NCBI GenBank assembly: GCA_964491805.1 | Contig: CAZBGU010000001.1 | Coordinates: 1,446 to 65,445, forward strand | Reading direction: 5' to 3' | DNA: 64,000 nt | From: an uncultured Candidatus Saccharibacteria bacterium | Lineage (GTDB): Bacteria > Patescibacteriota > Minisyncoccia > Phycocordibacterales > UBA5272 | Shown: piece after piece, positions 1 through 64,000 of the stretch | Layout of the letters: every line of letters starts with the position of its first letter | Position numbering within the stretch: the stretch's first letter is position 1 | Program-made: the position numbers and the translations under genes | The notes under the pieces: generated by a model | The model's input: the letters and a program-made list of their open reading frames with translations, nothing else | Database searches by the model: none | Told to the model about the DNA's origin: nothing

Positions 1-267
1 TTTAATATTGATCAGGAGATTGCTGCTCAACAGCTTACCTATACACGAAGGAGAATCGAAGAACTTAAAATTCTCAAACGGTCTCCATTTTTTGCAAAAG
101 TTACCTATCTTTTTGATAACAACAGGCGAGAAGTCTTTATATCAAAGTTTGAATTTGACTCTGCTTCAGATATTACGGTTGCTTCATGGACGGCACCGGT
201 ATCTGAACTCAGATTCGAAGATCTTGGTAAGGCGATACTTCGTCTACCTGAAAGAAAGACGAAAGAA

Positions 268-1680
268 GTGGACCTTTTTCAAAAAGATAGTTATGTTATC
301 GGAGAAGAAAAAGTTGTGTACTATTCTCAAGAAACAGAGGAGTTTGGTATTGAGATTATCTATGAAGATTTTTTAAGTACTGTTAAGAGTGAATTTGGTC
401 TTTCTGAAATTGTTGCAAAAATCGAGAAAGAGCAGTATCAGATTATTCAAAGTGATCCGAAGACCGCACTTATTATCTCTGGCCCAGCAGGATCAGGAAA
501 AACGACCATTTGTCTTCACCGTGTTGCGTACCTTATTCAAAGACCCGAGACTTCAGAGCTCTACGAGGGGAAGAAGTTGCTTATGTTGGTTCAGGACACA
601 TCCACTAAAAATTATTTTTCTTCTATACTCCCAAAACTAGGAATTCCTAATATGCTGGTTGATACTTATTTCGACTTTGGATTACAGTTACTTCAGCTTG
701 AGAACTTTTATGAAATAAGTCTTTTCAATACCGACTATGACTATCTTGATTATGTGGAAGAAAAGCTTAAGCTTTTGGATAAGCAGGTTATTAAGAGGAA
801 AAAAACACTAAAGAATGCGCTGGAAGAATTAGAAGCGCTTTATAAAAAACATCTACAAAAAGAGCATTTTGAACGTTTTTTACGTGCAAGACTCAAACAT
901 ACTTTGGATTATCTTGATGTCACGATTATGCTTATGATGATCCAAAATGAAGAAGGACGGCTCTGTCTTCAATATGAATACTATAAGTCCCTTGGGAATG
1001 GAAAGTATAAAAAACTTATAAGAACATCCGAAGTGCTGTATGGTATGGTGATTATCGATGAGTTTCAAAATTATTCTCACGATCAGATAGCACTTATAAA
1101 AAACCTTGTCGACAGAACGCACTCCCTTGTGTATGTTGGAGATGTTAATCAAAAAAGTATTTTACGTCCGAGTTCAAAGCGTTATAGCTATGATTTTAGT
1201 GATTGTAAAAAAGTTGAGCTTAATAAAGTGTACCGAAATACCAAGCAAATTCTTTCGTACATCAAGTCGTTAGGGTATGCCGTTGAAGTGCCGGATACAA
1301 TTAGAGAAGGTGAGGAAGTACGAACTTTTTTGGTAAGCGACGTACCAACTCTTGTTGAAATGGTGCAAAGTATTATCACAGGTCTTGGTGTTGAAGAAAC
1401 AGTCGGTGTCCTTTGTGACAGTGATCATGTAAAGAACATTCTTAATAGTGCACTCAGTGAGAATATGATAAATAGGCCTAGTATGAAAGTGATGACAAAA
1501 ACCGAATCACAAGGAACGGAGTTTAATAGTGTGATTTGTGTTAACGGAAATAGAGTAGTACAACAAAATGACAAGTTCTCTAAACTTCTTGAGACGACAG
1601 CTCGAAATATGCATTATATTGGATATACTCGCGCAGTCGAAAAGCTTTTTGTGTTTGAGTGTGCAGAGGGAGGTTTCTAG
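268..1680 (+). CDS. UvrD/Rep-like superfamily 1 DNA helicase (N-terminus may be incomplete or in another frame)
   Basis: Walker A 'SGPAGSGKTT', Walker B-like 'VIIDEFQNY', C-terminal 'GYTRAVEKLFVF' typical of the UvrD-like C-terminal domain. Upstream ORF 8..376 overlaps in a different frame. Confidence 0.55.
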   Translation: MDLFQKDSYVIGEEKVVYYSQETEEFGIEIIYEDFLSTVKSEFGLSEIVAKIEKEQYQIIQSDPKTALIISGPAGSGKTTICLHRVAYLIQRPETSELYEGKKLLMLVQDTSTKNYFSSILPKLGIPNMLVDTYFDFGLQLLQLENFYEISLFNTDYDYLDYVEEKLKLLDKQVIKRKKTLKNALEELEALYKKHLQKEHFERFLRARLKHTLDYLDVTIMLMMIQNEEGRLCLQYEYYKSLGNGKYKKLIRTSEVLYGMVIIDEFQNYSHDQIALIKNLVDRTHSLVYVGDVNQKSILRPSSKRYSYDFSDCKKVELNKVYRNTKQILSYIKSLGYAVEVPDTIREGEEVRTFLVSDVPTLVEMVQSIITGLGVEETVGVLCDSDHVKNILNSALSENMINRPSMKVMTKTESQGTEFNSVICVNGNRVVQQNDKFSKLLETTARNMHYIGYTRAVEKLFVFECAEGGF

Positions 1681-1989
1681 AAAGTTATAATTTTAGATAT
1701 GCCTCTGTGTAATTAGTGTAATGATGTTTGAGAAAAAGTTGCCACATACATCAACAAATCACTCTTTAGGTATCTATAAAAGATTAGCACTAATGGGGTT
1801 TTTATAAGTACCATATTTAAATTTATTAAAGAAGAAAAGAGTTACTCCTAGAAAGTCTCGAATTGGAGTTTTGAAACAAGTAAAATAGATACCATGGAAC
1901 ACAGTAGAGCAGAGTGGCGCAAGCGTATGAAGTTACCTCAAGTCTTTTGACAAAAATTGCATAGTATGTCAGAATAACGGCTCGTAGCA

Positions 1990-2271
1990 CTTTTTGGGGT
2001 CTCAATGGTAACTCTTAGATTCCGGCCCCCGTTCCTACGTAGGAACGATGTGGTGCCAGTGGTTGGGCAGACGAGGAGACAAAGGAGGTTTGTTTTCTAC
2101 CTCCAAGTCTGGAACAGGACATGGCTCCTCGAGGTTGTAGACCTTGAGGAGGAGTATGTAAGGGAGGAAGTACCCGGATACGGAGAAATCCGTTACTGGA
2201 AACCCATCAAGGTTTATTGATGCTCGGATCAGGTGCGCCGGCCTTTGGCCGGCGCTCTTCTTTTTGTTTTT
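1990..2271 (+). ncRNA. GC-rich structured intergenic element ending in an intrinsic terminator, candidate ncRNA of unknown class
   Basis: Local GC is well above the flanks. Several perfect hairpins (gttcctac/gtaggaac at ~2029-2044, ggagg...cctcc, cctcgagg...ccttgagg). No convincing ORF. Terminator stem gcgccggcc/gccggcgc plus a T-run at 2235-2271. Confidence 0.25.
2235..2271 (+). terminator. Rho-independent terminator
   Basis: Stem gcgccggcc, loop tttg, stem gccggcgc, then tcttctttttgttttt. Confidence 0.6.
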
Positions 2272-2321
2272 ATCATTGTATACTGGTGTCATATCTGTGT
2301 GTCATGTTGCATAGGGAGTTT

Positions 2322-3323
2322 ATGGAAATCAAAACAGTAGACCTAAAAAATTATTCATCTATTCGTATCGGCGGCGAAGGTCGATTAGTTGTGGTTGTGT
2401 CAGTGTCTGAGCTTACTGAAGTTATGTTATATGCAAGAAGGGAAGGGTTGCGTATTCATATTCTTGGAGATGGAACTAATACCTTTTTTTCAGAAACCCT
2501 TGAAGGAGTCTTGTTTATTAAGATTGCATTCCGTGGAATTTTATTTGAAAAAGAAAATAGTGATGTTATTGTAACTGTGCAAGCAGGTGAAACTTGGGAC
2601 GATATTGTTCGTATCTCCGTTGAGAAAGGATTGTGGGGGATTGAAAACCTCTCACTGATTCCTGGAACTGTTGGAGCAGCTCCAGTGCAAAATATTGGCG
2701 CATATGGAGTTGAGATATCAGATGCTATTATCTCATTGAGTGCGCTTGATTGCGACAGTCTTAATGTTGTAGAGATAAACAAAGATGCATGTAACTTCGA
2801 GTATCGCGACTCACTTTTCAAACAGAATAACGGTAGATATGTTATTCTTTCGTTACGATTACGGTTGTCTACGTTAGCGCGTCCCGTGCTTACATATAAG
2901 CCGCTTGATTCTCTTCTTGGAAGAGGTGCGGTGTTATCGTCTGATGTTAGAGACCTTGTTACTGTAACCAGGAAGTCTAAACTTCCAGACTACATGGAAT
3001 TCCCTAATGTGGGTTCTTTTTTTAAAAATCCGACGGTCGCAACTGACCGAAAAGATATTCTCCAAGAACAGTATCCTGACATTCCCTGTATTGAGGTCAA
3101 GGATGGATATAAGATACCTGCTGCGTGGCTTATAGAGCATGTAGCACAGATGAAAGGAGTAAGGATTGGGGATGTTGGTACGTGGCCTACCCAGCCACTT
3201 GTGCTGGTTAATTATGGTAAAGCAACAGCGCATGATGTTATAGATTTTTCGTATTCAATTATCCATAAAGTGCAAGAAAAGACAGGTATTATATTAGAGC
3301 GTGAAGTTAACTACGTTAGTTGA
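2322..3323 (+). CDS. murB: UDP-N-acetylenolpyruvoylglucosamine reductase MurB
   Basis: FAD-binding N-terminus 'IRIGGEGRLVVVV...ILGDGTNTFF', 'NFEYRDSLFK' and 'FFKNP' motifs, MurB-like length. Start chosen at MEIKTV. Confidence 0.85.
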   Translation: MEIKTVDLKNYSSIRIGGEGRLVVVVSVSELTEVMLYARREGLRIHILGDGTNTFFSETLEGVLFIKIAFRGILFEKENSDVIVTVQAGETWDDIVRISVEKGLWGIENLSLIPGTVGAAPVQNIGAYGVEISDAIISLSALDCDSLNVVEINKDACNFEYRDSLFKQNNGRYVILSLRLRLSTLARPVLTYKPLDSLLGRGAVLSSDVRDLVTVTRKSKLPDYMEFPNVGSFFKNPTVATDRKDILQEQYPDIPCIEVKDGYKIPAAWLIEHVAQMKGVRIGDVGTWPTQPLVLVNYGKATAHDVIDFSYSIIHKVQEKTGIILEREVNYVS

Positions 3324-3705
3324 ACAAAAGGAGGCGCACAATTCACATTTAAATTTGCATAAAGTTACTTTTTGTGTTATTGTATGTTTGTCGACAGCAA
3401 CATAAACAGATGTGCTGCCGTTTTCGTTTGAAGAGATAAGGAGAGAGAGATTGAACAAACATTCGGAAGAACCTGGACTGATGCAGATGTTGTTAAGAAG
3501 AGGGGTCATGGGAGCGGCTCTTGCTCACTTGAGAGCGCGTAGCAGTGGCAATCACGAGGTTGCCAAATTAGCCGCTGAGCATCTCGATGCGTATGCCAGG
3601 GCTTCAGACCAAGGAAAGCCGAATAGGGCTGGGGTCCATGACCCCCACTGTCGATACTCTGACTCGGTACTTCCTAGGAAGTAACACCGCCTCCTGGCAT
3701 CTCAA

Positions 3706-3739
3706 AGGTCCGCACATGATGCGGACCTCTGTTTTTTTA
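3706..3739 (+). terminator. Rho-independent terminator immediately upstream of rsmI
   Basis: Stem ggtccgca, loop catgat, stem gcggacc, then tctgttttttta. Confidence 0.6.
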
Positions 3740-3765
3740 TTGTTCTATCTGTTAGTATCAGACAT

Positions 3766-4461
3766 ATGAAAGAATCATCAGGAACTTTATATATAGTTCC
3801 AACACCAATTGGTAATCTTGAAGATATAACCTTCAGGGCAGTTCGTATACTTAAAGAGGTAGACCTAGTCCTTTGTGAGGACACATCGGTAACGCAACGT
3901 CTTTTTAAAGAGTACGATGTCAACACTCCGACAACGGTATTCTATGCAAATACTGGTATTAAAAATATTGAAAAAATCATAGCCCTCCTCGGAGAAGGAA
4001 AGTCATTAGCTCTAGTTTCGGATGCAGGAACACCAACCATCTCTGATCCTGGTGTATTGCTGATTCAAAAAATATACAATGAGTTACCAGATGTTACTGT
4101 TGTAGCCATCCCGGGGGCGTCTGCACTTACGACGGCACTTTCTGTGTCAGGTATTTCATCTGCACACTTTGTATTCTACGGTTTCTTGCCACACAAGAAA
4201 GGCAGAGAGACAATTTTTAAAGCAGTCGCAAACTCAGAGTGTACTTCTGTTTTTTATGAATCTGTTCATAGGATAGAAAAGACACTTGAATCTCTGGCTA
4301 CACGTATTGATAATGGTCGCACAGTTGTTATTACTCGTGAATTAACAAAACTACACGAAGAGGTTGTTCGCGGTACCGCAGATCATGTTAAGGAGTACTT
4401 TAAGAATAATGAAGATCGCATTCGAGGAGAATTTGTTGTAGTTGTAGAAGGAAAAAAGTAG
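3766..4461 (+). CDS. rsmI: 16S rRNA (cytidine1402-2'-O)-methyltransferase RsmI (tetrapyrrole-methylase fold)
   Basis: N-terminus 'GTLYIVPTPIGNLEDITFRAVRILKEVDLVLCEDT' is the RsmI signature. About 230 aa. Confidence 0.85.
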   Translation: MKESSGTLYIVPTPIGNLEDITFRAVRILKEVDLVLCEDTSVTQRLFKEYDVNTPTTVFYANTGIKNIEKIIALLGEGKSLALVSDAGTPTISDPGVLLIQKIYNELPDVTVVAIPGASALTTALSVSGISSAHFVFYGFLPHKKGRETIFKAVANSECTSVFYESVHRIEKTLESLATRIDNGRTVVITRELTKLHEEVVRGTADHVKEYFKNNEDRIRGEFVVVVEGKK

Positions 4462-4599
4462 TTGAGTTAGATATAATAGAATAACAATATATATCAAAAA
4501 TAGTGTGACGTTGTCATGATTGTATAGCGTATTTGTGCCTGGTGCGAGATTTTTATAAGTCTTGCTATTGCATCGTCTATTCTTTATACTAAGAAAACT

Positions 4600-4812
4600 A
4601 TGTCACCACTTGGAATTAAACGTGCAGTTGCGTTACTTCTTGTATTGTCGCCTTGGATTTTTATACCGGGAGTTTTGAAGGATCTTGTATTTATTTTTGC
4701 AGGAATTCTTTTGTTTATTAGCACACTTGATCTTCGGAAGAAGGTCGTTCATAGTGAGCATCATCAGGAAACCGAAAGTCGACCTCTTGCTCACGCCGTC
4801 GTGAATGCATGA
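4600..4812 (+). CDS. Small two-TM membrane protein, hypothetical
   Basis: Two hydrophobic helices and RBS-like spacing. Overlaps the next gene by 4 nt. Weak. Confidence 0.25.
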   Translation: MSPLGIKRAVALLLVLSPWIFIPGVLKDLVFIFAGILLFISTLDLRKKVVHSEHHQETESRPLAHAVVNA

Positions 4813-6002
4813 AGCCTTTTATCGTCTCGGCGTTGATTTTTTCATTGTTTTTGTATTGGGTCTTAGGTGAAGGTTCTACAGTCTTACAGAAAACGACTAG
4901 TTTTGGTACTGAGGTGTACACAAAAGAAAGTGCGACAAGTACTATGTCTGAAGATGTCGCAACGACGACGGAAGCCACAACTACTATAAAACTTGTGACA
5001 CATGTGAAGACACCAGAACACGTAAAGGCAATCTATATGTCCTCATGGGTTGCGGGGACACCATCTGTTCGTTCACGGTTGATAACATTAATTGATGAGA
5101 CAGAGCTTAATGCTGTAGTTATAGATGTAAAAGATAACACAGGCATGCTTAGTTGGGACGGAAGAATCAAGGACCTAAACGACTTTGTGGAAGAACTTCA
5201 CAAAAAAAATATATACGTGATTGCCCGTATCGCGTCATTCCAAGATCCGATGTTTGTAAAGCGTCATCCTGAGCTTGCGGTGAAGAATGTAAAGACAGGA
5301 GGGGTGTGGAAGGATCACAAGGGTGTACCTTGGATAGATACCGGATCTCGTGCGATGTGGGAGTACCTGGCTCAGATAGGCCATGAGGCATACAATCGTG
5401 GCTTCGATGAACTTAACTATGACTATATTCGTTTCCCAACTGATGGAGATCTTAAGTCAATGCGTTTTCCAATTTCTGGTGAGCGTGCACTTGTCGACAA
5501 GAGAGGTATTGTTAAGGATTTCTATAAGTTCCTCCATGAGGAGTTTTCTCCACTTCATATTCCGATCTCAGGTGATTTGTTCGGCATTGTTGCTACAAAT
5601 AAAAATGAAACAAAAACATTAGGTCAAGATCTTGAAGATGCTTTTCGCTATTTTGATTATGTTGCTCTCATGGTGTACCCATCACATTTTTATGCTGGAA
5701 CCGCGGGGTATCAGAATCCAGCAGCTCACCCACGAGAGATTATCGAGTATTCAACACGAGGGGCTCTTGATATTGCAACAATGATGGCAAACCAGACAGC
5801 AAATGCTTCAGACACAGAAGTGTTTGCGACAAGTACGCTTATTGCTAAGTTACGTCCGTGGTATCAGGATTTTGACATGGGGGCAACCTATACAAAAGAA
5901 ATGGTTCGCGCACAGATGGAGGCAGGGTATACATATAATGTTAACTCATGGATGTTGTGGGATCCCGCAAATAAGTACACACCGAGCGCACTTTTACGGT
6001 AG
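4809..6002 (+). CDS. Secreted/membrane-anchored DUF4015-like putative glycoside hydrolase (TIM-barrel GHL family)
   Basis: N-terminal TM or signal segment. 'YMSSWVAGTPS...LIDETELNAVVIDVKD...YDYIRFP' resembles the DUF4015 putative glycosyl hydrolase family. Confidence 0.45.
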   Translation: MKPFIVSALIFSLFLYWVLGEGSTVLQKTTSFGTEVYTKESATSTMSEDVATTTEATTTIKLVTHVKTPEHVKAIYMSSWVAGTPSVRSRLITLIDETELNAVVIDVKDNTGMLSWDGRIKDLNDFVEELHKKNIYVIARIASFQDPMFVKRHPELAVKNVKTGGVWKDHKGVPWIDTGSRAMWEYLAQIGHEAYNRGFDELNYDYIRFPTDGDLKSMRFPISGERALVDKRGIVKDFYKFLHEEFSPLHIPISGDLFGIVATNKNETKTLGQDLEDAFRYFDYVALMVYPSHFYAGTAGYQNPAAHPREIIEYSTRGALDIATMMANQTANASDTEVFATSTLIAKLRPWYQDFDMGATYTKEMVRAQMEAGYTYNVNSWMLWDPANKYTPSALLR

Positions 6003-6078
6003 AGTAGAAAACTTTTGCTGTCTTGTGTATTACTATGTTTTGTTGTCGGTGTTACCGCGTATACTTATGAGGTGAGAG

Positions 6079-6957
6079 GTGAAGTTTTTTCTTATCATGA
6101 ATTCAACATTTAAACTCCTTCTACTTAATTGTGTTATTTTGGTTGTTTTTGCGTTGTTAATCAATAATGCACTTACGAAACGGACAGAAAACACAAAGCT
6201 CTCCATGAAATTTCCAAGCACACTGTCATATGAGTCACAGTTATCTGGAAAATTTTCCACAACAACCGATCCTTTTGGAACATCTACAATGAAAGCTCCA
6301 GCTTTTGTTGTGCCTCTTGCAAATGATGGTTTGTATTTTGCTTTTAAGGCACCTCCTGCAGCAGCAGTCGATCTCAATGTGTTAGAAAAAGTGGGTGATC
6401 ATTACTACAAAAGTACTAGTACAGCATACTATAAGCAACAGGTAACAAACGAGTGCGACAATACTAACGAAGAAAAAATGGTAGAACTTTCTTTTGGAGA
6501 CCAGAGTGGTTTTGTCGCTGACGGATCACAGACTTTTGCAAGAGATTCAAAAAATATATTTGTTGATTTTTATAAAGTAAAAGATGCGGACCCTCTATCA
6601 TTTACGTTTATCGGTCAGTCAAAGTCGAAGAAAAATGATTATATAAATACGGTAGATAGTTTTTGGTACAAAGATACACATACAGTGCATGTTATTGTAA
6701 AAATGTATACAGCGTGTGAAGGGAAGAGTATTCTTGAGGATCTCGCTAATCAAAACTTTAAAAATGTAGATCTCTCCACATTTGAATATATTGGTTTTGA
6801 TGAGGCGTCTTCTTTAGGTTATGCGAAGGACAAAAACTTCTTTTACTCATCACAGGGAGTGCTTTCTGAAACTGTTGTGCCCTCTTCATGCCAAGGCGAT
6901 TTCTTTAGAGAGTGTCTTCCTCGTATAACAGCTTCCTCGTCACCTCTTGTTCAATAG
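6079..6957 (+). CDS. DKNYY-repeat secreted/membrane protein
   Basis: N-terminal TM helix. Repeated '..D.NxFY..' motifs, for example 'YAKDKNFFYSSQG', 'ARDSKNIFVDFYKV', 'GDHYYKSTSTAYYK'. Confidence 0.4.
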   Translation: MKFFLIMNSTFKLLLLNCVILVVFALLINNALTKRTENTKLSMKFPSTLSYESQLSGKFSTTTDPFGTSTMKAPAFVVPLANDGLYFAFKAPPAAAVDLNVLEKVGDHYYKSTSTAYYKQQVTNECDNTNEEKMVELSFGDQSGFVADGSQTFARDSKNIFVDFYKVKDADPLSFTFIGQSKSKKNDYINTVDSFWYKDTHTVHVIVKMYTACEGKSILEDLANQNFKNVDLSTFEYIGFDEASSLGYAKDKNFFYSSQGVLSETVVPSSCQGDFFRECLPRITASSSPLVQ

Positions 6958-6991
6958 AAGCTTTCGTTTCATTTGTTATACTACAATCAAC

Positions 6992-8830
6992 ATGTCAGAG
7001 CAACAGAAAGTAACGTATATCGGCAAGGTAGATTTTCGAAACAAAGAGCTTACCTTTGGGATAAAGGAAAAGGACAGGACCAAGCATACCTATGTGATTG
7101 GTAAATCTGGTATGGGTAAATCAACACTACTTGAGAACTTGGCAATTCAAGACATCAATAATGGTGAAGGCCTATGTGTTATCGATCCGCACGGGTCATT
7201 TGCAGAAAAATTACTTGACCATATCCCGGAATCACGAGTTAAAGATGTTGTATATTTTTCACCAGCAGATAATGACTATCCCGTCGGTCTTAATGTTCTT
7301 GAAAAAGTTCCAGCAGATAAGAGGTATCTCGTTGCTAACGGTCTCATGTCCGCTTTCAAAAAGATTTTCGTCGATGGTGATGGAAAGGCAACATTTAGTG
7401 CACGTATGGAGTACGTGCTCAACTATATTATTCTTGCACTACTTGAAAATGAAAACCAGACGCTTCTAGGCATTAACAGAATGCTTTTTGATAAAGAGTA
7501 TAGAAAAATGATTGTGTCTAATGTCACAGACCCGACTGTAAAAGATTTTTGGATGAATGAGTACGCTAATTATACCGAGAAGACAACCCAGGAACTTGCA
7601 CCTGGAATTCAGAATAAAATCGGTCAATTCGTTTCTAATCCATTAATTCGAAATATCATTGGCCAGCAAAAAACATCATTCAATGTTCGAGAGTTGATGG
7701 ACAACAAAAAGATTCTCATTATTAACTTGTCTAAAGGAAAGGTTGGGGAGGGTAACGCGAATCTTCTTGGGTCACTCCTTATTACAAAAATTTATCTAGC
7801 TGCAATGTCTCGTGCAGACATTGATCCCTACGAAGCTGAAAAATTACCACCCTTTTATTTTTATGTTGATGAGTTTCAGAACTTCGCCAATGAGTCATTC
7901 GCAAGTATTTTATCTGAGGCACGTAAATATAAATTAGCCCTTACTGTTGCTCATCAGTATGTTGAGCAGATGACAGATGAGGTGAAGTCGGCAGTTTTTG
8001 GTAACGTTGGGACAATGATTGTGTTTCGTGTCGGAGCAACTGATGCGGAGGTGTTTGAAAAAGAGTTTGCCCCATACTTTATTCTCGATGACTTTGTTAA
8101 TCTTTCTGCACATCAGGTGTATCTTCGTCTTATGATAGATTCCCAAGGCTCTAAGCCTTTTTCTGCTCGTACACTTAGTCCGATAGAAAGGCCTGTTCAT
8201 TCATTTGTACAATCAGTTATTGCGCATACCCGAGCATCATATGCCAAACCTCGCTTTGTGGTAGAGGAAGAAATCGCTGCATTTTACGTGCCGATTCCAA
8301 AGGAGACCAAAAAAGAAAGTAATAACTCTTCTTCTCAACAGCAAAAGCCTCAACAGAAAGATGCTTCACAGGTTCGCCAGAGTGATGAGAAACAGCAGGA
8401 GAAAGAAGAAAAACGACAAAGAGATGAACGTCAGCTTCGTGTTCGTAAAATCACAGATCAGACCCCACTTCCTCCAAAACGATCAGAGCAACGTCGTGAC
8501 GATCTTTCAAAAAAGGAGACAACAAAGCAAGATATTTACCTTGAAAATAGAAGCATAGAAGAAGAATTCCATAAGCCGCCACAAAGTCAGAAAAAAGATC
8601 TTTTTGGAGAGAAGAAACAAAAGCAAGCAAGCCCACTCGAGAATATATCTGTTCCAAAGTTTGATGATAAACCAGCTGTATCACTCAAGGATGCGTTAGC
8701 AAAGGCAATGAGTGATCATAAAAATGAACGAGAGGATTCTGTTGCTGTTCAAGAAAAGATAGAAGTACATGAGAATCAAAAGAGAAAAGAAGTTTCCGAA
8801 GATGTTCTCCGGAAACTCTTAGAAGACTAA
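6992..8830 (+). CDS. P-loop ATPase, type IV coupling protein (TraD/VirD4)-like or DUF87-like, with Lys/Glu/Gln-rich C-terminal tail
   Basis: Walker A 'GKSGMGKST', Walker B-like 'FYFYVDEFQNF', 'LALTVAHQYVEQM'. Low-complexity charged tail from about residue 450 onwards. Confidence 0.5.
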   Translation: MSEQQKVTYIGKVDFRNKELTFGIKEKDRTKHTYVIGKSGMGKSTLLENLAIQDINNGEGLCVIDPHGSFAEKLLDHIPESRVKDVVYFSPADNDYPVGLNVLEKVPADKRYLVANGLMSAFKKIFVDGDGKATFSARMEYVLNYIILALLENENQTLLGINRMLFDKEYRKMIVSNVTDPTVKDFWMNEYANYTEKTTQELAPGIQNKIGQFVSNPLIRNIIGQQKTSFNVRELMDNKKILIINLSKGKVGEGNANLLGSLLITKIYLAAMSRADIDPYEAEKLPPFYFYVDEFQNFANESFASILSEARKYKLALTVAHQYVEQMTDEVKSAVFGNVGTMIVFRVGATDAEVFEKEFAPYFILDDFVNLSAHQVYLRLMIDSQGSKPFSARTLSPIERPVHSFVQSVIAHTRASYAKPRFVVEEEIAAFYVPIPKETKKESNNSSSQQQKPQQKDASQVRQSDEKQQEKEEKRQRDERQLRVRKITDQTPLPPKRSEQRRDDLSKKETTKQDIYLENRSIEEEFHKPPQSQKKDLFGEKKQKQASPLENISVPKFDDKPAVSLKDALAKAMSDHKNEREDSVAVQEKIEVHENQKRKEVSEDVLRKLLED

Positions 8831-8841
8831 TATTACTTTCT

Positions 8842-10173
8842 TTGTGTATGAAATTTACCGTTATCGTAGGGATTATGATTATTCAGATAGTATCTGCGCA
8901 TGCATTAGTCATCAGTGAGGTAATGTCGAATCCCGTTGGCGATGATAGTGGAAGAGAATGGATTGAGGTATACAACAATAGTGACGTCGATGTTGATCTT
9001 TCACAGGTATCAATCTCAATTAAAGGAGGTAACTTTGCTGCTGTAAACCCCGTTTCTGGCGGCAATACTCTTACGGCTCATGGGTACGCCATTATAGGTT
9101 CGACGGTTTCTGGCACCACAAGGTTTATGTCAGACTACCCGACATTTTCAAAACCCCTTGCTAAGAGTGCGATTAGTTTGGTCAACACTGGAGTGACTTC
9201 GGTTGAGTTAAAACTCGGTGGAGTAACTGCTGATACAATTGCATCATACACAGCAGCGAAAGAAGGGACGACGTACTCGCTCCTTAACGGTTCATTTTCT
9301 GTTGGATTACCTACACCTGGAGAAGAAAATCAGATTGTTCCAGTCGAACAACCAGAAGCGACAACAACCCCGACAAGCTCACAAACAGGAATAGCGAAGA
9401 TGTCGTCACCGTCCGCGGATATTGTATTTTATCTTCCATCCGAAAAGACGGTTGTAGCAGGGGCTCCCTCAGTATTTTCTGTATCAAGTCTTACTCATGC
9501 AGGGAAAGCAATTGATGGCATGAATTATGTTTGGTCATTTGGTGATGGTGGTGAACGTACGGGAAGTTCTACCATATACCGATATTTTTATCCAGGCAGA
9601 TATATTGCTCAAGTTGAAGGAGCGAATGGTTTTATTGCAGGTATGGGAAGGATGAATGTTCGGGTAGTATCTCCTGATCTTCAGATGTCATCAATTAAAA
9701 TTGGGAAATATGGTTCATATATTGATATTGGTAATCAAAACATATACGATATCGATATATCTGGATGGAAGCTTGTTATTGATAATGTGCCGTACTCTTT
9801 CCCAAAGAATACAATCATCCAGAGCGGAGGGGAGACACATGTTTCAGGACAGGCTATGGGTTTTGCGAGTACAACAGTATCCTCAACGACGATTATAAAG
9901 TTACTCTTTCCGAGCATGGATGAAGTCATGCGTGTATATCAGGTTTCGAATAAGGATGGTGAACTGATACAAAAACCGACCAGCACAATAAGATTGATGC
10001 CTGCTATAGTTTCATCAGATATAGGAACTATAACTAAGAATAAAACCCCATACAAAGTGACAGCTCTAAAGGCTGTGGAAAAAGTTGTCACAACTTCATC
10101 AAGTAATATTGCATCTGTTAAGTCAAAAGATACGAGAATAGCTTCTTGGTTTAAGGGGTTGTTAGTAAAATAG
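8842..10173 (+). CDS. Secreted protein with lamin-tail domain (LTD) and PKD domain
   Basis: Signal/TM N-terminus. LTD signature 'VISEVMSNPVGDDSGREWIEVYNNSD'. PKD-like 'YVWSFGDGGERTGSSTIYRYFYPGRYIAQV'. Confidence 0.6.
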   Translation: MCMKFTVIVGIMIIQIVSAHALVISEVMSNPVGDDSGREWIEVYNNSDVDVDLSQVSISIKGGNFAAVNPVSGGNTLTAHGYAIIGSTVSGTTRFMSDYPTFSKPLAKSAISLVNTGVTSVELKLGGVTADTIASYTAAKEGTTYSLLNGSFSVGLPTPGEENQIVPVEQPEATTTPTSSQTGIAKMSSPSADIVFYLPSEKTVVAGAPSVFSVSSLTHAGKAIDGMNYVWSFGDGGERTGSSTIYRYFYPGRYIAQVEGANGFIAGMGRMNVRVVSPDLQMSSIKIGKYGSYIDIGNQNIYDIDISGWKLVIDNVPYSFPKNTIIQSGGETHVSGQAMGFASTTVSSTTIIKLLFPSMDEVMRVYQVSNKDGELIQKPTSTIRLMPAIVSSDIGTITKNKTPYKVTALKAVEKVVTTSSSNIASVKSKDTRIASWFKGLLVK

Positions 10174-10185
10174 GTCTCTGGTACG

Positions 10186-10554
10186 ATGTACACTATGTCG
10201 ATGCGCGATCTATTTGAAAATGTAAAGGGGGTTGGTATTGATATTGTCGATGTTAGTAGATTTTCTTCTCTTGGAGAAGACGAAAAGAAATCTTTTTTAA
10301 AAAAAGTGTTTTTTGAGTCAGAAATTGCATATTGTTCTTCCTATAAAAATGAAGACGTCCATTTTGCGGGTATGTTTGCACTTAAGGAGGCAGCAAGTAA
10401 GGCCCTAGGTATTGATCAGTTTCCGTTTGCAGAAATTGAAGTCAGACATGATACATCTGGCGCCCCTGTGGCGTGGTATAAGGGAAGTAAACTGAATCTA
10501 AAAGCATCGATTAGTCATACAAATACAATCGCAATTGCAATTGCTGTTGTATAG
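10186..10554 (+). CDS. acpS: Holo-[acyl-carrier-protein] synthase AcpS (4'-phosphopantetheinyl transferase)
   Basis: 'GVGIDIVDVSRF' N-terminal motif and AcpS-like size (122 aa). Confidence 0.8.
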   Translation: MYTMSMRDLFENVKGVGIDIVDVSRFSSLGEDEKKSFLKKVFFESEIAYCSSYKNEDVHFAGMFALKEAASKALGIDQFPFAEIEVRHDTSGAPVAWYKGSKLNLKASISHTNTIAIAIAVV

Positions 10555-10580
10555 TTTTCGTGGTATTCTTTCCGTGTACT

Positions 10581-11621
10581 ATGAAAAAATGTATTGTCCT
10601 TGATCTTGACAACACTCTTTGGGGTGGCGTAGTTGGAGAAGATGGAATTGACGGTATTTCTCTATCGTTGCAATCACCTGGAAACAGCTTCATTGCTTTC
10701 CAACAGGCACTCCTTGATTGTTACAACAGAGGAATAATTCTTGCGATCAATAGCAGGAACAACCCTGAAGATGCTTGGGAAGTAATCAGAAATCACCCAA
10801 ACCAGATTCTTAAGGAACATCATTTTGCTGCTGCGAGAATAAATTGGAATGATAAGGCAACTAATATTCGAGAACTTGCTAAGGAGTTGAACATTGGTCT
10901 TGACTCGATGGTTTTTTTTGATGACGATGCAACGAATAGAGAGCTTGTGAAAGCCCTTATTCCAGAAGTTACTGTTCCAGATCTACCTGAATCTCCAAAA
11001 GAGTATACAAAGTTTTTCAACTCTCTCCCATATTTTACTTCTGAAGTTATTACTGATGAAGATAAGATGAGAGGAAATTTGTATACAACGGAACGATTGC
11101 GAAAAGAAGAGGAAAAGCTACACGATTCAAAAGATTCTTTTCTGAGTAGTCTTTCTCTTGAGTTATTTATTTATAAGAATGATTCAACGTGTATTCCTCG
11201 TCTTTCACAGTTAACAGAAAAAACAAATCAATTTAACGTTCTTAAGAGACCGTTAACCGAACAAGAGGTTGCTTCATATATTATGGATAGTGCGTATGAT
11301 GTATACCATGGGAAACTTTCTGATTGTTTTGGTGACTATGGGGTTATTATTTTTGCGATAGTTAAAAAAGAAAAGAATACATGGAATATAGACTCCCTTC
11401 TTATGAGTTGTCGAGTATTTGGAAGAGGTGTTGAACAAGCTTTTTTGTATTTTATTCTTGCGGAAGCAAGAAAAGTTGGTGTTAGTAAAGTTTCTATCTC
11501 GTTCTCTCCTTCAGAAAAAAATAGACCAGCGCAAGAATTTATTGATACTTTTTTTGACTCTTCTAGAAATGCCAAACATTCAGTACAGCAGCCAGGGTGG
11601 ATTCGTGTCGTGCAACTATAA
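10581..11621 (+). CDS. HAD-superfamily IIIC / FkbH-like loading enzyme (HAD phosphatase plus C-terminal GNAT-like domain)
   Basis: HAD motif I 'IVLDLDNTLWGG'. Family architecture as in FkbH/OzmB/ZmaN. C-terminal 'LLMSCRVFGRGVEQAF' GNAT-like region. Confidence 0.6.
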   Translation: MKKCIVLDLDNTLWGGVVGEDGIDGISLSLQSPGNSFIAFQQALLDCYNRGIILAINSRNNPEDAWEVIRNHPNQILKEHHFAAARINWNDKATNIRELAKELNIGLDSMVFFDDDATNRELVKALIPEVTVPDLPESPKEYTKFFNSLPYFTSEVITDEDKMRGNLYTTERLRKEEEKLHDSKDSFLSSLSLELFIYKNDSTCIPRLSQLTEKTNQFNVLKRPLTEQEVASYIMDSAYDVYHGKLSDCFGDYGVIIFAIVKKEKNTWNIDSLLMSCRVFGRGVEQAFLYFILAEARKVGVSKVSISFSPSEKNRPAQEFIDTFFDSSRNAKHSVQQPGWIRVVQL

Positions 11622-11628
11622 AACTGCC

Positions 11629-12564
11629 ATGCTCTCCTCTTTTAAAGTCAGTCATCCGGTGTTTTTCAGGACATGTTCCGTCTTGGAAAAAACTATTTTT
11701 TATAAAAATATAGAGTCCCTCATTAAGACGGTACCGATCAATACAGATCTTGCCGAATCATTATGTTGTGATGCTCTTAAGATGTGTGACAACAATTGGG
11801 ACTTATATGAGAATAAACTCGAGTCTCTTCTGTCAATGAATATCGAGTTTCTTAAGTTGCAAGCCCTCCTTGAAAAAGATAAGAGATATCTCTATTCTTC
11901 TTTTGCTGAGGTAGAGAAACATGTTTTTAAAAAAAAGCAAGAAGGAAATGAGTCAGGTGTCGATTATCTATGGGGGCTTTATTTTACTCAAATTTTTTGG
12001 GTTACGCATCATAATGTTTTTAATTTTTTTTTGGATTCATTTGTGGCCACCTCAGAAAAACAAGGTCTTTGTCTTGATGTCCCATCGGGATCAGGTATGT
12101 TTCTTGCTCAGTTTCTCCAAGCTAATTCCTTGTGGACAGGGGCGGCGGTTGATTTAAGCGATTCATCTATATCTCTTACAAAAAAACTTTTTTCTGCAAA
12201 AGACCTTCTCCACAGGGTTTCCATTGAGAAAAAGGATTTTTTTGATTATGGTGATGGTGCCAAATTCGACAGGATTATCTGTACTGAGTTTTTAGAACAT
12301 GTTGAAAATCCTCTTTCTGTGTTAAAAAAGTTACATGAACTTTTAGCTCCAGCAGGAGAGCTTTTTTTGACAACAGTAGTGTGGGCAGCGTTCACTGATC
12401 ATATTTTTCTTTATAGAAATGCAGAAGAAATAAGGAGACACATACACGCTAGTGGTTTTAGAATAAAAAAAGAATTAGTCCAGGTTATATTTGAAAAAGA
12501 TAAAGGTAAAGAAACAGAGAGTGACATAGCGCTCAATTATGCGGTATTATTAACTAAATTATAA
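11629..12564 (+). CDS. Class I SAM-dependent methyltransferase
   Basis: Motif I 'LDVPSGSGMF' and motif 'FDRIICTEFLEH'. Start placed at the first ATG after the upstream stop (11629). Confidence 0.6.
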   Translation: MLSSFKVSHPVFFRTCSVLEKTIFYKNIESLIKTVPINTDLAESLCCDALKMCDNNWDLYENKLESLLSMNIEFLKLQALLEKDKRYLYSSFAEVEKHVFKKKQEGNESGVDYLWGLYFTQIFWVTHHNVFNFFLDSFVATSEKQGLCLDVPSGSGMFLAQFLQANSLWTGAAVDLSDSSISLTKKLFSAKDLLHRVSIEKKDFFDYGDGAKFDRIICTEFLEHVENPLSVLKKLHELLAPAGELFLTTVVWAAFTDHIFLYRNAEEIRRHIHASGFRIKKELVQVIFEKDKGKETESDIALNYAVLLTKL

Positions 12565-12574
12565 AAATACAAAT

Positions 12575-12799
12575 ATGAAAACATTTAATCAAATTGCAGA
12601 AGATATTCTTAAGATAGAGAAGGGAAAAGTGGAAGATAGTCTAACCCCAAAAGATGTTCCAGAATGGGACTCCATGAATTATCTTCTTTTTATTGCTGAA
12701 TTAGAAAAAGAATACAATTTTTCATTTTCAATGGATGAGGTCCTTAATGCAAAATCACTTGGCGATATTCATAACATAGTTGAAGCTAGGAAGAAATAA
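12575..12799 (+). CDS. Dedicated acyl/peptidyl carrier protein (74 aa)
   Basis: 'PEWDSMNYLLFIAELEKEY' is a carrier-protein helix-II region with the Ser of a DSx motif. RBS-like spacing. Confidence 0.6.
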   Translation: MKTFNQIAEDILKIEKGKVEDSLTPKDVPEWDSMNYLLFIAELEKEYNFSFSMDEVLNAKSLGDIHNIVEARKK

Positions 12800-12800
12800 A

Positions 12801-13217
12801 ATGGAACTAAAAGACTTCTTATGGGAAGAAATAAAGATAGGTGACACTGCTTCTTTTTCCAAACAGTGGAAACAGACGGACGTTGAAGTTTTTGCTGAAC
12901 TTAGCGGTGATCACAATCCCCTACATCTTGATAGGATGTATGCTGCAACAACAAAGTTTGGTGCTCCTATTGTTCACGGTATGCTTATCGCTGCGCTTGG
13001 TTCGCAACTAGTTGGTATGTACCTACCGGGGAAACGATGTCTTTTATTGAAAAATGAAATTACTTTTAAGAAACCAGTTTACATAGATGATGTAATTACT
13101 GTTAGTGGTATTGTTGAAACAAAAAGCGATTCAACGAAAGTACTTTCAATTGGTCTTTCTTTTCATAATAAGACTGACCTTGTTGCAGAAGGTAAGATGC
13201 TTACCACTGTCTTGTAG
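12801..13217 (+). CDS. MaoC-like (hotdog-fold) dehydratase
   Basis: 'FAELSGDHNPLHLD...APIVHGML' is the MaoC/R-hydratase motif. Confidence 0.7.
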   Translation: MELKDFLWEEIKIGDTASFSKQWKQTDVEVFAELSGDHNPLHLDRMYAATTKFGAPIVHGMLIAALGSQLVGMYLPGKRCLLLKNEITFKKPVYIDDVITVSGIVETKSDSTKVLSIGLSFHNKTDLVAEGKMLTTVL

Positions 13218-13221
13218 TTGT

Positions 13222-13974
13222 ATGATAGAAAATGAAAAAAAAGTTATTATAGTTGCTGGAGCCATGGGGTATATTGGTAAAGCTGTCGTTCGGGAACTAG
13301 ATAAACAAAATAGTATTGTTGCGCTTATCTATTGTAAATCACCTGTACACGAAGTGAAAGAGTTCATGGGTGAGCTGCAAAATGCTAACCACAGAGCATA
13401 TCAGTGTGATATTTCTTGCGAAGAAGATGTCCGTGTAGTTTTCTCAACTATTGAGAATGAGTTAGGGCCATTAAGTTGTATCATTGACGCATCAGGGCAT
13501 CCTCCTGTTCGAAAGAAAATCATCGATGTATCTTTTGATGAAGTTAAAAATTATATAGAGACATCTTTCCATTCGAGCTACGTTTTTTTAACTGAGTCCG
13601 CAAAATTTTTAAAAGAAAAAAAATCAGGAACTATTATTGGTGTTACAACGGTAGGGGTACTAAAAACAGAAGCAGTAAAGTCAATGGGGGCATATATTCT
13701 AGCTAAGTACGCAATGCAAGGATTATTAGCACTTCTCCATGAAGAGCTTAGTATGTATGGGGTACGAGTATTCTCTGTAGCCCCTGGATTTCTTTATGGA
13801 GGAATGAACAGTTCGCTCCCAAAGGCATTTTTTGATATTTTTTTATCTAAAACTGAAACAAAAAAAATGACAGCAGTAGAAGATGTTGCAACTACAATTT
13901 GTAATTTATGCAAAGAGAAAGAAACTAGAGGTGCTTTTACGGTTCCAGTGGCTCATGAATATAAATCCTTGTAA
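13222..13974 (+). CDS. Short-chain dehydrogenase/reductase (SDR family)
   Basis: 'VIIVAGAMGYIGKAVV' Rossmann GxxGxxG, 'YILAKYAMQG' YxxxK. Confidence 0.65.
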   Translation: MIENEKKVIIVAGAMGYIGKAVVRELDKQNSIVALIYCKSPVHEVKEFMGELQNANHRAYQCDISCEEDVRVVFSTIENELGPLSCIIDASGHPPVRKKIIDVSFDEVKNYIETSFHSSYVFLTESAKFLKEKKSGTIIGVTTVGVLKTEAVKSMGAYILAKYAMQGLLALLHEELSMYGVRVFSVAPGFLYGGMNSSLPKAFFDIFLSKTETKKMTAVEDVATTICNLCKEKETRGAFTVPVAHEYKSL

Positions 13975-13979
13975 ATAGT

Positions 13980-15437
13980 ATGCTTTTCAATTCTTTGTCC
14001 TTTCTATTGTTCTTCCCAGTCGTATTTTTTTTGTACTTTCTTGTACCTTCCAAATTCAAAAGATGGTTATTAATTGTGGCAAGTTGTTACTTTTATATGT
14101 CTTTTGTTCCTGAATATATCTTAATTTTATTTTTTTTAATTACTTTAGATTTTTTTCTTGCCCAGTATTTATATAAACAAGATGGATGGAGGAGACGCAT
14201 GCTGCTAACGGTAAGTGTTGTTGCCAACATCGGAATGCTTTTCATTTTCAAGTATTTCAATTTTTTTAATGAAAATATAGCTACCCTTGCTCAATATCTA
14301 CATTATTCGTATACACCACTACTCCTCCATCTTGTTCTTCCTCTTGGACTCTCCTTTCATATTTTTCAAGGACTTGGCTACGTTATTGAAGTCTATAAAA
14401 GAAAGCAGGAACCTGAGAAGTCTTTTTCTGTATATACATTATATGTTTTATTTTTTCCACAAATGGTTGCCGGCCCGATCGAAAGACCTCAGCACTTTCT
14501 ACCTCAGCTTCACAAGACGATTAATTTTGATGTTAACCTAGCACGAAAAGGCCTTGAACGAATGTTGTGGGGGTTTTTCAAAAAAATGGCAATTGCAGAC
14601 CAGATCGCTCAAGTTATTAATCCTCTGTATCTAGATTTACCAAAGGAAAACTTCTCACTCTTGCTTATTGCAATTTTATTTACATACCAAATTTACTGTG
14701 ACTTTTCTGGATATTCTGATATTGCCATTGGAGCTGCAATGATGCTTGGGTTTAATCTTACAGAGAACTTTAATAGACCTTTTGCAGCAAGAACAGTTGC
14801 TGACTTTTGGAGAAGATGGCACATCTCACTCTCTTCATGGGTAAGAGACTATCTATATTTTCCACTTGTACTTGGCTCGGGCAGGGTGTCGAAATTTAAA
14901 ATGTATTATGCTCTACTTTTCACATTTCTTGCTATTGGTTTATGGCATGGGGCAAACTGGACATTTATTGTCTTCGGACTTCTCCATGGTGTCTATATAG
15001 TTGTAGAATCTTATACCGAAGGATTTCGAAAAGTAATATCTAATTTATTTTTAGCGAGATATTTCCCGGGTGTGTACCAAGCAGTTCAAACTGTCATTGT
15101 TTTTTCTTTTGTTGCTTTTACGTGTATTTTTTTTAGATCGGAGTCAGTTGGAGACGCGCTGTTTTTTATCAGCAAGATGACTACTTTTGAGCATGATTCT
15201 ACTTTTTTTACTTTGCACGATTTTACTAAACATACCGGCAATACTGTGTTTTATTCAATACTTCTCAACATTATAATTGTTGAGATAGCTCAATATGTAA
15301 TGGAAAAGAAAAAAAGTTTTTACATCTTTGACTCTTTAACTAAAGGTTTAAGGTTTTCTTGGTATTACTATATTATCGCTACGATTATCTTGTTCGGCTA
15401 TTTTGGTAATCAGTCATTTATTTATTTTCAGTTCTAA
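13980..15437 (+). CDS. MBOAT-family membrane-bound O-acyltransferase (DltB/AlgI/PatA-like)
   Basis: Multi-TM. Invariant-His motif 'FWRRWHISLSSWVRDYLYFPL'. Confidence 0.85.
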   Translation: MLFNSLSFLLFFPVVFFLYFLVPSKFKRWLLIVASCYFYMSFVPEYILILFFLITLDFFLAQYLYKQDGWRRRMLLTVSVVANIGMLFIFKYFNFFNENIATLAQYLHYSYTPLLLHLVLPLGLSFHIFQGLGYVIEVYKRKQEPEKSFSVYTLYVLFFPQMVAGPIERPQHFLPQLHKTINFDVNLARKGLERMLWGFFKKMAIADQIAQVINPLYLDLPKENFSLLLIAILFTYQIYCDFSGYSDIAIGAAMMLGFNLTENFNRPFAARTVADFWRRWHISLSSWVRDYLYFPLVLGSGRVSKFKMYYALLFTFLAIGLWHGANWTFIVFGLLHGVYIVVESYTEGFRKVISNLFLARYFPGVYQAVQTVIVFSFVAFTCIFFRSESVGDALFFISKMTTFEHDSTFFTLHDFTKHTGNTVFYSILLNIIIVEIAQYVMEKKKSFYIFDSLTKGLRFSWYYYIIATIILFGYFGNQSFIYFQF

Positions 15438-15440
15438 ACC

Positions 15441-16553
15441 ATGAAACTTTTTCTAAGTAAATTAAGTATATTTGTACTACCGATATCTATACTGTTCATT
15501 TTTCCAGTATTTGTCGTGACCTACGGAAGGGAATATGTTTCGTACAAGGATGTAGTCATAAGACAAGAGAAAGATCCAAGTATTCTTTTTGGTTTTGCAT
15601 ACAATGGAGTATCTTTCTATCCTTATAAAGAGTTTTTGACAAAAAGAAAAAGAGCGCAGGTTGTTGCCTTAGGAACATCTCGGGTTATGCAGATTAGGAA
15701 AGAGTTTTTTATTGCTGGCACAACATTCGTTAATGCGGGCGGTGCGGGCAAGAGTGTAGCTGCTATGAAATCGTTTATTGAAAGTTTGCCTGACGATGGT
15801 TCTGTTAAGGTCGTTCTACTTGGTTTAGATGTAGATGTTATTTCTGGAGAAAAAGGGGTACCAGAAAGTATTGGTGAAGATATCCTACCGCTTCGTTTTT
15901 CTGAGATTGTAGTTACTATGTCACGTAGAATATATCTTGATTATATTTCTCATAAGTACACCTTAGGCGAAATCATACACGCCAACAGTAATTCTTCGTC
16001 GATAGGTATATCCGCACTGCTTCATGATGATGGTTTTCGTGGTGATGGTAGTTATAAGTATGGAGTAGCAATGAAGAATCTTTCTCGTGCTACCGATATC
16101 CGAGAACAGATAGCTGCACACGCAAAGGACATCAGTAACTCTTCTTATAATCTTGAAACAAAGAAAAAAAATATAGAAAAGAATCTAGCGGCGATTGATG
16201 AATTGATATCTATTGCTAAGAAAAAAAATATTGAAATAATTGGTTTTATTCCACCATATCCGACACCTGTTCATGACGCTCTAACGTCTAATGGTGATCT
16301 CATTGGATACACATCACAAAGCCTGAGCGATCTTTTTGTTCGACGCCAGCTCTCGTACTTTGATGTATCGTCTATAACGACTTTTGGTGGAAAAGAGACG
16401 GAGTTTGTCGACTTTAATCACGGTACTGATGTTTTGTATTTGCGTATGATGATGTATATGGCTGACCGTTCTGAGAGCCTTTCAAAACTGACTAATATTA
16501 ATTTACTTAAGGCAATTCTCAAAAAATCTCAAAGTGATTTTCTTGATTTTTGA
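15441..16553 (+). CDS. Membrane-anchored periplasmic-type protein, possible DltD/AlgJ-like partner of the MBOAT
   Basis: N-terminal TM anchor, 4 nt after the MBOAT stop. Weak similarity only ('ALGTSRVM'). Confidence 0.3.
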   Translation: MKLFLSKLSIFVLPISILFIFPVFVVTYGREYVSYKDVVIRQEKDPSILFGFAYNGVSFYPYKEFLTKRKRAQVVALGTSRVMQIRKEFFIAGTTFVNAGGAGKSVAAMKSFIESLPDDGSVKVVLLGLDVDVISGEKGVPESIGEDILPLRFSEIVVTMSRRIYLDYISHKYTLGEIIHANSNSSSIGISALLHDDGFRGDGSYKYGVAMKNLSRATDIREQIAAHAKDISNSSYNLETKKKNIEKNLAAIDELISIAKKKNIEIIGFIPPYPTPVHDALTSNGDLIGYTSQSLSDLFVRRQLSYFDVSSITTFGGKETEFVDFNHGTDVLYLRMMMYMADRSESLSKLTNINLLKAILKKSQSDFLDF

Positions 16554-16615
16554 ATATGATTTTGTTTGGTAGAGACCTCGGTATGTCTGTGGTACAATGA
16601 TGTCACAGACAGAGA

Positions 16616-17428
16616 ATGCCAAGTTATACTAATTCACATTTTATTGTTAGGTTTTTAAAGTTCTTCGGAAGAAATATCTTCAGAAACCTTCCTTTTCTTG
16701 TTGGATACTCGGTTCTCTATTGTAGAAAAGACGTTGCAATAAAAATTAACGAGTATTCATTTGAGGAGGTTTCAGAACTAATACGGCAAGGAAAGTCTTT
16801 AATTCGTTTTGGGGACGGTGAAGTTCATATTATGAACTTTGGGTCCATTCATTACGAGAATTTCAGCAATAGACTTAGATCTATTTTTATGGATATTGTC
16901 AGAGGTTATACATCATCAAGTCCATATGCGCTTGGACTAAATGCTTGGGCTCTTGAAAAGAAGAATTCAGAGCTAAGAGCAAAAGGGCAGCTTTATTGCT
17001 GGCTTCCACTTAAAGTCCAGTATCTTTTTACATTTCCAAAAAATGTAAAGTATTTCGACGCGTCACTTTTTTATCGAAAAAATATTTTTGAACAGTATGT
17101 CCTACCTTGCATACAGAATAAACATATTATTTTGATCTCAAAGAAGGGTAGCTGTGATCATGTAAAGGCGAATAACTTTTTTGAGTCGATCTCTTATGTC
17201 GTCACTCCTGATTTTCACTCGTTTACGAAATTCGATGAGATTTGTAAGGAAGTTGACAATGTCCTTGGTGGTTTGTCACATAGAGATGTAGTGCTTCTTG
17301 TATCATGCGGTCCGGCATCTAAGGCAATTTGTTATCGGTACGCCATGTCTGGTGTGCAGTCTATTGATGTAGGTAGGGGTCTAGAGCTTGTAGGAACAGA
17401 TGAGAGTCTTGAGTTTATGTTATTGTAA
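16616..17428 (+). CDS. Putative DUF1792/GT-D-like glycosyltransferase (paralog A)
   Basis: 'LIRFGDGEVHIM', 'SSSPYALGL'. 270 aa. Paralog of 24539..25351. Confidence 0.35.
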   Translation: MPSYTNSHFIVRFLKFFGRNIFRNLPFLVGYSVLYCRKDVAIKINEYSFEEVSELIRQGKSLIRFGDGEVHIMNFGSIHYENFSNRLRSIFMDIVRGYTSSSPYALGLNAWALEKKNSELRAKGQLYCWLPLKVQYLFTFPKNVKYFDASLFYRKNIFEQYVLPCIQNKHIILISKKGSCDHVKANNFFESISYVVTPDFHSFTKFDEICKEVDNVLGGLSHRDVVLLVSCGPASKAICYRYAMSGVQSIDVGRGLELVGTDESLEFMLL

Positions 17429-17452
17429 TTTTATAATGAACAGCGCGCTTGT

Positions 17453-18166
17453 ATGATACCAAAAAAAATTCACTATATCTGGCTTGGAAGAAACAAAAAG
17501 CCGTCTAACTTCAAAGATGTTTTTGCGAGTTGGGGGAAATTTGCCGGTGATTATGAATTGAAAGAATGGAATGAAGATACATGTAAGGAATTCGAGTTGC
17601 CAAAGATTTTTTATACATTTCTTCAACTGAAAAAATACGCATTTGCATCCGACGTTCTCAGGTTTTATATTTTAAAAAAGTATGGTGGCTTTTATATAGA
17701 CATTGACCAGCTACTGCTTAAAAAGCTTGATGACTTTCTTGATAAGGAACTTGTTTTTTGTAAGTACCATAGTAGGAATGATTACTATGGTTTTGGTTTG
17801 TTTGGTGCATGTGAGGGTAATTATTTTATCGAAAAGATGTGCACGTTTTTTGAGTCAGACAATGAGTATAGTTCAGGAAAGCAGTTTTTTATTATTAATG
17901 TTGTAGGCTCGAAGATGTTAAATGAACTTATTCAAAACGAGCATCTTCCTGTAACTATTTTGGAACAGGAATATTTTCATCCGGAGATAGAAAATAAGTG
18001 GACTGACCATACATATGCACACCACTTATCTAATACTTCATGGGTTGTGTGGTATAAAAAGCTTTTGTACAAGATTCCATATTATTCTTTTTTTAAAAAA
18101 ATAATTATGAAGATTCTTCCAAAAAGTATCAAAAGAAAAATTGGTTTTGATATTACGTATAAATAA
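17453..18166 (+). CDS. GT32-like glycosyltransferase (DXD sugar-binding region)
   Basis: 'KKIHYIWLGRNKKP', 'YIDIDQLL' DxD. Confidence 0.55.
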   Translation: MIPKKIHYIWLGRNKKPSNFKDVFASWGKFAGDYELKEWNEDTCKEFELPKIFYTFLQLKKYAFASDVLRFYILKKYGGFYIDIDQLLLKKLDDFLDKELVFCKYHSRNDYYGFGLFGACEGNYFIEKMCTFFESDNEYSSGKQFFIINVVGSKMLNELIQNEHLPVTILEQEYFHPEIENKWTDHTYAHHLSNTSWVVWYKKLLYKIPYYSFFKKIIMKILPKSIKRKIGFDITYK

Positions 18167-18173
18167 GATTACA

Positions 18174-19238
18174 TCAGCAGGGTTGGGTGTCTCTTCGTGA
18201 GAGCTTATTCATCTTGCTGCTAATTTTTTTGTATAGAGTCTTTCTCCATTTTGCTTCTGATTTTCCAACTAGGTAGCTTACGGTAATCATGCCCGTAGCA
18301 GTAATGATCGAAGATAGGGTTATCATGCCAAATGATTTTCCAAGAATGATACTGCCTATTTTTTGATGAATAAGGTAGAGCGGGTAGGTGATTAGCCCAA
18401 GATTTTTTGCAACTGCGATAACGTGTTTGTTGGTAATAAATTGTGAAATGTATACAACTATAAGAAAAACAATGAATAGCCCAAACACAATGAGCTGCCC
18501 TGTGTGGTCATAGATACCAAACGCATTGGTTCGTGGAAGTGGGTCTGAAGCAAGAACTGAGCTTATATAAAGTGGGGCAACTGCTGATAAGATAAGCGTC
18601 ATCACAGTAGCGAAAACTTCCTCTTTCTTTAGGACTTTATACATACTATAAAGATATGCAATGAGTCCTCCAAAAATAAAATAAGGAGCTTGACGAGCAA
18701 GAAAAACTTTTGATAGAAGGAGATGGTAGAACCCAAAATAAAATGCAGCAAGTGAGATTGAGAGCCATCCTATATAAAAGTAGAGCACTCTTTTAACGTC
18801 AAAGAAATATACAAAAAGTCCAATAAAAAAATAAAACAAAATTTCAATGGTAAGTGTCCAGTACGAACCGTCAATCATGAACGCAGTCTTGCCATTGTTG
18901 ACGATAAGTAAATTGTAGAGGTAAATATGAAAAGGGAGATGGTCTCCACTTGAGGGAATAAGTGTTACTAGGTAGGTGATGGTACACAGAAACCAGAAGA
19001 GTGGGTATAGTCGCAAGAATCTTCCGAGTGTGTAGTCTTTTATATCCTTACCTAAACTAAAAAAAATCACGAACCCACTAATAATAAAGAATAGCTGCAC
19101 CCCGAGCATGCCGTAACTACTAAAGAGAGAAAATATTCCAGACTTTCCAATTAATGAGTGCGAAAAATAGTGAAAGCACATCACTGCAAAAGCTGCCAAA
19201 AAACGTAAAACGTCAACAAGGGGAAAGTAGGAATTCAT
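18174..19238 (-). CDS. Acyltransferase family 3 (OafA/YrhL-type) membrane O-acyltransferase
   Basis: 'VDVLRFLAAFAVMCFHYF' AT3 N-terminal motif. About 10 TM helices. Confidence 0.75.
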   Translation of the reverse strand: MNSYFPLVDVLRFLAAFAVMCFHYFSHSLIGKSGIFSLFSSYGMLGVQLFFIISGFVIFFSLGKDIKDYTLGRFLRLYPLFWFLCTITYLVTLIPSSGDHLPFHIYLYNLLIVNNGKTAFMIDGSYWTLTIEILFYFFIGLFVYFFDVKRVLYFYIGWLSISLAAFYFGFYHLLLSKVFLARQAPYFIFGGLIAYLYSMYKVLKKEEVFATVMTLILSAVAPLYISSVLASDPLPRTNAFGIYDHTGQLIVFGLFIVFLIVVYISQFITNKHVIAVAKNLGLITYPLYLIHQKIGSIILGKSFGMITLSSIITATGMITVSYLVGKSEAKWRKTLYKKISSKMNKLSRRDTQPC

Positions 19239-19284
19239 TAAGGTTCGGCTGTATTTTGCCTTATTCTAACGCATAATCGGTAAA

Positions 19285-21114
19285 ATGTATACTTTAGGTC
19301 AAGCTTACAGCGTCATGTATTCATGTTATAATGGTCCCTATATGGAACAAGAAGATTTTGTGCTTGGTATTCATTATGGGCACGATGCAACGGTAGTTTT
19401 AATGAAGAATGGAGAAGTTGTAGAAGCGATGTCAGAAGAGCGCTTGAGTCGCCAGAAGAAGCATATGGGGTTTCCTGCTGAGTCATTGAGATATATTCAG
19501 AAAAAATACAACCTTCCTTCTTGTAAGAATGTTGTTGTGGTCGGGGAGAACCCAGATTGGGATGGGTACATATTTACGACAAAAGAGGATAATATTGAGA
19601 TACGGAAACATGGCAACCTTCACTCAAAAGATTTTTTAAGAGCAATTGGTTTTAAGTTTCCATTCATTGGTAAACTTATTGGATTGCGTGATATCTTACT
19701 TATTAAGAAGATGACATCAGGTGTCGGTGCACGTGTAGATGCTTTTCTTAAAGAGAGATTGCCGGATGCAACTATTACGCGTATTTCTCATCACCTTGCT
19801 CATGCGTGGGCAACTGTTCCTTTTCTTCCGGATACAAAATCAAAAAGACTTGTGCTTACTTTAGATGGTGCAGGAGATAATTTGTCAGGCTCGATTAACT
19901 TGTACGAAAATGGCATACTCACTCAGTTGCACACGATTCCAATGTCAGCATCCGTAGGGCTGCTGTATTGTGCTGTTGTTGACTTGTTGGGTATGTCTCG
20001 TAACGAACATGAGTTCAAGGTAATGGGTTTGGCACCGTATGCTAAGGCAAGTAGTGGAGAAAAGGTGTATGAAAAGTTAAAGAAGCTTGTCTGGTTTGAT
20101 GAAGAATCTATGACCATACAATCAAGTATTCCGCTAAATCGTGCCACGCCATACCTTCTTGCTAATGAATATTACTATCACCGATTTGATTCGTTGGCAT
20201 ACGGGATACAGAAGTTAACGGAAGAGATAATTAAGGATATGGCACGTGCAGCAATAAAGAAGTATGGCATTGCTGATCTTGCGGTTGGTGGTGGAGTTTT
20301 TATGAATGTAAAGGCAAACCAGTTTTTGCTTGAGCTTCCAGAAGTGAAGAGTCTTGTTGTTGTGCCTTCTTGCGGTGATGAGTCACTTGCAATTGGAGCG
20401 GCAGCTTATGGATTTGTAAATGCGCACAGCGGTGCTATTTCTCAGCTCAAAAAAATTAATAATCTATACCTCGGATCATCGTACTCAAATGAAGAGATTA
20501 AGAAATCTATCGATACATATCCGTATACAAAAGAATGTTCGGTTGTATTTTTTGACCCAAAGAAAGGAGAGAGTATTGAAAAAAAAGTTGCTGAACTTCT
20601 TGCATCAAACAATGTAGTTGGCCGTCTTAAAGGAAGAGCAGAATGGGGTGCTCGTGCACTTGGTAATCGATCGATACTTGCTAACCCATCTTCAAAGGAT
20701 AATGTGAAACTGATTAATGAAATGATAAAAGGGAGAGATTTCTGGATGCCATTTGCAACATCACTTCTTTATGAAGAAAGGAACATCTACCTTGAGGTGA
20801 CAAAAGATTTTTTTGCTCCGTATATGTCGATTACGTTTAATACAAAAGAGAAGGCTCATAAAGAGCTCATCGCTGCGCTTCATCCATATGATCTCACTTC
20901 ACGACCTCAGATGGTGACAAAAGAAATGAATCAAGAGTATCATACACTTATCTCTTCTTTTCATTCTATAACTGGAATAGGTGGGGTGCTTAATACATCT
21001 TTCAATCTGCACGGTGAGCCAAATGTCGAGACACCTTATGATGCGCTGCGAACGTTTGAATTGTCTGGCCTTAAGCACCTTGCACTTGGTGATTATCTTA
21101 TAAGTAAGAAATAG
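19285..21114 (+). CDS. Carbamoyltransferase (NodU/CmcH family)
   Basis: 'LGIHYGHDATVVLMKNGEVVEAMSEERLSRQKKH' N-terminal carbamoyltransferase motif. About 600 aa. Confidence 0.8.
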   Translation: MYTLGQAYSVMYSCYNGPYMEQEDFVLGIHYGHDATVVLMKNGEVVEAMSEERLSRQKKHMGFPAESLRYIQKKYNLPSCKNVVVVGENPDWDGYIFTTKEDNIEIRKHGNLHSKDFLRAIGFKFPFIGKLIGLRDILLIKKMTSGVGARVDAFLKERLPDATITRISHHLAHAWATVPFLPDTKSKRLVLTLDGAGDNLSGSINLYENGILTQLHTIPMSASVGLLYCAVVDLLGMSRNEHEFKVMGLAPYAKASSGEKVYEKLKKLVWFDEESMTIQSSIPLNRATPYLLANEYYYHRFDSLAYGIQKLTEEIIKDMARAAIKKYGIADLAVGGGVFMNVKANQFLLELPEVKSLVVVPSCGDESLAIGAAAYGFVNAHSGAISQLKKINNLYLGSSYSNEEIKKSIDTYPYTKECSVVFFDPKKGESIEKKVAELLASNNVVGRLKGRAEWGARALGNRSILANPSSKDNVKLINEMIKGRDFWMPFATSLLYEERNIYLEVTKDFFAPYMSITFNTKEKAHKELIAALHPYDLTSRPQMVTKEMNQEYHTLISSFHSITGIGGVLNTSFNLHGEPNVETPYDALRTFELSGLKHLALGDYLISKK

Positions 21115-21177
21115 ATAACAAGAATCTAGGTTAGAGAATATATCAAAAAGCGTATTTTGTTGTTGATGTGCATAAAA

Positions 21178-22290
21178 TTATTTTTTGCTCTCTTTGATTG
21201 CTTGCACTAGATTTTTGCAAACATAAGCAATTTCTTTTTTGGTTAGCTCTGAAAAAAATGGTAATGCGATAGTGTGTTTGGATATCTCTTCAGTAATCGG
21301 AAAGTCTCCTTCTTTGTGTCCAAAGTCTTCTCTGTAAAACTTTTGAAGGTGAATAGGAGGGAAGTAGATGTTAGTTGAGATGCCTTTCTCTTTAAGAATA
21401 GCAATAACGTTATCTCTGTTAACTTTCTTAGAGACCTGTATTACAAAAACAAACCAGCTCTCCTTGTTATTCTTAGCAATTGTTGGAAGGATGATATCTT
21501 TGTTACCTTGTAGTAATTTGAAATACTCCTTTGCAACTGATTCACGCAACGTTAGTAGTTTATTAATTTTTTTCAACTGAGTGATACCGAGAGCACAACT
21601 CATCTCATCGAGCCGGTAGTTGTAGCCAATTCTACTATGACCAAGCCAAGCCATTGAGTCTCTTCCTTGATTTTTGTGACTCTTGCTTAATGCGGCAATT
21701 TCGTCGCTGTTGGTAACAATCATACCGCCTTCACCTGTTGTAATTTGTTTGTTTGGATAAAAAGCAAATACAGCAGCATCACCGAATGTGCCCGCCTTTT
21801 TCCCTTTGTGAGTAGCACCTATTGCTTCACACGCATCTTCTATAACGAGAAGTTTGTGTTTTTTTGCTATCTTCATGATTGCTGTCATGTCACACATTTG
21901 ACCAAATACATGAACAACGAGAATAGCTTTTGTTTTTGGTGTTATTGCTGCTTCTATCTTTTTTGGGTCGATATTGTAGGTTTTCTTATCGATATCAACG
22001 AAAACAACCTTTCCCTTTTCGAACAAGATGCAGTTAGCTGATGCTACGAAACTAAATGGGGTAGTAATAACTTCATCACCGTCTTGTATTCCCATAGACT
22101 TAATGATGAGATGGAGTCCTGATGTTCCGCTATTGACTGCGATTGCATGTTTCACACCAATGTATCCGGCAAAGGTCTCTTTGAATTCCTGAAGTTTTGG
22201 ACCAAGACTCAGAGTTCCAGATTGGAGCACCTCCGTTACCGCCGCGATGTCTTTTTTATCAATATGTGGTTTGCTTAGTCTGACTTTCAT
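21178..22290 (-). CDS. DegT/DnrJ/EryC1/StrS-family PLP-dependent sugar aminotransferase
   Basis: 'AIAVNSGTSGLHL' and a conserved Lys region. 370 aa. Confidence 0.85.
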   Translation of the reverse strand: MKVRLSKPHIDKKDIAAVTEVLQSGTLSLGPKLQEFKETFAGYIGVKHAIAVNSGTSGLHLIIKSMGIQDGDEVITTPFSFVASANCILFEKGKVVFVDIDKKTYNIDPKKIEAAITPKTKAILVVHVFGQMCDMTAIMKIAKKHKLLVIEDACEAIGATHKGKKAGTFGDAAVFAFYPNKQITTGEGGMIVTNSDEIAALSKSHKNQGRDSMAWLGHSRIGYNYRLDEMSCALGITQLKKINKLLTLRESVAKEYFKLLQGNKDIILPTIAKNNKESWFVFVIQVSKKVNRDNVIAILKEKGISTNIYFPPIHLQKFYREDFGHKEGDFPITEEISKHTIALPFFSELTKKEIAYVCKNLVQAIKESKK

Positions 22291-22455
22291 TTTTTAATAA
22301 TTTAACTTTATAGTAGCTTGTATATTGCATAATATCATCAACATCAGGTAACCACAATTAGATACATCATATTAAGGGAAAGCGACAAGTGGTGGCTTGA
22401 TAGATACTTAAAAGTGTTGTATAATAGTACGCATCCAATCTTTCGAAAGGAACGT

Positions 22456-23097
22456 ATGCAATTGCCATCAAAAAAGATAATTGTGCTTGGTGGAGGTGGT
22501 CAAGCGAAGGTGCTCATCGACGTCCTCTTGCAGCTTCCTGAATATCAGGTCGTTGGTTTTCTGGATGACAACGAAGCAAACACAGAGCTTCTTGGTGTCA
22601 AGAGGGTCGGGAAACTGACAGTAGTTGACCAAGCTCTTGAGACGAACGTGCTCGCACTTGGTCTTGGGCATGTCGGGCACCCTGACTTCTTGAAGAGAAC
22701 GGTTGAGATGTATACCAAAGCCGGTTTTTCATTCGAGACTATCATCTCGCCCGCAGCAACAGTCTCAAGGTTTGCCAAGCTTGGTCATGGAGTAGTAGTT
22801 GCTGCGGGAGCTGTCATTCAGCCTCTCGTAGAAATTGCTGACTATTGCATCGTTAACACCAATGCATCGGTTGACCATGATTGTAGGGTTGGTGCTTTCA
22901 CCCATATCGCACCAGGTACAGCAATCTCAGGAAATGTCACCATCGGGGCTTCATGCCTTCTTGGGACGGGGTCACGTGTCATCCAGGGGGTGAAGATCAC
23001 AGATGGTTGCATTGTCGGTGCGGGTGCGGTCGTGGTATCAGATTGCAACGAAAGTGGGACATATGCAGGTGTTCCTGCGGTCCGTTTTTATAAATAA
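22456..23097 (+). CDS. NeuD/PglD-family sugar N-acetyltransferase (left-handed beta-helix)
   Basis: 'KKIIVLGGGGQAKVLIDVL' N-terminal domain plus hexapeptide repeats. Confidence 0.7.
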   Translation: MQLPSKKIIVLGGGGQAKVLIDVLLQLPEYQVVGFLDDNEANTELLGVKRVGKLTVVDQALETNVLALGLGHVGHPDFLKRTVEMYTKAGFSFETIISPAATVSRFAKLGHGVVVAAGAVIQPLVEIADYCIVNTNASVDHDCRVGAFTHIAPGTAISGNVTIGASCLLGTGSRVIQGVKITDGCIVGAGAVVVSDCNESGTYAGVPAVRFYK

Positions 23098-23260
23098 ATA
23101 ATTAAACAGGTTTGCTGCCAGTTTTGTTGCGGGCTGTGCTAGAAACAGTGGATGAGACTGAAGTCGTTACATTTTAGTGTTCTCCCAATTTTGATTGTAT
23201 TTATTGTGTTATAATTGTGATTGTATTTGTTTAACTTGAAAAGTAAGGTGATTCTTTTCT

Positions 23261-24514
23261 ATGACTAAGATTAAAAAAATAATTGGTATCTTTATAAATT
23301 TTCTTGGTCAGAAGTTCAGTTTTGACGCTCATTATTTTGCCAAGAATACGTTTTGGTTACTTCTTGGACAAGGGATAGCGTCAGTGTCGATGTTTGCAGT
23401 TACTGTTGTACTTGCTAACAACGTACCAAAGAGTGTTCTCGGTGATTACAGGGTCATTATCTCGGTCTACTCGACTCTGACCTTCTTTGCACTTTCGGGT
23501 ATAACTCCTGCGCTTACTCGTTCTATTGTTAATGGCTACGATGGATCACTTGCTCTTGCTTTGACGACAAAGAAAAAGTATAGCCTGCCCGCCTTCTTTG
23601 TCGGTATTGGTATTTCATTTTATTTTTGGGTAGTGCGAGATAATCCTATTTTTGGCATAAGTTTTCTTATTATGTCACTTTGCTTACCCATAATCGAAGC
23701 ATATGCTTTGTATGTGCCGTATTTACAGGGGAAGCACGAGTTCAAATTCAGCTCTTTAAGTACAGGTATACTGCGACTCTCTTCCAGCGTGGTAGTTGCT
23801 ATTGTGGCATATCTTCATCCGACTACTATATATATAGTTGGAGCTTTTTATGGAGCGCAGGCTCTTACTTTATTTGTGCAGTACAAGGTCCTTATTGCAA
23901 AATTCCCTCCAGAGAATACTAATGAAGATAAGGATATGATACCGTATTCACGCCATACGACATTCGCTGGGTTGTTTTATATGATACTTGGCCAGGCAGA
24001 TAAATTCATTATGTATCATTTTTTCGGGTCGATATCTCTGGCGTCCTATTGGATAGCCTCTACAATTCCTCAAGAAGTTGGGAAAATAACAAATGCCGCA
24101 CTTCAAGTGGCATATCCAAAATTTGTAAAAGGGGATCATAGTACCATTAAGCCAGTTCTTGTTAAAAAGCTAGTAACATTAACGTGGGTCTTTGTCGCTA
24201 TTTCTTGTGTCTACGCATGTGTAGCTTTTCCGTTTTTTCATATCTTCTTCCCTATGTATATTGATCAAGTCTGGAAATCGATTGTGCTTATGTTTGGATT
24301 TGCTGTCGTGCCCCATATTTTTGTGTGGCAGTACTATATTGCGCAAAGAAATGTTAAAGTTATGTATATAAGTAATGCCGCAGATCCTATTCTTCAGGTT
24401 GTTCTTGTTGTTGCTTTTGTTCCGTTCTTTGGTGTGTGGGGGTTTGTATATTCTGTTGTAGCAAAAACACTTATACTAAACATACTTGCCTGGTATGTTC
24501 TTAGACGTTATTAG
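23261..24514 (+). CDS. Wzx-like oligosaccharide flippase (MOP superfamily)
   Basis: About 12 TM helices. Polysaccharide-biosynthesis-protein N-terminus. Confidence 0.65.
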   Translation: MTKIKKIIGIFINFLGQKFSFDAHYFAKNTFWLLLGQGIASVSMFAVTVVLANNVPKSVLGDYRVIISVYSTLTFFALSGITPALTRSIVNGYDGSLALALTTKKKYSLPAFFVGIGISFYFWVVRDNPIFGISFLIMSLCLPIIEAYALYVPYLQGKHEFKFSSLSTGILRLSSSVVVAIVAYLHPTTIYIVGAFYGAQALTLFVQYKVLIAKFPPENTNEDKDMIPYSRHTTFAGLFYMILGQADKFIMYHFFGSISLASYWIASTIPQEVGKITNAALQVAYPKFVKGDHSTIKPVLVKKLVTLTWVFVAISCVYACVAFPFFHIFFPMYIDQVWKSIVLMFGFAVVPHIFVWQYYIAQRNVKVMYISNAADPILQVVLVVAFVPFFGVWGFVYSVVAKTLILNILAWYVLRRY

Positions 24515-24538
24515 TAGTTAATATAAAAACTAATTTAT

Positions 24539-25351
24539 ATGTCACGATTTGTACACATTATTTCTAAAGCTTTAGCTTTTTTATACAGATATAGACGTCA
24601 CCCACTCTATATGTTTGTTTTTTTATATTGTTACTGTTTGAGAAACTTTACATTCGGGATACATTTTTATTCAAACGAAGAGTTATTAGAGGAGTTGAAA
24701 AAAGGGAAGTCAATTATTCGTTTTGGTGATGGAGACATGGTAAGCATCCCTCTTGATCTTGAAAATTGTTACCATGTATCAGATCAAAAGTTAAAGGACA
24801 TGTATACAACTATTATCAAGTCATATCGTACTAGTAGCCCGTATGTTCTCTCTGTTCCTGTATTTGTTAACACAAAAAACACAGACCTTAAAAAAATGGG
24901 TCCAGGAAAGTTGCGATGGGGGGTTTCTATGAAGACTATGTTCTTCTTACGTTTCAATAAAAATGTACCATATATGGATGCACACAACTTTTACTATGAT
25001 AGTTTTTTTGAAGGTGTAATAGCTCCAGTTTTTAAGGATAAGCAGGTTGTTTTTGTGACAAACAAAAAGACAATAGAAAAACAAAAAAACAATCAGAATC
25101 TTCCTTGGAAAAATCCACTATTTGTTGAGACACCATTTGTGGATGCGATGAATGCGTATGAAGATATTAAGAAAGACTTGGATGAAAAAATTTCTTCATA
25201 CAAAAAAAGTGACATTGTTATTTTTGCTGCGATGGGGCCAGTTGGTAAATATATTCTCTACGAATATGCAGAGAGAGGGTATCAGGGTGTTGATATTGGT
25301 AAAGTGTGTGAAGTTATGTATACAGGAGAGTCAATTCAGTATATGATATGA
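24539..25351 (+). CDS. Putative DUF1792/GT-D-like glycosyltransferase (paralog B)
   Basis: 'IIRFGDGDMVSIP', 'SSPYVLSVP'. 270 aa. Paralog of 16616..17428. Confidence 0.35.
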   Translation: MSRFVHIISKALAFLYRYRRHPLYMFVFLYCYCLRNFTFGIHFYSNEELLEELKKGKSIIRFGDGDMVSIPLDLENCYHVSDQKLKDMYTTIIKSYRTSSPYVLSVPVFVNTKNTDLKKMGPGKLRWGVSMKTMFFLRFNKNVPYMDAHNFYYDSFFEGVIAPVFKDKQVVFVTNKKTIEKQKNNQNLPWKNPLFVETPFVDAMNAYEDIKKDLDEKISSYKKSDIVIFAAMGPVGKYILYEYAERGYQGVDIGKVCEVMYTGESIQYMI

Positions 25352-25360
25352 CAAAATCGC

Positions 25361-26320
25361 TTAGAGACCTTGCTGTGTATCTTTCTTTGGTCTGAAGTAA
25401 TTTTTCTTGGCAAGAAATGTATCAAACTCTTTTTTTGATATCGCTTTTTCCGAGCTAAAACTTACATCTTCAATGGTGAGTTTGTTAATTATGTTCTTGT
25501 GATGAACTAAAAAGACATTTCTCTCTCTGTGGAATTTTGCTCTAGGGATTTCATGTTCAGCAAAGAGGTGTTCGTGAATTTTTTCTGAAAGTCTTGGGAC
25601 ACCCATTTCCCAACGAAGACCAAACTTTTCTGTAAAGATATCAAATAAGTCTTTTACTTTGAATGCCTTGACGTTAGGGATCACATTGTACCCGGTATGT
25701 TTAAGTGCGTATTCGATGTACTCAGCTGCCTCATCTATGTCCATCATGAAGCGTGTCATGTCTTTTCCGTACAATTTGAGACTGTAGTTGTTTGCAATAG
25801 AGTCCCACATAAGTGGAAGTACAGATCCAGCCGAGTCTAGTAGGTTGCCAAAAACTACGGTTGATAGTTTTGTTTTTTCTTTCTCTGCATCCATGATGAA
25901 TGCTTCACCGGCGACAAGTTTCATCGCACCATAGAGCGTCGTCGGGTTTCTGCTTTTATCAGTAGAAACAAATGTTGCTGCCTTTAGTTTGTTTTTTATT
26001 GCCGCTTTTCTTGAGTTTAGTGCCCCTTGAATAATAACCTCAACAGCCTCACTAACATTTTGATTGACTGCTTCAATCTGCTTGAGCGATGCAGTGAAAA
26101 TCGCAATAGTGTGACCCTTCATTGATTCTTCAAGAAGTTCATAGTTTCTTATATCTCCAACCACACAGCGAATATTAGGAAATTGTTTCTTAAGGAAGTA
26201 GTGCTTATTTTCATCACGACTAAAAATGGTCACCTCATTGTCCTTGTAAAATCTCTTCACAAGAGCCCTTCCTAGTGATCCTGCCCCTCCTGTTATAAAG
26301 ATTTTTTCATTTTTTAACAT
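25361..26320 (-). CDS. UDP-GlcNAc 4,6-dehydratase (PseB/PglF/CapD-type, NAD-dependent)
   Basis: 'IFITGGAGSLGRALVKRF' Rossmann motif. 319 aa like PseB/FlaA1. Confidence 0.8.
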   Translation of the reverse strand: MLKNEKIFITGGAGSLGRALVKRFYKDNEVTIFSRDENKHYFLKKQFPNIRCVVGDIRNYELLEESMKGHTIAIFTASLKQIEAVNQNVSEAVEVIIQGALNSRKAAIKNKLKAATFVSTDKSRNPTTLYGAMKLVAGEAFIMDAEKEKTKLSTVVFGNLLDSAGSVLPLMWDSIANNYSLKLYGKDMTRFMMDIDEAAEYIEYALKHTGYNVIPNVKAFKVKDLFDIFTEKFGLRWEMGVPRLSEKIHEHLFAEHEIPRAKFHRERNVFLVHHKNIINKLTIEDVSFSSEKAISKKEFDTFLAKKNYFRPKKDTQQGL

Positions 26321-26530
26321 AAAAGTAAGTATACCTTCCTTTTGCTATATCGATAAAAGAGTTAACAGAAGGAATGTTTGTATACGGATGATTCTATCAT
26401 TTTATAGGTAAACCCACAATTATTAATGATGTCATTATATTTTTGGCTTGTGGATTGGCGGGGTGTGTTACTATGCTTATATGTGCGCATGTTGTATATT
26501 GTGGATTATAGTAAATAATATATTCTCGGT

Positions 26531-27613
26531 ATGAAAGATAATAAAGGAAAAGTTTTTTTTGTATGTTTTATTGATGGCTATTTTAAAGCGCTTCATTCTT
26601 TTTCTGCTTCTCAAAATTACTACCTCTACCCACTTCTTTTGGCTGTAGATGTTGGGTACAAACCGGTAGCTATTGTTAGAGGCGGGGCTGATCTTATGCT
26701 GACTGACCCTCATTTTCATGATGCTATCAAGGTTATAGAGTATACAAATGGTTTCCAATACTTTTACTTACTTATCAAGTATTCCTTACATCAGTCTATT
26801 TTTTATATTAATAGTCATACTTTGCCATCGTACTTCTCTCTTGTCATTTCAAAACTATTTTTATGTAAAACTATTTTTATGGGGCATATTCAGCCAAAGA
26901 GAACAACTAAGTTTAGACAGTTTATTTTTAATACCGTATTATTTTTTGTCGACAAGGTTAGACTAAATAATGATTCAGAAAAAGCCTTTCTCATTGAGCA
27001 AAAGATTGACCCACGCAAATTGCATACTGTGCCTTTAGTGGTTAATAATTCTGCTTTTTATAGGATTAATAATGATTACTCTACAAGGAAAGATATAGTC
27101 TATTATGGTAATACAACCCGGCAAAAAGGGCTGCCGACAATATTTGAGGCATTTACAATTGTTAAACATGAGTTTCCTGATGCTCTACTTCACCTTGTTG
27201 GAAGTAAAGGGGACTACGATCCAAAAAATGACATAGATACATACAACATAAAAGATAACGTTGTTATTCATGGTCCATATAACCATGGCAAAGATCTTAA
27301 CTCATTATTAAATTCTTTTCTTGTTTTTGTGATATCGACGAAAGGGGAAGGGCAGTGTCTTGCTGTGTATGAGTCAGCTCTTGCTGGTAACGCTCTTTGT
27401 CTTCCTAGGATCATGTCATTTCAGGAAGTCTTTAAGGACAAGGCATTATTTCATGATCTTAATGATGCTCATGGTTTGGCTAAGAACATAATTACGTATC
27501 TGAAAGACATTGAATTGATTAAAAGTTATAACGATGACTGTATTGAAATGATACAAACAGGGTACAGTGAACATGCTATAGAGAAAAAAATAGTTTCCCT
27601 ACTTACCTTTTAG
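26531..27613 (+). CDS. Glycosyltransferase family 4 (GT-B, Glycos_transf_1)
   Basis: C-terminal 'EGQCLAVYESALAGNALC' E-x7-E region. Confidence 0.65.
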   Translation: MKDNKGKVFFVCFIDGYFKALHSFSASQNYYLYPLLLAVDVGYKPVAIVRGGADLMLTDPHFHDAIKVIEYTNGFQYFYLLIKYSLHQSIFYINSHTLPSYFSLVISKLFLCKTIFMGHIQPKRTTKFRQFIFNTVLFFVDKVRLNNDSEKAFLIEQKIDPRKLHTVPLVVNNSAFYRINNDYSTRKDIVYYGNTTRQKGLPTIFEAFTIVKHEFPDALLHLVGSKGDYDPKNDIDTYNIKDNVVIHGPYNHGKDLNSLLNSFLVFVISTKGEGQCLAVYESALAGNALCLPRIMSFQEVFKDKALFHDLNDAHGLAKNIITYLKDIELIKSYNDDCIEMIQTGYSEHAIEKKIVSLLTF

Positions 27614-27620
27614 GAGGTGT

Positions 27621-28550
27621 TTATATACAGAGTATATTTGTTTGGGTTTCTACTCTTTTTAGAAATTCAGGAATGATGTTTTTTGTAATCTCCTTTCTTT
27701 TGTCGTCGAGATCATAAATTTTATAACCAAGATCAAAAATGTAGTGCAAAAATTCTTCACTCGAGATATCCATTTTATTGTAAAAGATAGGAGAGAACTC
27801 TACGATCATTTTCGGATGATATTTTTCAATCGACTTCCTCATTCCTTGAAGTGCATAAAATTCATATCCCTCAACATCTATTTTAACAAAATCAATAACA
27901 CCTCTATCGTGCCAAAACTCGTCAAAGATTTTTGTTTCTGCTTTTATTACATCACTTGCACCAAGTCTTTTTTTAAACGTCGTGTTACCCATGTTTAGGT
28001 TGTTTAGATAAATATCTTTTACTTCATTTGTGTTAGATAGTCCGAAATTGCATACTTCGATATTCGTGAGATTGTTCTTAGTAACACTGTCATGTATCTG
28101 ATCTGTTAACTTTTTTATCGGATCAAAAGCGTAGATCTTTCCATTTTTGGCTACTTTAGCCATGTATAGCGCATGTTGTCCAATGTTGGAACCAATATCA
28201 AGACAGGTGCTGTCAGTACGCAGATGTGTTCTTATCTCGCGAAGCATATCCGCCTCCCATACACCCTTAGAATAGATTTCCTTATCAACAAGACCGTTAT
28301 GTGGGTCGAGTTTTATCTCAAATGAAATATCATCAAGCAAAACTTTTTTATAAAGCGGTTTAGTGAAATGAATAAGTGAAAGCTCTTCTTTCTCTCTTTT
28401 GTTGTGGTCAGACAGAAAATATCTTCCATATTTAAATACTTTGTAAAAAAAGAAGTACATAGTATCTGGTAAATATTTTTTTAAAACTGTTTTCACTGCG
28501 TTTATGATTTTTGGCATATGTTTATTGTGTTGTATGTAAGTTAGAGTCAA
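27621..28550 (-). CDS. FkbM-family methyltransferase
   Basis: 'CLDIGSNIGQHALYMAK...IYAFDP'. Confidence 0.7.
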   Translation of the reverse strand: MTLTYIQHNKHMPKIINAVKTVLKKYLPDTMYFFFYKVFKYGRYFLSDHNKREKEELSLIHFTKPLYKKVLLDDISFEIKLDPHNGLVDKEIYSKGVWEADMLREIRTHLRTDSTCLDIGSNIGQHALYMAKVAKNGKIYAFDPIKKLTDQIHDSVTKNNLTNIEVCNFGLSNTNEVKDIYLNNLNMGNTTFKKRLGASDVIKAETKIFDEFWHDRGVIDFVKIDVEGYEFYALQGMRKSIEKYHPKMIVEFSPIFYNKMDISSEEFLHYIFDLGYKIYDLDDKRKEITKNIIPEFLKRVETQTNILCI

Positions 28551-29295
28551 ACACTTCTTTTAGTTGTCTGACGACAAGCGGGGTATATATTTTGAAATTA
28601 AGATTAACTTTTTTTCTTGCAACTATTGGTAATCTGTCAGCAATATAAACTATTTTATCACTAACTGATAGTAATTTCTTTGCGCCTCTGTTAGTTAGTA
28701 TATAAGCTCCAGCAAAAGACGGGGTCTTAATTGGGCTGATTGCGCAGTTTTTGTACACCGTTATCTGAATTTGTTCCAAAGAGAGAAGCGCTAAAAGATA
28801 GATACCTTTCATGAGTGACGTTGCTATAAAGAAAGTTTTTTCGAGAATGCCTTTCTTCTGTCTGGCGATGTCTTTTATTCCAGGTAGCCACAGATTGAAA
28901 AAATCAAGACCGTATGCAAAGTAGTCAAAAGATAAGTAGTCCCACTTGCTGCCAGATGTGTTTTTGGCAATCTCTCGTTCTACTATTTCTTTGAAGTTGT
29001 CAGGCAGGGTTACGTCGTCCTCAAGAACGAGCCCGTATGATATCTTTTCATTGTAAACTTTTTCTTGAGCAGTCCTGTGAGAGAGCGCACACCCTAGTTC
29101 TCCGTCGTTAAGGTCATCTTGTATATTCTTTTTTTTGTCGTAGTGTTTCTTTTTCTCTTCTTCAGTTAGGTTTTTGCCATACACTGCAGGTATACGCACA
29201 TACTCGATCGAAAGTTTTTTAAGTTGCTTGTCCATAAAGGCAAGCCTCTCGCTGTCTTTATCTAGGTTGATGAGATAACATGAAAATGATTGCAT
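28522..29295 (-). CDS. Glycosyltransferase family 25 (LPS-type)
   Basis: 'CYLINLDKDSERLAFMDKQLKKLSIEYVRIPAVYG' GT25 N-terminal signature. Confidence 0.7.
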   Translation of the reverse strand: MQSFSCYLINLDKDSERLAFMDKQLKKLSIEYVRIPAVYGKNLTEEEKKKHYDKKKNIQDDLNDGELGCALSHRTAQEKVYNEKISYGLVLEDDVTLPDNFKEIVEREIAKNTSGSKWDYLSFDYFAYGLDFFNLWLPGIKDIARQKKGILEKTFFIATSLMKGIYLLALLSLEQIQITVYKNCAISPIKTPSFAGAYILTNRGAKKLLSVSDKIVYIADRLPIVARKKVNLNFKIYTPLVVRQLKEVFDSNLHTTQ

Positions 29296-29391
29296 AAAAG
29301 TAAAATCAACTTGAATAGATTCATAGTAACACGAAAGACAGTATCTAAAAAAGAATGTGTATGGTACACTCCTTGATACAATTCATAACGT

Positions 29392-30111
29392 ATGTGGACA
29401 GCAAAACTTCAGCACAATAATAGGACAGAAGGAAGCGATGAAGGGTATAAAGGAATTCCTATTTTTGCTGGTTACAAGTTACACGAAACTTCATTTAAAA
29501 TTTTTACAAAATATTGCAAGGATACAAACGCGCGTATTCTTGTCTTGGGTGCTGGTGCTGGTGCGTTCGACCAGAGGTTGATAGATCATAATTTCAAAAA
29601 TATTCTTGCTGTAGAGTATCACAAAGAAATATACAGACCAGATGCTGAGGTCGTAAGCAGGGACCTCAATGAAGACTTTAACGATCTTGGACTGTTCGAT
29701 GTTGTTATCGCAATAGAAATAATCGAACACATCGAAAATCATTTTCATTTTGTAAGACAGATAAAGGATTTACTTAAGGATGATGGCGTGGCACTAATCA
29801 CTACGCCAAATGTTGAGAGCCCTATTTCAAGGATTAAATTTTTCTTACGTGGAGATCTCAGTTGTTTTACTCCTCACGAGATTAGTGACACCGGTCACAT
29901 AAATCCAATTTTTAAAAATATTTTTGTTGCACATCTTAAGAGTTGTGGATTGCGCCTACGGGAAGTTGCATACAGTACTACGTTGTGGGACATGAATCAG
30001 TTCTCTGGAATCACCCAGAAGCTATCCATGATTGTATTTAGAATTATGTCTTTGGTGATGCGAAATAAAACCGGGGGACAACTGTCTATCTTTGTTATCT
30101 CAAAAGAATAA
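29392..30111 (+). CDS. Class I SAM-dependent methyltransferase
   Basis: 'ILVLGAGAGAFD' motif I, 'LITTPNVE'. The start is uncertain. Confidence 0.5.
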   Translation: MWTAKLQHNNRTEGSDEGYKGIPIFAGYKLHETSFKIFTKYCKDTNARILVLGAGAGAFDQRLIDHNFKNILAVEYHKEIYRPDAEVVSRDLNEDFNDLGLFDVVIAIEIIEHIENHFHFVRQIKDLLKDDGVALITTPNVESPISRIKFFLRGDLSCFTPHEISDTGHINPIFKNIFVAHLKSCGLRLREVAYSTTLWDMNQFSGITQKLSMIVFRIMSLVMRNKTGGQLSIFVISKE

Positions 30112-30145
30112 TTTAAGACCCGCTTGTTTTACTTTCTGATATATT

Positions 30146-30922
30146 TTATGGTCGAATCAGGATTCTGATTGTTCTCATGCATATGTATATCCAAAATGTC
30201 GGATGAGTTAGAAGTCTCGCTTCTTTGCTTTCATATATAATTGTCAATAAGGTCTCTAACTGTTGTGTACGAGATCGCTTCCTAAAATTAAGACCGTCAG
30301 TTGAGTCGTAGCCGTCAGTGATGGTGCTGTTATGGTCGTGGTAGTAAGCTCGCTCATAAAGACCAAGTTGGAAGAAAAAAAACCATTCGTCTGCTTGTTT
30401 TACGTGATTCAAAAAGTGTATCTTGTTATGATCTATACATTTTTTTTCTATACAGTGTGTAACATCACCTTTCCATCTCCTCAGTATTAAGTAGTCTTTT
30501 GCATATAAATAGAATTTCTCGTCTCCAGGAAGCGATGAGATTGGCTTGCCATTTGTGTAGGCGCGATTCGTTATGAACCACTTTGTGTCACTATGGAGAA
30601 GGATTAAATCATGGAATGTTTGGAGTGTGTCAGGGGAAAAGTAGTCATCATCATCAAGGAAAATAATCCAACGCGAATCGGCAGATGTGTATTTAATTGC
30701 CTGGTTTCTGGTATAGTTGACGCCCTTGTTAATTTCGTTGACATGATAATGTATACGAGGGTCGTTAATCGATGAGGCAAAGTTCGTGTAATGAGTGTCA
30801 CTCGGAGAATCATTAACAATGATCATCTCCCAATGCTTATACGTTTGGTTTCTCAAGGAGTTAACCGCCCTCTCTAGACGGTCTGCACGCTTATAAGTTG
30901 GTGTGATGATACTAAAGAGCAT
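30146..30922 (-). CDS. Glycosyltransferase family 2
   Basis: 'FSIITPTYKRADRLERAVNSLRNQTYKHWEMIIVNDSPSD'. Confidence 0.75.
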   Translation of the reverse strand: MLFSIITPTYKRADRLERAVNSLRNQTYKHWEMIIVNDSPSDTHYTNFASSINDPRIHYHVNEINKGVNYTRNQAIKYTSADSRWIIFLDDDDYFSPDTLQTFHDLILLHSDTKWFITNRAYTNGKPISSLPGDEKFYLYAKDYLILRRWKGDVTHCIEKKCIDHNKIHFLNHVKQADEWFFFFQLGLYERAYYHDHNSTITDGYDSTDGLNFRKRSRTQQLETLLTIIYESKEARLLTHPTFWIYICMRTIRILIRP

Positions 30923-30932
30923 AGTAAGATAG

Positions 30933-31661
30933 TTAATCGAACCCTAAGATTTTTTTAAGAAGTGATTTTATTTTCAATTTTTCTGTTACTTTCACACCGA
31001 ATGAGTGGAGTCCAGTTTTCTTAAAAAATTTATTGAGTGGATTTCCCCATGAGTAGTTCCACCAGTGTACTGAGTATGTTTCATCTTTAATGTCTTTGTA
31101 GGAAAAATTTTTTATAGTTTCTTTGCTGTATGGATAAAATGCCGTATGTGTATAGATATGAACACCATCGATGTCCTGTTCTTTTTCTGTGAGTGTCCCT
31201 GCGTCAAGTTTTTGCTTTAAGAGTTCTGTCATTATGACTGGTGTCGGGGTTCTTGGGTGATCACCGTCATACCACTTGAGTGCACGTTCAACAAAAGGGT
31301 GGTTAGGTTCTGCTCCCATCATCGCATTATTAATATATGTAGAGTCTTCAAAACCCATGAACGCTGCATGTGAGAGCAGAGGGGAAATGTCTCGAACGAG
31401 TTCCATGTCAGTATCTACATAGACACCCCCCATCTTCTTTAGTACATCAAGACGCACAAAATCAGAAACGAAAGCCCACTTTTTTGCAGCAAGTGCATCT
31501 TTTGCATACTTTGGAGCCTTGCTTAGGTCGTACGTGTCCTCGTTCCACTCCATGATTTGCCAGTCAGGGCAATATGTTTCCCAGCTTTTTATACATCGTA
31601 GGATTAGTTTATCCTTTGGGTTTCTTCCAAACCAGCAATAGTGAATAATTTTTGGGATCAT
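30933..31661 (-). CDS. GT32-like glycosyltransferase (DXD), paralog of 17453..18166
   Basis: 'MIPKIIHYCWFGRNPK', 'YVDTDMEL'. Start chosen at MIPKIIH. Confidence 0.55.
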   Translation of the reverse strand: MIPKIIHYCWFGRNPKDKLILRCIKSWETYCPDWQIMEWNEDTYDLSKAPKYAKDALAAKKWAFVSDFVRLDVLKKMGGVYVDTDMELVRDISPLLSHAAFMGFEDSTYINNAMMGAEPNHPFVERALKWYDGDHPRTPTPVIMTELLKQKLDAGTLTEKEQDIDGVHIYTHTAFYPYSKETIKNFSYKDIKDETYSVHWWNYSWGNPLNKFFKKTGLHSFGVKVTEKLKIKSLLKKILGFD

Positions 31662-31829
31662 AAAATATAAGTTATATGTCGAAAGTATACCATTTAGCTG
31701 CTGAACTTCTCTGTGTAGTAGTGTTATTATTATTTTGGCAAAAAACAAACCACCCTGGTAATAAATATGCTCTATGATACACTTCATTCATTATTCCGTA
31801 TAATCAGGTAAAAAGTAGTAATTTTACGT

Positions 31830-34058
31830 ATGCAAAATTTTATAAAGAAAGCTGTGTGGTTGTGTCTTGCTATTGTGCCATTTATTGTGCTGCATGTTGC
31901 AGACGGGGGGCTTTTTGATGTGCTCAGTTGGTTTGGTGGATCAGGAATGTTCTTCCCATTTATTTCCGGGAAGAATCTTATATTTAGAATTCTCGTAGAA
32001 ATTGCATTTGCAGGATGGGCAGTTCTTGCTTTGTATGACTCTTCATATCGAATTAATATTAGAAAATCACCGATAATGATTGCGTACGGACTTTTCATTA
32101 TTGTTTTGCTTCTTGCTGATATTTTTGGTGTTGATCGTGAGAAGAGTATGTGGAGTAACTTTGAAAGAATGGAAGGATTTGTTGGTCATATCCATTTCTT
32201 TGCGTACTTCTTCGTTCTGACTGTTATGATTCGCACACTGCAGGATTGGCAGAAGTTGTGGAAGATGTTTATCGCTGCTGATGTTCTTGTTCTTTTGTAT
32301 GCGATCGGGCAGTTTCTTGGTGCAAAGGGGCTTGTTTTCTCTAATAATTTTCCAAAAGCAGCAGAGTGGTTTGCATCGCGATTTGCTGTGCACATGAGTG
32401 AAAACAGACTTGATGCAACGATCGGTAACTCGGCGTACTTTGCTATCTTCTGTCTCATGTATGTGTTCCTCGCTGCACTGCTCTGGTCTCAGTCTAAAGA
32501 ACCAAAGAAGCAATGGTTCTATCCTGTGCTTATGTTTGTTAACACGCTTGGTGTTCTTTACTCTGGAACGCGTGGAACAATGATAGGTTTGATTGTTGGT
32601 GCTTTTGTTTCACTCGGTATCATGGCATGGAAAGAGAAAGGCAGTTCGGGTTCTCTTATGAGAAAAATTTTTGCAGTGGCTTCCATTGCTTTAGTCCTCT
32701 TTATTTCTTCGGTTTTTATCTTTAAGAATAGTGCGTTTGTTAAGTCTTCTTCAGTTCTGACACGTATTTCGACTATTTCTCCTCATGACATTACAGGTGC
32801 AAGTCGACTTTCTATGTGGCAGATAAGTTTTGAAGCGTGGAAGGAGAGACCGCTTCTTGGGTATGGACAAGACAACTTTAGCTATGTATTTGCTCGCAAG
32901 TTTCTTCCAGAGAGAATGTGTAACCTTGAACCATGGTATGACAGATCTCATGATGTGTTTTTTGATTGGTTAGTTGCCGCCGGCACATTGGGTCTTTTAA
33001 CGTATCTTTCTTTGTACGGAGTTACGTTGTGGTTTATGTGGAAGAGAAAAGATCATTCAATGCCTCTCTCTGAGAAAGCGATTTTGACGGGTATGATTGT
33101 CGGTTACTTCGTTCATAATGTTTTCGTTTTCGATAACCTTACAAGTTATATTCTCTTCTTTGCCCTCTTAGCTTATATTACTGTTAGGACACGAGAAGAA
33201 TTACCCTCGCACGGTCACCCACTGTTTGATATGGACCAGATGAATCTTCTTATTGTTCCTGTCATAGGTCTCACACTCCTTGTTACTCAGTACTACGTTA
33301 ACTATAGACCTCTAGTTGTAAATCGTCTTGTTATTAAAGCTATGAGCTTTAGTAATTACGCAAAGACGATGCCATTTGCAGATGCTGTTAAAATTCAACA
33401 AAATGCATTTACAGATGCAATAGCAATGAATACGCTTGGAAGTATTGAAGCTCGTGAGCAGTTCCTTCAGATGTCTGTGCGTATGGCACAAATCAAGATC
33501 CCAGATACTCTTCCAGCAGGGGAGAAACAAGCAACAACACAAGCTCTAAACAACCTCATGCTTGCTGCAAGGAATGATGTTGAAAAATCATACCCTTCAT
33601 ACAATGAAGATGTTCGTATGCTTTCGATTTATGGACTTTTCTTTAACGGTATCGGAGACTCTGCTTCTGCAGAAAAAGTGCTCAAGGAAGCGATTAAATA
33701 TGCTCCTAATAAGCAGCTTGTTGCATATGATTTGATTCGCGCCTATCTATTGCAAAGAAAGTTTGCAGATGCATATGCGCTTGGCCGTACAACGTACGAT
33801 CTTTCAATCACATGTGCAGATGCACTAAGATGGTATCTCGTTAGTGCTTCTTATGCTGGTCAGTATATGGAGGCGAAAGCGTACGCTGCATCAAAGGGGC
33901 AGAACCCACCTGTTGACCAGGATGTCATTGCTGGAGTTCTTAATTCAGGTCAGATTTCTCTTGGAATAGAACTTCTCAACCAGCTCAAGAAATCTGATCC
34001 AAGCCTTGCACCTCAAATTGACGCGTATATAAAACAACTGCTTGTCCAAAAGAAATAG
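31830..34058 (+). CDS. O-antigen ligase/Wzy-family membrane protein fused to C-terminal TPR repeats
   Basis: Multi-TM. 'YSGTRGTMIGLIVGAF' Wzy_C-like motif. C-terminal ~250 aa TPR-like helical repeats. Confidence 0.6.
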   Translation: MQNFIKKAVWLCLAIVPFIVLHVADGGLFDVLSWFGGSGMFFPFISGKNLIFRILVEIAFAGWAVLALYDSSYRINIRKSPIMIAYGLFIIVLLLADIFGVDREKSMWSNFERMEGFVGHIHFFAYFFVLTVMIRTLQDWQKLWKMFIAADVLVLLYAIGQFLGAKGLVFSNNFPKAAEWFASRFAVHMSENRLDATIGNSAYFAIFCLMYVFLAALLWSQSKEPKKQWFYPVLMFVNTLGVLYSGTRGTMIGLIVGAFVSLGIMAWKEKGSSGSLMRKIFAVASIALVLFISSVFIFKNSAFVKSSSVLTRISTISPHDITGASRLSMWQISFEAWKERPLLGYGQDNFSYVFARKFLPERMCNLEPWYDRSHDVFFDWLVAAGTLGLLTYLSLYGVTLWFMWKRKDHSMPLSEKAILTGMIVGYFVHNVFVFDNLTSYILFFALLAYITVRTREELPSHGHPLFDMDQMNLLIVPVIGLTLLVTQYYVNYRPLVVNRLVIKAMSFSNYAKTMPFADAVKIQQNAFTDAIAMNTLGSIEAREQFLQMSVRMAQIKIPDTLPAGEKQATTQALNNLMLAARNDVEKSYPSYNEDVRMLSIYGLFFNGIGDSASAEKVLKEAIKYAPNKQLVAYDLIRAYLLQRKFADAYALGRTTYDLSITCADALRWYLVSASYAGQYMEAKAYAASKGQNPPVDQDVIAGVLNSGQISLGIELLNQLKKSDPSLAPQIDAYIKQLLVQKK

Positions 34059-34336
34059 TGATGATACACTAGAGGGGTGAGTGCACAAAGGTGTGCCCTA
34101 CAAGATAAATAAATGCCTGCATAAAGAGTCATCGAAAGATGGCTCCTTATGTTTTTATATGTGCGTAATCTTGTTGTGATCATATTGTTCTAATCATCTT
34201 TTAATCCCTTGAACGAAAAAGAGAAACCTTGTACACTAGTATTCGTGGTCATCCACTTCGCAAGTAATTGCGGTGGGCGACTGCGCTCACATAAGGCATT
34301 TATCTTTGGAGCATGCCACGCTCACCACAATTGTGT

Positions 34337-34397
34337 GCGAGGCAAATAAAACCACTCACGGTCGCGTTGCGACCGTGAGTGGTTTTATTTGCCTCGC
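34337..34397. repeat. 61-nt perfect hairpin (29-bp stem, 3-nt loop) inside a GC-rich ORF-less island
   Basis: gcgaggcaaataaaaccactcacggtcgc, then gtt, then gcgaccgtgagtggttttatttgcctcgc. No downstream T-run. Confidence 0.7.
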
Positions 34398-34449
34398 GCC
34401 CTTGCTTGCTATTCGATATATATATACTTTATTTGTCTAACGTATATAT

Positions 34450-35095
34450 ATGACAAATCCAAACTTTAATATAGACGGTTTTTCTTTGGAGACGCCTGAC
34501 CAGGCGGAACTGCGAGTAAAAGGACCTCCTAATGCCCCTAAGGTTTCAAAGAATCCAGAGGCAGAAAATGAAAAGTATATAATTCGACCAATAAAAAGTG
34601 CACCAGCAAGTGAGGAACGTAGGACAGCGATATTAGAGCAAATTGGCCCTGGTACAAAAAAAACCTGAAGTACAACCGAACATTGTAGAACCTCCACGTG
34701 AAGAACCGACAACGTATGATGATCGTAAACTATGCCAAATAGCAGAGGGTTTAGGTTATGATAGAGCAAGAATAGTTCGGCTTACTCCATCCGAGATTAG
34801 ATATCGTTTTGATACTCTTTATCAACATAATCGGAAAGAATGGTCTGGAGCGACCGCACTTGGAACTTTTACTGTAGCTGCAACTGGTGGGATACTTGCT
34901 ATCGGTTCGTCTGTCCCTGGTTCTGCCTTTGCGGTGTCTTCATTGCTTGCTGCACCACTTGCGATGCCTACGTTTCTTGTGGGTTCTGCATTATTGTTGG
35001 GTGGAGGTATGGCACTTGGTGCCGGGTATCAAATATTTAAATCATGGAAAAATAGAAGAAAAGCTGACAAAGCGCTTCAAGAAGGAGGGTACTAA
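34450..35095 (+). pseudogene. Hypothetical membrane protein gene split by a frameshift at an A8 run (ORFs 34450..34668 and 34643..35095)
   Basis: A7 instead of A8 at 34656-34663 would fuse the two ORFs into one ~214-aa protein with C-terminal Gly/Ala-rich TM helices. Confidence 0.4.
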
Positions 35096-35175
35096 AAAAT
35101 TAGTAACAATCAGAATTACTATAAAAGCAAGGATTTGTTCGCTTTTCTCATGCCTATTACCACCTAATACTTAGT

Positions 35176-36357
35176 CTAGCACTCCCCAACTGACCATGAT
35201 CCGTTTGCGGTTATTTTTACTTTTGGTGATTCGTCCTCCGCAATGTGGAGTAGTCCTGTTGCTGCAATCATGAGGCCGTTATCAGTGGATAAGTTGCGGT
35301 TAGGTATAAAGAGGCTGAATCCTTCTGCTTCTGCAAGATGTTTGAGCGCAAATCTGACATGTGAGTTAGCACTTACTCCGCCGCCAACAATCAGTGTCTT
35401 GGCACGTGTCTCGTACATTGCTTGGCGTACTTTGTGTATAAGAACATCAGTGACCGCATTTTCAAATTCTAGCGCAAGCATTCGTTTCGTTCTGTCGTCG
35501 AGATCTCCTCGTTTCTTTGTTCGTGTGAGAACTGCAGTCTTAAGACCGCTAAATGAAAAATTAAGATCACCGCTATGGAGCATGGGGCGAGGCAGTCTCA
35601 AGTCCTCGTCAACCACTAGACCTTCCTTACGTGCGTGTTCTGCAAGGCGGGATATTTCTGGGCCGCCAGGGTACGGAAGATCGAGCATACGTGCCGCTTT
35701 GTCGAAAGCCTCTCCAACTGCGTCATCTTTTGTTTTACCTATTACTTTATATGATCGAAGTTTTGGTACATGCACAAGTTCTGTGTGTCCACCTGATATA
35801 AGGAGTGCACACGCAGGTAAATCTATATCTGATATTTCATAAGTATCTTCTGTGACAGAAATGAGCCCAGCAACGATGTGTCCTTCCATGTGATTGATAG
35901 GGTATACAGGTACGTCCCATAGAAGTCTGAGAGCAAGGGCAGCGTTAACACCAACCCATAGTGCTGGCTCAAGTCCTGGTCCTTGGGTAACTGCGATAGC
36001 GTCGATTGCTGGCTTTTGAATACCTTCGAAGAGTACTTTCATTGCTGCTAGCATTTCTGGTTCTCGCTCAAGAAGGGTCTCGAGCTTTTTTCTTTCTGCG
36101 TTAGGAATGTGGTAGGTGTTGGTTCGTTCCGTTATGAGTTCTGCTTCGCCAAGAGCTTCAGCAATGAGTTGCGTAATGGCTTTCGTATGTTCGCGTTTCG
36201 CTAGAGCCGGGAAGACGCCACCATACTGTGCATGGAGGTCAATCTGAGAAAGGATTTTGTGTGACAATACTTCGAATCGTACCTGTTTGCCACGAACACG
36301 CTTCACAAGTGAAATAGCTGTCTCGTCGCAACTCGTTTCGATAGCAAGGAGGATCAT
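35176..36357 (-). CDS. tsaD: tRNA N6-adenosine threonylcarbamoyltransferase TsaD
   Basis: 'MILLAIETSCDETAISLV' and Kae1/TsaD-family motifs throughout. C-terminal extension relative to typical TsaD. Confidence 0.85.
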   Translation of the reverse strand: MILLAIETSCDETAISLVKRVRGKQVRFEVLSHKILSQIDLHAQYGGVFPALAKREHTKAITQLIAEALGEAELITERTNTYHIPNAERKKLETLLEREPEMLAAMKVLFEGIQKPAIDAIAVTQGPGLEPALWVGVNAALALRLLWDVPVYPINHMEGHIVAGLISVTEDTYEISDIDLPACALLISGGHTELVHVPKLRSYKVIGKTKDDAVGEAFDKAARMLDLPYPGGPEISRLAEHARKEGLVVDEDLRLPRPMLHSGDLNFSFSGLKTAVLTRTKKRGDLDDRTKRMLALEFENAVTDVLIHKVRQAMYETRAKTLIVGGGVSANSHVRFALKHLAEAEGFSLFIPNRNLSTDNGLMIAATGLLHIAEDESPKVKITANGSWSVGEC

Positions 36358-36453
36358 AATGTTTGACAGTATATCAAATTTACTAGTAATGGTGTTAGTT
36401 TGCAGATTTCTGTGCGCTTGTCCAAAGAGTAACTCTGTTGTAGAGTTGGTGGT

Positions 36454-36900
36454 ATGAAATTAGTAATTCTTAGTGTTGGTAAAGAAAAGGACGAAGTAAG
36501 TGCTGAACTTGTTCGACATTTTGAACTTCGCCTCCTTAGATACCTCCCTGTTGAATGGTTGCATGTTGACCATGCGGCAACAAAAGAAAAAGAAAGTGAA
36601 AAGATTCTTAGCCTTCTTAAGAAGGAGGATTATGTAGTTCTTCTTGATGAAAAGGGGAGAGATATGAAAAGTGAAGCACTTGCTGAAATGGTAGAGAATC
36701 GTATGGTTGATTCTGTAAGGCGTATGATCTTTATTATTGGTGGAGCCTACGGTGTTTCTGAGAATGTGTTCGCACGAGCTAACTATATTTGGAAGCTCTC
36801 GTCACTTGTGTTCCCTCACATGCTTGTGCGTATTATTCTTGTTGAGCAGCTCTACCGTGCGATGACCCTTTTGAAAGGAGAGAAGTATCATCATGAGTAG
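36454..36900 (+). CDS. rlmH: 23S rRNA (pseudouridine1915-N3)-methyltransferase RlmH
   Basis: SPOUT 'IFIIGGAYGVSENV', C-terminal 'LVRIILVEQLYRA...GEKYHHE', RlmH-like. Confidence 0.85.
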   Translation: MKLVILSVGKEKDEVSAELVRHFELRLLRYLPVEWLHVDHAATKEKESEKILSLLKKEDYVVLLDEKGRDMKSEALAEMVENRMVDSVRRMIFIIGGAYGVSENVFARANYIWKLSSLVFPHMLVRIILVEQLYRAMTLLKGEKYHHE

Positions 36901-36942
36901 AGGTTTTCTAAAAACAATAGACACTTGTTGTTATTTTTGTTC

Positions 36943-37018
36943 TGGTGGACAGTAGAGGATTCGAACCTCTGACATCTACAACGTCAATGTAGCGCTCTAC
37001 CAACTGAGCTAACCGTCC
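36943..37018 (-). tRNA. tRNA-Val (anticodon GAC), CCA encoded
   Basis: The reverse complement folds as GGACGGT/ACTGTCC acceptor, anticodon loop TTGACGT, T-arm AGAGGTTCGAATCCTCT, then CCA. Confidence 0.85.
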
Positions 37019-37128
37019 CTATGATCTACTAGTATACTATATAACACCAATTTTGAAAAAGTAAAATAATATGGTATTATATCGCGTACCGGTGATACTT
37101 TTTATTAAAAGGGTTTCACTATAAAGAC

Positions 37129-37203
37129 GGCCCCATCGTCTATCGGTTAGGACATCGGCTTTTCATGCCGGTAAGCGGAGTTCGACTCTCCGTGGGGTCA
37201 CCA
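37129..37203 (+). tRNA. tRNA-Glu (anticodon UUC), CCA encoded
   Basis: GGCCCCA/TGGGGTC acceptor, anticodon stem TCGGC/GCCGG with loop TTTTCAT, T-arm CGGAGTTCGACTCTCCG, then CCA. Confidence 0.85.
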
Positions 37204-37752
37204 ACAGGTCTTTATTGACCTTAAATTCTTCTGAGAGCTTGAAAACTAAAGATAGTTTTGGTGTTCCACTAACTAATTCTGTATAGGTTGGAAGTTCATC
37301 AAAGAAAAGGGTACATACTGAAAACCGGCTTCCATTTTAAAATCTCTTTTTCCAAGGTGTTCCACTCTAGGACGTATCGGCTCACAAATAGTAACAAAGC
37401 GGTCGTTGAAGCACTCAAACCCCTTTTTGCACTTATATCTCAACGTGGATCTTAAAGTCAGGTGGTTATGTCATCATTTCATTACTCCATCCAGATTACT
37501 GTAGAAAAGAGTTAGGGAGTAAGGGGTTGAAAGCAGTAGAGGGAACTCCTATGGAAGTAAGTGTATTCGGAACAACTCTTCACTATTTTTATCACGAACT
37601 TGAAGCGTATCTTGGTGAGGGGCTATATGCCGTTTCTTTACACCAAGCAACAAAATTCTCAACGTCAGCTTCTTCAAGCTCCATTTTTTGGTTGCGATAT
37701 TTGCAGCATTCTTCTGTTATTTTCCTGATATAACAGAAGAAATTATTTATAG

Positions 37753-37780
37753 AAAAAGCCCTACCGAAGTAGGGCTTTTT
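37753..37780. terminator. Bidirectional intrinsic terminator
   Basis: aaaaagccctac cgaa gtagggcttttt, with A/T runs on both sides. Terminates the minus-strand gene 37798..38286. Confidence 0.6.
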
Positions 37781-37797
37781 CGCACTGCGTTCCCTGC

Positions 37798-38286
37798 TCA
37801 CATTCTTGCAAGCCGAAGCGTTCCTTCCGAGTCGGTTGCGACCGACCAAACGATTTGGTCGTTGTGGTCGATGACCGTTTCTCTTCGGTTGAAAAGGCGA
37901 CCGTTCAGCCAGAGTTCTTCACGGTACAGCCGACCATTCGGCGTCATACCTGCATAGAACATATTGGCGATGCCTTTGTCACCAAACGAAGTGGTGACGG
38001 GTGTGGTACGCCAGAAGCCGACACGATTGTGGTAGTAACTACCATCAATCGACATCGTGATGATGAGTTTCCCCATCGTTGCGACTGCCGTATTGCCGGT
38101 TACTTCCACAGCGAGCTTCTCGCCGTTCATCGTGGCTTCGTAGCCGGTCGATTTGTAGTTGAAGATCATCTGGCCGAGAGGTTGCCCATTCCCATCTTTC
38201 AGGAAGTAAGACACTTGTTGTGCGAAAGCATTGCCGAAGCAAAGCAGGGAGAGAACGAGTGCGATTTGTCCAAAGAGCTTCTTCAT
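37798..38286 (-). CDS. Secreted hypothetical protein in a locally GC-rich patch
   Basis: Signal peptide 'MKKLFGQIALVLSLLCFGNAFAQQ'. GC is clearly higher than the genome background. Adjacent to IS elements. Confidence 0.5.
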   Translation of the reverse strand: MKKLFGQIALVLSLLCFGNAFAQQVSYFLKDGNGQPLGQMIFNYKSTGYEATMNGEKLAVEVTGNTAVATMGKLIITMSIDGSYYHNRVGFWRTTPVTTSFGDKGIANMFYAGMTPNGRLYREELWLNGRLFNRRETVIDHNDQIVWSVATDSEGTLRLARM

Positions 38287-38373
38287 TGCCGTGTCCTTTC
38301 AGGAAAATTGACGGGATTTATTAGAACTATTATATTATTACATATTTTAGCCAATTTGTCAATATCACCGTTG

Positions 38374-39409
38374 GCGAATTCAACTCCGAAGTGCAACACC
38401 CATGACTTGTAATGGTGTTGACCAGTTGAGGCGTTTTCTTGGTCGTGTGTTAAGTATATACTCTACTTTCTGTATATCTTCATCAGATATCTGTGTAAAG
38501 TCAGTCCCTTTAGGAAAGTATTCACGAATGAGTCCATTGGTATTCTCATTAGTACCTCGTTCCCATGAATGATATGGATGAGCGTAGTAAATAGAGGTCT
38601 CGAGAGTATCTTCCATATCTTTCCAATTGGTGTTCTCGCTACCATTGTCGAGTGTTACGGTATGACATGGGAAATAGATAAGCCTTTTCATGGCTTCTAC
38701 AGTAAGAAATACTTGTCTTGCTTTTCACACGAGTTATGAGTACGAACCCACTCTTGCGGTCAACAAGTGTATTAATTCCTGGCTTATGGTTACAAGACTC
38801 TACAGTGTCTCCTTCCCAGTCACCAAGACGTCTACGTGTTTCTACGATGTGGGGACGTATATCAATACTCTTACCAGAAACACGTTCCAGCTTAGTTGTT
38901 GTGCGTAATCCATGATGAGTCCTCCGCTTTTGTTTTCTTCGTAAATATGGATGCAAATCTTCTTTCTTTGGTTTAAGAAGTCCCCAGCCATCTCTATGTA
39001 TCTGATGATAGATGTATTGATAGATTGCTTCCTGAGAAATATTACCAAGTTTCTCTTTCTTAATCATTCCAGCTATTTGTTCTGGTGACCAACTGAGCTT
39101 TAGATGTGAGATGACGTAGTCTCGTATTGTATCGTTCTTGAGCCTATCTTCTCTTACTCTTTGTGTACGCTTATGAAGAGCTTTTTCATGAGCAAGGCGA
39201 GGTGTATATTGATTCCTTGTTTGTGGATAGTTCCTTCGTAGCTCTCTTGATATCGAGGACGGGGAGCGTTGTAAAACTTCAGCTATATATCTAATTGATT
39301 TCTTTTGCCATAGTAATTCTTGGAGTTTTTCTCGTTCCATAATACTTAAATGCTTGTAATTCATATGCTTCTATTTTACTAGAAGTGTTGCACTTACTTG
39401 TTGAATTCA
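38374..39409 (-). mobile_element. IS30-family insertion sequence, transposase disrupted
   Basis: Imperfect ~28-bp terminal inverted repeats (gcgaattcaactccgaagtgcaacaccc at 38374 and gtgaattcaacaagtaagtgcaacactt as the reverse complement at 39409, 22 of 28 matched). Transposase ORFs inside. Confidence 0.6.
38380..39364 (-). pseudogene. IS30-family transposase split into two overlapping frames (38639..39364 N-terminal HTH part, 38380..38691 C-terminal DDE part)
   Basis: N-terminus 'SIRYIAEVLQRSPSSISRELRRN' HTH. C-terminus 'TLDNGSENTNWKD...ILNTRPRKRLNWSTPLQV' is typical of the IS30 DDE domain. Frame change near 38640-38690. Confidence 0.55.
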
Positions 39410-39425
39410 CTGTTATAGTTCACTA

Positions 39426-40332
39426 CCTTGAGAACACCCTACTTAAAAATAGGATATTCTCATTGCATGTACTCAACTAACAAACATTTACCAAGAATTA
39501 GACGAGATGTAGCAATCTTTGCAAAGAAGTATGGAATACGTACAGCAAGTAGACATTATGGATATGCGGTAAGTGCTATTCATAAATGGATAAAGGTGTT
39601 GGATAAAATGGGACATCATCCAATACCAACAAAGAGCTCACGACCTCACAGTCATCCAAGAGCTACAGATGAAAGTATTGTTAAGAAAATAGTCGATAAA
39701 CGAATAGAAGTAAGAAGAAGTGCAGAGGTGGTACATGAGTATCTCAAACGTGAAGGAACAGTGGTATCTCTTACTACTGTAAAGAGAACTCTTGCACGTA
39801 AGAACCTTCTTAACAAACGTAGTCCTTGGAAGAGATATCACCCACCTGTAGATAGACCGTATCCTACAAAAGCTGGTGATTTGGTCGAAATTGACATCAT
39901 ACACACAATGCAGAGTAAGAAGGTACGAATGTATACTTTCGTACTCATTGATGTATATTCGAGATGGATATACGCAAAGAGCTATCAGAAGATTAATGCA
40001 AAGACATCACTTAAATTTGTTGCACTGGCACAGAAAGAATCATCCTTCCATTTCAGTATGATTCAAACAGACCATGGACCAGAATTTAGTACATGGTTTG
40101 TGTCTCAGGTGAAGAAGAATCACAGATATACACGTATTGGTAAACCTAATGATAACTCTCATATTGAACGAGCTAATAGAACTATACAAGAAGAGTGTTT
40201 AGATAGATTAATTCCTACACCTCGTATATTCAACAAAGCACTTACCTGCTACCTTCATTACTACAATACACAGAGATTGCACTTTGGAATTCAATTAAAA
40301 ACACCAGCAGAAATGCTTGGGTGTTCTCAAGG
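39426..40332 (+). mobile_element. IS481-family insertion sequence (candidate boundaries)
   Basis: 14-bp perfect inverted repeat ccttgagaacaccc (39426) and gggtgttctcaagg (40319) flanking a DDE transposase. Confidence 0.45.
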
Positions 40333-40342
40333 TATTGATTAG
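39467..40342 (+). CDS. IS481-family DDE transposase (integrase core)
   Basis: 'IDIIHT...MIQTDHGPEF...HIERANRTIQEE' DDE triad region. N-terminal HTH. Confidence 0.7.
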   Translation: MYSTNKHLPRIRRDVAIFAKKYGIRTASRHYGYAVSAIHKWIKVLDKMGHHPIPTKSSRPHSHPRATDESIVKKIVDKRIEVRRSAEVVHEYLKREGTVVSLTTVKRTLARKNLLNKRSPWKRYHPPVDRPYPTKAGDLVEIDIIHTMQSKKVRMYTFVLIDVYSRWIYAKSYQKINAKTSLKFVALAQKESSFHFSMIQTDHGPEFSTWFVSQVKKNHRYTRIGKPNDNSHIERANRTIQEECLDRLIPTPRIFNKALTCYLHYYNTQRLHFGIQLKTPAEMLGCSQGID

Positions 40343-40523
40343 AATACGGACAGGTAAGTAGCTTGGGTGACCTCACTGTCTGCAAGTGTTATGTGTGCTC
40401 CCTGACAACTTCTGCTAGTATGGGGATATTGGCATGTACAACCACCAACTAAAGTAGCTATACGTTATCATGGGAGTAATTGCTTTGGCTCTGTGATTTA
40501 TTTGCCATGGTATACTTGCTTAC

Positions 40524-40778
40524 ATGATCGATCCAGAGTTAAAACATCATCTTGAAAGGATAGAGGCAGAGTTAAAAGAATTTCATCGAACCTCAACAAG
40601 TCTTTCGGCGACACTTACTCGTGGATTGGTGTATGGTGGAGGGTATGTAATTGGTGCGGTACTCGTGGTTCTTCTTGTTGGATGGATACTTAATATTGTC
40701 GGTATTATTCCTGTATTCAATGATCAGGTTAGAGAGTTTCGTGCAGCTCTTGACCATGTAAGTACCCCAGTAAAATAA
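40524..40778 (+). CDS. Small single-TM hypothetical protein
   Basis: Central hydrophobic helix 'VIGAVLVVLLVGWILNIVGIIPV'. Confidence 0.3.
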   Translation: MIDPELKHHLERIEAELKEFHRTSTSLSATLTRGLVYGGGYVIGAVLVVLLVGWILNIVGIIPVFNDQVREFRAALDHVSTPVK

Positions 40779-41027
40779 AAAAGTTCTTGTAGCAACCAGG
40801 AATGGTATTGTATATTCCATTTCTTTTGAATGAGTGTAGTGTTACTTACCCGGAGTTCTTTGGGCTCTCTTACTTTTCCAAGCGGTTAACTTATTAGTTC
40901 GCCTACATCTAAAAGAAGGTCAAATAGAAAATGGTAAACGAAACAGCGCATTGAATTACTTTTTATATGAGTGAATATGCCTGTATACATTCTAGATATT
41001 ACCGTCTATACTGGTAAAAATTAGAGT

Positions 41028-42554
41028 ATGTATCACGAACAATTAGTCAATCATATAATTTCGAAAAAATCCGCTGGACTATCTCGTGAGGACATTCAAA
41101 AGGAGTTGCTTTCAGATGGCTGGAAGAAGGAAGATATTGATCTTGCGTATCATTATGTAGACCACCCTGCAGAACTTAAGCGACCATCTATCTATAGAAT
41201 TATTCACTCAGAAGTTAAGACGTCTGTTTTTATACTCACGCTCATTGCAACAATCGGCGCTAGTGCAACATTCTTTTCTTACTTTGGAACAGAAGTGAAT
41301 AACTACACTGTGATAGCATCAGCGTTACCTGCACAAGAAAAAACAATTTTTAAGTATGGAGTTCAGCCAGCACTTTCTAACATAGATTTTTTTAATACGA
41401 TAAAAAATCAATTTATCAGTGAAAAAGTAACCTTTGTTGAGGTTGATCTCTCTCGTATGATTGCTCGTGTGTATAGAGATGGTGTAGCAGTAGTTGAAGT
41501 TCCTGTGAAGACAAAAGGGAAGGAAGGTTCGTGGTGGGAGACGCCTGCCGGGCTATACAAAATACAAACAAAAGAAAAGACACATTATTCTAGTATGGGG
41601 CATGTAACTCAGCCGTGGAGTATGCAGTTCCAAGGTAACTTTTTTATTCACGGCTGGCCGGTATATGACGATGGTCGTCCAGTGGCTTCGACATTTTCTG
41701 GAGGTTGCGTTCGTCTTGCAGATGACGATGCAAAAAAAATCTATGATGCCGTAACTGTCGGTACTCCAATACTAGTGTACGAAAAAGATTTTGTTCTTGA
41801 CTCTTTTGTTTATTCTGAAAGAATACCCGGATCGCAATCTTTTGTGACATTGTACGCTGACATGTATAACAATTTTGTTTTTTATGAAAAGAACAAAAAT
41901 GAGTCTGTTGCGATTGGTGGGATTACAAAGTTGATGACCGCACTTATTGCAACTGAATATATCAATATTGAGAAAAATACTACAATTGAAGAATCTGATC
42001 TTGTTCCGACAGAAGTCCCTCGACTAAAAATAGGAATGAAAATTGATATGTATCAGTTACTCTTTCCTTTACTTCGGGAATCTTCAAATGAAGCAGGGGA
42101 GGCAATTGCATCATCGTATGGCAGGTCTCTATTTATTAAGCATATGAATGAAAAAGCGAAGTCTATCGGCATGACTCACACAGTTTTTGTTGATCCAACG
42201 GGTGTGTCAGATAAGAATGTGTCGACAGCTGAAGATTTATTCATGTTGGCAAAATATATTTATAACAACAGAAGCTTTATTTTTGCAATTACTTCGGGAA
42301 AGGTAAAAACAAATACATACGGCCAAAGTATCTTTGAGTCACTTAGAGAGTCAGATAGCGTCAGTAAAGATAATTTCTTCTTTGGTGGGGTAAGTGGTCA
42401 GAATGCTGGGGGTCTCGGGTATAATATTGCTGTATTCACTCCAGAACTAAACGGTACCACTCGGCCAATTTTTTTGGTAACTCTAGGATCACAGGATGAA
42501 AAAAATGACATTCGTAAAGGGTTAGCATATATCTTTGAAAGATATGGAAAGTAA
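41028..42554 (+). CDS. L,D-transpeptidase (YkuD) domain protein with C-terminal PBP/peptidase-S11-like domain
   Basis: YkuD catalytic 'FIHGWP...STFSGGCVRLADDD'. C-terminus has 'GGITKLMT' (the SxxK position reads G) and 'SSNEAG' (SxN). Confidence 0.65.
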   Translation: MYHEQLVNHIISKKSAGLSREDIQKELLSDGWKKEDIDLAYHYVDHPAELKRPSIYRIIHSEVKTSVFILTLIATIGASATFFSYFGTEVNNYTVIASALPAQEKTIFKYGVQPALSNIDFFNTIKNQFISEKVTFVEVDLSRMIARVYRDGVAVVEVPVKTKGKEGSWWETPAGLYKIQTKEKTHYSSMGHVTQPWSMQFQGNFFIHGWPVYDDGRPVASTFSGGCVRLADDDAKKIYDAVTVGTPILVYEKDFVLDSFVYSERIPGSQSFVTLYADMYNNFVFYEKNKNESVAIGGITKLMTALIATEYINIEKNTTIEESDLVPTEVPRLKIGMKIDMYQLLFPLLRESSNEAGEAIASSYGRSLFIKHMNEKAKSIGMTHTVFVDPTGVSDKNVSTAEDLFMLAKYIYNNRSFIFAITSGKVKTNTYGQSIFESLRESDSVSKDNFFFGGVSGQNAGGLGYNIAVFTPELNGTTRPIFLVTLGSQDEKNDIRKGLAYIFERYGK

Positions 42555-42564
42555 GAGAGTTCTC

Positions 42565-42861
42565 TTACAATAAAGTTTCTCCAACTTTTTCCATCGCACT
42601 AATGATTGATTTTAATTTTTTACCTTTTTCTGTGAGTGAGTAGAAGTGCTCATGATTGATTACAATATCTTCATCGGTCAATTTCGAAAGTTTAAGTGTT
42701 AGTGTTCTTGTGCTTATTCCTGTAAGCGACTTTTCGAGTTCACAAAAGCGCATTGGTGATAGTAGAAGATCTCGAATAATAAGAATAGTCCAGCCATCAC
42801 TAAGTATTTCGGTTAGTTTTTGGATTGGGCATATCTTAGTTTCATGATATAGATTTTTCAT
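42565..42861 (-). CDS. HxlR-family winged-helix transcriptional regulator
   Basis: 'CPIQKLTEILSDGWTILIIRDLLLSPMRFCELEKSLTGISTRTLTLKLSKL'. Confidence 0.75.
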   Translation of the reverse strand: MKNLYHETKICPIQKLTEILSDGWTILIIRDLLLSPMRFCELEKSLTGISTRTLTLKLSKLTDEDIVINHEHFYSLTEKGKKLKSIISAMEKVGETLL

Positions 42862-42960
42862 GGTTAAAAGTATACGACAACCCTATCATAACAAGAAGAA
42901 CTTTACAAAGTAAAGCAGCTATTATACACTTTACAAAGTAAAGTAATGTATAAATAAATT

Positions 42961-43383
42961 ATGATCATCAATTTTCATCCAAGAGAGATACCAAGTGTTA
43001 AAGGATTAGAGGTTATTGCAGCACTAAATGCCGACAAAAGTCATGAGGTCGTTCATGTAACAGATAAAACCGCTGACGAATGGAAAGCTATTATTAAAGG
43101 AGAAGAGAAACTTATCCTTGTTGCTCCTACATTTTGGTGGGGGCTTAGCTATGAATTTGATAAATGGGCCCAAAATGTTCTTAGTTATGGTTTTGCTTAT
43201 CAATATAATGCTTCAGATATGCCAGAAGGGCTCCTCAACGGAAGATTATTTGAACTTCATACGACACAAGGAACACCGGAGGTGTATGCGGCAGCGCTTC
43301 GAGCTAACATGGAACAGCGCCTCAAGGTGGGGGTTTTCGAGTTTTGTGGTGCTCGTGTGGATGTTCATTTTTACGTCAAATAA
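42961..43383 (+). CDS. Flavodoxin-like fold NAD(P)H-dependent oxidoreductase
   Basis: 'LILVAPTFWWGLSYEFDKWAQNVLSYGFAY'. Divergent to HxlR, a common regulator/quinone-reductase pairing. Confidence 0.5.
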   Translation: MIINFHPREIPSVKGLEVIAALNADKSHEVVHVTDKTADEWKAIIKGEEKLILVAPTFWWGLSYEFDKWAQNVLSYGFAYQYNASDMPEGLLNGRLFELHTTQGTPEVYAAALRANMEQRLKVGVFEFCGARVDVHFYVK

Positions 43384-43535
43384 GAACTATTTTTATGTTC
43401 GAAAGAAGCGCGGCTGGAGGCCTCGCTTCTTTCGTCTTGGTATACAAAATTCTTAATATGTTGTTAATTACTATGGTTTTTTTGGGTGAAGTGTTATACA
43501 CTTACGAACGTAAGCTATTCTGCAATAAATACACA

Positions 43536-43916
43536 ATGAAAGAAACGGAAAAAAAGAAAATCCTAATTATAGAGGATGAAAAGCCTCTAGCGCATGCGCT
43601 GTCCCTCAAGCTATCTCACGAAGGTTTTGAAGTTGTTACTACAGCAAGTGGGGAGGAAGGGCTTCAGTTATTAACTAAAGACACATTCAGTCTTGTTCTT
43701 ACTGATCTCATTATTCCTGGTGTAGATGGTTTTAAGGTTCTAGAAACAATACAGGACAAAAAAATAAAGGTACCGGTTATTGTCATTACAAATCTTAATC
43801 AAGAAGAAGACAAAAAGCGTGTGTTTGACCTCGGCGCGGCTTCATTCTTTGTTAAATCTAATTCTCCAATTTCCGAGATTGTTGAAAATGTTAAAAGTAA
43901 AATAGCAAGTTCCTGA
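43536..43916 (+). CDS. Stand-alone response-regulator receiver (CheY-like)
   Basis: 'KILIIEDEKPLA...LVLTDLIIPGVDGF...VIVITN' with Asp pocket and phospho-acceptor D. Confidence 0.75.
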   Translation: MKETEKKKILIIEDEKPLAHALSLKLSHEGFEVVTTASGEEGLQLLTKDTFSLVLTDLIIPGVDGFKVLETIQDKKIKVPVIVITNLNQEEDKKRVFDLGAASFFVKSNSPISEIVENVKSKIASS

Positions 43917-43940
43917 TATACTCTTAAGTAAGAACCACCT

Positions 43941-45611
43941 ATGAACATTGACACCAACAACATAAAAGAAATTCTAATCACTGGGAATTATATCAGTGAG
44001 GAGGATGCACAAAAAGCAGAAGATATTGCAAAGAAAAATAGTATCTCTTTTATCGAAGCATTGTTGCGCGAAGGTGTTGTAAATAGTGACATAGTTGGAC
44101 AGGCTACAGCTGAAAGTTTCAAAGTTCCATATTCCGATCTTAACTCTGCTGCAATTAGTGCTGATCAGGTGCGTAAGATTCCAGAAGAGGTTGCAAAAAA
44201 GTTGCGAGTAGTTCTCTTTAACGATGAAGATGAAGAGGAAGTTGTCATTACAACCAATAATCCACTTCAAGATGGATTAGTTAAAGAGCTGCAGCCTCTC
44301 TTTAAAGGAAAGAAAATAAAAATTACATATTCTCTGCCAGAGGACATTGATAGTTTTTTTGTTTTCTACGAGAAGCCGCTTGATACCAGATTTTCAAAAA
44401 TCATAGCAGAATCTGATCGTGTTGCTCCAGAAATTCTTGAGGAGATTTTTGATGATGCAATTACATACAAAGCATCTGATGTTCACTTTGAACCGCAAGC
44501 ACGAGTTATTGTGATTCGTTTCCGTGTTGATGGTGTGCTTCACGAAGCAGGCCGTCTTCCAAAAGAAAATTATGAAAATGTTTTGAACCGAATTAAAGTT
44601 AAAAGCGCACTTCGCATTGATGAACATTATTCTGCGCAGGATGGGTCACTCCACTATGATGGTAAAAATGGAATTTCTGTGGATATGCGTACATCAATTA
44701 TTCCAATTGTTGAGGGCGAGAAAGTCGTACTCCGTATTCTTGGTTCGTACGTTCAGGGTCTTACTTTTAATGATCTTGGTCTAACTCCAAAAAATCAAGA
44801 GCTTCTTCGTGAAGCCGCAGATAAGCCATTCGGCATGATTCTTGTTGTTGGACCTACTGGTTCAGGAAAGACTACAACGCTTTACTCTCTTCTTAAGATG
44901 CTTAATACTCCTGATACAAACATTACCACAATTGAAGATCCGGTCGAGTACAAGGTTCAGGGTCTTAATCAGATTCAGGTAACACAAGCAACTGGCCTTA
45001 CATTCGTCCGTGGTCTGCGCGCAATCGTGCGACAAGATCCAGATATTATTCTTGTTGGAGAAATCCGTGACCTTGAAACTGTAGAGATTTCTGTTAATGC
45101 TGCGCTCACTGGTCATCTCCTTCTTTCTACTTTCCATGCCAATGATGCAGCAACAGCAATCCCTCGTCTTCTTGATATGGGGACAGAGCCATTTCTTCTT
45201 TCCTCAACGATGAATCTTATTATTGCCCAGCGACTTGTTCGTAAAATTTGTGATCATTGTAAGGTTAGTGTTGTTAAGAAGCCGTCAGATTTTGATACAC
45301 CACAATTAAAAGGGGTGCGTAAGTATCTTCCTGCGAAGAATCTTACTCTGTATGAGGGTAAGAAATGTGAAGTGTGCGGTTTTACGGGGTATAAAGGTAG
45401 AACTTCGATTTATGAAGTGATTAAAGTTACCCCAACAATGCAAGAACTGATAGTAAAACGTCCGTCAGCTCAAGAAATCTGGAAGCTAGCACGCAAGGAG
45501 GGTGCCAGGTCGGTGTTTGAGGATGGTCTTGAAAAGGTGAAGAATGGTATAACTTCTATTGAAGAGCTAGTCCGTATTGCTCCTCCGCCAGATCGTGCTT
45601 TTGATGAATAA
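43941..45611 (+). CDS. pilB: Type IV pilus / T2SS assembly ATPase PilB/GspE
   Basis: GSPII_E N-terminal domain. Walker A 'VVGPTGSGKTTTLYS'. Tetracysteine-like 'CDHCK...CEVCG'. Confidence 0.85.
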   Translation: MNIDTNNIKEILITGNYISEEDAQKAEDIAKKNSISFIEALLREGVVNSDIVGQATAESFKVPYSDLNSAAISADQVRKIPEEVAKKLRVVLFNDEDEEEVVITTNNPLQDGLVKELQPLFKGKKIKITYSLPEDIDSFFVFYEKPLDTRFSKIIAESDRVAPEILEEIFDDAITYKASDVHFEPQARVIVIRFRVDGVLHEAGRLPKENYENVLNRIKVKSALRIDEHYSAQDGSLHYDGKNGISVDMRTSIIPIVEGEKVVLRILGSYVQGLTFNDLGLTPKNQELLREAADKPFGMILVVGPTGSGKTTTLYSLLKMLNTPDTNITTIEDPVEYKVQGLNQIQVTQATGLTFVRGLRAIVRQDPDIILVGEIRDLETVEISVNAALTGHLLLSTFHANDAATAIPRLLDMGTEPFLLSSTMNLIIAQRLVRKICDHCKVSVVKKPSDFDTPQLKGVRKYLPAKNLTLYEGKKCEVCGFTGYKGRTSIYEVIKVTPTMQELIVKRPSAQEIWKLARKEGARSVFEDGLEKVKNGITSIEELVRIAPPPDRAFDE

Positions 45612-45621
45612 TATCGCATAC

Positions 45622-46947
45622 ATGTCTACGTCAATCATCAAAAAAAAGATATCAGAAAAAACTGAAGCGAACACCAAGAAAGAACAAAAACCACAGAAAG
45701 AAAAGAATGTTACAAAGAGTCAATCAAAAGAGACAGCTTCTTCTTTTGATGTTTCTCTTGTTTCTGGAGAAGTAAAACCTGTTCCTGTTCCAAAAAATGC
45801 AACCAAAGAGGAAAAGGTAACCATCTCTGAGCCTGTGAAGGCAACACCGGCACCTCAGCGTAAGATCGCAGAAGAAAAAAAATTGTCTACATTTGGTCTC
45901 AGTAAGGAGCGCGATCAGTTCATTGAAAATCTGAGCATGCTTGTCATGTCTGGAATGTCAATTATTGGAGCTCTTTCATCTATCATCAAACAAACCAAGT
46001 CGCCAGGAATGAAAAAAATTCTTGAAAGAATGTTACTTGAGATTGAGTCAGGTTCTCCTGTGTGGAAGTCACTTGATAAAACAGGTTTTTTTAAAGGGTA
46101 TACAATTTCCCTTATTCGTCTCGGGGAAGAGTCTGGCAATTTTGCTGAGAACCTCAAAGTCGTTGCGCTTGAAGAAGAAAAGGATCGTGAGTTTAAATCA
46201 AAAGTCCACTCAGCTCTTATGTACCCTGTTTTCGTGCTCGTGCTAACGAATGTTGTCGGTATTGGTATTTCGTGGTTTATTTTGCCTAAATTGGCAAAAA
46301 TTTTCTTTGACCTTAAACTCGCGCTACCTCTTATTACGAGAGTATTGATTGGTTTTGGTCTTTTTCTTAATAAGTATGGGCTTATAGCTGTTCCTGTAGC
46401 GGTTTTCTTCATAGGTATTATCGTCAATATTCTTTTTTTTGGTAAAAAAACCAAATTTCTTGGTGAGTATATAATTTTCTCTATACCAGGTATTAAGACA
46501 TTACTTATGGAGGTTGAGGTGGCTCGTTTTGGATATCTGCTCGGCACCCTTCTTGAGGCTGGGTTACCTGTGACGAAAGCAATTGATTCGCTAGCAGGCG
46601 CATCTGATGTCATCCGATACAAGAAATTTTATTTGTATCTAAAAGACTCGATTGATATGGGGAATTCGTTCCAGAAAAGTTTTGCTGGCTATAAAAATAT
46701 CGACAATCTCATACCGCAGCCAATTCAGCAGTTAATTGTCTCTGGTGAACAGTCTGGCAATCTTAATAAAACACTTATTAAGGTCGGCCAAGTGCTTGAA
46801 GCAAAGTCAGACACGACAACAAAGAATCTCACTATTATTATGGAACCAATTTTGCTTGTTATTGTGTGGGCGGGTGTAGTGTCTGTTGCATTTGCGGTAA
46901 TACTTCCTATTTACAGTCTTGTCGGTAATCTTAACGGTCTTAAATAG
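45622..46947 (+). CDS. pilC: Type IV pilus platform protein PilC/GspF with Lys/Glu-rich N-terminal extension
   Basis: Two T2SSF repeats ('LSMLVMSGMSIIGAL', 'FGYLLGTLLEAGLPV'). 3 TM. Confidence 0.8.
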   Translation: MSTSIIKKKISEKTEANTKKEQKPQKEKNVTKSQSKETASSFDVSLVSGEVKPVPVPKNATKEEKVTISEPVKATPAPQRKIAEEKKLSTFGLSKERDQFIENLSMLVMSGMSIIGALSSIIKQTKSPGMKKILERMLLEIESGSPVWKSLDKTGFFKGYTISLIRLGEESGNFAENLKVVALEEEKDREFKSKVHSALMYPVFVLVLTNVVGIGISWFILPKLAKIFFDLKLALPLITRVLIGFGLFLNKYGLIAVPVAVFFIGIIVNILFFGKKTKFLGEYIIFSIPGIKTLLMEVEVARFGYLLGTLLEAGLPVTKAIDSLAGASDVIRYKKFYLYLKDSIDMGNSFQKSFAGYKNIDNLIPQPIQQLIVSGEQSGNLNKTLIKVGQVLEAKSDTTTKNLTIIMEPILLVIVWAGVVSVAFAVILPIYSLVGNLNGLK

Positions 46948-46952
46948 TCAGT

Positions 46953-47402
46953 ATGAGACATATCAAAGTATCACATAAAGGTTTTACACTTCCTGAGGTT
47001 TTGCTTTCAGTTGCACTGCTAACAATTATTGGTGGGATGAGTATTCCAATGTATCGTGTCTTCATGGTTCGTGATGAATTGGACAGTGCAGCAACAACAC
47101 TAGCGCAGAACCTGAGACGTGCACAGATGCTTTCCCGCTCTTCGTCTGGGGATATGACATGGGGTGTTCATGTAGGGGTAGGGAGTATACTTATCTATAA
47201 AGGATCAAATTACGTTCTTCGAGATTCTTCATTTGATGAGAACACGTCTATCCCGACAACGATTGTTCCAACCGGTACAACAGAGGTCACCTTTTCAAAG
47301 GTAACGGGTTTACCTTCGGCGACAGGAACGTTCACACTTACTTCGCAAGCTAATGAAAAACGAACTATCACAATCAATGAAAAAGGAACGGTTGACTACT
47401 AG
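46953..47402 (+). CDS. Prepilin-type (pseudopilin/minor pilin) protein
   Basis: Class III signal 'MRHIKVSHKG/FTLPEVLL'. Confidence 0.7.
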   Translation: MRHIKVSHKGFTLPEVLLSVALLTIIGGMSIPMYRVFMVRDELDSAATTLAQNLRRAQMLSRSSSGDMTWGVHVGVGSILIYKGSNYVLRDSSFDENTSIPTTIVPTGTTEVTFSKVTGLPSATGTFTLTSQANEKRTITINEKGTVDY

Positions 47403-49671
47403 GAGTGGTTTTTTGTTGGTTGAAGTTATACTCACAAGTGCTTTATTCTTTCTTTTTGTAACTGCATTCGTTGGCGTATTGTATTACGCAATACAGTCGT
47501 CATCATTTGCAGGTGACCGGTCACGCGCTGTGATGCTTGCTGAAGAAGGCCAAGAAGCTGTAAGGAGTATCAAAAATGCTAATTTTTCTAATCTTACAGA
47601 TGGGACGTATGGTCTTACTTTTTCGGGTAATACGTGGAGTTTCTCAGGAACACAAGATATTTCTGGTGCTTTTACTCGTAAGGTTATTATAACTACACCA
47701 TCAACAAATAGAAAAAATGTTGAAGTTGTTGTCTCGTGGCAGCAGACTCCAGATAGAGTTGGAAGCGTTAGTATTCCTGCGCGTTTTTCAAACTGGAGAA
47801 CGATTCTTAATCCAGGAGTTGGGGTTACGGTAACAAGTGTTGTCATTAATCATGGTCAGTCAAAAAATGTTAATGACTTTGCACCGTATAAAGTTGGAAC
47901 GACAACTGTAACATTGGCTTCTTCTACTATCTTTTCTCCCGGCACATATGTAGTCACCGCTGCTACAAGTTCTAACTATACACAAACATTTAGCGGGGAC
48001 TGTAATGTGAGTGGTCAGCTTACAATTACTGCAGGAGCAGCTAAGGTGTGTACTATTACGTACGAAGAAAAACTTGCATATGTAACACTTACTAATACTG
48101 TTATTAATCACGGCAGGACAAAAACAACTGCTGATTTTGCTCCGTATAAAGTTGGATCGACTACGGTTACTTTGGGAGCGACGACGCCTATAAATTCCGG
48201 ATCTTATTCTATTAGTGAAACAACAGATGTTAATTATAACCTAACATTTACAGGTGACTGTTTTACTAATGGTACTATCACACTTAATCCTGGCAGTAAC
48301 ACAACATGTGCGCTAACAAATGAGGAAATAATAACAGGGGGCGGAGGGGGAAGTCAGTCACTTGCTGGAATTATAATTTATGGGGACGGCACTAATATTC
48401 CCAAGTATAGAACCTTCAACCATGTAACAAATGTATTTAGTGCAGAGACTGGGACGTTTGTTGCGACAGTCGGGCCAACTTGGCTTATACGAACATCCCC
48501 AACACAGCACATTGCTCTTGCTGGGTACTATGACTCTACTGCGACACTTACGATTATGTGTTTTGACGGAATAACGTGGACACAAGAATTTCGTGCAGCG
48601 TCAGGTGGTGTTGGTAATCGTCATCGTTTTGATATTGCTTTTGAAAAGACATCCGGCGACGCAATGGTACTTTTTAGTAAAGGGAACAATATTCTTGGGG
48701 CACTTGGGTATAAAACTAAAACAGGCGGGACCGGTTGCGGAGCTGGCTGGGCAGCAGAACAGACCCTTACCCCGCAGAGAACGACAAATGATATTATGTA
48801 CGTAAAACTTGCGCAAGATAGACGTGCTGGCTCAAACCTATTAGCTGCCACATGGGTTGATATTAATGAAGATATTTCAGCTAAGATATGGGCTGGCTCA
48901 GCTTGGGTAAATGAGCCTTCATCTGTTACGGATAATAATCTTGAAAAGGTCACCACTTCTCACGATATTGAGAATATGGATATTGAGTATGAGTCTTTGT
49001 CAGGAGATCTCATGCTTGTTTGGTCAAATGCCCTAGGTAATAATGGTACTAATGGTGCTCGTTATAGAACATGTAATGGTGGTATAGCTATGTGTACATG
49101 GGGGGCAGTGACAACACCGCCATCGTTTCTTGATGATGCAACGAGTCTTGACATTGCTGCAAATCAAAATACTGACGAGATGGTTTTTGCATCGATTGGT
49201 AATGCTGGGGGAGATCTACAGTTAGGGTATTGGAATGGAAATGGATGGACAAATACTGCAAACGTAGACACATCATGTACTGTTCCGTATACTGCATCAA
49301 AGCTTGTTTCTACGGGTTGGCTCACGCTTGGAAGCACAACACGATCTATTGTGGTGTATTCTGACCTTAGTTCTACTGCTATTAATTGGTACACTGGTAA
49401 CGCTGGAGTCTTTACGCGACAAGCTGACTTTGTCCCAACTAGTCCAGTTGCTTCACCTCGCGGGTATATGGATATCCACATGAACCCGCGAGATCAGTCT
49501 CAACTCATGTATCTTACTTCTGATAATAATAGTGATCTATTTGCAAAGCGTCTTATGTTAACAGGGACATCAACGTTTACGTGGACTAATTCTGATGGTG
49601 GTTCGGCACTAGAGACAACGCTTCCACAGATTATTTCTTCCCCATTTTCATTTGCCTTTTGGCAACAGTAG
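47377..49671 (+). CDS. Large (764 aa) pilin-like protein with prepilin leader and two ~80-aa internal tandem repeats, candidate tip adhesin
   Basis: Leader 'MKKERLTTRSG/FLLVEV' (E at +5). Repeats 'VINHGQSKNVNDFAPYKVGTTTVTL...' and 'VINHGRTKTTADFAPYKVGSTTVTL...'. Start overlaps the upstream gene by 26 nt. Confidence 0.55.
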   Translation: MKKERLTTRSGFLLVEVILTSALFFLFVTAFVGVLYYAIQSSSFAGDRSRAVMLAEEGQEAVRSIKNANFSNLTDGTYGLTFSGNTWSFSGTQDISGAFTRKVIITTPSTNRKNVEVVVSWQQTPDRVGSVSIPARFSNWRTILNPGVGVTVTSVVINHGQSKNVNDFAPYKVGTTTVTLASSTIFSPGTYVVTAATSSNYTQTFSGDCNVSGQLTITAGAAKVCTITYEEKLAYVTLTNTVINHGRTKTTADFAPYKVGSTTVTLGATTPINSGSYSISETTDVNYNLTFTGDCFTNGTITLNPGSNTTCALTNEEIITGGGGGSQSLAGIIIYGDGTNIPKYRTFNHVTNVFSAETGTFVATVGPTWLIRTSPTQHIALAGYYDSTATLTIMCFDGITWTQEFRAASGGVGNRHRFDIAFEKTSGDAMVLFSKGNNILGALGYKTKTGGTGCGAGWAAEQTLTPQRTTNDIMYVKLAQDRRAGSNLLAATWVDINEDISAKIWAGSAWVNEPSSVTDNNLEKVTTSHDIENMDIEYESLSGDLMLVWSNALGNNGTNGARYRTCNGGIAMCTWGAVTTPPSFLDDATSLDIAANQNTDEMVFASIGNAGGDLQLGYWNGNGWTNTANVDTSCTVPYTASKLVSTGWLTLGSTTRSIVVYSDLSSTAINWYTGNAGVFTRQADFVPTSPVASPRGYMDIHMNPRDQSQLMYLTSDNNSDLFAKRLMLTGTSTFTWTNSDGGSALETTLPQIISSPFSFAFWQQ

Positions 49672-50189
49672 TACGTATGAATATCCTTAAAACACAAAAA
49701 GGCTTCACCTTGGTGGAAATGGTGCTTTATGTTGCGCTCTGCTCTCTTCTACTTCTTTCTTTATCTGGTTTCACATCGTTTCTTTTAGAGACCAAAACAA
49801 GAAGTCAAGCTATTAACGAAGTTAATCAACAAGGTTCGCAAGTAATGTCACTCATTGTACAGACTATTAGAAACAGTAAAAGTGTAGAATCTCCACAGTT
49901 TGGACAAAGCTCTTCAACGCTTTCTGTAACAACATCAAACCCATTACTTAACCCTACGGTTTTTTTATTAAGCACCACCACTCTTGTTGTTAGTGAGGCC
50001 GGTAAAACTTCAATTGCGCTTACTAATTCTCGAGTAGCAGTTTCTTCTCTATTATTTCAAAATATTTCTTCAACATCTTCATTAGAGAAGAATATCAGAA
50101 TATCATTTACGATTGACGCAGTTAACAAAAGCGGTAGAGGAGAGTATTCGTATACAAAAACGTTTAATGGTAGTGCTATAATTCACTAA
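49659..50189 (+). CDS. Prepilin-type pseudopilin
   Basis: 'KTQKG/FTLVEMVLYVAL'. Confidence 0.65.
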   Translation: MATVVRMNILKTQKGFTLVEMVLYVALCSLLLLSLSGFTSFLLETKTRSQAINEVNQQGSQVMSLIVQTIRNSKSVESPQFGQSSSTLSVTTSNPLLNPTVFLLSTTTLVVSEAGKTSIALTNSRVAVSSLLFQNISSTSSLEKNIRISFTIDAVNKSGRGEYSYTKTFNGSAIIH

Positions 50190-50196
50190 TCAAACT

Positions 50197-50613
50197 TTGA
50201 TGAAAAGTATATCAGTAGAAAAATACAGAACAGTAAGAAAGGGGTATATTGCATTGCTTTCAGTTATATTTATTTCAGCAATTGGTGTCTTGATTATGCT
50301 TTCTGTTATTGCGTCAGGAGTTGATGCGTCTAAAACCGACTATGTATCTCAACAATCAGGACAGTCAAGAGCGATGGCTTCTTCGTGCGCAGAAGAAGCT
50401 TTACAGAAGATACTCGAAACAGGCACGACGTCAAGTGTAGGGACACTTACTATAGCTTCTGGGACCTGTACATATGTAATAAGCTCGGTCGGTGGTTTGC
50501 ACGTTGATTCGACTGGTGTTTTTGGATCTATCACATCAAAGGTAAAAGTAGTAATTTCGACAACATCCCCTTCAATTGTCTTATCCTCATGGTCAGAAGT
50601 TGCAGACTTCTAA
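50197..50613 (+). CDS. Pilin-like protein with non-canonical leader (PilX-like?)
   Basis: 'RKGYIALLSVIFISAIGVLIML' hydrophobic N-terminus. No Glu at +5. Confidence 0.4.
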   Translation: MMKSISVEKYRTVRKGYIALLSVIFISAIGVLIMLSVIASGVDASKTDYVSQQSGQSRAMASSCAEEALQKILETGTTSSVGTLTIASGTCTYVISSVGGLHVDSTGVFGSITSKVKVVISTTSPSIVLSSWSEVADF

Positions 50614-50756
50614 AACCATAATTGTCTGCTATACTGAAAAGGTAGGTCAGCAAGGGTTATTCCTTCTGCCGCTCGGGTGTTAAAACCTAAAAGTGTTTTT
50701 ATTATTTAAAAGTTAAATTAGTTTCGAATACAGCTATATCGTATTCATTATATTTT

Positions 50757-51212
50757 ATGAAAAAAATACTACGCAGTCAGAAGGGATTTACACTTATTGA
50801 AATCCTCCTTGTGGTTGCAGCTATCGCTATTCTTGCAGGTATCGTTATCGTGGCTATTAACCCAGCTAAGCAGCTTGGCGACACACGTAATGCTTCAAGA
50901 AATTCAGCTGTAAACACAATTCTTAATGCCATTACACAGTATTCAGTTGACAATAACGGTATCCTTCCGTCTGGAATTACCGCAACTTCGACAGAAATCT
51001 GTTCTTCATCTGTAGCAACATCATCATGTACAGGTCTTGTTGACCTTTCTGTTCTTACAGCTGGTGGTAAGTACATTACTGCTATTCCAGATGAACCACA
51101 GAAGACCAATCCTAACGGAGCTGGTTATACAGTTTCTAAGAATGCAGCTGGTCGTATCACCGTGAGTGCACAGTTCCCAGAAAGTGGTGCTGTTATCTCG
51201 GTAACACGCTAA
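50757..51212 (+). CDS. Type IV major pilin, copy 1
   Basis: 'MKKILRSQKG/FTLIEILLVVAAIAILAGIV'. Conserved Cys pair. Confidence 0.75.
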   Translation: MKKILRSQKGFTLIEILLVVAAIAILAGIVIVAINPAKQLGDTRNASRNSAVNTILNAITQYSVDNNGILPSGITATSTEICSSSVATSSCTGLVDLSVLTAGGKYITAIPDEPQKTNPNGAGYTVSKNAAGRITVSAQFPESGAVISVTR

Positions 51213-51232
51213 ATAAACAGAACTAGAATTAT

Positions 51233-51688
51233 ATGAAAAAAATACTACGCAGTCAGAAGGGATTTACACTTATTGAAATCCTCCTTGTGGTTGCAGCTAT
51301 CGCTATTCTTGCAGGTATCGTTATCGTGGCTATTAACCCAGCTAAGCAGCTTGGCGACACACGTAATGCTTCAAGAAATTCAGCTGTAAACACAATTCTT
51401 AATGCCATTACACAGTATTCAGTTGACAATAACGGTATCCTTCCGTCTGGAATTACCGCAACTTCGACAGAAATCTGTTCTTCATCTGTAGCAACATCAT
51501 CATGTACAGGTCTTGTTGACCTTTCTGTTCTTACAGCTGGTGGTAAGTATGTCACCGCTATCCCTGATGAACCACAGAAGACCAATCCTAATGGTGCAGG
51601 CTATATGGTTTCAAAGAATTCTAATGGTCGCATCACTGTAAGCGCTCAGTTCCCAGAGAGTGGTGCTTCTATCTCTGTAACTAGATAG
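51233..51688 (+). CDS. Type IV major pilin, copy 2 (tandem duplicate)
   Basis: Nucleotide-identical to copy 1 over the first ~313 nt and diverged thereafter. Confidence 0.75.
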   Translation: MKKILRSQKGFTLIEILLVVAAIAILAGIVIVAINPAKQLGDTRNASRNSAVNTILNAITQYSVDNNGILPSGITATSTEICSSSVATSSCTGLVDLSVLTAGGKYVTAIPDEPQKTNPNGAGYMVSKNSNGRITVSAQFPESGASISVTR

Positions 51689-51695
51689 TCTGTGT

Positions 51696-52499
51696 ATGTT
51701 TACTTGGTTCTCTCGTAAGAAAATGACTGAATCTCGTAGTTCGGAGAAAAAAGATGATGGTTTTATATCTCTTGCTTCTCATGAATTGCGTTCACCACTG
51801 TCTATAATCAAATGGTATACAGAGATTCTTCTTGACGAAGATGCTGGCCCACTCACTAGCGACCAACGTAAGTATCTTATGACCATAGAATCAAGTAATC
51901 AGCGCGCAATTGATCTTGTTCGGTCTTTACTAAACGTATCCAGGTTAGACCTGGGTACGTTTAGTGTTTCACCTGTCAGTCTTAACATTGCAACTATACT
52001 CACGGAAGTTGTTTCATCTTTTAGCAAAGAGATGGAAGTAAAACACCTTGAGGTAATTAATAGTGCCAAGGATGTAAAGAATATTCTTGCAGACAAAAAT
52101 CTTTGTACGACTCTCGTTAAGAATGTTATTGCAAATGCAATCTCATTTTCAAGTAATGGGGGAAAGATTTTCATTGACACATCAGTTGTGTCTGCATATG
52201 AAAAGATCGGAGAGGTGACAGTTAACGAAGAAAGTATTCTTTTTTCTGTTAGAGATACCGGTATCGGTATACCTGAGGCAGATAAAGATAAGGTTTTCAC
52301 GAAGATGTTTAAAGCAGGGAATGTTAAGGATTCTGATAGTACAGGTTCTGGTCTTGGGTTATATATTACAAAAAGTATTCTCGATTATGTTGGTGGTACT
52401 ATTTGTTTCACTTCGACAGAAGGTGAAGGTTCAACTTTTTTTGTGACTTTGCCTACAAGAGGTATGGAAAAGAAAGAAGGAAGGACGACACTGGATTAA
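51696..52499 (+). CDS. Sensorless histidine kinase (HisKA + HATPase_c only)
   Basis: H-box 'ISLASHELRSPLSII'. G-boxes 'DTGIGIP', 'GSGLGLYI'. No TM or sensor domain. Confidence 0.75.
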   Translation: MFTWFSRKKMTESRSSEKKDDGFISLASHELRSPLSIIKWYTEILLDEDAGPLTSDQRKYLMTIESSNQRAIDLVRSLLNVSRLDLGTFSVSPVSLNIATILTEVVSSFSKEMEVKHLEVINSAKDVKNILADKNLCTTLVKNVIANAISFSSNGGKIFIDTSVVSAYEKIGEVTVNEESILFSVRDTGIGIPEADKDKVFTKMFKAGNVKDSDSTGSGLGLYITKSILDYVGGTICFTSTEGEGSTFFVTLPTRGMEKKEGRTTLD

Positions 52500-52610
52500 G
52501 TACAACCGTTAATTAGTAACTCTTAACTGTTTGCTTAACATAATCAAAAGCACAACACTTCTGTGTTGTGCTTTTGTTTTTGGAGTACACTTTCTCGACA
52601 AGGGCTTTCT

Positions 52611-54125
52611 TTACACGCCTCGTAACACTGTAATTTTTGCACCAATACTGTTAAGTCTTTCTGCTATGTCTGCATAGCCCCGCTTTATAGAGTAAACATT
52701 ACGAAGCATTGATGTTCCTTCTGCAGCAAGCATCGCGATAAGAATAATTGCTGTTGGACGAAGCGCTGGTGGCGATACGATTTGTGCACCTCTAAGTCGT
52801 TTGATGCCTGTGATAAGTGCCCTGTGTGGATCAAGAAGTTTAATGTCTGCTCCTAGTCTATTGAGTTCAGTAAAGTAAATTGCACGGTTCTCCCAGGTCC
52901 AGTCGTGAATAAGTGTTTGGCCATGAGCAAAGCAACAGATGGGTACAAAGAAAGGGAGATTGTCATTATTAATTCCTGGAAACGGTTGTGTATGTATCTT
53001 GTCATATGGAGCAACCAGTTCGGATGGAAATAGTGTTATATCTACAAGTACAGTTTTGTTGTTTTTTGAAAGATAGGATTTTGATTGTTTGTAAACAAGA
53101 CCCATGCGCTTCAGTTTTTCGATTTCAAGAGTTAGAAAATCTATTGGACAGCGAGTTACGGTTAGCTTTGATTTTGTAACAATACCAGCCGCAATAAAGA
53201 ACATGCTTTCTATGGGATCTTCGCTATTGTAATGTTCTACGGTGAGGTTGATTGTTTTTTTGCCGTGGACAGTTAACGTCGTTGTGCCTATGCCGTCAAT
53301 TTGTACACCGAATGACTGTAATAGAAAACATACATCTTGCACTTGGTAGTTAGGAGGTGCAAATTTAATAACAGTGGTGCCTTCTATTCTCGATGCCGCA
53401 ATTAGTGCAGTAATGGCCCCAGTGTCAGACGACTCATAGAGAGGTATAACGCCAGGGGACAGCTCTTTGTAGGAGATTTCATAGTGGTTCTCTTTCGTAA
53501 CTACCTGTACACCGAGGTAATCAAGTGCGTACTTATGCGAAGCAACAGTTCGTTCACCCATTTTACAGCCACCGGAGTGAGGAAGTGAAAACGAATCCGT
53601 GAAATGAATAAATGCGCCAGCAAAGGTAAACGATCGAATCTTTTCTGCGGCCTGTTTGTTGATCTTAGAAAAAGTGAGTTTCTTTGGTGGTGTAATTTCG
53701 AGCGCTGTATCATTATGAGTCCAACGTATCTTCACCCCAACACTTTCTAGAAGCTCTTTATAGCGGTATACCTCTTCTATGTGAGGAATGTCTCGAAGTG
53801 TTGTTGTTCCTGAGTTAACAAGTGCCGCCACCATCATGTTAATTGCACCATTCTTAGAGGTATTGGTAGCAATAGTGCCTTTCAGCTTTCTTCCACCTTC
53901 AACTTTGAAGTCTATAGTATCTTGGATGCTAACAATGTTATGCTTAAGAACCTCGCCTATTTTCATTAGTTGTTCTATAGTGACGTTTTGATTGCCTGCT
54001 TCGATGCGTGCAACTGCTGACTGAGATGTCTTAAGCTTCTCAGAAAACTCACCCTGTGTCATCCCTTTTTCTTCCCGTAATTTCTTAATAAAAAGCCCGA
54101 TTTTCTCCTGGTCATTTGGTTCCAT
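52611..54125 (-). CDS. murA: XRE-family HTH domain fused to UDP-N-acetylglucosamine 1-carboxyvinyltransferase MurA
   Basis: N-terminus 'LFIKKLREEKGMTQGEFSEKLKTSQSAVARIEAG' HTH_XRE. MurA 'KVEGGRKLKGTIATNTSKNGA', active-site Cys loop 'GGCKMGERTVASH', C-terminus 'IKRGYADIAERLNSIGAKI'. Confidence 0.75.
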   Translation of the reverse strand: MEPNDQEKIGLFIKKLREEKGMTQGEFSEKLKTSQSAVARIEAGNQNVTIEQLMKIGEVLKHNIVSIQDTIDFKVEGGRKLKGTIATNTSKNGAINMMVAALVNSGTTTLRDIPHIEEVYRYKELLESVGVKIRWTHNDTALEITPPKKLTFSKINKQAAEKIRSFTFAGAFIHFTDSFSLPHSGGCKMGERTVASHKYALDYLGVQVVTKENHYEISYKELSPGVIPLYESSDTGAITALIAASRIEGTTVIKFAPPNYQVQDVCFLLQSFGVQIDGIGTTTLTVHGKKTINLTVEHYNSEDPIESMFFIAAGIVTKSKLTVTRCPIDFLTLEIEKLKRMGLVYKQSKSYLSKNNKTVLVDITLFPSELVAPYDKIHTQPFPGINNDNLPFFVPICCFAHGQTLIHDWTWENRAIYFTELNRLGADIKLLDPHRALITGIKRLRGAQIVSPPALRPTAIILIAMLAAEGTSMLRNVYSIKRGYADIAERLNSIGAKITVLRGV

Positions 54126-54194
54126 ACGTAATCAATATATCATATGTGATATATTGATAGCAATATAAAGGGTGGATAAACCAAAATACTTCTG

Positions 54195-55499
54195 TTATCT
54201 AAAAAGAGATTCAATCGTAAAGAGTGAAATAATGGCCATAATAATCGTGGTAATGACGACTAACGTATTGCTTAATCTTCCGTTGGTCATGTTGCCAAGT
54301 ATTTTCTTGTTGTTTGCTACAAAGAGAATAATAACAAGTAAAGGCGCAGCCAAAACACCGTTTACTGCTGCTGCATAATACAGCATGAGAATTGGATCAA
54401 TATTGATAAAATTAAGAAGAACCCCAACAAGAATAGAGACTGTAAGGACTCCATAGAAACCGACAGCCTGTTTGAATGATTTGCTTAGACCAAGCGGTAT
54501 TCCTAGTGTTTCTGCAACTGCGTAGGCGACAGCTCCAGCAAGTACAGGTATCGCAAGAAGGCCAGTTCCTAAGATACCGAATGCAAAGAGATACACGGCA
54601 AAATCTCCGGCTAGAGGTCTTAATGCCTCCGCAAGTTCGGTTGCTGATGTGATGGTGTGGTGTCCTCCTGTAACGGTTCCCGATGCGGTAACTATGATAA
54701 AGAATGCAATAAGATTAGATAAGAACATACCGGTAATGGTGTCAGCACGCATCTGGTGTATATCGCCTTTTGTTATCTTCGGTCTACCTTTACCAAAAGC
54801 TACGATTTTTCGTGATTCTATTTCTTCTTCTACTTCTTCGTCTGCTTGCCAGAAGAAAAGGTATGGGGAGATAGTGGTTCCAAGAAATGCTGTAATATTA
54901 AGGAGAAAATCCTTGTTCCATTCCATATGGGGAACAAAAGCAGCTATAGTTACTGTGCTCCAGTCTTGGTGAATGAAAAATGCAGCGACAACATACGAAA
55001 GAACAGTTGCTGCAAAATACTTAAGTATTTTTGCATAGAGGTGATATGGAATATAGATTGCAGATACGAGTGTGAAGATGGTTATCACAATGAGTGAGAC
55101 ACCAAACGAAAGAGGGGAGATAAGACTAGTTGCTTGCCCCATGGCACCAAGATCTGCACCAATATTGATGATGTTAGCAACACTAAGGAGCAGCACCGCA
55201 ATGACGAGAAGTTTTTTTGAATAGTGTGACTTAATAACACCGGCGATACCTTTACCTGTTGTCATGCCAATACGTGCACACATTTCCTGAACAGCTATCA
55301 TAAGCGGCAGAGAATACAGTGTCATCCATAGTTGTGAGAGGCCAAAAATTGCGCCTGTTTGTGCATATGTTGCGATTCCTGATGGATCATCATCTGCTAC
55401 ACCAGTTACAATGCCAGGGCCAAGTGAGCGGGAGATACGTTTTAGGATGGATGATGGTGACATATGAGCAAAGTATAACAGAGGACAGATAACAGACAA
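54195..55499 (-). CDS. mntH: NRAMP-family divalent metal (Mn2+/Fe2+) transporter MntH
   Basis: 'GPGIVTGVADDDPSGIATYAQTGA...MCARIGMTTG'. 11 TM. Confidence 0.8.
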   Translation of the reverse strand: MSVICPLLYFAHMSPSSILKRISRSLGPGIVTGVADDDPSGIATYAQTGAIFGLSQLWMTLYSLPLMIAVQEMCARIGMTTGKGIAGVIKSHYSKKLLVIAVLLLSVANIINIGADLGAMGQATSLISPLSFGVSLIVITIFTLVSAIYIPYHLYAKILKYFAATVLSYVVAAFFIHQDWSTVTIAAFVPHMEWNKDFLLNITAFLGTTISPYLFFWQADEEVEEEIESRKIVAFGKGRPKITKGDIHQMRADTITGMFLSNLIAFFIIVTASGTVTGGHHTITSATELAEALRPLAGDFAVYLFAFGILGTGLLAIPVLAGAVAYAVAETLGIPLGLSKSFKQAVGFYGVLTVSILVGVLLNFINIDPILMLYYAAAVNGVLAAPLLVIILFVANNKKILGNMTNGRLSNTLVVITTIIMAIISLFTIESLFR

Positions 55500-55527
55500 T
55501 AGATGACAGAGAATACTTGATTTTTAA

Positions 55528-55875
55528 TTGTATACTAAAGATATGAAAACAACTCAGTTTCTAGAATATATCCTGTATGATATTTTTGGTGAGCATGAGC
55601 CAATAACTGCGCGAGCGATGATGGGTGCACATGTTCTTTACTATGAAGGTAAGGCTTTTGCTATTGTTGAAAATGAAGAGTTGTACTTCAAAGGCTCGAA
55701 GGAATTAAAAGAGTGGTACCTGTCTCGTGGCAGTAAACAGTTTACGTATACGAAAGAAGGAGAGGACGCACATCTGTATTATTTTCTCGTACCGTCTGAA
55801 ATTTATGAAGACAGAGTAGCGCGAGATGAGTGGTTAGATGTTGCGCTCAGTGTAGCGAAGCTGCCAAAAAGTTGA
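55528..55875 (+). CDS. TfoX N-terminal-domain-like protein
   Basis: 'ARAMMGAHVLYYEGKAFAIVENEELYFKG' resembles the TfoX_N family. Confidence 0.35.
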   Translation: MYTKDMKTTQFLEYILYDIFGEHEPITARAMMGAHVLYYEGKAFAIVENEELYFKGSKELKEWYLSRGSKQFTYTKEGEDAHLYYFLVPSEIYEDRVARDEWLDVALSVAKLPKS

Positions 55876-55976
55876 CTTCCATACAAGATGCTAAATAAGA
55901 TGCAGATTAGAAAATTAAATTCGATAAATCCGATTAAGTATGGTAGGATTTAGTTTCCACCAGCAAGGAGATTTCC

Positions 55977-56228
55977 ATGGCACAGCAGAAAAGCAGCAAG
56001 AAGAAACCCAACTTCTTGCAATTTGCAAAGAAAGTGGGAAAGAAAAAGCGAGGAGGTCAGGGAAGTGGCAAGCAAAAGAGACAGCCCACTAGTCCGTCGC
56101 GCGAAACTCAACTTGTCCTCGGTAGTCGTGGCTACTGTGCAGTGAAGTGTGGTCGCTGCGTGAGCTGCCTTGTTGCTCTCAGTGACGAGACGAATAACGC
56201 CAGGATCTCACGGTTCACTCGATGGTGA
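55977..56228 (+). CDS. Small Lys-rich basic protein with C-terminal Cys cluster (hypothetical)
   Basis: 'KKKPNF..KKVGKKKRGGQGSGKQKR' then 'CAVKCGRCVSC'. Locally GC-rich. Followed by a bidirectional terminator. Confidence 0.3.
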   Translation: MAQQKSSKKKPNFLQFAKKVGKKKRGGQGSGKQKRQPTSPSRETQLVLGSRGYCAVKCGRCVSCLVALSDETNNARISRFTRW

Positions 56229-56246
56229 GTGCCACTCCTTCTTGTG

Positions 56247-56276
56247 AGGCCGTCGCAGTCGCGACGGCCTTTCTTA
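56247..56276. terminator. Bidirectional intrinsic terminator
   Basis: aggccgtcgc agt gcgacggcct, then ttctt. Confidence 0.55.
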
Positions 56277-56304
56277 ATTGCTGTTGTTTGCTATTTACTA
56301 CACT

Positions 56305-58077
56305 TTACACTTGGTGGGCTACCAGACTTTGATACACTTCGTTACCCTCCATAAGTTCATCGTGAGTTCCTTCCCCAACAATACGACCTTTATCCATAAC
56401 AATAATCTTGTCAGCATCACGAACAGTAGAGAGGCGATGTGCGATGATGATAGTAGTTTTGCCTTTAGAAACTTCTGCAATTGCGTCCATCACGTATTTC
56501 TCATTTTCGCTATCTAGTGAAGATGTTGCTTCATCGAAGATAAGTATCTCTGGGTTTTTTATAATAGCTCGTGCTATACCAACACGTTGTCGCTCACCAC
56601 CTGAAAGTTTAATCCCACGTTCTCCTACAACTGTTTCAAATTTCTTCTCACCAAGTCTATGGTAAAATTGGTCGATACGAGCTTGCTTTGCAACATTTTC
56701 AAGCATGACAGAGGTTTCATTTATCTTTTCATCTATTCCAAAAAGAATGTTTTCTCTAAGCGTCTCATCTAATAGATCTACATGTTGTTCAACATACCCA
56801 ATATGTTTACGTAAGTATGATGCATTAATTTTTTGTAATTCGGTATTTCCAATCATAATGGAACCTGTGTGATATTGGTATGCTCTCATGAGTAGTTTTA
56901 TAATTGTTGATTTTCCAGATCCTGACGATCCAACAAAGGCCGTTGTCTTCATTTTTGGTATAACAAAAGAAATCGAATCAAGTACAGGTAAGTTTGATTT
57001 TTTGTATGAAAATGAAACGTTACGTAGAATAATATCTTCATTGAGCAAAATGTCATGTTCACCATCTTCAATAAAAGATGGTTCTTTATCCACTGCTTCT
57101 AGGTATTTCTCTACATCTAAAAACCAAATAGGTAGATCTCGTAATGCGGAAGAAAATGAGTCTATACTCCAGTAAATTCTAGAAGTAACACTTAGTACTA
57201 AGTAGAGAGTGCCTACAGGTAAGTTTCCTATTGTAAACAAGTATGCTGCAATACCTAGTGACATAAGTTCACTCACATCACGAAAAGTATATAGTTTAAA
57301 CATGTGTTCTCTGGCAAATTTTTTTGTTATTAAGTGATGGTTAACTATTTTGGCTCTATTAGCAATATATCGTTTAACAAAAAAAGATTCCCTTCCAAAA
57401 TATTTTGCTAGAGCTAGATGTGAAAATGCTTCTGTTCTTACTTTGTTTTGTATATTCCAGTTATCTCTATTTTCTTGAATAAATGGATTGTGGAATTTTC
57501 TAAAATAAAATGACCAGACAAGTAAAATGATGATAACGATAACACTTACAAAAGCAAGAAACGGGCTATAGATAAAAAGTGTTACAAGTGCAACTATTGT
57601 ATACAGTGTTGTCGGGATTATATTAGCAAAAATAGTACTAACAATTGTTACTGCTGCATTTTCACCTTTTGATATGATTTGTAATTTAATCGATGAGTGG
57701 TCTTCGATATGTTGCTCAATTGTTAAATTAAGTATTTTTTCAAGAGAATATTTTTGAAGATACTGAGCAATTGGTTGATCGAGCTTCGAGTCCTTTATAC
57801 GATTTTGAAGGAATGAGGTTATATTCAAAATAACTACAATGAAAATCCATAGAACGAACATCATCACAGCGAGCTGAATATTTTTTGAGACAAGATTGTT
57901 GATGAGGTGGCTGTTGACTACTGTTGTTGAGATGGAAAGAAGCTGTACTAAGAAAACAAGTAAAAGCTGAATAACAAAATATATTTGAAATGGCTTAAGA
58001 ATATTCCATAACTTTACGACAATAGAAAAATATTTTTGCATCTTCTCAGCATAGCAAAATGGACGGCTCTTAGCCAT
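56305..58077 (-). CDS. ABC exporter, fused permease and ATPase (MsbA/type I exporter-like)
   Basis: 6 TM, then Walker A 'GSSGSGKSTI', signature 'LSGGERQRVGIARAI', Walker B 'ILIFDEATS'. Confidence 0.85.
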   Translation of the reverse strand: MAKSRPFCYAEKMQKYFSIVVKLWNILKPFQIYFVIQLLLVFLVQLLSISTTVVNSHLINNLVSKNIQLAVMMFVLWIFIVVILNITSFLQNRIKDSKLDQPIAQYLQKYSLEKILNLTIEQHIEDHSSIKLQIISKGENAAVTIVSTIFANIIPTTLYTIVALVTLFIYSPFLAFVSVIVIIILLVWSFYFRKFHNPFIQENRDNWNIQNKVRTEAFSHLALAKYFGRESFFVKRYIANRAKIVNHHLITKKFAREHMFKLYTFRDVSELMSLGIAAYLFTIGNLPVGTLYLVLSVTSRIYWSIDSFSSALRDLPIWFLDVEKYLEAVDKEPSFIEDGEHDILLNEDIILRNVSFSYKKSNLPVLDSISFVIPKMKTTAFVGSSGSGKSTIIKLLMRAYQYHTGSIMIGNTELQKINASYLRKHIGYVEQHVDLLDETLRENILFGIDEKINETSVMLENVAKQARIDQFYHRLGEKKFETVVGERGIKLSGGERQRVGIARAIIKNPEILIFDEATSSLDSENEKYVMDAIAEVSKGKTTIIIAHRLSTVRDADKIIVMDKGRIVGEGTHDELMEGNEVYQSLVAHQV

Positions 58078-58173
58078 TAGCTTGTAGCTGTTAGTAAATA
58101 CGAAGCAATCTCCAAAGGAGATTGCTTCGTATTTTGTATATGTATGGCTACGAGCTAAAGGCTACTATCTGCC

Positions 58174-59085
58174 TTATGCGTGAAGGTGGAGATAAATATC
58201 CTCTAGTGCACGCACTGCGTCGCCTGCTGCGATATTGTTCTGGTGATAGAGCACATCGGTACAGTCTCCTGCTGCCCAGATACCTTTCACAGAGGTCTCT
58301 TGAGTGCGAGGATTGATAACAATGTTGTTGGTTGGTGTCATCTCAACAATGCCTGTAGCAAACGACGTCGCAGGAATTTGCCCGATCTCCACGAAGACCG
58401 CTGATACCGGAAGCTTGACTTCCTCACTATCAGAATCTTTTTTGTAAGAAATCGATTCTACGAAAACAGAGCCTTCAACTTTTGTCGGCGCAACATTTTC
58501 AATGAGTGTAAACTTAGGATTGGTTTTAAGCTTTTCTACTGTTATAGCATCAGCTCGTGGTGCGCTACGAGAGAGAAGGGTCACATGAGTGCAGTATGCA
58601 AGAAGCTGTGCAGCAGATTCAAAACCTGCGTTGCCACCACCAACAACAACAACATCCATTCCAGAGAATAATGGTCCATCACACGAAGCGCAGTAGGTGA
58701 GTCCTTTGTGTTCGAGTGTGTCAGCGCCAGGGACATCTAGCCTGCGTCTTTGTGATCCTGTGCCAATAAGTACAGTTTTACTTTTTTCTTCACCTTTAGA
58801 TGTTGTTACAGTGAAGTCACCATCTATTCCCTTGATACTAGTTACTTCTGCTTCGAGTATTGTGAGAATATTGCCTTTGTATTCTTCAACGTGTGTACGA
58901 AGTGATTTCGCAAGATTTGCACCACTGATATGTGGTGTTCCGATCCAGTTCTGAATATCTTCTGATACGGTTGACTGACCTCCCCATTCTTTAACAATAA
59001 GGAGAGTTTTAAGTTGTTTGCGTGCCGCATAGACTGCTGCAGCACACCCTGCAGGTCCTCCGCCGATAATTGTTACGTCGTACAT
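58174..59085 (-). CDS. trxB: Thioredoxin reductase (NADPH) TrxB
   Basis: 'YDVTIIGGGPAGCAAAVYAAR', redox 'CASCDG', NADPH site 'VVVVGGGNAG'. Confidence 0.85.
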   Translation of the reverse strand: MYDVTIIGGGPAGCAAAVYAARKQLKTLLIVKEWGGQSTVSEDIQNWIGTPHISGANLAKSLRTHVEEYKGNILTILEAEVTSIKGIDGDFTVTTSKGEEKSKTVLIGTGSQRRRLDVPGADTLEHKGLTYCASCDGPLFSGMDVVVVGGGNAGFESAAQLLAYCTHVTLLSRSAPRADAITVEKLKTNPKFTLIENVAPTKVEGSVFVESISYKKDSDSEEVKLPVSAVFVEIGQIPATSFATGIVEMTPTNNIVINPRTQETSVKGIWAAGDCTDVLYHQNNIAAGDAVRALEDIYLHLHA

Positions 59086-59239
59086 AGTTTATGATTTTAG
59101 CTATCTTAATGTTAATGGGATCTGAAAAGTATATCACAGTAACGGTATCCAGTAATTTTAGGATGCATATCTTTGTTTTTGTAAGAAAGGACAAAGGTGC
59201 ACAGATTTCCTGTGCACCTGAGTTTGTGTGCCGTTGTCT

Positions 59240-59755
59240 TTACTCGGTGAAAGCGTTCAAGTTTCGTTTCACTCGAATGTTTCCAACGACGACTAGTGTG
59301 CTCACCAAGAGAGCGTGGAAGATGGTTACCGCCATCCCCCACACCTTCTCTTTTATTGTGTCATCTTGTATCGGCGCTGTGCTGTACAGCCACCCAACCG
59401 CTAAAGAAAGAACAAAGGATGCGAGTGTTATCGCCGTCATTGTGGTGATGCTTCTATTCGTCAACTGAGGGCTGTCATTTGTTGCAAGATAGAAACCTGA
59501 TATCACTCCAAGCGAATACGCAACCATCCCCAGTAAGAGGAAGTACGCTAGCTCAAGGATGGCCTCCGTTCCTGTTTCTGGAATGAGTCCAGCCTTGGTA
59601 ACCACTCTCAGTGACGTGAAGATTGTCCCAATGAGTGCTGTTAGGAAGTACTTCTCCTTCAGGAACAGGCTCCTTTCTGTTAGTCCTGGTGGCAGGGACA
59701 GATCAGACGATCTCTTACTTCTTTGCATTTGGTCCTCCAGTTGAATAGGTATCAT
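59240..59755 (-). CDS. Hypothetical 4-TM membrane protein
   Basis: Hydrophobicity only. Confidence 0.3.
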   Translation of the reverse strand: MIPIQLEDQMQRSKRSSDLSLPPGLTERSLFLKEKYFLTALIGTIFTSLRVVTKAGLIPETGTEAILELAYFLLLGMVAYSLGVISGFYLATNDSPQLTNRSITTMTAITLASFVLSLAVGWLYSTAPIQDDTIKEKVWGMAVTIFHALLVSTLVVVGNIRVKRNLNAFTE

Positions 59756-59879
59756 ACTACAATATGTTTAGAAGTAAGTAAATAGATCTACTTTTACTGT
59801 ATGTAATGTAAACAAAAACACAGCGCGACGAGCTGTGTTTTTGTTGTAGAAGCAGGTTGCTTGGCGTACCTTTCCTATG

Positions 59880-61160
59880 TTATTTTTTTCTCCTTAGAAA
59901 TGGAGGAAGTGCCTCCCATTCATCATCATCGTCTTCATCTTCAAATTTGAATACAGGCTTTCGTGCCGATGTTGATGATGGTTTCTTTGTATCTTCAACA
60001 AGTTTTGTTTCTCCTTCTGCCATTTCGAGATCAATGCGATCGACATGTTTTTCTTCGGTTGCCTCGATTATTGTCTCTCGGATTGTTTCTGTTTTTTCGA
60101 TACGTGGCTCAGGTTTCAGGGATTCTTCCTTCTCTTTGTGTGCTGGCTTCTCCTCGTGCATATTATGGAGATTCATTGTTGCTTGGTTTGTTTTGTTTGT
60201 GAAGCCACTAGGAAATCCGGTTGCGATTACTGTTACTTTGATCTCATCTTTTTTTAATGTTGAGTCTGTTGCGATACCAAAAATAATTTTTGCATCCTTA
60301 TCTACCGATTCGGTGATAATCTTTGCCGCTTCTTGAACCTCGAACATTCCAAGGTCTTCAGCTCCATAAATTGCAAAGAGTACACCTTTTGCACCGTGGA
60401 TTGAAACATCAAGAAGAGGGGAGTTGACTGCTGCTGTTGCTGCTTCGCGCGCACGGTTCTCGCCCATACCACGACCAACACCCATAAGCGCGGTGCCTGA
60501 GTCCTTGAGGATTCTTTTGATATCAGCAAAGTCGAGGTTAATTGTTCCGGCTGTTCGTATGATATCAGAAATACCTTCTACTGCTTGTTTCAAAACCTCG
60601 TCACACATTTCAAATGCTTGCTTCACTGTTGTGTTTTTATCAATGACAGAAAGAAGTCGATCGTTAGGGATTACAATAAGAGCATCTACTTCTTTTTCAA
60701 GTTCTTCAAGTCCGCGTTCTGCAAGCTTCATGCGAGAGGCTCCTTCAAAGAAGAATGGTTTTGTGACAACACCAATAGTTAGGATGCCCTCGTTTTTTGC
60801 AACTGAGGCAACAACAGGTGCAGCTCCTGTTCCTGTTCCTCCTCCCATACCACCTGCGATGAACACCATGTCAGCCCCTTTGATGACATCTTGAATTTCT
60901 TCACGAGTTTCTTCAGCGGAACGCTTGCCAATTTCTGGGTCCATACCAGCGCCAAGTCCTTTTGTGAGATTTTTACCAATGTGGATTTTTTTCTCTGCGA
61001 GCGAATGATGGAGATCTTGTGTATCTGTATTCATTGCCACAAATTCAACTCCTTGTAGTTTGGAATTGATCATGTGGTTAAGCGCTCCTTTTCCTGAACC
61101 TCCGATACCAATTACTTTGATACGTGCGAAGCTTTCAATTTCTGGGTTTACTTTTGCCAT
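59880..61160 (-). CDS. ftsZ: Cell division GTPase FtsZ with long Glu/Lys-rich C-terminal tail
   Basis: Tubulin signature 'GGGTGTGAAPVVA', 'VIGIGGSGKGAL'. Confidence 0.9.
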   Translation of the reverse strand: MAKVNPEIESFARIKVIGIGGSGKGALNHMINSKLQGVEFVAMNTDTQDLHHSLAEKKIHIGKNLTKGLGAGMDPEIGKRSAEETREEIQDVIKGADMVFIAGGMGGGTGTGAAPVVASVAKNEGILTIGVVTKPFFFEGASRMKLAERGLEELEKEVDALIVIPNDRLLSVIDKNTTVKQAFEMCDEVLKQAVEGISDIIRTAGTINLDFADIKRILKDSGTALMGVGRGMGENRAREAATAAVNSPLLDVSIHGAKGVLFAIYGAEDLGMFEVQEAAKIITESVDKDAKIIFGIATDSTLKKDEIKVTVIATGFPSGFTNKTNQATMNLHNMHEEKPAHKEKEESLKPEPRIEKTETIRETIIEATEEKHVDRIDLEMAEGETKLVEDTKKPSSTSARKPVFKFEDEDDDDEWEALPPFLRRKK

Positions 61161-61265
61161 AAGGGGTTTGGTGTCATTACATTACTATACAGTAACTATA
61201 CCAACTTGGAGGCATTTTTGCAAAGGGGGTAGTCTTGCTTAAATATATTAAAAAATCCTTATTTA

Positions 61266-62414
61266 TTAAGGTAAAAATTGAGAAATAACTTTTTTGACAC
61301 GAATGAAAAATGATGTTAGTAGCTCCTTAAAAGCATCTTTTTCTGTATCATGTGGAGCAAGGAATGTTAGACCATAACTTCGTGCCCAACTGCTGTCCTT
61401 AAGCATATCGCCTGTAATTTTTGTGAGTTCATTCGTTGTAACTTTTATAGGTAGACGAAGTTCATTTCTAAAAATAAATTCTAAGCGCGGAACGAGTGAC
61501 GATGCACCACTTACGACAATGCCTGCAGGAAGCAGTTCGGAGCGCTGTATGCGCATGAGCTCTTTTGTAATTTTTGTACATAGGTCTTCGAGACGCGCTT
61601 CGATGATTTCCTCTACTTTTCGTTTTGAGTAAGGGGAAAGAGATCTCCCACATTTTACTTCTTCGGCTTCCTCAAGTGTAATCTTCATACCAAGTGCAAT
61701 ATCCTTTGTAATGTCATCACCTCCTACTGGAATTGTTGAAACAAGTAGCGGAATATTTTTTTCGTACACAAGAAGTGAAGTGACCGCCTGTCCAATATTG
61801 ATGAGTGCGACACCAGCTATCTTCTGTTTTTTTGTAAGAAGTGGAATACTTTCGGCAATTGGTCCAGCAACAATATCCGTAATTCGTACGTCAGCGTCCT
61901 CAAGTGTTCTCTTGAGTACATTCATGCATTGGAGAGGGTAGGTTACAAAGAGTGTTTTTGTTTCTAGTTTGTTGCCGCGTACACCGATGATGTTTCCTTG
62001 AATCTTGTTGCCGTCTACTTTGTAATCCATAGGTATTGCATGCACAATAGACTTGTTGCGAATATCTGGGATAGCACGGTTCCCATCTTTAATTGAGTTT
62101 TCTATATCGAGGTCAGTGATCGATGCATCTCCACGTGACACTTGTGCATAGCCGTTTGTGTGATGTGATGAGAGTCCGACTGCACCAAGAGAGATAAGTG
62201 TATAAAGGGTTTCAGTATCAGATTGCTCCTCAAGCGAAATGATCGCATCGGTGATTGCGCGTGAAATTTCTTTTTCATCAACAATATTACCTCTATCAAC
62301 TCCGTCAATTGATTTTTTGTAAGTAGCAACGACGACTGGGTATTTCACTCCTTCGCGCCGAACAGCTCCGATTGCGCGGAGGTTGCCAGAGCCTATATCT
62401 ATACCCACAATCAT
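61266..62414 (-). CDS. ftsA: Cell division protein FtsA
   Basis: Actin-like 'MIVGIDIGSGNLRAIG'. Immediately upstream of ftsZ on the same strand. Confidence 0.8.
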   Translation of the reverse strand: MIVGIDIGSGNLRAIGAVRREGVKYPVVVATYKKSIDGVDRGNIVDEKEISRAITDAIISLEEQSDTETLYTLISLGAVGLSSHHTNGYAQVSRGDASITDLDIENSIKDGNRAIPDIRNKSIVHAIPMDYKVDGNKIQGNIIGVRGNKLETKTLFVTYPLQCMNVLKRTLEDADVRITDIVAGPIAESIPLLTKKQKIAGVALINIGQAVTSLLVYEKNIPLLVSTIPVGGDDITKDIALGMKITLEEAEEVKCGRSLSPYSKRKVEEIIEARLEDLCTKITKELMRIQRSELLPAGIVVSGASSLVPRLEFIFRNELRLPIKVTTNELTKITGDMLKDSSWARSYGLTFLAPHDTEKDAFKELLTSFFIRVKKVISQFLP

Positions 62415-62424
62415 TTCTCTTCTG

Positions 62425-62823
62425 TTATTTGCCACGGAAAAATTTGTTAAGATACTTATCTTCAAGTCCCTCCATTGTACTACCATGATCATGTCCTTTC
62501 AAATGAAGGCACCCATGAACAAAAAGGAGATGAAGAAACTTGATGTATGTCATTTCGAACTTCGCTGCATCGCGACGTGCTGTTGCAAGTGATATGTATA
62601 TTTCTCCTTCGTGTGCATCAAGTGGAAAAGACAAGATGTTGGTCGGGTAATCCTTGTTGCGGTATATTTTATTTCTCTCTTGTGATTCTTTTTGTGTACA
62701 AAACACTACAGTAAGTACATATTTTTTTCCAAGCAGTGTTTCTTTTATTACTTTGTATGGAATCTCTGGAAGTTGACCGCGTTTTCGTAGTATGGTTAGA
62801 TTGTCGTGTTCTTGGAGTGACAT
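62425..62823 (-). CDS. ybeY: rRNA maturation endoribonuclease YbeY
   Basis: 'HGCLHLKGHDH' zinc motif. Confidence 0.8.
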   Translation of the reverse strand: MSLQEHDNLTILRKRGQLPEIPYKVIKETLLGKKYVLTVVFCTQKESQERNKIYRNKDYPTNILSFPLDAHEGEIYISLATARRDAAKFEMTYIKFLHLLFVHGCLHLKGHDHGSTMEGLEDKYLNKFFRGK

Positions 62824-62965
62824 AGTGTGAATTATAGTCTATAAAGCTTCCAAAGTCGAAACGGTACAGGGTGTGATGGCTATTATCTGGCAGCTAAAAG
62901 TCCATAAAGTTTTTTGAATAATATGCGGACATATTTTGCAAACTTTATGGACTTTTAGGTTTTTG

Positions 62966-63214
62966 TTATCTTCGGCCTTTCTTTCGTTCAACAACTTTAC
63001 CCATTCTCTTATCTTCCTCATACTTGGCGAGGTTTGCAAGTTTTTTTAGCTTCGCTCGCTTTGTCTTAAGTTCAGAAAGTGGACGGTCGTTATAACGAAT
63101 ACCTCGAACACGAGGGAGAACCCCCGATTCCTGAACACGCTTCTGGAAGCGACGAACAAGAGAAAGTGCGTTTTCATTAGAGTTCTTCTTTACTTCTACG
63201 TTTACGTTTGACAT
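62966..63214 (-). CDS. rpsU: 30S ribosomal protein bS21
   Basis: 'ALSLVRRFQKRVQESGVLPRVR...YNDRPLSELKTKR' matches the S21 pattern. Basic C-terminus. Confidence 0.55.
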   Translation of the reverse strand: MSNVNVEVKKNSNENALSLVRRFQKRVQESGVLPRVRGIRYNDRPLSELKTKRAKLKKLANLAKYEEDKRMGKVVERKKGRR

Positions 63215-63311
63215 ATGTAGGCACCATTCTACCATACTATTTTATAAAAACAAAGTGCACAGCCTGAGCTGTGCAACTGTTGCTATTTCGACACTGGAGT
63301 AGGCCTGTCGG

Positions 63312-63671
63312 TTATCGTGTGGAAGCCCAGGTCTCTCCTCTTTCCGCCAGAGCGTCTCTTATTTCATTCAACGCTCTTCGTCCGAGATCGGGCATCCTCA
63401 ATAAGTCGGTCTCGGTTCTCCTCTTGAGTTCACCGATGGTGTGAATACCGTTGTCCAAAAGAATTCCGACCGTTCTTTCGTTTAGGCCTGGCAAGACCGA
63501 AACAGGAAGGTCGTCTTCATCGGGTGAATGTGTCTGATCGCCATCTGCTGGTGAGCGCATCATCTGAACGAGATGAGCTCTTCTTTTCGAAAGCGACTCT
63601 ATTTGCCTACTGATGTAGGCGATTTTGGAAAGAACTATGTCTTTCCGATCTTTTGCCTTTCTCGTTGCCAT
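63312..63671 (-). CDS. Small protein with RNA polymerase alpha-CTD-like helix-hairpin-helix domain
   Basis: 'LPGLNERTVGILLDNGIHTIGELKRRTETDLLRMPDLGRRALNEIRDAL'. Terminator-like hairpin downstream on the minus strand (~63241-63280). Confidence 0.4.
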   Translation of the reverse strand: MATRKAKDRKDIVLSKIAYISRQIESLSKRRAHLVQMMRSPADGDQTHSPDEDDLPVSVLPGLNERTVGILLDNGIHTIGELKRRTETDLLRMPDLGRRALNEIRDALAERGETWASTR

Positions 63672-63801
63672 AGAGGCTCACTTTCCTTGTGTGGTTTGTC
63701 AACGTGCCCAGTTAAGGAGCATAGGACATTAATCTATAACATAATAGTTGATAAGTAAAGTTTATCAAACTTTTTTGTTATCCGTGTCTGCCTTCCTTCT
63801 T

Positions 63802-64000
63802 CTATTTGAGATGCTTGATATAGTCGGTAAGTGCATCTATCTTCACGGTATCTTGCGAGCGCGTTGCCATATTGCGAACGATCACAGTGTTGTCCATTGC
63901 TTCTTTTTGGCCAAAAATAATACAGTATGGGACCTCCATCTTTTCTGCCTGTGAAAGCTGTGTTCCAAGTGAGTCTTTCGATATTGATTGGTAAACAGGT
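63802..64000 (-). CDS. 3' end (anticodon-binding domain) of a class II aminoacyl-tRNA synthetase (His/Thr/Pro/Gly-type), partial at window edge
   Basis: The reverse-strand translation '...MEVPYCIIFGQKEAMDNTVIVRNMATRSQDTVKIDALTDYIKHLK*' is the classic anticodon-binding-domain ending. Confidence 0.45.
   Translation of the reverse strand, partial: PVYQSISKDSLGTQLSQAEKMEVPYCIIFGQKEAMDNTVIVRNMATRSQDTVKIDALTDYIKHLK

Follow-up and report, generated by a model that had tools for sequence, protein, structure and literature searches.

A Paceibacterota surface-glycan island with a linked amino-sugar module and carbamoyl, methyl and acyl tailoring genes

Parts of the locus described here resemble characterized systems. 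In Megavirus, Mg534 (PDB 4tqg) is an inverting UDP-GlcNAc 4,6-dehydratase/5-epimerase whose partner is the 270-aa RmlD-like protein Mg535 (PMC9614988), and the pair, like bacterial WbvB/WbvR-type enzymes, belongs to a UDP-L-RhaNAc pathway. Related enzyme classes occur in the PglFED route (in Neisseria, PglD, PglC and the acetyltransferase domain of PglB) and in the early steps toward pseudaminic acid (PseB, PseC, PseH). The O-oligosaccharyltransferases PglL and WsfB are reported to combine a Wzy_C domain with a C-terminal TPR domain (PMC2943079). Finally, MBOAT proteins act in Dlt D-alanylation (DltA-D) and in AlgI/AlgJ/AlgX-type acylation.

Gene content and chromosomal site

The window analysed is a DNA stretch of 64,000 nucleotides. 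Between positions 16616 and 34058 all 16 gene calls are supported by Pfam or NCBIfam, each an intact open reading frame above the Pfam gathering score, and the same genes were obtained by independent calling on the identical Logan contig. A sequence-only reading had listed glycosyltransferases, tailoring enzymes, a Wzx flippase, a Wzy/TPR protein and amino-sugar genes here, and every one was recovered at its position with Pfam support.

16616..17428, +, GT-D (DUF1792) glycosyltransferase a (PF08759, 51.5 bits)
17453..18166, +, GT32-like DXD glycosyltransferase a (PF04488, Gly_transf_sug, 47.7 bits)
18174..19238, -, AT3 membrane O-acyltransferase (PF01757, 96 bits)
19285..21114, +, NodU/CmcH/TobZ-type O-carbamoyltransferase (Carbam_trans_N and Carbam_trans_C)
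21178..22290, -, DegT-family sugar aminotransferase (PF01041, 428 bits)
22456..23097, +, PglD_N and left-handed beta-helix (LbH) N-acetyltransferase, NeuD/PglB/VioB family
23261..24514, +, Wzx-type flippase (PF01943, Polysacc_synt, 51.6 bits)
24539..25351, +, GT-D (DUF1792) glycosyltransferase b, core gene (PF08759, 47.2 bits)
25361..26320, -, UDP-HexNAc 4,6-dehydratase (DH46), Polysacc_synt_2 class, core gene (profile and PDB matches)
26531..27613, +, GT4 glycosyltransferase (PF00534)
27621..28517 (/28550), -, FkbM-family methyltransferase (PF05050, V_cholerae_RfbT; TIGR01444, 93.5 bits; start at 28517 from the Logan gene call)
28522..29235 (/29295), -, GT25 glycosyltransferase, core gene (PF01755, 101.5 bits)
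29392..30111, +, class I SAM methyltransferase (PF13489)
30146..30922, -, GT2 glycosyltransferase, core gene (PF00535, 90.7 bits)
30933..31787, -, GT32-like DXD glycosyltransferase b, core gene (PF04488, 60.5 bits)
31830..34058, +, Wzy_C membrane domain (about 12 TM helices) with a C-terminal TPR domain of about 250 aa

The left edge at 16616 is arbitrary, as same-strand genes separated by short gaps continue upstream to about 10186, and the glycan island as a whole spans positions of about 10186 to 34150. The additional genes form an acyl cassette.

10186..10554, +, AcpS-type phosphopantetheinyl transferase, first cassette gene (Pfam ACPS; NCBIfam acpS, 70 bits, cut-off 59.8)
10581..11621, +, FkbH-domain protein (NCBIfam TIGR01686, 288 bits against a cut-off of 147)
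11569..12564, +, class I SAM methyltransferase (Pfam Methyltransf_23/12/31)
12575..12799, +, acyl carrier protein (ACP), 74 aa (NCBIfam ACP subfamily; PP-binding in orthologues)
12801..13217, +, MaoC-type dehydratase (PF01575 in the Logan gene call; NCBIfam enoyl-CoA hydratase match)
13222..13974, +, FabG-like ketoreductase, SDR (Pfam adh_short/KR; NCBIfam 3-oxoacyl-ACP reductase, under cut-off)
13980..15437, +, DltB-like MBOAT membrane acyltransferase (Pfam MBOAT, 80.9 bits)
15441..16553, +, 370-aa MBOAT partner with an N-terminal membrane anchor (conserved position and residues)

Homologues of these genes bear the names Candidatus Paceibacterota, Parcubacteria and Pacebacteria, and the region is the local version of a glycan island found at a constant position in the chromosomes of Paceibacterota (CPR). 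In relatives the island is flanked on one side by TP_methylase-TrwB-LTD/PKD and on the other by Wzy_C(-TPR), followed by TsaD-RlmH-HTH-MurA or MurB. A core of Wzy_C-TPR, GT32-like, GT2, GT25, GT-D, Wzx and dehydratase genes is shared, with other modules variable. The comparison of gene order across the lineage for which the sequence-only reading had called thus revealed conserved synteny, so that the mosaic of unrelated operons that it had set against its own claim is not what is found. Among individual genes, orthologues of GT-D b occur in most relatives (40-57% identity), the GT2 protein (30146..30922) has a 65% identical counterpart in locus L002, and the carbamoyltransferase, whose PDB relatives are O-carbamoyltransferases throughout (7xb6, NovN, TobZ, GdmN), has orthologues of 60-63% identity in L022 and L088. 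GT32-like a is specific to the window, having no orthologue among the compared loci.

The evidence supports the earlier proposal of a Wzx-dependent locus for a surface glycan, here read as lipid-linked, that is tailored with carbamoyl, methyl and acyl groups. Across the window, Pfam scans of every sizeable open reading frame found no priming phosphoglycosyltransferase (Bac_transf, Glycos_transf_4), as had also been proposed, and no STT3, Wzz or LCP protein. In this tiny uncultured bacterium the gene cluster for a decorated cell-surface sugar chain is real, yet fairly ordinary, and its gene content differs among relatives.

The amino-sugar module

The dehydratase probably belongs to the inverting class, an assignment by likeness that settles neither inverting or retaining behaviour nor substrate. 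Its PDB matches rank Mg534 first (1e-36), followed by PseB (8e-34), CapE/FnlA (about 1e-31) and PglF/WlaL (3e-17). Its orthologues in relatives have an RmlD-like reductase as partner, as in the Mg534/Mg535 arrangement: of the 17 CPR loci whose dehydratase has the usual motif, 16 carry a 262-267-aa RmlD-like gene directly after it. The window dehydratase carries the variant motif VVFGNLLDS, and an RmlD-like reductase is absent from the entire window (tblastn E>1), as is the GT2 gene of about 340 aa that neighbours the reductase in relatives and whose slot is taken here by the GT4 gene.

For the aminotransferase, predicted to act at C-4, the best PDB relative is GDP-perosamine synthase of Caulobacter (6e-79), with PseC at 1e-52 and PglE at 6e-47. 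The acetyltransferase exceeds the NCBIfam NeuD/PglB/VioB cut-off (203 bits versus 161), and is 39.5% identical to PerB (2e-31) and 37.1% identical to the Neisseria PglB acetyltransferase domain (ATD). No enzyme here reaches an NCBIfam equivalog cut-off, the top profiles being PseB for the dehydratase (163 against 408) and PseC for DegT (346 against 423.5 bits). Linkage among the genes is consistent: wherever DegT has a close orthologue (70-81% identity), in eight loci of eight, that gene lies next to one for the LbH acetyltransferase and the dehydratase family is present, while genes for a cupin ketoisomerase, a 3-dehydrogenase and a GDP-mannose dehydratase are missing from all eight. Very probably, then, the dehydratase, aminotransferase and N-acetyltransferase work together, and the best reading of their co-occurrence is a predicted UDP-2,4-diacetamido-2,4,6-trideoxyhexose, named as a class only, with neither the configuration nor, strictly, the nucleotide carrier specified. 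With an inverting-like dehydratase beside perosamine- and bacillosamine-like partners, sequence alone fixes neither. An inverting dehydratase would give the L-altro sugar, which to our knowledge has been described elsewhere only as an intermediate on the way to pseudaminic acid; PseG, PseI and PseF genes are absent.

Two more specific products can be weighed against this class-level reading. UDP-diNAc-bacillosamine itself, of D-gluco configuration, is a minority possibility. The sequence-only reading had labelled the trio bacillosamine-type (PglFED), and the linked enzyme classes on which that label rested are all present, with a PglD_N domain and an acetyltransferase 37% identical to Neisseria PglB-ATD; moreover, with inverting dehydratases the retained D-xylo 4-keto sugar is an intermediate or is slowly set free, the first product of Mg534 being UDP-4-keto-D-QuiNAc (PMC9614988). 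The label itself fares less well, because PglF is a much weaker match to the dehydratase than the inverting enzymes are (3e-17 versus 1e-36), PglE is only about 33rd among solved aminotransferases matching DegT, perosamine enzymes are about equally good matches for DegT and the acetyltransferase, and the orthologues of the dehydratase are partnered with an RmlD-like reductase. In Moumouvirus, L-QuiNAc and bacillosamine are made via two separate dehydratases (PMC9614988). Much less probable is that DegT and the acetyltransferase act independently of the local dehydratase, making GDP-N-acetylperosamine from GDP-4-keto-6-deoxymannose with GMD encoded elsewhere. The PDB matches to Caulobacter GDP-perosamine synthase and PerB, the automatic JGI naming of homologues as "perosamine synthetase" and the match of the FkbM methyltransferase to the V. 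cholerae RfbT family would fit such a route, but GMD, ManB and ManC are missing from the window and the eight related loci, all eight of which have the Polysacc_synt_2 dehydratase. The acetyltransferase is, moreover, equally close to the Neisseria UDP-bacillosamine enzyme, PseC ranks top for DegT in NCBIfam, and identities of about 40% are insufficient to fix specificity in these families.

Acyl cassette, glycan transfer and a proposed pathway

That the upstream C3 acyl cassette might serve the glycan had been raised as a possibility, and the related loci support it. The FkbH-ACP-MBOAT cassette is part of the glycan locus, and its presence tracks that of the amino-sugar genes, with the cassette found in 8/8 DegT loci and 0/12 dehydratase loci lacking DegT (Fisher p about 8e-6, uncorrected for phylogeny, the counts coming from related genomes and not being independent). 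An AcpS-type gene lies inside the glycan locus in five relatives (L088, L089, L090, L173, L174), whose cassettes have no internal counterpart of the methyltransferase at 11569..12564, and in L171 FkbH is replaced by an AMP-binding ligase and a carrier protein. From its family, the FkbH protein is predicted to charge the ACP with a C3 unit derived from glycerate. The MBOAT protein best matches DltB in NCBIfam (170 bits, under the equivalog cut-off of 375). Its 370-aa partner follows it in all eight loci, and their alignment has an invariant Ser80 and Asp324-x-x-His327; weak DUF1574 and GDSL matches occur in two of the eight family members, the window's own protein having no Pfam match. It is probably an SGNH/DltD-like transferase.

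Across more than 120 relatives, the Wzy_C-TPR protein keeps an identity of 57-83%. Its counterpart in L002 has 59%, versus 36-49% for the GT32-like, GT25 and GT-D proteins, and gene content there differs. Its fold is WaaL-like, with the TPR domain added. Together, conservation, fold and TPR domain favour a putative ligase or O-oligosaccharyltransferase over a polymerase, and the earlier description of a Wzx/Wzy-dependent heteropolysaccharide is thus retained for its Wzx-dependence but not for a Wzy polymer, given a single ligase-like Wzy_C protein and no chain-length regulator. A classical Wzx/Wzy system, in which this protein polymerizes repeat units into a long capsule or wall heteropolysaccharide whose attachment would fall to an LCP-type enzyme with its gene elsewhere, is nevertheless a minority possibility. 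Wzx and a Wzy_C-domain protein do share one locus, and no PglL_A motif (PF15864) was detected by Pfam in the Wzy_C-TPR protein; several core glycosyltransferases are conserved in relatives, so that a polymerized linkage might be conserved as well, in which case a conserved Wzy_C protein could be its polymerase. Yet neither the window nor the 20-kb related loci contain a Wzz/PCP, tyrosine kinase or LCP gene, the best fold match is a ligase, and the identity across relatives persists despite variable locus content, which is unusual for Wzy polymerases, as these typically vary. Seven glycosyltransferases with capping-type methyl and carbamoyl groups also better suit a single large oligosaccharide.

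The explanation considered best, with somewhat better than even confidence, is that the island encodes a decorated oligosaccharide transferred en bloc by the Wzy_C-TPR protein. In this pathway, whose substrates, order of steps, sugar configuration and terminal transferase we infer, a lipid-carrier oligosaccharide would be primed by an enzyme encoded elsewhere and built at the cytoplasmic face by the seven glycosyltransferases (two GT-D, two GT32-like, GT4, GT25 and GT2). One building block would be a 4-acetamido-4,6-dideoxy-HexNAc: the core dehydratase (25361-26320) would convert UDP-GlcNAc to a 4-keto-6-deoxy intermediate, DegT would aminate it at C-4, and the PglD-like enzyme would N-acetylate the new amine. 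In relatives the dehydratase may also supply the RmlD-like reductase encoded next to it, which would yield a 6-deoxy sugar of the L-RhaNAc type; with that reductase and the GT2 of about 340 aa missing here, the intermediate would be limited to the amino-sugar branch. The O-carbamoyltransferase and two methyltransferases would decorate the glycan in the cytoplasm and Wzx would flip it. Outside, the AT3 acyltransferase would modify it, as would a Dlt-like system: FkbH would charge the ACP with a C3 acid, MaoC and the ketoreductase would tailor it, and the MBOAT protein and its 370-aa partner would transfer the acyl unit to the glycan. The Wzy_C-TPR protein, most likely as ligase or O-oligosaccharyltransferase, would then move the glycan to a surface acceptor.

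Comparison with known systems

Relative to Mg534, the window dehydratase is of similar length (319 versus 323 aa) and has the STDK...YxxxK catalytic motif in common, but identity is low (31%) and its activity is a prediction. The order of genes in Paceibacteria relatives, dehydratase and then an RmlD-like gene of about 263 aa, is that of Mg534 and Mg535 in Megavirus, whereas the window has the DegT and acetyltransferase pair instead of the reductase. With PglFED and its Neisseria equivalents the locus shares a dehydratase, a DegT aminotransferase and then a PglD_N-LbH N-acetyltransferase, the predicted product class, and use of the glycan in a Wzx/Wzy_C-type system; it differs in that the dehydratase falls into a soluble, inverting-like class and is not PglF-like, and in that the window is without a PglC-type priming transferase or PglB (STT3). 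The pseudaminic acid pathway provides the best NCBIfam profiles for the dehydratase and aminotransferase, but both scores fall well under the equivalog cut-offs, the acetyltransferase is LbH rather than a GNAT like PseH, and the later enzymes PseG, PseI and PseF have no counterpart in the window.

The Wzy_C-TPR protein resembles the group of PglL (Neisseria), WsfB (Paenibacillus alvei) and WaaL in its Wzy_C domain with the conserved Arg and His loop, in its C-terminal TPR domain, in the position of its gene at the edge of a glycan locus, conserved while the glycan genes vary, and in having type IV pilin genes 13-18 kb away. It is, however, far longer (742 aa), it shows no PglL_A motif, its gene is not beside a pilin or S-layer gene, and lipid A-core genes are absent. 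The acyl cassette, in turn, has the carrier, DltB-like MBOAT and membrane-anchored Ser/Asp/His partner of Dlt and AlgI/AlgJ/AlgX-type systems, and in L171 an AMP-binding ligase would load the carrier as DltA does. The window differs from these systems in its MBOAT score below the DltB cut-off, in its FkbH-domain loader (implying the glycerate-derived unit), in the added MaoC, ketoreductase and methyltransferase tailoring, and in the setting of the whole cassette, which lies within a Wzx-type glycan locus and is inherited together with the amino-sugar module.

Gene content, limits and setting of the locus

Listing of the open reading frames and Pfam/NCBIfam scans recovered, each in its assigned position, all of the genes that the sequence-only reading had named within 16616-34058, and independent gene calls on an identical 23-kb contig of a public assembly agree with the window. 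All ORFs of the locus are intact, and its G+C (0.34-0.38) is lower than that of the flanks (0.40-0.44). The Pfam-assigned glycosyltransferases are two of GT-D/DUF1792 type, two GT32-like with DXD, a GT4, a GT25 and a GT2; the tailoring set consists of an AT3 acyltransferase, a two-domain O-carbamoyltransferase, an FkbM methyltransferase and a class I methyltransferase; and the membrane steps are represented by a Wzx flippase (PF01943, MOP/Polysacc_synt; 51.6 bits, cut-off 28.2) and a Wzy_C + TPR protein. The carbamoyltransferase, with Kae1-like N-terminal and YrdC-like C-terminal domains (PF02543, 105 bits; PF16861, 188 bits), has without exception O-carbamoyltransferases as its PDB relatives and falls short of the NodU equivalog (82 versus 1000).

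Principal features of the glycan island
10186-16553: acyl cassette of eight same-strand genes, in order AcpS-type PPTase, FkbH-domain protein, methyltransferase, ACP, MaoC dehydratase, FabG-like reductase, DltB-like MBOAT and a 370-aa protein without Pfam match (the partner)
21178-22290: DegT aminotransferase
22456-23097: PglD_N + hexapeptide (LbH) acetyltransferase
25361-26320: Polysacc_synt_2 dehydratase
31830-34058: 742-aa Wzy_C-TPR protein

The eight cassette genes lie upstream of 16616, separated from the first GT-D gene by a 62-bp gap. The same cassette is found in the middle of glycan loci in relatives (in locus L173 the order is GT-D, partner, MBOAT, KR, MaoC, ACP, FkbH, PPTase, Wzx, acetyltransferase, DegT), and therefore it belongs to the system and 16616 is no true boundary. 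Directly past the Wzy_C-TPR stop codon lies the region's best terminator-like hairpin (34126-34145); promoter and terminator scans gave no enrichment over shuffled sequence. The approximately 1.1 kb from Wzy_C-TPR to TsaD (34059-35175) holds ORFs without any family match. The earlier statement that no priming enzyme is encoded in the window holds, because none of the substantial ORFs of the 64 kb gave a Pfam match to a phosphoglycosyltransferase (Bac_transf/Glycos_transf_4), STT3, Wzz or LCP; nor did Pfam scans of the window return a Wzz/PCP chain-length regulator or tyrosine-kinase domain. Priming phosphoglycosyltransferase domains are also absent from the related 20-kb loci.

Homologues of the dehydratase and of Wzy_C-TPR come overwhelmingly from metagenome-assembled genomes named Candidatus Paceibacterota, Parcubacteria or Pacebacteria. 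Gene contexts were fetched through the dehydratase homologues, with ORFs labelled by BLASTP against the window's proteins, and a scan of the genome collection gave at least about 16 close loci. The Paceibacteria island occupies a fixed site, bounded on one side by TP_methylase-(DUF4015)-TrwB/DUF87-LTD/PKD and on the other by Wzy_C(-TPR) followed by TsaD-RlmH-HTH-MurA or MurB. Its core comprises Wzy_C-TPR, the second GT32-like protein, a 256-aa GT2, GT25, GT-D, Wzx, the dehydratase and FkbM/class I methyltransferases, and its variable modules include DegT/acetyltransferase, carbamoyltransferase, AT3, GT4, the first GT32-like protein, the acyl cassette, a formyltransferase and GT9, among others. 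Locus L002 has the flanks closest to those of the window among the fetched loci (TsaD 78%, RlmH 80% and HTH-MurA 86% identity), and more than 10 window genes are missing from it. A mosaic of unrelated operons, named earlier as the finding that would undo the interpretation, is contradicted by this gene-order comparison, in which core and flanks are kept. A description of such a locus type in CPR bacteria was not found in the literature.

Beyond the island, the window contains TsaD, RlmH, two tRNAs, an IS-like pair and a type IV pilus cluster, as well as MurB, an HTH-MurA fusion, FtsZ and FtsA.

Neighbouring features of the window
6947-10173 (+): TrwB/DUF87-type ATPase, then a secreted protein (8842-10173) that combines LTD and PKD domains and has Ser/Thr-rich stretches
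36943-40342: tRNA-Val, tRNA-Glu, then the IS-like pair of an HTH_38 protein (38639-39364) and an rve integrase (39428-40342), and some 1.5 kb in which no gene could be recognised
41028-42554 (+): L,D-transpeptidase (YkuD) and D-Ala-D-Ala carboxypeptidase (Peptidase_S11) in one protein
43941-45611, 45577-46947: PilB and PilC of the pilus cluster
46953-47402, 49659-50189: pseudopilins of the pilus cluster
50757-51212, 51233-51688: two type IV pilin genes in tandem (97% identity), both encoding a Ser/Thr-rich stretch (SGITATSTEICSSSVATSSCTG)
52611-54125 (-): MurA (EPSP_synthase fold) with an N-terminal XRE-type HTH fused

In many relatives the island has this TrwB-LTD-PKD pair as its conserved left flank, and the LTD-PKD member is a candidate for a surface glycoprotein; the tandem pilins are possible O-glycosylation acceptors. 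The HTH-MurA fusion is 86% identical in L003 as in L002, and is thus a conserved feature of the lineage.

The amino-sugar enzymes and the reductase branch

Comparison of the dehydratase with solved structures placed it nearest to inverting enzymes, with identities of 31% to Mg534 and 34% to PseB.

Matches of the dehydratase to solved structures
4tqg: Megavirus Mg534, E 1e-36
2gn4: PseB/FlaA1, E 8e-34
3vvb: CapE, E 1e-31
4j2o: FnlA-type, E 7e-31
6bwc: Pen/CapD, E 5e-30
5bjy: PglF/WlaL, E 3e-17

With 3e-17 for PglF against 1e-36 to 1e-30 for the inverting enzymes, the protein appears not to be of PglF type. The closest match, 4tqg, is the Megavirus chilensis inverting UDP-GlcNAc 4,6-dehydratase/5-epimerase Mg534, whose partner Mg535 (270 aa, RmlD-like) completes UDP-L-RhaNAc (PMC9614988); an assignment of 4tqg to a Mimivirus R141 UDP-glucose dehydratase was rejected, as the literature gives Mg534, and the associated idea of UDP-viosamine was dropped.

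A small sub-clade of the dehydratase, consisting of the window's protein, the homologues P0001, P0003 and P0010, and that of locus L171 (7424-8428), carries the motif VVFGNLLDS (window residues 155-166) where more than 30 other orthologues have (V/A)(I/V)YGNVxNS, a difference of Y157F, V160L and N162D; the same position reads VRYGNVLNS in Mg534 and VRYGNVVGS in PseB. Of the 17 CPR loci whose orthologous dehydratase has the usual motif, 16 carry a 262-267-aa RmlD_sub_bind-like gene within about 10 bp after the dehydratase, and a GT2 of about 340 aa mostly lies divergently ahead of it. No solved relative of this reductase was found by sequence. Neither the reductase nor the approximately 340-aa GT2 occurs anywhere in the window (tblastn E>1), where the second GT-D gene abuts the dehydratase stop codon and the divergent neighbour is GT4. 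Both sub-clade members with known context, the window and L171, are without the reductase and with DegT/acetyltransferase, and the VVFGNLLDS variant may reflect specialisation once the reductase partner was lost. Dehydratase orthologues of 52% identity with a YGNVLNS motif also occur in cultured Flavobacteriia (L016-L019; Polaribacter, Flavobacterium), where some adjoin MBOAT or DegT genes.

The DegT protein has PseC as its top NCBIfam match, and against PDB sequences its best match is Caulobacter GDP-perosamine synthase (6e-79), with PseC at 1e-52 and PglE (1o61) at 6e-47, rank about 33. The acetyltransferase is of PglD type by its domains (PF17836 (PglD_N) + Hexapep), passes the NeuD/PglB/VioB subfamily TIGR03570 (203 bits, cut-off 161), and shares 39.5% identity with PerB and 37.1% with the acetyltransferase domain of Neisseria PglB; its matches to VioB and PglD are weaker. 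Eight loci with DegT (the window, L088, L089, L090 and L171-L174; DegT of the others 70-81% identical to the window's) were compared: the acetyltransferase is the immediate neighbour of DegT in every one, and the dehydratase family is likewise present in all eight. The reductase is lost only in the window and L171, and its retention in six of the eight indicates that the amino-sugar branch is normally added to the reductase branch and does not replace it; lineage-wide replacement by DegT and acetyltransferase was rejected on the same count. Matching of the hit lists of the three proteins indicates further contigs with dehydratase, DegT and Wzy_C-TPR together.

Several known pathways were weighed against this gene set. 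The bacillosamine (PglFED) label first attached to the trio is favoured by the linkage of its genes and by the PglD-type acetyltransferase, and disfavoured by the lack of a PglF-type dehydratase, so that the specific sugar is not established. For pseudaminic acid, window enzymes resemble PseB and PseC but stay below the equivalog cut-offs (162.7 versus 407.75 and 346.4 versus 423.5, respectively), and PseH (GNAT), PseG, PseI and PseF were not found in the window. A GDP-N-acetylperosamine route would agree with the best structural match of DegT and with PerB, but there is no GDP-mannose 4,6-dehydratase in the window or in eight related loci; GMD, cupin 3,4-ketoisomerase and 3-dehydrogenase were found in none of the eight DegT loci. 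The UDP-6-deoxy-L-HexNAc pathway of Mg534/Mg535 has a similar dehydratase, but its adjacent RmlD-like 3-epimerase/4-reductase is missing from the window. The parsimonious reading would lead from UDP-GlcNAc through a 4-keto-6-deoxy intermediate and a 4-amino sugar to a 4-acetamido sugar, with UDP-2,4-diacetamido-2,4,6-trideoxyhexose as the proposed product, in D-gluco (bacillosamine), L-altro or other configuration.

ATP-citrate-lyase-like genes (ATP-grasp_2/Citrate_bind, CoA_binding/Ligase_CoA, Citrate_synt) lie between acetyltransferase and DegT in L174 (7240-9967) and beside the dehydratase in L090 (1213-4081). Their presence in glycan loci fits acetyl-CoA-dependent N-acetylation, and they may be a local acetyl-CoA source in a metabolically reduced organism.

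The acyl cassette

The FkbH-domain protein scored well above its family cut-off (288 versus 147 bits), and the MBOAT protein scored 170 bits against a DltB cut-off of 375. Within ±10 kb, the MBOAT + partner cassette is present in 8/8 DegT loci and in 0/12 dehydratase loci without DegT (Fisher p ~8e-6, related genomes being counted without correction for phylogeny). A metagenome scan for MBOAT returned mostly distant AlgI-like proteins of unrelated bacteria and only one locus (L091) with the cassette, so that the sample was not enlarged. As far as genetic linkage goes, the co-occurrence supports the earlier proposal that the upstream cassette possibly supplies a C3 acyl group; the acyl chemistry itself is predicted from the FkbH family. 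In L171, an AMP-binding ligase and a PP-binding protein stand in for FkbH, with MaoC, KR, MBOAT and partner kept. That locus has two MBOAT systems (2157-4750 and 15688-21113), one with an ALGX-domain partner and the other the Dlt-like set.

Members of the 370-aa partner family are anchored at the N terminus, have Ser80 and Asp324-x-x-His327 as invariant residues, and match the DUF1574 and GDSL families weakly. These features are consistent with, and do not prove, a putative SGNH/DltD-like extracytoplasmic transferase. Alignment of the family with the ALGX-domain paralogue gave an hhalign probability of 5%, phmmer against the PDB gave no match, and a single-sequence AF2 model was unusable (pLDDT 37).

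The Wzy_C-TPR protein and known systems

Hydropathy of Wzy_C-TPR indicates about 12 transmembrane helices, a 250-aa C-terminal helical domain and a large loop (299-375), in which the Arg and His motifs of Wzy_C lie. Identity is 57-83% over more than 120 homologues, whose full-length members have 732-801 aa. The L002 protein has 59% identity, the GT32-like, GT25 and GT-D proteins of that locus 36-49%, and its GT2 and dehydratase 65%; despite the 59% identity, the gene content of L002 differs from that of the window. A Wzy_C domain with C-terminal TPR, common to the window's protein, is the architecture of PglL and of WsfB, a Gram-positive S-layer O-OTase candidate (PMC2943079), and the pilin OTase TfpW likewise has a periplasmic TPR domain. 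Scanning with hmmscan (E<=0.01) did not detect the PglL_A motif (PF15864; PMC3643930), and 13-18 kb separate the gene from the nearest pilin genes. The conservation and WaaL-like fold of Wzy_C-TPR are no less compatible with a ligase or OTase than with a polymerase, and we favour a putative en-bloc ligase or O-OTase. The sequence-only reading was thus correct in observation and right in outline; the Wzx flippase of its Wzx/Wzy scheme stands beside one Wzy_C-domain protein, and neither a dedicated Wzy polymerase and heteropolysaccharide nor the sugar label is established.

A more comprehensive reading, which we consider rather unlikely to be right as a whole, would give Paceibacteria a general en-bloc surface glycosylation in which Wzy_C-TPR, as a relaxed-specificity putative O-OTase/ligase, serves a serotype-like hypervariable glycan island and has surface proteins, e.g., type IV pilins and the adjacent LTD-PKD protein, as putative targets. 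As part of the same tentative reading, the glycan of the window's sub-lineage would bear the diacetamido-trideoxyhexose, obligatorily coupled to a new Dlt-like esterification machine using an FkbH-loaded, glycerate-derived acyl-ACP in place of D-alanine.

CPR/Patescibacteria presumably live attached to other cells, and surface glycans therefore likely matter for attachment and phage recognition; to our knowledge, there is almost no experimental knowledge of these glycans. Concrete targets offered by the locus are its three soluble enzymes, its single membrane transferase and its acylation system. Noteworthy are the lineage-conserved island served by one conserved Wzy_C-TPR transferase, the dehydratase motif variant that goes along with a lost reductase branch, and the unusual coupling of an amino-sugar module to an FkbH/ACP/MBOAT acylation cassette.

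Compared with the Dlt system, the window has an ACP, an MBOAT and a candidate DltD-like partner, but its loader is FkbH and not DltA, whereas the L171 loader (AMP-binding ligase, a DltA-like variant) follows Dlt-like logic. The locus is a fresh example of a well-known gene-cluster type, with no new mechanism, and the island resembles O-antigen and capsule loci in that its content varies at a conserved site.

Follow-up and report, generated by a model that had tools for sequence, protein, structure and literature searches.

Gene content of the locus

The window analysed here is a 64-kb stretch of DNA from a CPR bacterium of the Paceibacteria, with a GC content of ~40%. Within it, 391 nt of noncoding sequence lie between a Wzy_C/TPR gene (31830-34058; assigned by Pfam) and the next open reading frame (ORF), which starts at 34450; an earlier description made from the letters alone (the sequence-only reading) had estimated this gap at ~380 nt. 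The same description called the gap ORF-poor and a GC-rich island. It is poor in real genes, although two mechanical ORFs of 46 and 55 aa cross it (34209-34349 and 34273-34440, respectively), and the enrichment in GC holds only weakly: it amounts to 0.485 in 34200-34399, as compared to 0.37-0.45 around it, and to 0.38 for 34000-34299.

Downstream of the gap, the plus strand carries a lineage-specific orphan gene (34450-35095) with a frameshift at a run of eight A residues (34656-34663); with seven residues in place of eight, the predicted product would be 214 aa long and hydrophobic at its C-terminus. An independent Logan assembly is identical here, A8 included. It matched no Pfam family, and no homologue was found in any relative locus fetched. 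The following gene, tsaD (35176-36357; Pfam TsaD, 7.9e-76), is encoded on the minus strand. TA-rich stretches, which had been noticed before as promoter-like, do precede the orphan gene: they form an imperfect inverted repeat (plus strand, 34411-34458; arms 34411-34431 and 34438-34458, 81% complementary; fold z = −2.0) that is absent from relatives and in which both a TATACT hexamer (34423-34428) and the start codon of the gene (ATG, 34450) are located. Rather than belonging to a small RNA (sRNA), this element probably provides the inserted gene with its promoter and start region.

Inside the gap lies a perfect inverted repeat (34337-34397), just as the sequence-only reading had it. Its two 29-nt arms (34337-34365 and 34369-34397) are 100% complementary and enclose a 3-nt loop; with one G·U pair counted, the stem comprises 31 uninterrupted pairs (34335-34399). 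In 1000 shuffles of the same 87 nt, stems reached 6.4 ± 1.3 pairs, with a maximum of 13. The second-longest hairpin of the 64-kb window has 18 pairs, and its other terminator-like hairpins have 11-18, as opposed to the 29-31 seen here. On its own, the hairpin is predicted to fold at −55.3 kcal/mol. The palindrome is no artefact of a single assembly, given that the independent Logan assembly (SRR12487046, our locus L083) has the same sequence throughout 34304-34700 (100% identity).

A conserved, covarying block upstream of the hairpin

For comparison, we fetched 80 loci from a species-representative genome collection, none of them identical to the window; 33 of these relatives carry a hairpin at the equivalent place. 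As judged by tsaD (92-53% amino-acid identity), the closest relatives are metagenome-assembled genomes labelled Paceibacterota, Nomurabacteria or Parcubacteria, and in some cases Saccharibacteria. A blastn search of the intergenic region against the 80 loci delineated a block at ~34224-34351, 80-97% identical in ~29 relatives, which stops within the 5’ arm of the hairpin (~34351). The core of this block (plus strand, 34256-34344; 89 nt) shows 80-97% identity among relatives, compared to ~70-75% at the nucleotide level for the flanking protein genes.

RNAalifold returned a consensus structure for the core that consists of one long hairpin, with the helices P1, P2, and P3 stacked below a 20-nt, invariant apical loop (ACAUAAGGCAUUUAUCUUUG, 34289-34308). 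Overall, 97.3% of cells pair, and double changes affect 12 of the 26 pairs (45 cells). Among 500 shuffles, not one reached any of five measures, and slid partners paired at only 35-50%. Our model of the core, R1, scored 111 bits on the plus strand of the window vs 28 bits on the minus strand; this asymmetry, together with frequent U·G and G·U pairs, assigns the RNA to the plus strand. R1 detected a single copy in the window and likewise a single one at each of 34 loci. Five of these loci are distant (48-57 bits), their stems changed but the loop (CUCACAUWAGG(A)CAUUURU..UUGGAG) kept. Directly 5’ of the core, a mini-hairpin (GUGG-UCAU-CCAC, 34245-34256) covaries as well, being replaced, for example, by GUAGG-AA-CCUAC in two relatives (L011 and L012).

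Upstream of this mini-hairpin, on the plus strand, lies a candidate promoter, aligned in relatives and composed of a −35 element (TTGAAC, 34209-34214), a 17-nt spacer, and a −10 element (TACACT, 34232-34237), from which transcription is predicted to start near 34244. Of 27 untruncated relatives, 21 share position and spacing with the window, with TTGnnn-17-TAYACT as the conserved pattern; the remaining relatives keep the −10 element, the place of the −35 element being occupied by the terminator of a second, upstream sRNA (sRNA A, see below). A sigma-70 scan called neither this promoter nor that of sRNA A, as the match covers 8 of 12 positions and the threshold was 9. An RNA running from the predicted start into the hairpin (34244-34388) is predicted to fold into the 5’ mini-hairpin, a P1-P2-P3 rod, and a terminator, at −75.3 kcal/mol. 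Taken together, core, promoter, and terminator most likely make up a small, conserved gene for a structured noncoding RNA, which we term sRNA B.

Could the conserved stretch instead encode a small protein (ORFs 34209-34349 or 34273-34440), or serve, together with the hairpin, as leader or attenuator of the gene at 34450? The 46-aa ORF across the core is rich in Cys and His and has a similar counterpart in one relative (L028), and a same-strand ATG does follow the hairpin at a distance of 53 nt. On the other hand, 15 of 28 sequences have one-base indels within the core, beyond which the nucleotides remain conserved, which implies that the core is not coding and excludes both the 46- and the 55-aa ORF; moreover, substitutions track base pairs rather than codons, and the ORF start would fall in the −35 box. 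As for a leader, no relative contains the downstream gene, and what lies opposite the RNA there is the 3’ end of tsaD. We thus consider either version hardly credible.

The Rfam scan that the sequence-only reading had proposed as a check assigned no Rfam 15 family to the island; at the gathering threshold, the whole window yielded just two tRNAs, leaving sRNAs A and B unmatched. Permissive local scans of the window and two relatives brought up sub-threshold, miRNA- or terminator-like noise and no consistent family. In its length (~100-150 nt), very high conservation, rod-like fold, and single copy per locus, sRNA B resembles SRP (4.5S) and 6S RNA; it differs in that neither these nor any other family of Rfam 15 attained its gathering score on A or B. 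By eye, it seems to lack the GNRA-capped helix 8 motif that we take to mark SRP RNA as well as the central bubble we would expect of a 6S RNA. Candidates considered by eye further included pieces of tmRNA and fragments of RNase P, all of which, like SRP and 6S RNA, went without model support; a few short words presumably shared with E. coli M1 RNA were dropped on the same grounds. The B loop was absent from viral contigs. sRNA B has no Rfam family and appears to be undescribed, and it seems to base-pair with the second sRNA just upstream. To our knowledge, CPR bacteria, Paceibacteria included, have few described noncoding RNAs apart from the universal ones, and our search of the literature on noncoding RNAs of CPR bacteria (Patescibacteria) returned nothing relevant.

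The hairpin has the layout of an intrinsic terminator

Read from 5’ to 3’ on the plus strand, the hairpin is composed of GCGAGGC-AAATAAAA-CCACTCACGGTCGC-gtt-GCGACCGTGAGTGG-TTTTATTT-GCCTCGC. At its centre is a 14-bp GC-rich core, made up of a 5’ arm (CCACTCACGGTCGC, 34352-34365), the 3-nt loop GTT (34366-34368), and a 3’ arm (GCGACCGTGAGTGG, 34369-34382). The core is followed directly by a U-tract (TTTTATTT, 34383-34390), with which an A-tract on the 5’ side (AAATAAAA, 34344-34351) pairs. Beyond these tracts, the palindrome continues for another 7-9 bp (GCGAGGC / GCCUCGC), taking in the 3’ strand of P1—the GCGAGGC directly 5’ of the A-tract—on one side and an outer 3’ segment (GCCTCGC, 34391-34397) on the other. 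The core with one flanking A-U pair and the U-tract (34351-34388) has a predicted folding energy of −28.9 kcal/mol.

The sequence-only reading had recorded no U-tail and had deemed the hairpin too long and perfect for a simple terminator. The former is mistaken, and on the latter the evidence runs counter to the reading: the GC-rich stem-loop and the U-tract directly 3’ of it give the full anatomy of an intrinsic terminator, a terminator scan flagged the site, and equivalent hairpins exist in 33 relatives. An uninterrupted hairpin of 9-28 bp directly follows the B core in 33 of 33 relatives (at least 13 bp in 30 of them), and it always comprises an A-tract, a variable GC-rich apex, and a T-tract, with T-rich 3’ arms and mirrored A-tracts in all 33. 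The apex sequences are unrelated between genomes. Pooling all terminator stems gave 589 Watson-Crick pairs, 24 G·U pairs on the sRNA strand, and 7 A·C; such an excess of G·U over A·C fits selection on a plus-strand RNA. The hairpin further stands at the 3’ end of a same-strand unit, with a conserved promoter and a structured RNA directly upstream that would be transcribed into it. We conclude that the hairpin is very probably the Rho-independent terminator of the unannotated plus-strand gene for sRNA B. Of the functions that the sequence-only reading had listed, a processed sRNA stem thus came closest, in that a conserved sRNA gene has the hairpin as its 3’ stem, albeit one that we read as a terminator.

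From anatomy, conservation, covariation, and synteny, we infer transcription and the 3’ end as follows. RNA polymerase would initiate near 34244 at the conserved TTGAAC-17-TACACT promoter, and the nascent RNA would fold into the 5’ mini-hairpin and the long P1-P2-P3 hairpin with its invariant 20-nt apical loop. Next, the 14-bp GC-rich stem (34352-34382) would form, and the polymerase would let go of the transcript in the U-tract (UUUUAUUU, 34383-34390), giving rise to an RNA of ~145 nt. The A-tract that mirrors the U-tract would lengthen the stem and make the site usable from both strands, and a lineage-specific extension of 7-9 bp (GCGAGGC / GCCUCGC) into the 3’ strand of P1 would account for the seemingly excessive length and perfection.

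Bidirectional terminators have been described as having for their hallmark an A-rich tract 5’ of the hairpin, to which the U-tract may base-pair (PMC12207403). The present hairpin, in which AAATAAAA pairs with TTTTATTT, has this feature, as do its equivalents in relatives; four other intergenic hairpins of the window (37752-37781, 52545-52576, 58096-58134, and 59811-59845) show the same palindromic A/T-tract design. In 27 relatives, the match to tsaD ends 36-184 nt from the end of the B core, in convergent orientation, and because the hairpin alone separates the two, it should stop both B and tsaD there. In the window, tsaD is likewise convergent with sRNA B; it lies 778 nt away with a same-strand gene in between, so that any bidirectional use would be indirect here. 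No convincing terminator was found between the orphan ORF and tsaD, and tsaD transcripts may run antisense through the orphan ORF up to the hairpin.

Known intrinsic bidirectional terminators thus share with the hairpin a GC-rich stem, a directly adjacent U-tract and a mirrored A-tract, a location between convergent units (sRNA B and tsaD in the relatives), and a stem sequence that varies while the structure stays. The hairpin differs from them in its 29-31 uninterrupted pairs, far more than in the other terminator-like hairpins of the window, and in that pairing goes on beyond the A- and U-tracts and reaches the RNA that is being terminated. The hairpin itself is an element of an ordinary kind, an intrinsic terminator of the bidirectional type, if an unusually long and perfect one. 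More generally, a long palindrome that looks too perfect can be an ordinary terminator with pairing A- and U-tracts, in which case the informative signal is the conserved sequence adjacent to it.

Several other functions had been proposed for the hairpin, among them a recombination or protein-binding site. As a DNA-level element of this kind, including an insertion target, the hairpin would mark the border of inserted sequence. Conservation does end within the 5’ arm (~34351), the 778-nt stretch with the orphan gene that follows is absent from all relatives fetched, and relatives have other insertions beside the terminators of both sRNAs. Yet relatives without the insertion, and thus without the downstream gene, keep an equivalent hairpin, whose unconserved stem offers no common recognition sequence; none of eight neighbouring ORFs scanned (29392-36900) matched a recombinase or transposase family, and no direct repeats surround the inserted stretch. 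We therefore regard a DNA-level site as very unlikely. The synteny break anticipated at this point does exist, although it reflects an insertion beside the terminator rather than a property of the hairpin. A megablast search of 33000-36000 against phage DNA gave no match. As to integrons, attC sites are imperfect hairpins with conserved core sites (RYYYAAC / GTTRRRY), extrahelical bases, and an adjacent integrase. We rejected this candidate, as the stem is perfect and free of bulges, no RYYYAAC / GTTRRRY ends are visible by eye, and none of the eight ORFs matched a recombinase family.

A copy of a dispersed REP- or MITE-like repeat, also suggested earlier, would be in keeping with a long, perfect palindrome in an intergenic region near a gene end, a trait shared with REP, BIME, and MITE repeats. 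Unlike such repeats, the hairpin is single-copy: with up to 3 mismatches allowed, the 64-kb window has its arm at one place only, and terminal repeats or target duplications are lacking. A 22-nt portion of the arm had one chance match among JGI metagenome contigs, on an unrelated GC-rich contig devoid of the second arm and hence of a hairpin, and none in IMG/VR. Given, in addition, that relatives have different stems at the orthologous spot, the likelihood of this origin is practically negligible. Nor did we observe a skew change at the site, as might be expected of the replication-related hairpin that had been considered. The sequence-only reading would have abandoned its case if the hairpin were unique, unconserved, and simply part of the upstream gene’s 3’ UTR. 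The stem sequence is indeed unique and unconserved; structure and position, in contrast, are conserved, and the upstream gene’s 3’ UTR does not extend here.

Extension of the stem into the sRNA body

Plain termination fails to explain why the stem extends beyond the tracts, because an RNA ending in the U-tract excludes the outer 3’ segment. The palindrome is extended by 7-12 bp beyond the U-tract in the window and in seven relatives (L022, L007, L013, L025, L010, L034, and L014). These extended stems differ in sequence and amount to 31 pairs in the window, 28-30 in L022, 33 in L007 (including wobbles), and 23 each in L013 and L025. Many relatives have no extension, including L011, L012, L015, L019, L020, L021, and L024.

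The long stem may have a role at the RNA level that goes beyond termination, in addition to—and not in place of—its function as a terminator. A read-through RNA would form a duplex of 29-31 bp, thereby removing the 3’ strand of P1 from the fold of the sRNA; the full duplex would mark the read-through RNA for cleavage by RNase III or switch off the sRNA fold. In line with this, predicted folds show read-through RNA to lose P1 to the long stem and terminated RNA to keep it, pairing extends past the T-tract into the conserved core in at least eight lineages with different sequences, and G·U outnumbers A·C by 24 to 7 on the sRNA strand. However, the seven relatives named above do without the extension, which is hence not required, and the G·U excess may equally reflect selection to keep U residues in the plus-strand U-tract. 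On balance, we view such a read-through role as rather unlikely.

Alternatively, the perfection and outward growth of the palindrome could be a mutational by-product, with no selection for the extra pairs. During replication, intra-strand template switching copies one arm of a hairpin from the other, and can thereby re-perfect or extend an existing one. This would fit the observations that the stems are nearly all perfectly Watson-Crick-paired (589 pairs vs 31 transition mismatches) despite a complete turnover of sequence, and that it is invariably the non-conserved 3’ flank that an extension replaces, by the complement of the conserved core, and never the reverse. Compensatory evolution under selection for a stable terminator would yield the same picture, though, and the bias of G·U over A·C argues for some selection at the RNA level; template switching strikes us as unlikely. 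The two explanations are non-exclusive. Terminator palindromes that repeatedly grow into the body of an RNA offer a small, tractable case for setting selection against template-switch mutation.

A second candidate sRNA and its complementarity to sRNA B

The upstream part of the gap harbours a further promoter-like element on the plus strand, comprising TTGTCC (34042-34047), a 17-nt spacer, and TACACT (34065-34070), and overlapping the final codons of the Wzy/TPR gene, stop codon included. The string TTG-N20-TACACTA occurs at two sites only in the window, here (34042-34071) and in front of sRNA B (34209-34238), with 0.23 expected by chance. The looser pattern TTGnnn-16/17-TAnnnT was present in 23 of 28 sequences of this region scanned, 21 of them relatives with the hexamers at the aligned position. 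The element is followed by what we call sRNA A (34076-34156), which is predicted to fold into a 5’ hairpin (34076-34101), a conserved single-stranded linker (AAGAUAAAUAAAUGCCU, 34102-34118), and a terminator stem-loop (34120-34151) with a terminal UUUUU (34152-34156), and which likewise contains a flagged terminator-like site. As RNAalifold gave a poor consensus on the MAFFT alignment of A, we resorted to a sequence-only model (R2), and we describe the hairpins from single-sequence folds and inspection. R2 detected sRNA A in 28 relatives at 40-86 bits; the upper stem of its terminator differs between genomes. In the distant group, weak copies lie ~75 nt upstream of B.

Because sRNA A has a promoter and a terminator of its own, the 391-nt gap is to be viewed as two tandem genes and not as the 3’ UTR of the Wzy gene. 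The gene order Wzy/TPR, A, B, and tsaD (on the minus strand) is conserved, while the spacing 3’ of both terminators varies; two relatives (L003 and L028) have extra genes between A and B.

The linker of sRNA A is complementary to the apical loop of sRNA B (AGGCAUUUAUCUU). Predicted duplex energies range from −8.7 to −17.1 kcal/mol in 26 of 26 genomes, as compared to about −4.5 ± 2 for shuffled linkers. Several differences between genomes are compensatory: B UAUCUU goes with A AAGAUA, as opposed to B UAUUUU with A AAAAUA; L025 and L024 combine B GGCACUU with A AAGAGCC, and L029 combines B AUUUGU with A ACAAAU. In the distant group, even an insertion is compensated (GGC to GGAC in B, GCC to GUCC in A), the duplex reaching −20.1 kcal/mol. 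Across seven haplotypes, cognate A:B pairs averaged −14.2 kcal/mol vs −10.9 for non-cognate ones, and the A that has diverged most finds its best partner in the B of the same haplotype. The complementarity is AU-rich, and among close relatives it could be partly inherited rather than selected.

Judged by their sequences, A and B display what is expected of base-pairing sRNAs, namely promoters and terminators of their own, an exposed seed, and a complementary partner. sRNA B probably acts by base-pairing, and A and B likely form a duplex of 13-16 bp, with one antagonizing or guiding the other. Matches of the A seed or the B loop to further targets within the window stayed at chance level. In several ways, the pair is reminiscent of trans-encoded sRNAs and their antagonists (sponges and anti-sRNAs) and of the loop-linker pairs of plasmid copy control: A and B each come with their own promoter and intrinsic terminator, their most conserved segment is a short exposed sequence, and 13-16 nt of complementarity between the loop of B and the linker of A are kept by compensatory changes. 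They differ from these systems in that they lie in tandem on the same strand and are not mutually antisense, that the loop of B is conserved well beyond the needs of A:B pairing, and that the host is a CPR bacterium.

Carrying these observations over to pairing in vivo and to any role, we tentatively put forward an undescribed two-RNA module specific to Paceibacteria, which we consider possible but short of probable. In this proposal, the linker of A would dock into the loop of the rod-shaped B as a bulged duplex, forming a housekeeping or regulatory RNP platform in these reduced genomes, and the over-long terminator would switch the fold so as to inactivate read-through copies of B. That this sRNA pair is conserved above the surrounding proteins would point to RNA-based control or an as yet unknown RNP in CPR bacteria, and the covariation-supported structure and the mutual complementarity supply concrete models for annotation and for metatranscriptome searches. 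As to the geometry of the predicted duplex, a contiguous register and a register with a bulge of 4 nt are about equally compatible with the sequences, the reason being a tandem AAAU motif in A.

Extra genes downstream of the probable sRNA terminators

Lineage-specific genes seem to have a hot spot in the space 3′ of each predicted sRNA terminator. One relative carries an extra 203-aa ORF between the sRNA A and sRNA B genes (L003:7417-8028), and another has two extra ORFs there, of 168 and 177 aa (L028:7456-8516). In the source organism, an orphan gene (34450-35095, plus strand) lies between the predicted sRNA B terminator—the 29-bp hairpin at 34337-34397—and tsaD (35176-36357, minus strand). 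This orphan gene is split by a frameshift within a run of eight A residues (34656-34663), which is also found in an independent assembly. Translation with A7 instead of A8 would yield a protein of 214 aa whose C-terminus is hydrophobic; the frameshifted gene may represent a pseudogene, a slippage site or a gene subject to phase variation.

Inspection of the stretch that separates the inserted gene from convergent tsaD (35096-35175) revealed no convincing terminator. Judging from the sequence, tsaD transcripts may therefore cross the inserted gene in antisense orientation, and may reach as far as the 29-bp hairpin.

Assembly breaks and hairpins

Two independent short-read assemblies of the source organism break within the sRNA genes, with one (L001) stopping inside sRNA A at 34134 and the other (L083, from Logan SRR12487046) inside the loop of sRNA B at 34304. 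Such breaks are as expected if these near-identical sRNA sequences are common to co-occurring relatives and tangle the assembly graph.

A 22-nt arm of the 29-bp hairpin returned a single metagenome match (L082:5297-5318), which we rejected as a further copy and attribute to chance. The contig is unrelated and GC-rich, bears repeats that look proline-rich, and lacks the second arm.

Four other perfect hairpins in the window (37752-37781, 52545-52576, 58096-58134 and 59811-59845; 13-18 bp across the set) carry mirrored A- and T-runs and are probably bidirectional terminators sharing their design with the 29-bp hairpin. A separate 18-pair hairpin, G.U pairs included (51928-51966; arms TACTAAACGTATCCAGGT and ACCTGGGTACGTTTAGTG), lies within an ORF (51696-52499) and is devoid of a T-tract.

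Just past rlmH (36454-36900), divergent genes for tRNA-Val(GAC) (36943-37018, minus strand) and tRNA-Glu(TTC) (37129-37203, plus strand) constitute the sole Rfam matches in the 64-kb window.

Follow-up and report, generated by a model that had tools for sequence, protein, structure and literature searches.

Locus and operon context

The 64-kb window (64,000 nt, the whole stretch of DNA analyzed) carries a pilus operon on its forward strand. The operon is headed by the gene of a response-regulator receiver protein (43395-43916; Pfam Response_reg, 2.6e-23), whose position is kept in the related loci L001 and L004. The genes of a PilB/GspE-type assembly ATPase (43941-45611; Pfam T2SSE, 5.8e-121; NCBIfam PilB, 1.2e-145) and a PilC/GspF-type platform protein (45622-46947; Pfam T2SSF, 4.1e-42; start according to the L001 gene call) come next. 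The first minor pilin gene (46953-47402) encodes 149 aa with the motif KG/FTLPE and belongs to the GspH/FimU/ComGD class (Pfam GspH, 4.5e-5, and N_methyl, 7e-5; NCBIfam ComGD, 7e-6). The second, at 47353-49671 (stop codon 49669-49671), is the large modular minor pilin analyzed here, and was delimited from the ORF list, the homologue set and a start-codon analysis. It is followed by a GspJ/PilW/ComGF-like minor pilin of 170 aa with KG/FTLVE (49677-50189; Pfam N_methyl, 1.1e-5; start according to the L001 gene call), for which the NCBIfam matches to PRK10557, PRK10332 (PpdB-like) and ComGF are all under their curated cut-offs. A fourth minor pilin-like protein of 137 aa with RKG/YIALL (50200-50613) lacks Glu at +5, as do GspK, PilX and ComGG (NCBIfam ComGG_2, 7.7e-4, under the cut-off). 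Two major pilin genes complete the set: copy 1 (50757-51212; 151 aa, KG/FTLIE; Pfam N_methyl, 5.8e-7; TIGR02532, 3.4e-7) and its tandem duplicate, copy 2 (51233-51688), identical at 426/456 nt and 146/151 aa. The operon ends with a histidine kinase gene (51696-52499; HisKA and HATPase_c in Pfam), which is kept in L004.

The big minor pilin occupies the "I" slot, i.e., the second position of an H-I-J-K minor-pilin set lying between pilB-pilC and the two major-pilin genes. The order pilB-pilC-H-I-J-K-major pilins is kept in L001-L004 and about 20 further genomes at species level, and across many Patescibacteria. Homologues of the big minor pilin (more than 200, identity 60-84%) belong to MAGs of Paceibacterota, Parcubacteria and many more Patescibacteria, which bears out the original guess of a CPR-like organism. 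Genes for PilD (by Peptidase_A24 motif and Pfam), PilT and PilM were not found in the 64-kb window.

The best NCBIfam names of the four minor pilins are ComGD, ComGE, ComGF and ComGG, and a TfoX_N gene, kept in L004, lies about 3 kb downstream (55528-55875). Both point to a competence-type (Com-like) pilus, in which the big minor pilin would be a DNA receptor or DNA-uptake protein at the tip. CPR bacteria are not known to synthesize nucleotides and presumably scavenge DNA instead, which would suit such a function. However, every Com match is far under its curated cut-off, and ComEA, ComEC and DprA were not seen in the 64-kb window. The propeller and both repeats of the big minor pilin (see below) are acidic, with pI values of 4.7-5.6, which speaks against direct DNA binding, and in a distant relative the operon is joined to a chemotaxis cluster and pilM, which suggests a pilus for motility or attachment instead. 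We regard a DNA-uptake function as unlikely.

Start codon and prepilin leader

The product of the gene is 772 aa long from ATG 47353 and 764 aa long from ATG 47377, the start used in the original prediction. The Met at 47377 is replaced by Ile or Thr in 41/98 homologues, and these proteins run further upstream (MKQEMSQL...). Therefore, ATG 47353 is more likely to be the family-conserved start, as judged from the alignment. The leader is then 19 aa long and the overlap with the upstream pilin gene is 50 nt; the 26 nt first proposed apply only to a start at 47377, as the upstream pilin gene ends at 47402. The mature minor pilin is identical for both starts, and the reading of its N-terminus as a pilin leader stands.

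This class III (prepilin) leader, MKKERLTTRSG ending in Gly-1, covers 47377-47409; with the upstream ATG as start, it reaches back to 47353. It has the form expected of a prepilin, i.e., a short charged leader ending in Gly or Ala at -1. Among 121 aligned family members, Gly occupies position -1 in 95 sequences and Ala in 8; at +1, 101/103 have Phe, and at +5, 111/111 have Glu. The leader MKKERLTTRSG/FLLVEV with Glu at +5, as first described, is thus borne out by the family. The segment FLLVEVILTSALFFLFVTAFVGVLYY follows the cleavage site, includes Glu at +5 and is the only hydrophobic segment of the protein; in the hydropathy profile, aa 8-42 are the sole strongly hydrophobic stretch. The big minor pilin retains its Glu at +5; by analogy with GspK, one would expect the neighboring 137-aa protein at the apex instead.

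The public gene call P0001 starts at TTG 47416 and yields 751 aa in which the motif is lost. With this start, the protein would not be a pilin but a signal-anchored surface protein. An AGGAG sequence at 47401-47405, 10 nt upstream of the TTG, could serve this start, and several public gene calls likewise begin inside or after the motif (P0001, P0017, P0021, P0052, P0057, P0080, P0082 and P0109). About 1 in 10 public calls of the pilin family do so. However, the codon corresponding to the TTG is CTT, CTC or CTA in 20/28 related loci, while the prepilin motif or a close variant is present in 103/121 family proteins. The codons of G-F-L-L-V-E differ synonymously between related loci with the peptide kept, and all four synonymous forms of the Gly-1 codon occur. 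A product beginning with MVEV... would also be without a charged N-region. We consider call P0001 to be wrong, since the motif is conserved and the TTG is not, and it is extremely unlikely that the protein is a surface protein of this other kind. The original prediction had named a true start downstream of the motif as the finding that would speak against a pilin; the related loci indicate that the start lies upstream of it and that the prepilin motif is part of the translated product.

Pilin module

The region behind the leader was first described as one Thr/Ser/Gly/Asn-rich domain of about 750 aa. While the composition agrees with this (T 14.0%, G 9.4%, S 9.3%, N 6.9%), the AlphaFold2 (AF2) model of the whole protein (pLDDT 86) divides it into four predicted modules: a pilin "lollipop", two SpaA_2-type Ig-like domains, a Gly linker and an eight-bladed beta-propeller.

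At 47410-47580 lie the codons of the mature N-terminus, FLLVE with Glu+5, and of the long alpha-1 helix (aa 12-68), as supported by hydropathy, DSSP of the AF2 models and the invariance of Glu+5. The hydrophobic first half of the helix, aa 12-42, is the only segment suited to span the membrane or lie in the filament core. DSSP places the helix at 12-68 and 9-68 in two AF2 models. The globular head (47581-47799; pLDDT about 90) is modeled as an antiparallel beta-sheet formed by aa 76-138 and resembles the GspI/PilV/ComGE class. Helix and strands together are predicted to form the lollipop fold of pilins, at a pLDDT of 86-88.

Among 28 N-modules of the family, 17 match ComGE, 17 PilV, 12 GspI and 12 XpsI in NCBIfam, and 15/28 (above threshold) and 12/28 match N_methyl (PF07963) and TIGR02532, respectively; the homologue P0003 reaches 25.7 bits against N_methyl, for which the cut-off is 21.2. 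The big minor pilin itself has no N_methyl or TIGR02532 match at E<0.1 and stays below all NCBIfam pilin thresholds; its XpsI score is 16.8 bits, where the cut-off is 150. Within the family, too, the highest-scoring class matches are sub-threshold (ComGE, 1.4e-7; PilV, 2.2e-5; GspI, 7.2e-5). The N-module profile matches type IV pilin N-termini in the PDB, and EpsI (2RET_C) and GspI (3CI0_I) were the top two of 350,542 PDB chains in Foldseek, though these matches are weak (E 0.16-0.18, TM 0.43-0.56). We tentatively place the N-module in the GspI/PilV/ComGE class, by resemblance only, as all class scores are under their thresholds. That the protein is a pilin, as originally proposed, is well supported by the conserved motif, the predicted alpha-1 helix and beta-sheet head, the HMM matches in the family and the pilB-pilC operon.

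Ig-like stalk and linker

The two tandem repeats noted earlier were confirmed. They have a period of 86 aa, at aa ~147-231 and 233-317, and share 38/79 identical residues (48%); their local alignment score of 215 compares with 36 ± 6 in 500 shuffles (z ~30). No tandem repeat was found at DNA level. Repeat 1 (47815-48069) carries the pair Cys209-Cys225, both residues being invariant, and repeat 2 (48073-48327) the conserved pair Cys295-Cys311. Each is an Ig-like beta-sandwich, with seven strands in the AF2 model. The two repeats do not match Pfam SpaA_2 (PF19403) themselves; the homologous repeats of P0002 do so in five stretches (71.7 bits vs a cut-off of 25, E 8e-20). By way of this homologue, the stalk repeats may be assigned to the SpaA_2 prealbumin-like Ig domains. 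Their number varies from 0 to about 10 among homologues. Repeat 2 is followed by the Gly-rich flexible linker TGGGGGSQ, aa 320-327 (48334-48357), where the AF2 pLDDT is <50.

C-terminal propeller

The C-terminal module, aa 328-764 (48358-49668), has 437 aa and 47 kDa and is modeled as a beta-propeller of eight four-stranded blades. N-terminal strands (329-359) and a C-terminal strand (757-761, FSFAF) close the ring in the model. The end motif PFSFAFW sits internally in non-pilin relatives and can therefore be recognized as the strand that closes the propeller. The module is acidic (pI 4.8) and contains 45 aromatic residues. It matches no Pfam family, has no solved sequence relative and gave no HMM match to any PDB chain; by fold, it comes closest to the PLL/PHL lectins of Photorhabdus and to generic propellers with eight blades. 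Structure prediction of the C-terminal part, proposed at the outset as a search for beta-sandwich or lectin folds, gave Ig-like beta-sandwiches and a propeller with a lectin-like fold.

Outside pilins, the same propeller is present in surface proteins of CPR, Elusimicrobia and Acidimicrobiales. It follows a Sec-type signal anchor in large surface proteins that also have LamG, DUF2341 and fn3 domains, and it is further found in giant proteins of Elusimicrobia and Acidimicrobiales. This distribution suggests an extracellular module that has been grafted onto different carriers, and the family comprises at least 468 clusters at 50% identity.

Conservation is highest in the propeller (73%, vs 62% in the pilin head), and dozens of its residues are invariant across lineages. 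A receptor-binding tip that tracks diverse hosts would not be expected to be the most conserved module, which counts against the tip-adhesin reading preferred below; high conservation is easier to reconcile with a ligand that is itself conserved, or with an internal role in structure or biogenesis.

In several blades, the inner strand carries conserved Asp/Glu residues (FDIAFE, MDIEYE, LDIAAN, MDIHMN). These might mark the propeller as an enzyme carried on the pilus tip, for instance a glycoside hydrolase or a lyase with cell wall or polysaccharide as its substrate. However, the matches that support this score under lectins and generic propellers, and neither a sequence-family match to any enzyme nor a catalytic motif was identified, making an enzymatic role very unlikely.

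Proposed function

Taken together, the prepilin motif, the modules, the operon context and the presence of the propeller on other carriers indicate a modular minor pilin that is analogous to PilX2 and functionally to PilY1. The joint reading we favor, and hold to be somewhat likely as a whole, is that of a minor type IV pilin with a class III signal peptide, an Ig stalk and a C-terminal propeller shown at the pilus tip as a ligand-binding head. Within this reading, we infer the tip location, the ligand and the adhesion role; the pilin anchor probably displays the propeller at the tip, where it would bind something. Besides the conservation of the propeller, this reading is weakened by the sub-threshold N_methyl and NCBIfam scores of the protein itself, the non-significant GspI fold match (E 0.16), the lack of PilD, PilT and PilM genes in the 64-kb window and the retained Glu at +5. 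The initial suggestion of a tip adhesin is consistent with the lectin-like propeller on an Ig stalk, its occurrence in non-pilin surface proteins and, by analogy, the PilX2 precedent.

As a mechanism, we propose that a prepilin peptidase encoded elsewhere cleaves after Gly-1, and that the pilin module then joins the neighboring H-, J- and K-class minor pilins in a priming complex. The PilB/PilC machine would build a filament of the two 151-aa major pilins on this complex, which would stay distal while the Ig stalk, varying in length with lineage, carries the propeller at the pilus tip. A tip position would follow because the priming complex remains distal and the filament body has no room for so bulky a propeller. 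The acidic, aromatic-rich, lectin-like propeller would serve as the ligand-binding head, and its likeliest ligand might be a conserved surface glycan of the host or partner cell. The covalent fusion would then do what PilC/PilY1 does in T4aP by non-covalent docking on the minor-pilin cap.

Alternatively, the propeller could work inside the pilus machinery in the manner of PilC/PilY1, by stabilizing the priming complex, supporting assembly, countering retraction or sensing tension, without being an adhesin for foreign surfaces. The conservation of the propeller described above would suit such a role, as would the membership of the big minor pilin in the core H-I-J-K set that primes assembly, and PilC/PilY1 is needed for biogenesis through contact with the cap (10.64898/2026.09.18.752573). 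However, the same propeller is found in many non-pilin proteins without a pilus context, and the two Ig domains and flexible Gly linker would put it an estimated 8-10 nm from the cap. The range of 0 to 10 spacer repeats among relatives also fits reach better than a fixed contact, and TM7x without PilX2 still makes filaments (PMC11623550). An internal role of this kind is rather unlikely.

A bolder version of the tip-adhesin reading is less likely than not: Patescibacteria may have fused an undescribed family of extracellular eight-bladed propellers covalently to a GspI/PilV-class core minor pilin, replacing the docked PilY1, with the Ig stalk tuning tip reach and the propeller recognizing a conserved partner structure. 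If true, the high conservation of the propeller would reflect that partner structure, possibly a cell-wall glycan common to hosts, and many uncultured CPR lineages would have in the propeller a general head for capturing hosts.

To our knowledge, every member of the Patescibacteria cultivated to date lives attached to another microbe. Only a few factors have been demonstrated to drive this attachment, type IV pili being one of them, and the pilin family offers a well-modeled candidate for the head by which the pilus would bind in Paceibacteria/Parcubacteria-type lineages. To search for the ligand or host, the propeller could be produced recombinantly and used as bait. Census-type pilin searches miss the family, because start sites are called inside or after the motif and because motif and propeller are under database thresholds. 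The propeller, which giant surface proteins of Elusimicrobia and Actinobacteria also carry, merits a curated domain-family entry.

Comparison with known systems

The GspI/EpsI/PilV/ComGE proteins are the best HMM class of the N-module and include its top two fold matches (PDB 3CI0 chain I, 2RET chain C), though every score is under its curated or significance threshold. The GspI class and the big minor pilin also have in common the second position in a four-gene minor-pilin set, with a K-class member without Glu5 present. In contrast, classical GspI-class members are single-domain proteins of about 120 aa without C-terminal modules. The propeller has fold similarity to the PLL/PHL lectins (PDB 5C9O, 6RGR), at 9-13% identity and with eight blades rather than seven. 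Generic WD40 and cd1 propellers score nearly as high, and membership in the PLL/AAL-type lectin sequence family was not indicated, as no PDB chain gave an HMM match.

The propeller of PilY1 is a modified seven-bladed one. PilC/PilY1 (PF05567 / IPR008707) is likewise large, has a C-terminal beta-propeller, is tied to the four core minor pilins and is displayed at the tip, on the PilHIJK cap (10.64898/2026.09.18.752573). However, PilY1 is no pilin: it has a Sec signal, and a 12-residue plug at its C-terminus docks on the K-class pilin (10.64898/2026.09.18.752573). In PilY1, the conserved propeller is the carrier rather than the effector. The big minor pilin has its own prepilin leader in place of a docked non-pilin, and no sequence match to the PilY1 C-terminal propeller family (PF05567, IPR008707) was found in it.

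CofB and TcpB are type IVb minor pilins with beta-rich extra domains on a linker that start assembly and sit at the tip (PMC8179133, PMC5207764). They belong to a T4b system and differ in that the extra domains are a beta-repeat and a beta-sandwich forming trimers, with no propeller; no sequence relation to the big minor pilin was found.

Modular type IV pilins were defined on Streptococcus sanguinis PilB (vWA module) and PilC (ConA-like lectin module), and are predicted to be tip-exposed, with examples from monoderms and CPR (PMC8179133). The big minor pilin shares the design, as its pilin module is fused to modules that are also found outside pilus proteins, but here these are two SpaA_2 domains and an unannotated eight-bladed propeller. 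A census based on InterPro would overlook this architecture, since neither its pilin motif nor its propeller reaches database thresholds.

PilX2 of Nanosynbacter lyticus TM7x, a protein of the thin T4P-2 pilus, is likewise a large Patescibacteria minor pilin with a C-terminal beta-propeller (PMC11623550 / PMC12206443), and is required for efficient host binding (PMC11623550). Like the big minor pilin, PilX2 is encoded at the same locus as its major pilin, is a proposed tip adhesin with possible glycan specificity and has PLL lectin as a structural neighbor. By its published description, PilX2 has seven blades, RCC1 repeats and a non-canonical signal peptide, whereas the big minor pilin has a canonical G/FxxxE leader, eight blades, two Ig-like spacers and no RCC1 or other Pfam match. 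The big minor pilin is a fresh example of a known design and not a different type of system; it leaves the picture of the type IV pilus unchanged and extends the design principle.

Start codon and prepilin motif

The open reading frame ending at position 49671 (+) can begin at ATG 47353 (772 aa) or at ATG 47377 (764 aa), and residues are numbered here from the latter. Read from ATG 47377, the prepilin leader MKKERLTTRSG/FLLVEV described in the original prediction is present, and the 26-nt overlap with the upstream pilin gene, which ends at 47402, is exact; starting from ATG 47353 the overlap is 50 nt. The sole strongly hydrophobic segment spans residues 8-42, and the protein is rich in T (14.0%), G (9.4%), S (9.3%) and N (6.9%).

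P0001, an exact public copy of the protein (751 aa), is annotated from TTG 47416, close behind an AGGAG at 47401-47405. This start would cut G-F-L off the prepilin motif, removing the leader and masking the pilin nature of the protein. As public annotations adopt it, the reading in which translation begins downstream of the motif and the protein is no pilin was weighed seriously, and it is ruled out by codon-level conservation in 28 related loci. There the motif is kept while its codons vary synonymously (Gly GGT/GGG/GGA/GGC; Phe TTT/TTC; Glu GAA/GAG), and the codon at the TTG start of P0001 is CTT, CTC or CTA in 20 of the 28. Thus, the prepilin peptide is under selection and the TTG start is not conserved. 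The motif [GA]/F[LSV]L[VI]E occurs in 100 of 121 family proteins, with near variants in 3 more, and the family proteins without it are 5'-truncated gene calls or contig fragments. The family alignment has Gly (95 sequences) or Ala (8) at position -1, Phe at +1 in 101/103, and Glu at +5 in 111/111. The motif is translated, and the true start does not lie downstream of it.

Between the two ATG codons, alignment of the family favors ATG 47353 as the more likely start, because 41 of 98 homologues covering the column of Met 47377 have Ile or Thr there, and these 41 extend further upstream. The mature protein is the same whichever ATG is used. Public gene calls in this family often begin within or after the prepilin motif (about 10 of the 121 entries); P0001, P0017, P0021, P0052, P0057, P0078, P0080, P0082 and P0109 are such clipped entries.

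Modules and predicted structure

Searches of the full protein against Pfam and NCBIfam returned nothing usable, the sole match being BetaGal_dom3 (E 0.07), and no relative was found among PDB sequences for the full protein (phmmer) or the propeller profile (hmmsearch). Matches to LigA, Q-beta coat and LT-IIB were rejected as short chance matches. An AlphaFold2 model built from 37 sequences (mean pLDDT 85.7) confidently shows four modules. The pilin module is predicted as a long helix (aa 12-68) packed against an antiparallel sheet (aa 76-138), i.e., the pilin lollipop, which a separate model confirmed (pLDDT 88.1).

The tandem repeats noticed earlier are real: two copies with a period of 86 aa, identical at 38 of 79 residues, whose local alignment score (Smith-Waterman) is 215 compared with 36 +/- 6 in 500 shuffles. 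No tandem repeat underlies them at DNA level (TRF). They are predicted as beta-sandwiches (aa 149-231 and 234-317) with an invariant Cys pair in each, and the homologous repeats of P0002, a ten-repeat relative, match Pfam SpaA_2 at E 8e-20. The two repeats are probably prealbumin/Cna-B-type stalk domains. A disordered GGGGG stretch (aa 320-327) links them to an all-beta region (aa 328-764).

In the model, the strands of this last region form eight groups of four, the first group being completed by the C-terminal strand FSFAF, and the region is therefore predicted to be an eight-bladed beta-propeller whose fold similarity is generic and lectin-leaning. Neither Pfam nor NCBIfam has a family for it, and none of the solved structures is a sequence relative. 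The original prediction had proposed looking for a lectin or beta-sandwich fold in the C-terminal domain; the predicted propeller has a lectin likeness barely above that to unrelated propellers. The conserved ...SSPFSFAFWQQ end was also considered as a C-terminal "plug". This was rejected, since non-pilin relatives carry the motif internally and PFSFAFW forms the closing strand of the propeller in the model, not a PilY1-type plug. The propeller is acidic (pI 4.8) and has abundant aromatic residues.

Pilin class and operon

When the N-modules of 28 family members were scanned alone, the commonest classes were ComGE (17), PilV (17), GspI (12) and XpsI (12), all with matches below curated cut-offs. 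The N-module of our protein matched only XpsI (E 0.005), and the best two PDB fold matches of its pilin head were EpsI and GspI, neither significant. The gene order fits the I class, with an H-like pilin upstream and J-like then K-like pilins downstream. The upstream minor pilin is GspH/ComGD-like (Pfam GspH 4.5e-5), the next gene encodes a ComGF/PpdB-like pilin, and the last of the set a ComGG-like protein whose leader RKG/YIALL shares the absence of Glu5 with GspK/PilX.

A response regulator, PilB (T2SSE 6e-121) and PilC precede the minor-pilin set, and two nearly identical 151-aa major pilin genes (50757-51212 and 51233-51688, both +) and a histidine kinase follow it. The major pilin pair is a tandem duplicate, identical at 426/456 nt and 146/151 aa, with all five differences in the C-terminal third; the related locus L004 has such a pair as well. 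A non-coding gap of 143 nt ahead of the first copy may contain a separate promoter. No prepilin peptidase, PilT or PilM/N/O was detected in the 64-kb window (GxGDxK regex; Pfam scans of 40 other ORFs).

Comparison with related genomes shows that both large homologous pilins and the operon layout recur. The layout is repeated on independent contigs carrying the identical protein, in a Paceibacterota MAG with a 69% identical protein, and in about 20 species-level genomes where the PilB Walker A and prepilin motifs lie at fixed offsets. In the locus of P0118, a distant relative labelled Peregrinibacteria (L003 1-9500), the order is HK-PilB-PilC-minor pilins with pilM downstream, and a complete Che cluster lies directly upstream (CheW, MCP with dCache, CheY, CheB, Hpt, CheA, CheC, CheD). 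Such an arrangement is suggestive of a pilus under Che-type control in this lineage, whereas the operon in the window is flanked only by the response regulator and histidine kinase. Collectively, the protein is strongly supported as a prepilin-type minor pilin of the I class in a conserved T4P operon, with an Ig-like stalk and a propeller.

Close homologues number more than 200 and are 60-84% identical at about 770 aa. Those with a named source come from Patescibacteria, and "PilV" is a frequent JGI label. Many close relatives are labelled "Candidatus Saccharibacteria" and others of similar identity Paceibacterota, while the pilin-propeller contigs L028, L030, L034, L040, L045 and L084 were deposited as "uncultured Gammaproteobacteria" or "Pseudomonadales" MAGs; automated taxon labels of such contigs look unreliable.

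Neighboring genes

A large surface-glycan biosynthesis cluster occupies approximately 13100-34058 and includes MBOAT, two GT-D glycosyltransferases, a carbamoyltransferase, a DegT aminotransferase, a PglD-like acetyltransferase, a flippase, a Polysacc_synt_2 dehydratase, an FkbM methyltransferase and GT2, GT25 and GT1 enzymes. Its last gene (31830-34058) encodes a 742-aa O-antigen-ligase-like Wzy_C protein. Wzy_C is the domain that characterizes PglL and PilO, which are pilin O-oligosaccharyltransferases, and the Ser/Thr-rich pilins could be substrates. Two tRNA genes (36946-37018, -; 37129-37200, +) lie between this cluster and mobile-element remnants at 38639-40342, namely an HTH_38 protein (38639-39364, -) and an rve/rve_3 integrase-core transposase (39428-40342, +). 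Just upstream of the pilus operon, a 508-aa protein (41028-42554, +) combines a YkuD L,D-transpeptidase and a Peptidase_S11 D-Ala-D-Ala carboxypeptidase in one polypeptide.

Downstream, a 504-aa protein (52611-54125, -) joins an N-terminal XRE-type HTH region to a MurA/EPSP_synthase-like part, the Pfam assignment being taken from the syntenic gene in L004; such a fusion of a DNA-binding domain and a cell-wall enzyme fold is unusual. A TfoX_N protein (55528-55875, +; Pfam 4.9e-21) is encoded about 3 kb downstream of the pilus operon, and the neighborhood of HK, HTH-EPSP_synthase fusion, Nramp and TfoX_N is shared with L004. This neighborhood may link the pilus to competence regulation. The pilus might conceivably serve DNA uptake, as the TfoX_N gene is close by and the best HMM names of the minor pilins are Com proteins, although the acidity of the propeller makes it ill suited to binding DNA. 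With a pI of 4.8, the propeller is unlikely to bind DNA directly.

The propeller outside pili

A search with the propeller alone against 1.84 billion cluster representatives gave 468 proteins at E <= 1e-3. One group consists of proteins of about 600 aa with prepilin leader, pilin head and propeller, and no repeats. In a second, a Sec-type signal anchor precedes the propeller and as many as thousands of residues come after it, with downstream domains including DUF2341, Laminin_G_3, fn3 and LTD. The third comprises giant proteins from Elusimicrobia (>3,500 aa) and Acidimicrobiales. Judged by these sequence matches, the propeller is not specific to pili. In a modular pilin as defined in the literature, the pilin carrier bears a fused module without specificity for pilus biology (PMC8179133), and our protein agrees with this definition because its propeller also occurs in non-pilin proteins.

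In P0142 (6719 aa) and P0166 (7926 aa) the propeller module matches at 11 and 13 separate places, respectively, and both giant proteins appear to be arrays of propeller domains within a single polypeptide. LTD, which accompanies the propeller in one of the non-pilin relatives, also occurs in the window, where the gene for a 627-aa TrwB/HerA-like (DUF87) ATPase precedes that for a 443-aa Lamin Tail Domain protein (6947-10173, +).

Proposed function

The H-I-J-K minor-pilin set primes assembly and stays at the distal end in T2SS and T4P. Our protein would join this set, prime pilus assembly with it and remain distal. Since a 47-kDa propeller cannot fit in the filament body, it would probably be displayed at the pilus tip on the Ig-like stalk, whose length would depend on lineage; stalk repeats vary from 0 to about 10 between lineages. 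More tentatively, the propeller might act as a ligand-binding head, probably for a glycan, because it is acidic, aromatic-rich and lectin-like and has LamG-type companions in other surface proteins. Among the modules, the propeller is conserved best, its mean pairwise identity being 73% compared with 62% in the pilin head. Such conservation is easier to reconcile with a conserved ligand or an internal role than with a host receptor-binding protein that evolves fast.

For uncultured CPR of the Paceibacteria type, the propeller offers a candidate head for host binding. The analysis also corrects a recurrent gene-call error, and the propeller family is worth curating.

Comparison with known systems

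Motif, predicted fold and context place the protein in the type IV pilin superfamily, where it resembles the GspI/PilV/ComGE class at scores below the class thresholds. It has no sequence relation to PLL lectins, and its propeller is not of the RCC1 type. Membership of the PilY1 family was rejected, as there is no family match and a pilin leader is present in the protein itself. PilC/PilY1 is its functional analogue in classical T4aP, where it is kept on the PilHIJK cap through a C-terminal plug (10.64898/2026.09.18.752573), whereas our protein has its propeller linked covalently. Among experimentally studied proteins, the closest precedent is the minor pilin PilX2 of Saccharibacteria TM7x, which ends in a seven-bladed propeller; deletion of PilX2 halved host binding and spared filament formation (PMC11623550). 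The design principle and a propeller-bearing CPR minor pilin are already published, while neither the architecture of an I-class pilin, SpaA_2 x n and an eight-bladed propeller nor the propeller family seems to have been annotated.

Follow-up and report, generated by a model that had tools for sequence, protein, structure and literature searches.

Two tandem type IV pilin genes of a Candidatus Saccharibacteria bacterium with identical 5′ parts and diverged 3′ ends: a probable case of recurrent, partial gene conversion

On the forward strand of a 64-kb stretch of DNA (64,000 nt; hereafter the window) from an uncultured Candidatus Saccharibacteria bacterium, two type IV pilin genes lie in tandem that are identical base for base over their first 317 nt and diverge sharply thereafter. 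We regard it as probable that these genes are old paralogues subject to recurrent intragenomic gene conversion, i.e. partial concerted evolution, that they are co-transcribed, and that their products probably assemble together. Gene conversion between bacterial paralogues and the tandem arrangement of major pilin genes are both textbook knowledge; the present pair would add a recurrent case in a type IV pilin of the CPR. In the literature, we found no account of tandem-pilin homogenisation for CPR pilins.

The two genes, copy 1 (50757..51212) and copy 2 (51233..51688), are each 456 nt long and encode 151 amino acids. A base-by-base comparison of both open reading frames reveals no difference in gene nt 1–317, and one extra T upstream of the ATG, common to both copies, extends this head to an exact repeat of 318 nt (50756..51073 = 51232..51549). 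Identity itself had thus been recognised correctly in the sequence-only reading, whereas its length of ~313 nt has to be corrected to 317–318 nt. The identical tract spans the signal peptide, the α1 helix and the αβ-loop with Cys82/Cys91. The first mismatch falls on 51074 in copy 1 and on 51550 in copy 2, and from there to the ends of the genes (51074..51212 and 51550..51688; codons 106–151, encoding the C-terminal β-strands) the tails are 78.4% identical. Of their 139 nt, 30 are mismatched, which bears out the sharp divergence noted earlier but puts it at 21.6% rather than one base in four. These mismatches are spread over 24 codons: 18 synonymous sense codons, five replacements (I107V, T125M, A130S, A131N and V146S) and the stop codon (TAA vs TAG). 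The synonymous examples and the amino-acid changes quoted beforehand (I/V, T/M, AA/SN, V/S) are all correct.

The sequences 5′ of the two start codons are unrelated, copy 1 being preceded by an intergenic region of 143 nt and copy 2 by a spacer of 20 nt (51213..51232) without a terminator; a long upstream region is indeed particular to copy 1. The 318-nt repeat is also the sole long direct repeat in the 64-kb window, besides a 71%-identical internal repeat of a 772-aa gene located upstream. When the 194 family-variable sites were shuffled 20,000 times, not one shuffle matched the run of 122 concordant variable sites seen in the window pair (0/20,000; P < 5e-5). The tandem pilin mosaic, with 0 of 317 positions differing in the head and roughly a fifth in the tail, is real and far beyond chance.

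The pair is best explained as two real, functional tandem major-pilin genes of a Patescibacteria (CPR) type IV pilus. Both proteins carry the prepilin motif, MKKILRSQKG followed by FTLIEILLVVAAIAILAGIV, in which a short basic leader ending in Gly precedes a hydrophobic stretch with Phe+1 and Glu+5, i.e. the N-methylation motif (MKKILRSQKG/FTLIE), and both would be predicted to be cleaved between G10 and F11. Pfam family PF07963 (N_methyl) recognises them with 29.3 bits (copy 1) and 29.2 bits (copy 2) at a cutoff of 21.2. Both have the ‘lollipop’ fold of pilins, a long N-terminal helix packed on an antiparallel β-sheet; a Foldseek search against the PDB gave no significant match, and the known pilins listed beside those of the window are C. 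difficile PilJ, PulG, T. thermophilus PilA4 and S. sanguinis PilE1. Homologues number in the thousands, and their source names, where given, are Parcubacteria or another group of Patescibacteria. That the two proteins are major, i.e. filament-forming, subunits is suggested by their small size, by the location of their genes where the operon ends, by the conserved leader dedicated to them and by their extreme degree of conservation.

Upstream of the pair, the machinery and minor pilins of a type IV pilus are encoded on the same strand (43941..50613; Pfam T2SSE, T2SSF, GspH and N_methyl). Following a response regulator gene, the cluster comprises the genes for the PilB ATPase (43941-45611), PilC (45577-46947), a GspH-like minor pilin (46953-47402), a 772-aa pilin-like protein (47353-49671), a minor pilin (49659-50189) and a 138-aa protein (50197-50613), then pilin 1, pilin 2 and a histidine kinase (HisKA + HATPase_c; 51696..52499, +) that starts 8 nt after copy 2 and is syntenic in all relatives. 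The same gene order is found in the related loci L081, L082, L170, L171 and L173. A prepilin peptidase was not identified among the window ORFs scanned. The pilins and the kinase probably form one transcription unit, for the start and the end of which there are plausible candidates: an extended −10 element, TGcTATACT (50627..50635, +), conserved in the upstream alignment of nine related loci and presumably acting as a promoter, and, after the kinase, a strong hairpin with 20-nt arms (52539..52582, +; inverted repeat I3, 90% complementary) that is followed by a T run and is probably the terminator of the pilin–pilin–kinase unit. Between promoter and copy 1 lies a conserved leader of ~120 nt (5′ UTR; 50636..50756, +), blocks of which are kept in L081, L082, L084, L171, L173 and L175. 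A single unit is suggested because promoter and leader stand only before copy 1, no terminator separates the copies, the kinase follows so closely and the hairpin comes after it. In L167, copy 2 is preceded by a duplicate of this leader. RNAalifold detected weak covariation in the leader, and Rfam (E-value mode) gave no match on it, its only hits in the whole window being two tRNAs.

The identity of the heads is not caused by constraint. Over codons 1–105 (83 synonymous sites), synonymous divergence (dS) is 0 between the copies but 0.57–1.17 to the pilins of nine other genomes, and nucleotide identity, 100% between the copies, is 78–88% (at most 87.7%) between the window genes and those of other genomes. 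The differences to other genomes (12–22% of the 317 nt) are almost all synonymous. Constraint fails as an explanation because the very same stretch diverges synonymously from genome to genome while the copies show a dS of 0. Family variability, furthermore, is equal in residues 61–105, inside the tract, and in residues 106–151 outside it (0.85 vs 0.84 bits), and a distant tandem pair, L008, has the same conserved helix with third-position differences throughout, its longest identical run measuring 11 nt.

The tails, by contrast to the heads, are old. Between copies 1 and 2 their dS is 1.24, a value derived from a pS of 0.61 on ~34 sites and with a lower bound of roughly 0.66, and their dN is 0.086, giving a dN/dS of ~0.07. 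At the nucleotide level, their mutual identity does not exceed that with the tails of other genomes (70–80%). All five amino-acid differences fall on family-variable positions, position 125 being the most variable of the family and positions 130 and 131 ranking in the top six. For comparison, the genes flanking the pair show a dS of at least 1.3 (saturated) between the window and other genomes and a dN of 0.15–0.40, the latter compared with 0.02–0.10 for the pilins. Since the divergence of the tails is on a par with that between distant genomes, the tails have been diverging under purifying selection for a long time, in contrast to the heads, whose unification is very recent.

Six related genomes contain the same tandem pair, each with one or more perfectly identical tracts and a breakpoint of its own; every tandem pair recovered from the close clade is the same kind of mosaic with different boundaries. 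The identical tract covers gene nt 16–207 (192 nt) in L001 and 10–224 (215 nt) in L002, both of which were left out of the permutation test, 1–186 (186 nt) in L167/L168 (P < 5e-5 each) and 1–172 (172 nt) in L173 (P < 5e-5). Two tracts each are present in L082 (17–177 and 211–437, i.e. 161 + 227 nt; P < 5e-5) and L081 (17–92 and 103–146, i.e. 76 + 44 nt; P 0.04). In the distant tandem pair L008, which served as a negative control, no identical tract was found. As for scope, a scan of genome contigs yielded five usefully close loci, and a scan of metagenome contigs with the generic pattern QKGFTLIE returned distant pilins only among the matches listed.

L081 and L082 are particularly informative with respect to the age of the pair. 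In both, the copies have position-specific ends, copy 1 with the leader MKKILSNQ and an ending in ...VTQ and copy 2 with an ending in ...V[TM]R, and the head of L081 copy 2 is closer to that of L082 copy 2 (91.5%) than to that of its own partner (85.8%). Judging from these sequences, the duplicates are older than speciation in at least this one sub-lineage. The interior of the L082 pair is nonetheless homogenised at 95.6%, and together with the positional orthology this speaks for conversion between old duplicates rather than a fresh duplication. In L084/L086, L171/L172 and L175, all on short-read contigs, just one pilin gene lies between the 138-aa gene and the kinase; these loci may have been collapsed or may be genuinely single-copy. 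Copy number may hence vary, and instead of going back to an ancestor, the duplication could have happened repeatedly. Another point that counts against conversion of old duplicates is that the spacer between the window copies has no recognisable homology to the spacers of L081, L082 and L173.

Recent 5′ gene conversion between old duplicates, as the sequence-only reading had put it, is the best supported of its proposals, given the contrast in dS between head and tail (0 vs ~1.24), the six further genomes and the orthology of L081 and L082. The heads are closer to each other than to any orthologue, synonymous sites included; they form one significant contiguous tract (P < 5e-5) with a sharp boundary and a saturated neighbour; and the pattern recurs elsewhere with other breakpoints, L008 having none. 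In mechanistic terms, a recent non-reciprocal homologous recombination between the direct repeats (interlocus gene conversion) would have overwritten the first 317 nt of one copy. We infer a RecA-dependent pathway and a direction of transfer from one copy to the other. The 5′ limit of the tract would be set by the start codon because homology ends there, and at its 3′ limit, conversion would have ended at codon 106 and left the diverged C-terminal β-sheet segments intact. Stretches of identity for starting recombination could be offered by the long conserved head, whereas the tails may usually escape as they are too diverged, kept different by selection, or both. That the tail is not always spared is illustrated by the second tract of L082 (211–437). 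Repeated over time, such events would amount to partial concerted evolution in the clade.

Separately, an E. coli Chi octamer adjoins the breakpoint. We consider this a coincidence; the residues concerned lack conservation among relatives, and other pairs have other breakpoints. There are four Chi octamers, including two in the repeat, where 0.92 would be expected, an excess that we judge not convincing.

Of the explanations that compete with conversion, the one that holds up best is a recent tandem duplication of the whole gene, after which the 3′ third of one copy was replaced from a diverged strain or species by transformation. The seemingly variable copy number (single-copy L084/L086, L171/L172 and L175) fits this scenario, and so does the fact that pilin alleles of the clade are mosaics between lineages: P0137/P0011, for instance, combine a window-like head with an L171-like ‘GITLVPTE’ middle and a tail like that of copy 2. 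Lateral exchange of pilins would also be one explanation for their between-genome dS being lower than that of the flanking genes (0.57–1.17 compared with at least 1.3), the locus encodes a DNA-uptake-type pilus, with a TfoX_N gene nearby, and the tails of the window pair, short and saturated as they are, could not be matched by position with those of other genomes. However, no donor is apparent among ~20 related genes, the best match to a tail being 80% and L175 reaching ~85% overall. A simple tandem duplication would, moreover, have copied the spacer too, yet identity stops exactly at the start codon. Identical heads with diverged tails in six other genomes are more economically explained by conversion between resident paralogues, and L081 and L082 actually show conversion of old duplicates. 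On balance, duplication followed by import is an unlikely origin of the pair.

A programmed system of pilin variation is far harder to reconcile with the data, and we consider it highly improbable. Such a system could be Neisseria-like, with an expressed gene and donor cassettes, or Moraxella-like, with alternative 3′ ends and a site-specific recombinase, and variable pilins do have a comparable layout, in which a constant 5′ part is joined to a variable 3′ part; an integrase of the rve family is even encoded ~10 kb upstream. Both copies, however, are complete with start codon and leader, and their tails, with a dN/dS of ~0.07 and only five amino-acid differences, have been held under purifying selection. 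The integrase, for its part, is a component of an IS-like unit that bears no relation to the pil operon; it is missing from L081 and L082, which are syntenic. Sensitive searches of the 64-kb window (blastn, blastn-short and tblastn with head, tails and globular domain) found no silent or 5′-truncated pilin cassettes. Neither strand of 48001-54000 contains a G4 motif, 49500-52800 harbours short and weak inverted repeats only, with the copies in direct orientation and thus no invertible segment, and no recombinase is located next to the pair, the aforementioned integrase being the nearest. As silent cassettes, an invertible segment and a G4 motif were all missing from these regions, an antigenic-variation system is not supported by the sequence. 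Two earlier suggestions go unsupported as well, namely that the mosaic reflects recombination with a pilin cassette, since both genes are complete and the window holds no further pilin fragment, and that it represents antigenic variation in miniature.

An error of assembly or polishing, which would have joined the single pilins of two co-existing strains into a spurious tandem or made diverged heads appear identical, has a similarly slim chance of being correct. There is reason to be wary: the source is metagenome-assembled, both proteins being encoded on one NCBI contig of 167,231 bp, assemblers tend to err on exact repeats that exceed their k-mer, and it is at this very locus that related contigs break. 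Short-read contigs L170, L083 and L169 do so at or inside the pilin pair, which vindicates the previous remark that the repeat is a hazard for assembly. Yet an independent SPAdes contig, L174 (ERZ4216102, 4.4 kb, 3.8x), matches the window base for base over 1012 nt (51019..52030), a stretch that contains tail 1, the 20-nt spacer and the whole of copy 2 and reaches into the kinase gene; further downstream, it differs from the window by 10 SNPs and one small variable patch. Its start lies exactly 55 nt before the first mismatch between the copies, as a de Bruijn graph with k = 55 would presumably produce at the edge of an exact repeat. Because this contig reproduces tail 1, spacer and copy 2 exactly, an artefact is unlikely. 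In addition, the tandem occurs in synteny in at least six other assemblies, one contig of 272 kb among them, and polishing could not have merged heads 12–20% apart, as heads are between genomes.

Finally, selection on the nucleotide sequence itself (be it on mRNA structure, an embedded regulatory element or extreme codon bias) is barely credible and in effect refuted by the between-genome comparison: the pilin genes are probably very highly expressed, and their dS between genomes is below that of the flanking genes, but the 12–22% variation of these 317 nt across genomes is almost all synonymous, the L008 paralogues differ at third positions throughout, and tract ends vary from genome to genome.

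With recurrent gene conversion as the preferred explanation, the question arises as to what two such similar subunits are for. The signal peptides and α1 helices are identical, and all that differs are five family-hypervariable positions in the strands and loop of the C-terminal part, so that one machine should be able to process both subunits and polymerise them into the same filament. The surface of such a pilus would be mixed at these five positions, possibly in the manner of S. sanguinis PilE1/PilE2. A bolder version of this idea, which we put forward as a tentative possibility and would not bet on, is a maintained two-module system in which conversion keeps the assembly half identical while the surface half is kept different, and in which the exact repeat also allows unequal crossing-over. 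If so, leader, α1 helix and αβ-loop would always fit one machine and one filament, and unequal crossing-over would generate single-copy chimeras as well as re-duplications. The resulting population-level variation in pilus surface and copy number would bear on host attachment, DNA uptake or phage evasion in episymbionts. A type IV pilin would then also join the short list of prokaryotic genes with long-lasting recurrent concerted evolution.

Even in its plainer form, the locus is a clean, well-controlled case in which a bacterial filament subunit evolves partly in concert, and it calls for no new mechanism. To our knowledge, almost nothing is known of in vivo recombination in this organism's phylum, and the pilin pair points to homologous recombination between short direct repeats being active in reduced CPR genomes. 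It also suggests that the pili of these organisms may be composed of two major subunits that hardly differ. There are practical consequences, too. As the locus fragments or collapses in short-read assemblies, the pilin copy number in CPR MAGs is likely under-counted, and whole-gene pilin trees mix two histories, that of the head and that of the tail.

Among known systems, the Neisseria pilE/pilS system is an obvious point of reference, as it likewise involves non-reciprocal recombination in a major type IV pilin whose 5′ part is constant and whose 3′ part is variable. There, variable 3′ parts are copied from silent, 5′-truncated cassettes into one expression locus. In the window, unlike in Neisseria, it is the constant 5′ part that appears to be homogenised, and this between two complete and apparently expressed genes.

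Closer in phylogeny are the Saccharibacteria in cultivation. In cultivated CPR of this group, type IV pili serve to bind the host and to move by twitching, and TM7x possesses small, highly expressed major pilins together with larger minor pilins and PilB/PilC (PMC11623550). Unlike the tandem pair of the window, PilA1 and PilA2 of TM7x belong to two separate pilus systems encoded at different loci.

The S. sanguinis pilus provides the nearest parallel in terms of filament composition. It is described as a stochastic heteropolymer of PilE1 and PilE2, whose N-terminal portion is identical (PMC10628169), and like this pair, the major pilin genes of the window are full-length, lie in tandem and share an identical α1 helix. 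The differences are that the window organism is a member of the CPR and that its two proteins deviate at five residues only, with no extra loop. Co-expression and co-assembly of the window pilins are, in comparison with S. sanguinis, predictions made from the genes. Homogenisation at the nucleotide level is a feature of the window and forms no part of the description of PilE1/PilE2 in the passages of PMC10628169 used here.

As regards the evolutionary process, recurrent concerted evolution is regarded as rare in prokaryotes, and a survey of it listed 26 genes that include tandem flagellins but no pilin (PMC6053082). The window pair resembles such concerted paralogues, e.g. tufA/tufB or the tandem flagellins of Alteromonadales, in that likeness within a genome exceeds the likeness of orthologues between genomes, that the pattern recurs across a clade, and that the genes encode subunits of a complex or filament (PMC6053082). 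Unlike in these paralogues, conversion in the window pair appears to be partial and biased towards the head, one segment of the same gene evolving in concert while the other diverges.

The two tandem major pilin genes of this locus (copy 1, 50757..51212; copy 2, 51233..51688; both on the + strand) share a head whose residues 62-71 fall between two recurring types. Across the related loci L081, L082 and L167, as well as in many database homologues, this segment reads either QYAVDNNG(I/V)LP or QYSIDNNG(I/V/T)FP, and each pilin pair of the three loci contains both types, in reversed order in L167. Because the two types co-occur within these pairs, comparison of the sequences suggests that they represent two paralogue lineages of ancient origin. 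In the window, the segment is a hybrid in both copies, QYSVDNNGILP.

The identical pilin head ends at a first mismatch at 51074 in copy 1 and 51550 in copy 2, and a sequence match to the E. coli Chi octamer, GCTGGTGG, lies at 51060-51067 and 51536-51543, ending 7 nt ahead of this breakpoint in each copy. The octamer occurs four times in the window against 0.92 expected. As a cause of the breakpoint, Chi was rejected: its proximity is probably a coincidence, since the residues concerned are unconserved in relatives and tract ends elsewhere differ.

Comparison of related loci revealed a conserved region 5′ of copy 1 (50622-50756), which comprises an extended −10-like element, TTGTCTGCTATACT, and, downstream of this, a ~120-nt leader that contains a T-rich block as well as a potential hairpin (GGTAGGTCAGCAAGGG...CCTTCTGCC). 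This upstream region is kept in at least eight related loci, and L167 has a second instance of it, placed 5′ of its copy 2. An Rfam search of the leader returned no match, and covariation across it in the alignment of related loci is weak. No recognisable Shine-Dalgarno sequence precedes any pilus-cluster gene, both pilins included (43300-51700), and for the predicted TTG starts at 45577, 49659 and 50197 the true start is probably an ATG a few codons downstream.

Pilin architecture varies in a related genome, where L003:4255-11359 encodes one 148-aa pilin and four tandem pilins of ~545 aa, the latter with an inserted ~400-residue module that separates the pilin head from the C-terminal strands (...GRINVQACSxEN..ISVTR) and with a mutual DNA identity of 61-83%. 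The window's own 772-aa pilin-like gene (47353-49671) contains an internal 94-nt repeat (47824-47917 and 48082-48175, 71% identical) that mirrors two repeated protein modules (VINHG..K...DFAPYKVG.TTVTL).

Further from the pilins, an IS-like unit ~10 kb upstream (38639-40342), consisting of an HTH_38 protein (−) and an rve-family integrase (+), is found at neither of two syntenic loci, L081 and L082. A 504-aa protein encoded at 52611-54125 (−) fuses an N-terminal HTH_3 domain to an EPSP-synthase/MurA-type enolpyruvyl transferase domain, a fusion kept in L081, L082, L171 and L173. Near the pilus operon, and syntenic in L081 and L082, lies a TfoX_N-domain gene (55528-55875); in other bacteria, TfoX proteins regulate competence.

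Within the histidine kinase gene (51696..52499), a 35-nt patch at 52031-52065 differs heavily, indels included, from positions 1013-1039 of L174, an independent SPAdes contig (ERZ4216102) that is otherwise 99.6% identical to the window and in which the kinase ORF is called shorter. The patch reflects either misassembly at low coverage or a segment that varies locally.

When 47353-52499 was compared with L081, L082, L084, L086, L167, L170, L171, L173 and L175, the major pilin proved much more strongly conserved than any other protein of the locus, with a dN of 0.02-0.10 versus 0.15-0.40 for the 772-aa, 138-aa (50197-50613) and kinase genes. Its dS (0.57-1.17) likewise lies below that of the flanks (≥1.3). 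These low values could be due to strong codon bias plus constraint, or to pilin alleles having been exchanged laterally. Such high conservation is the opposite of the usual trend for major pilins.
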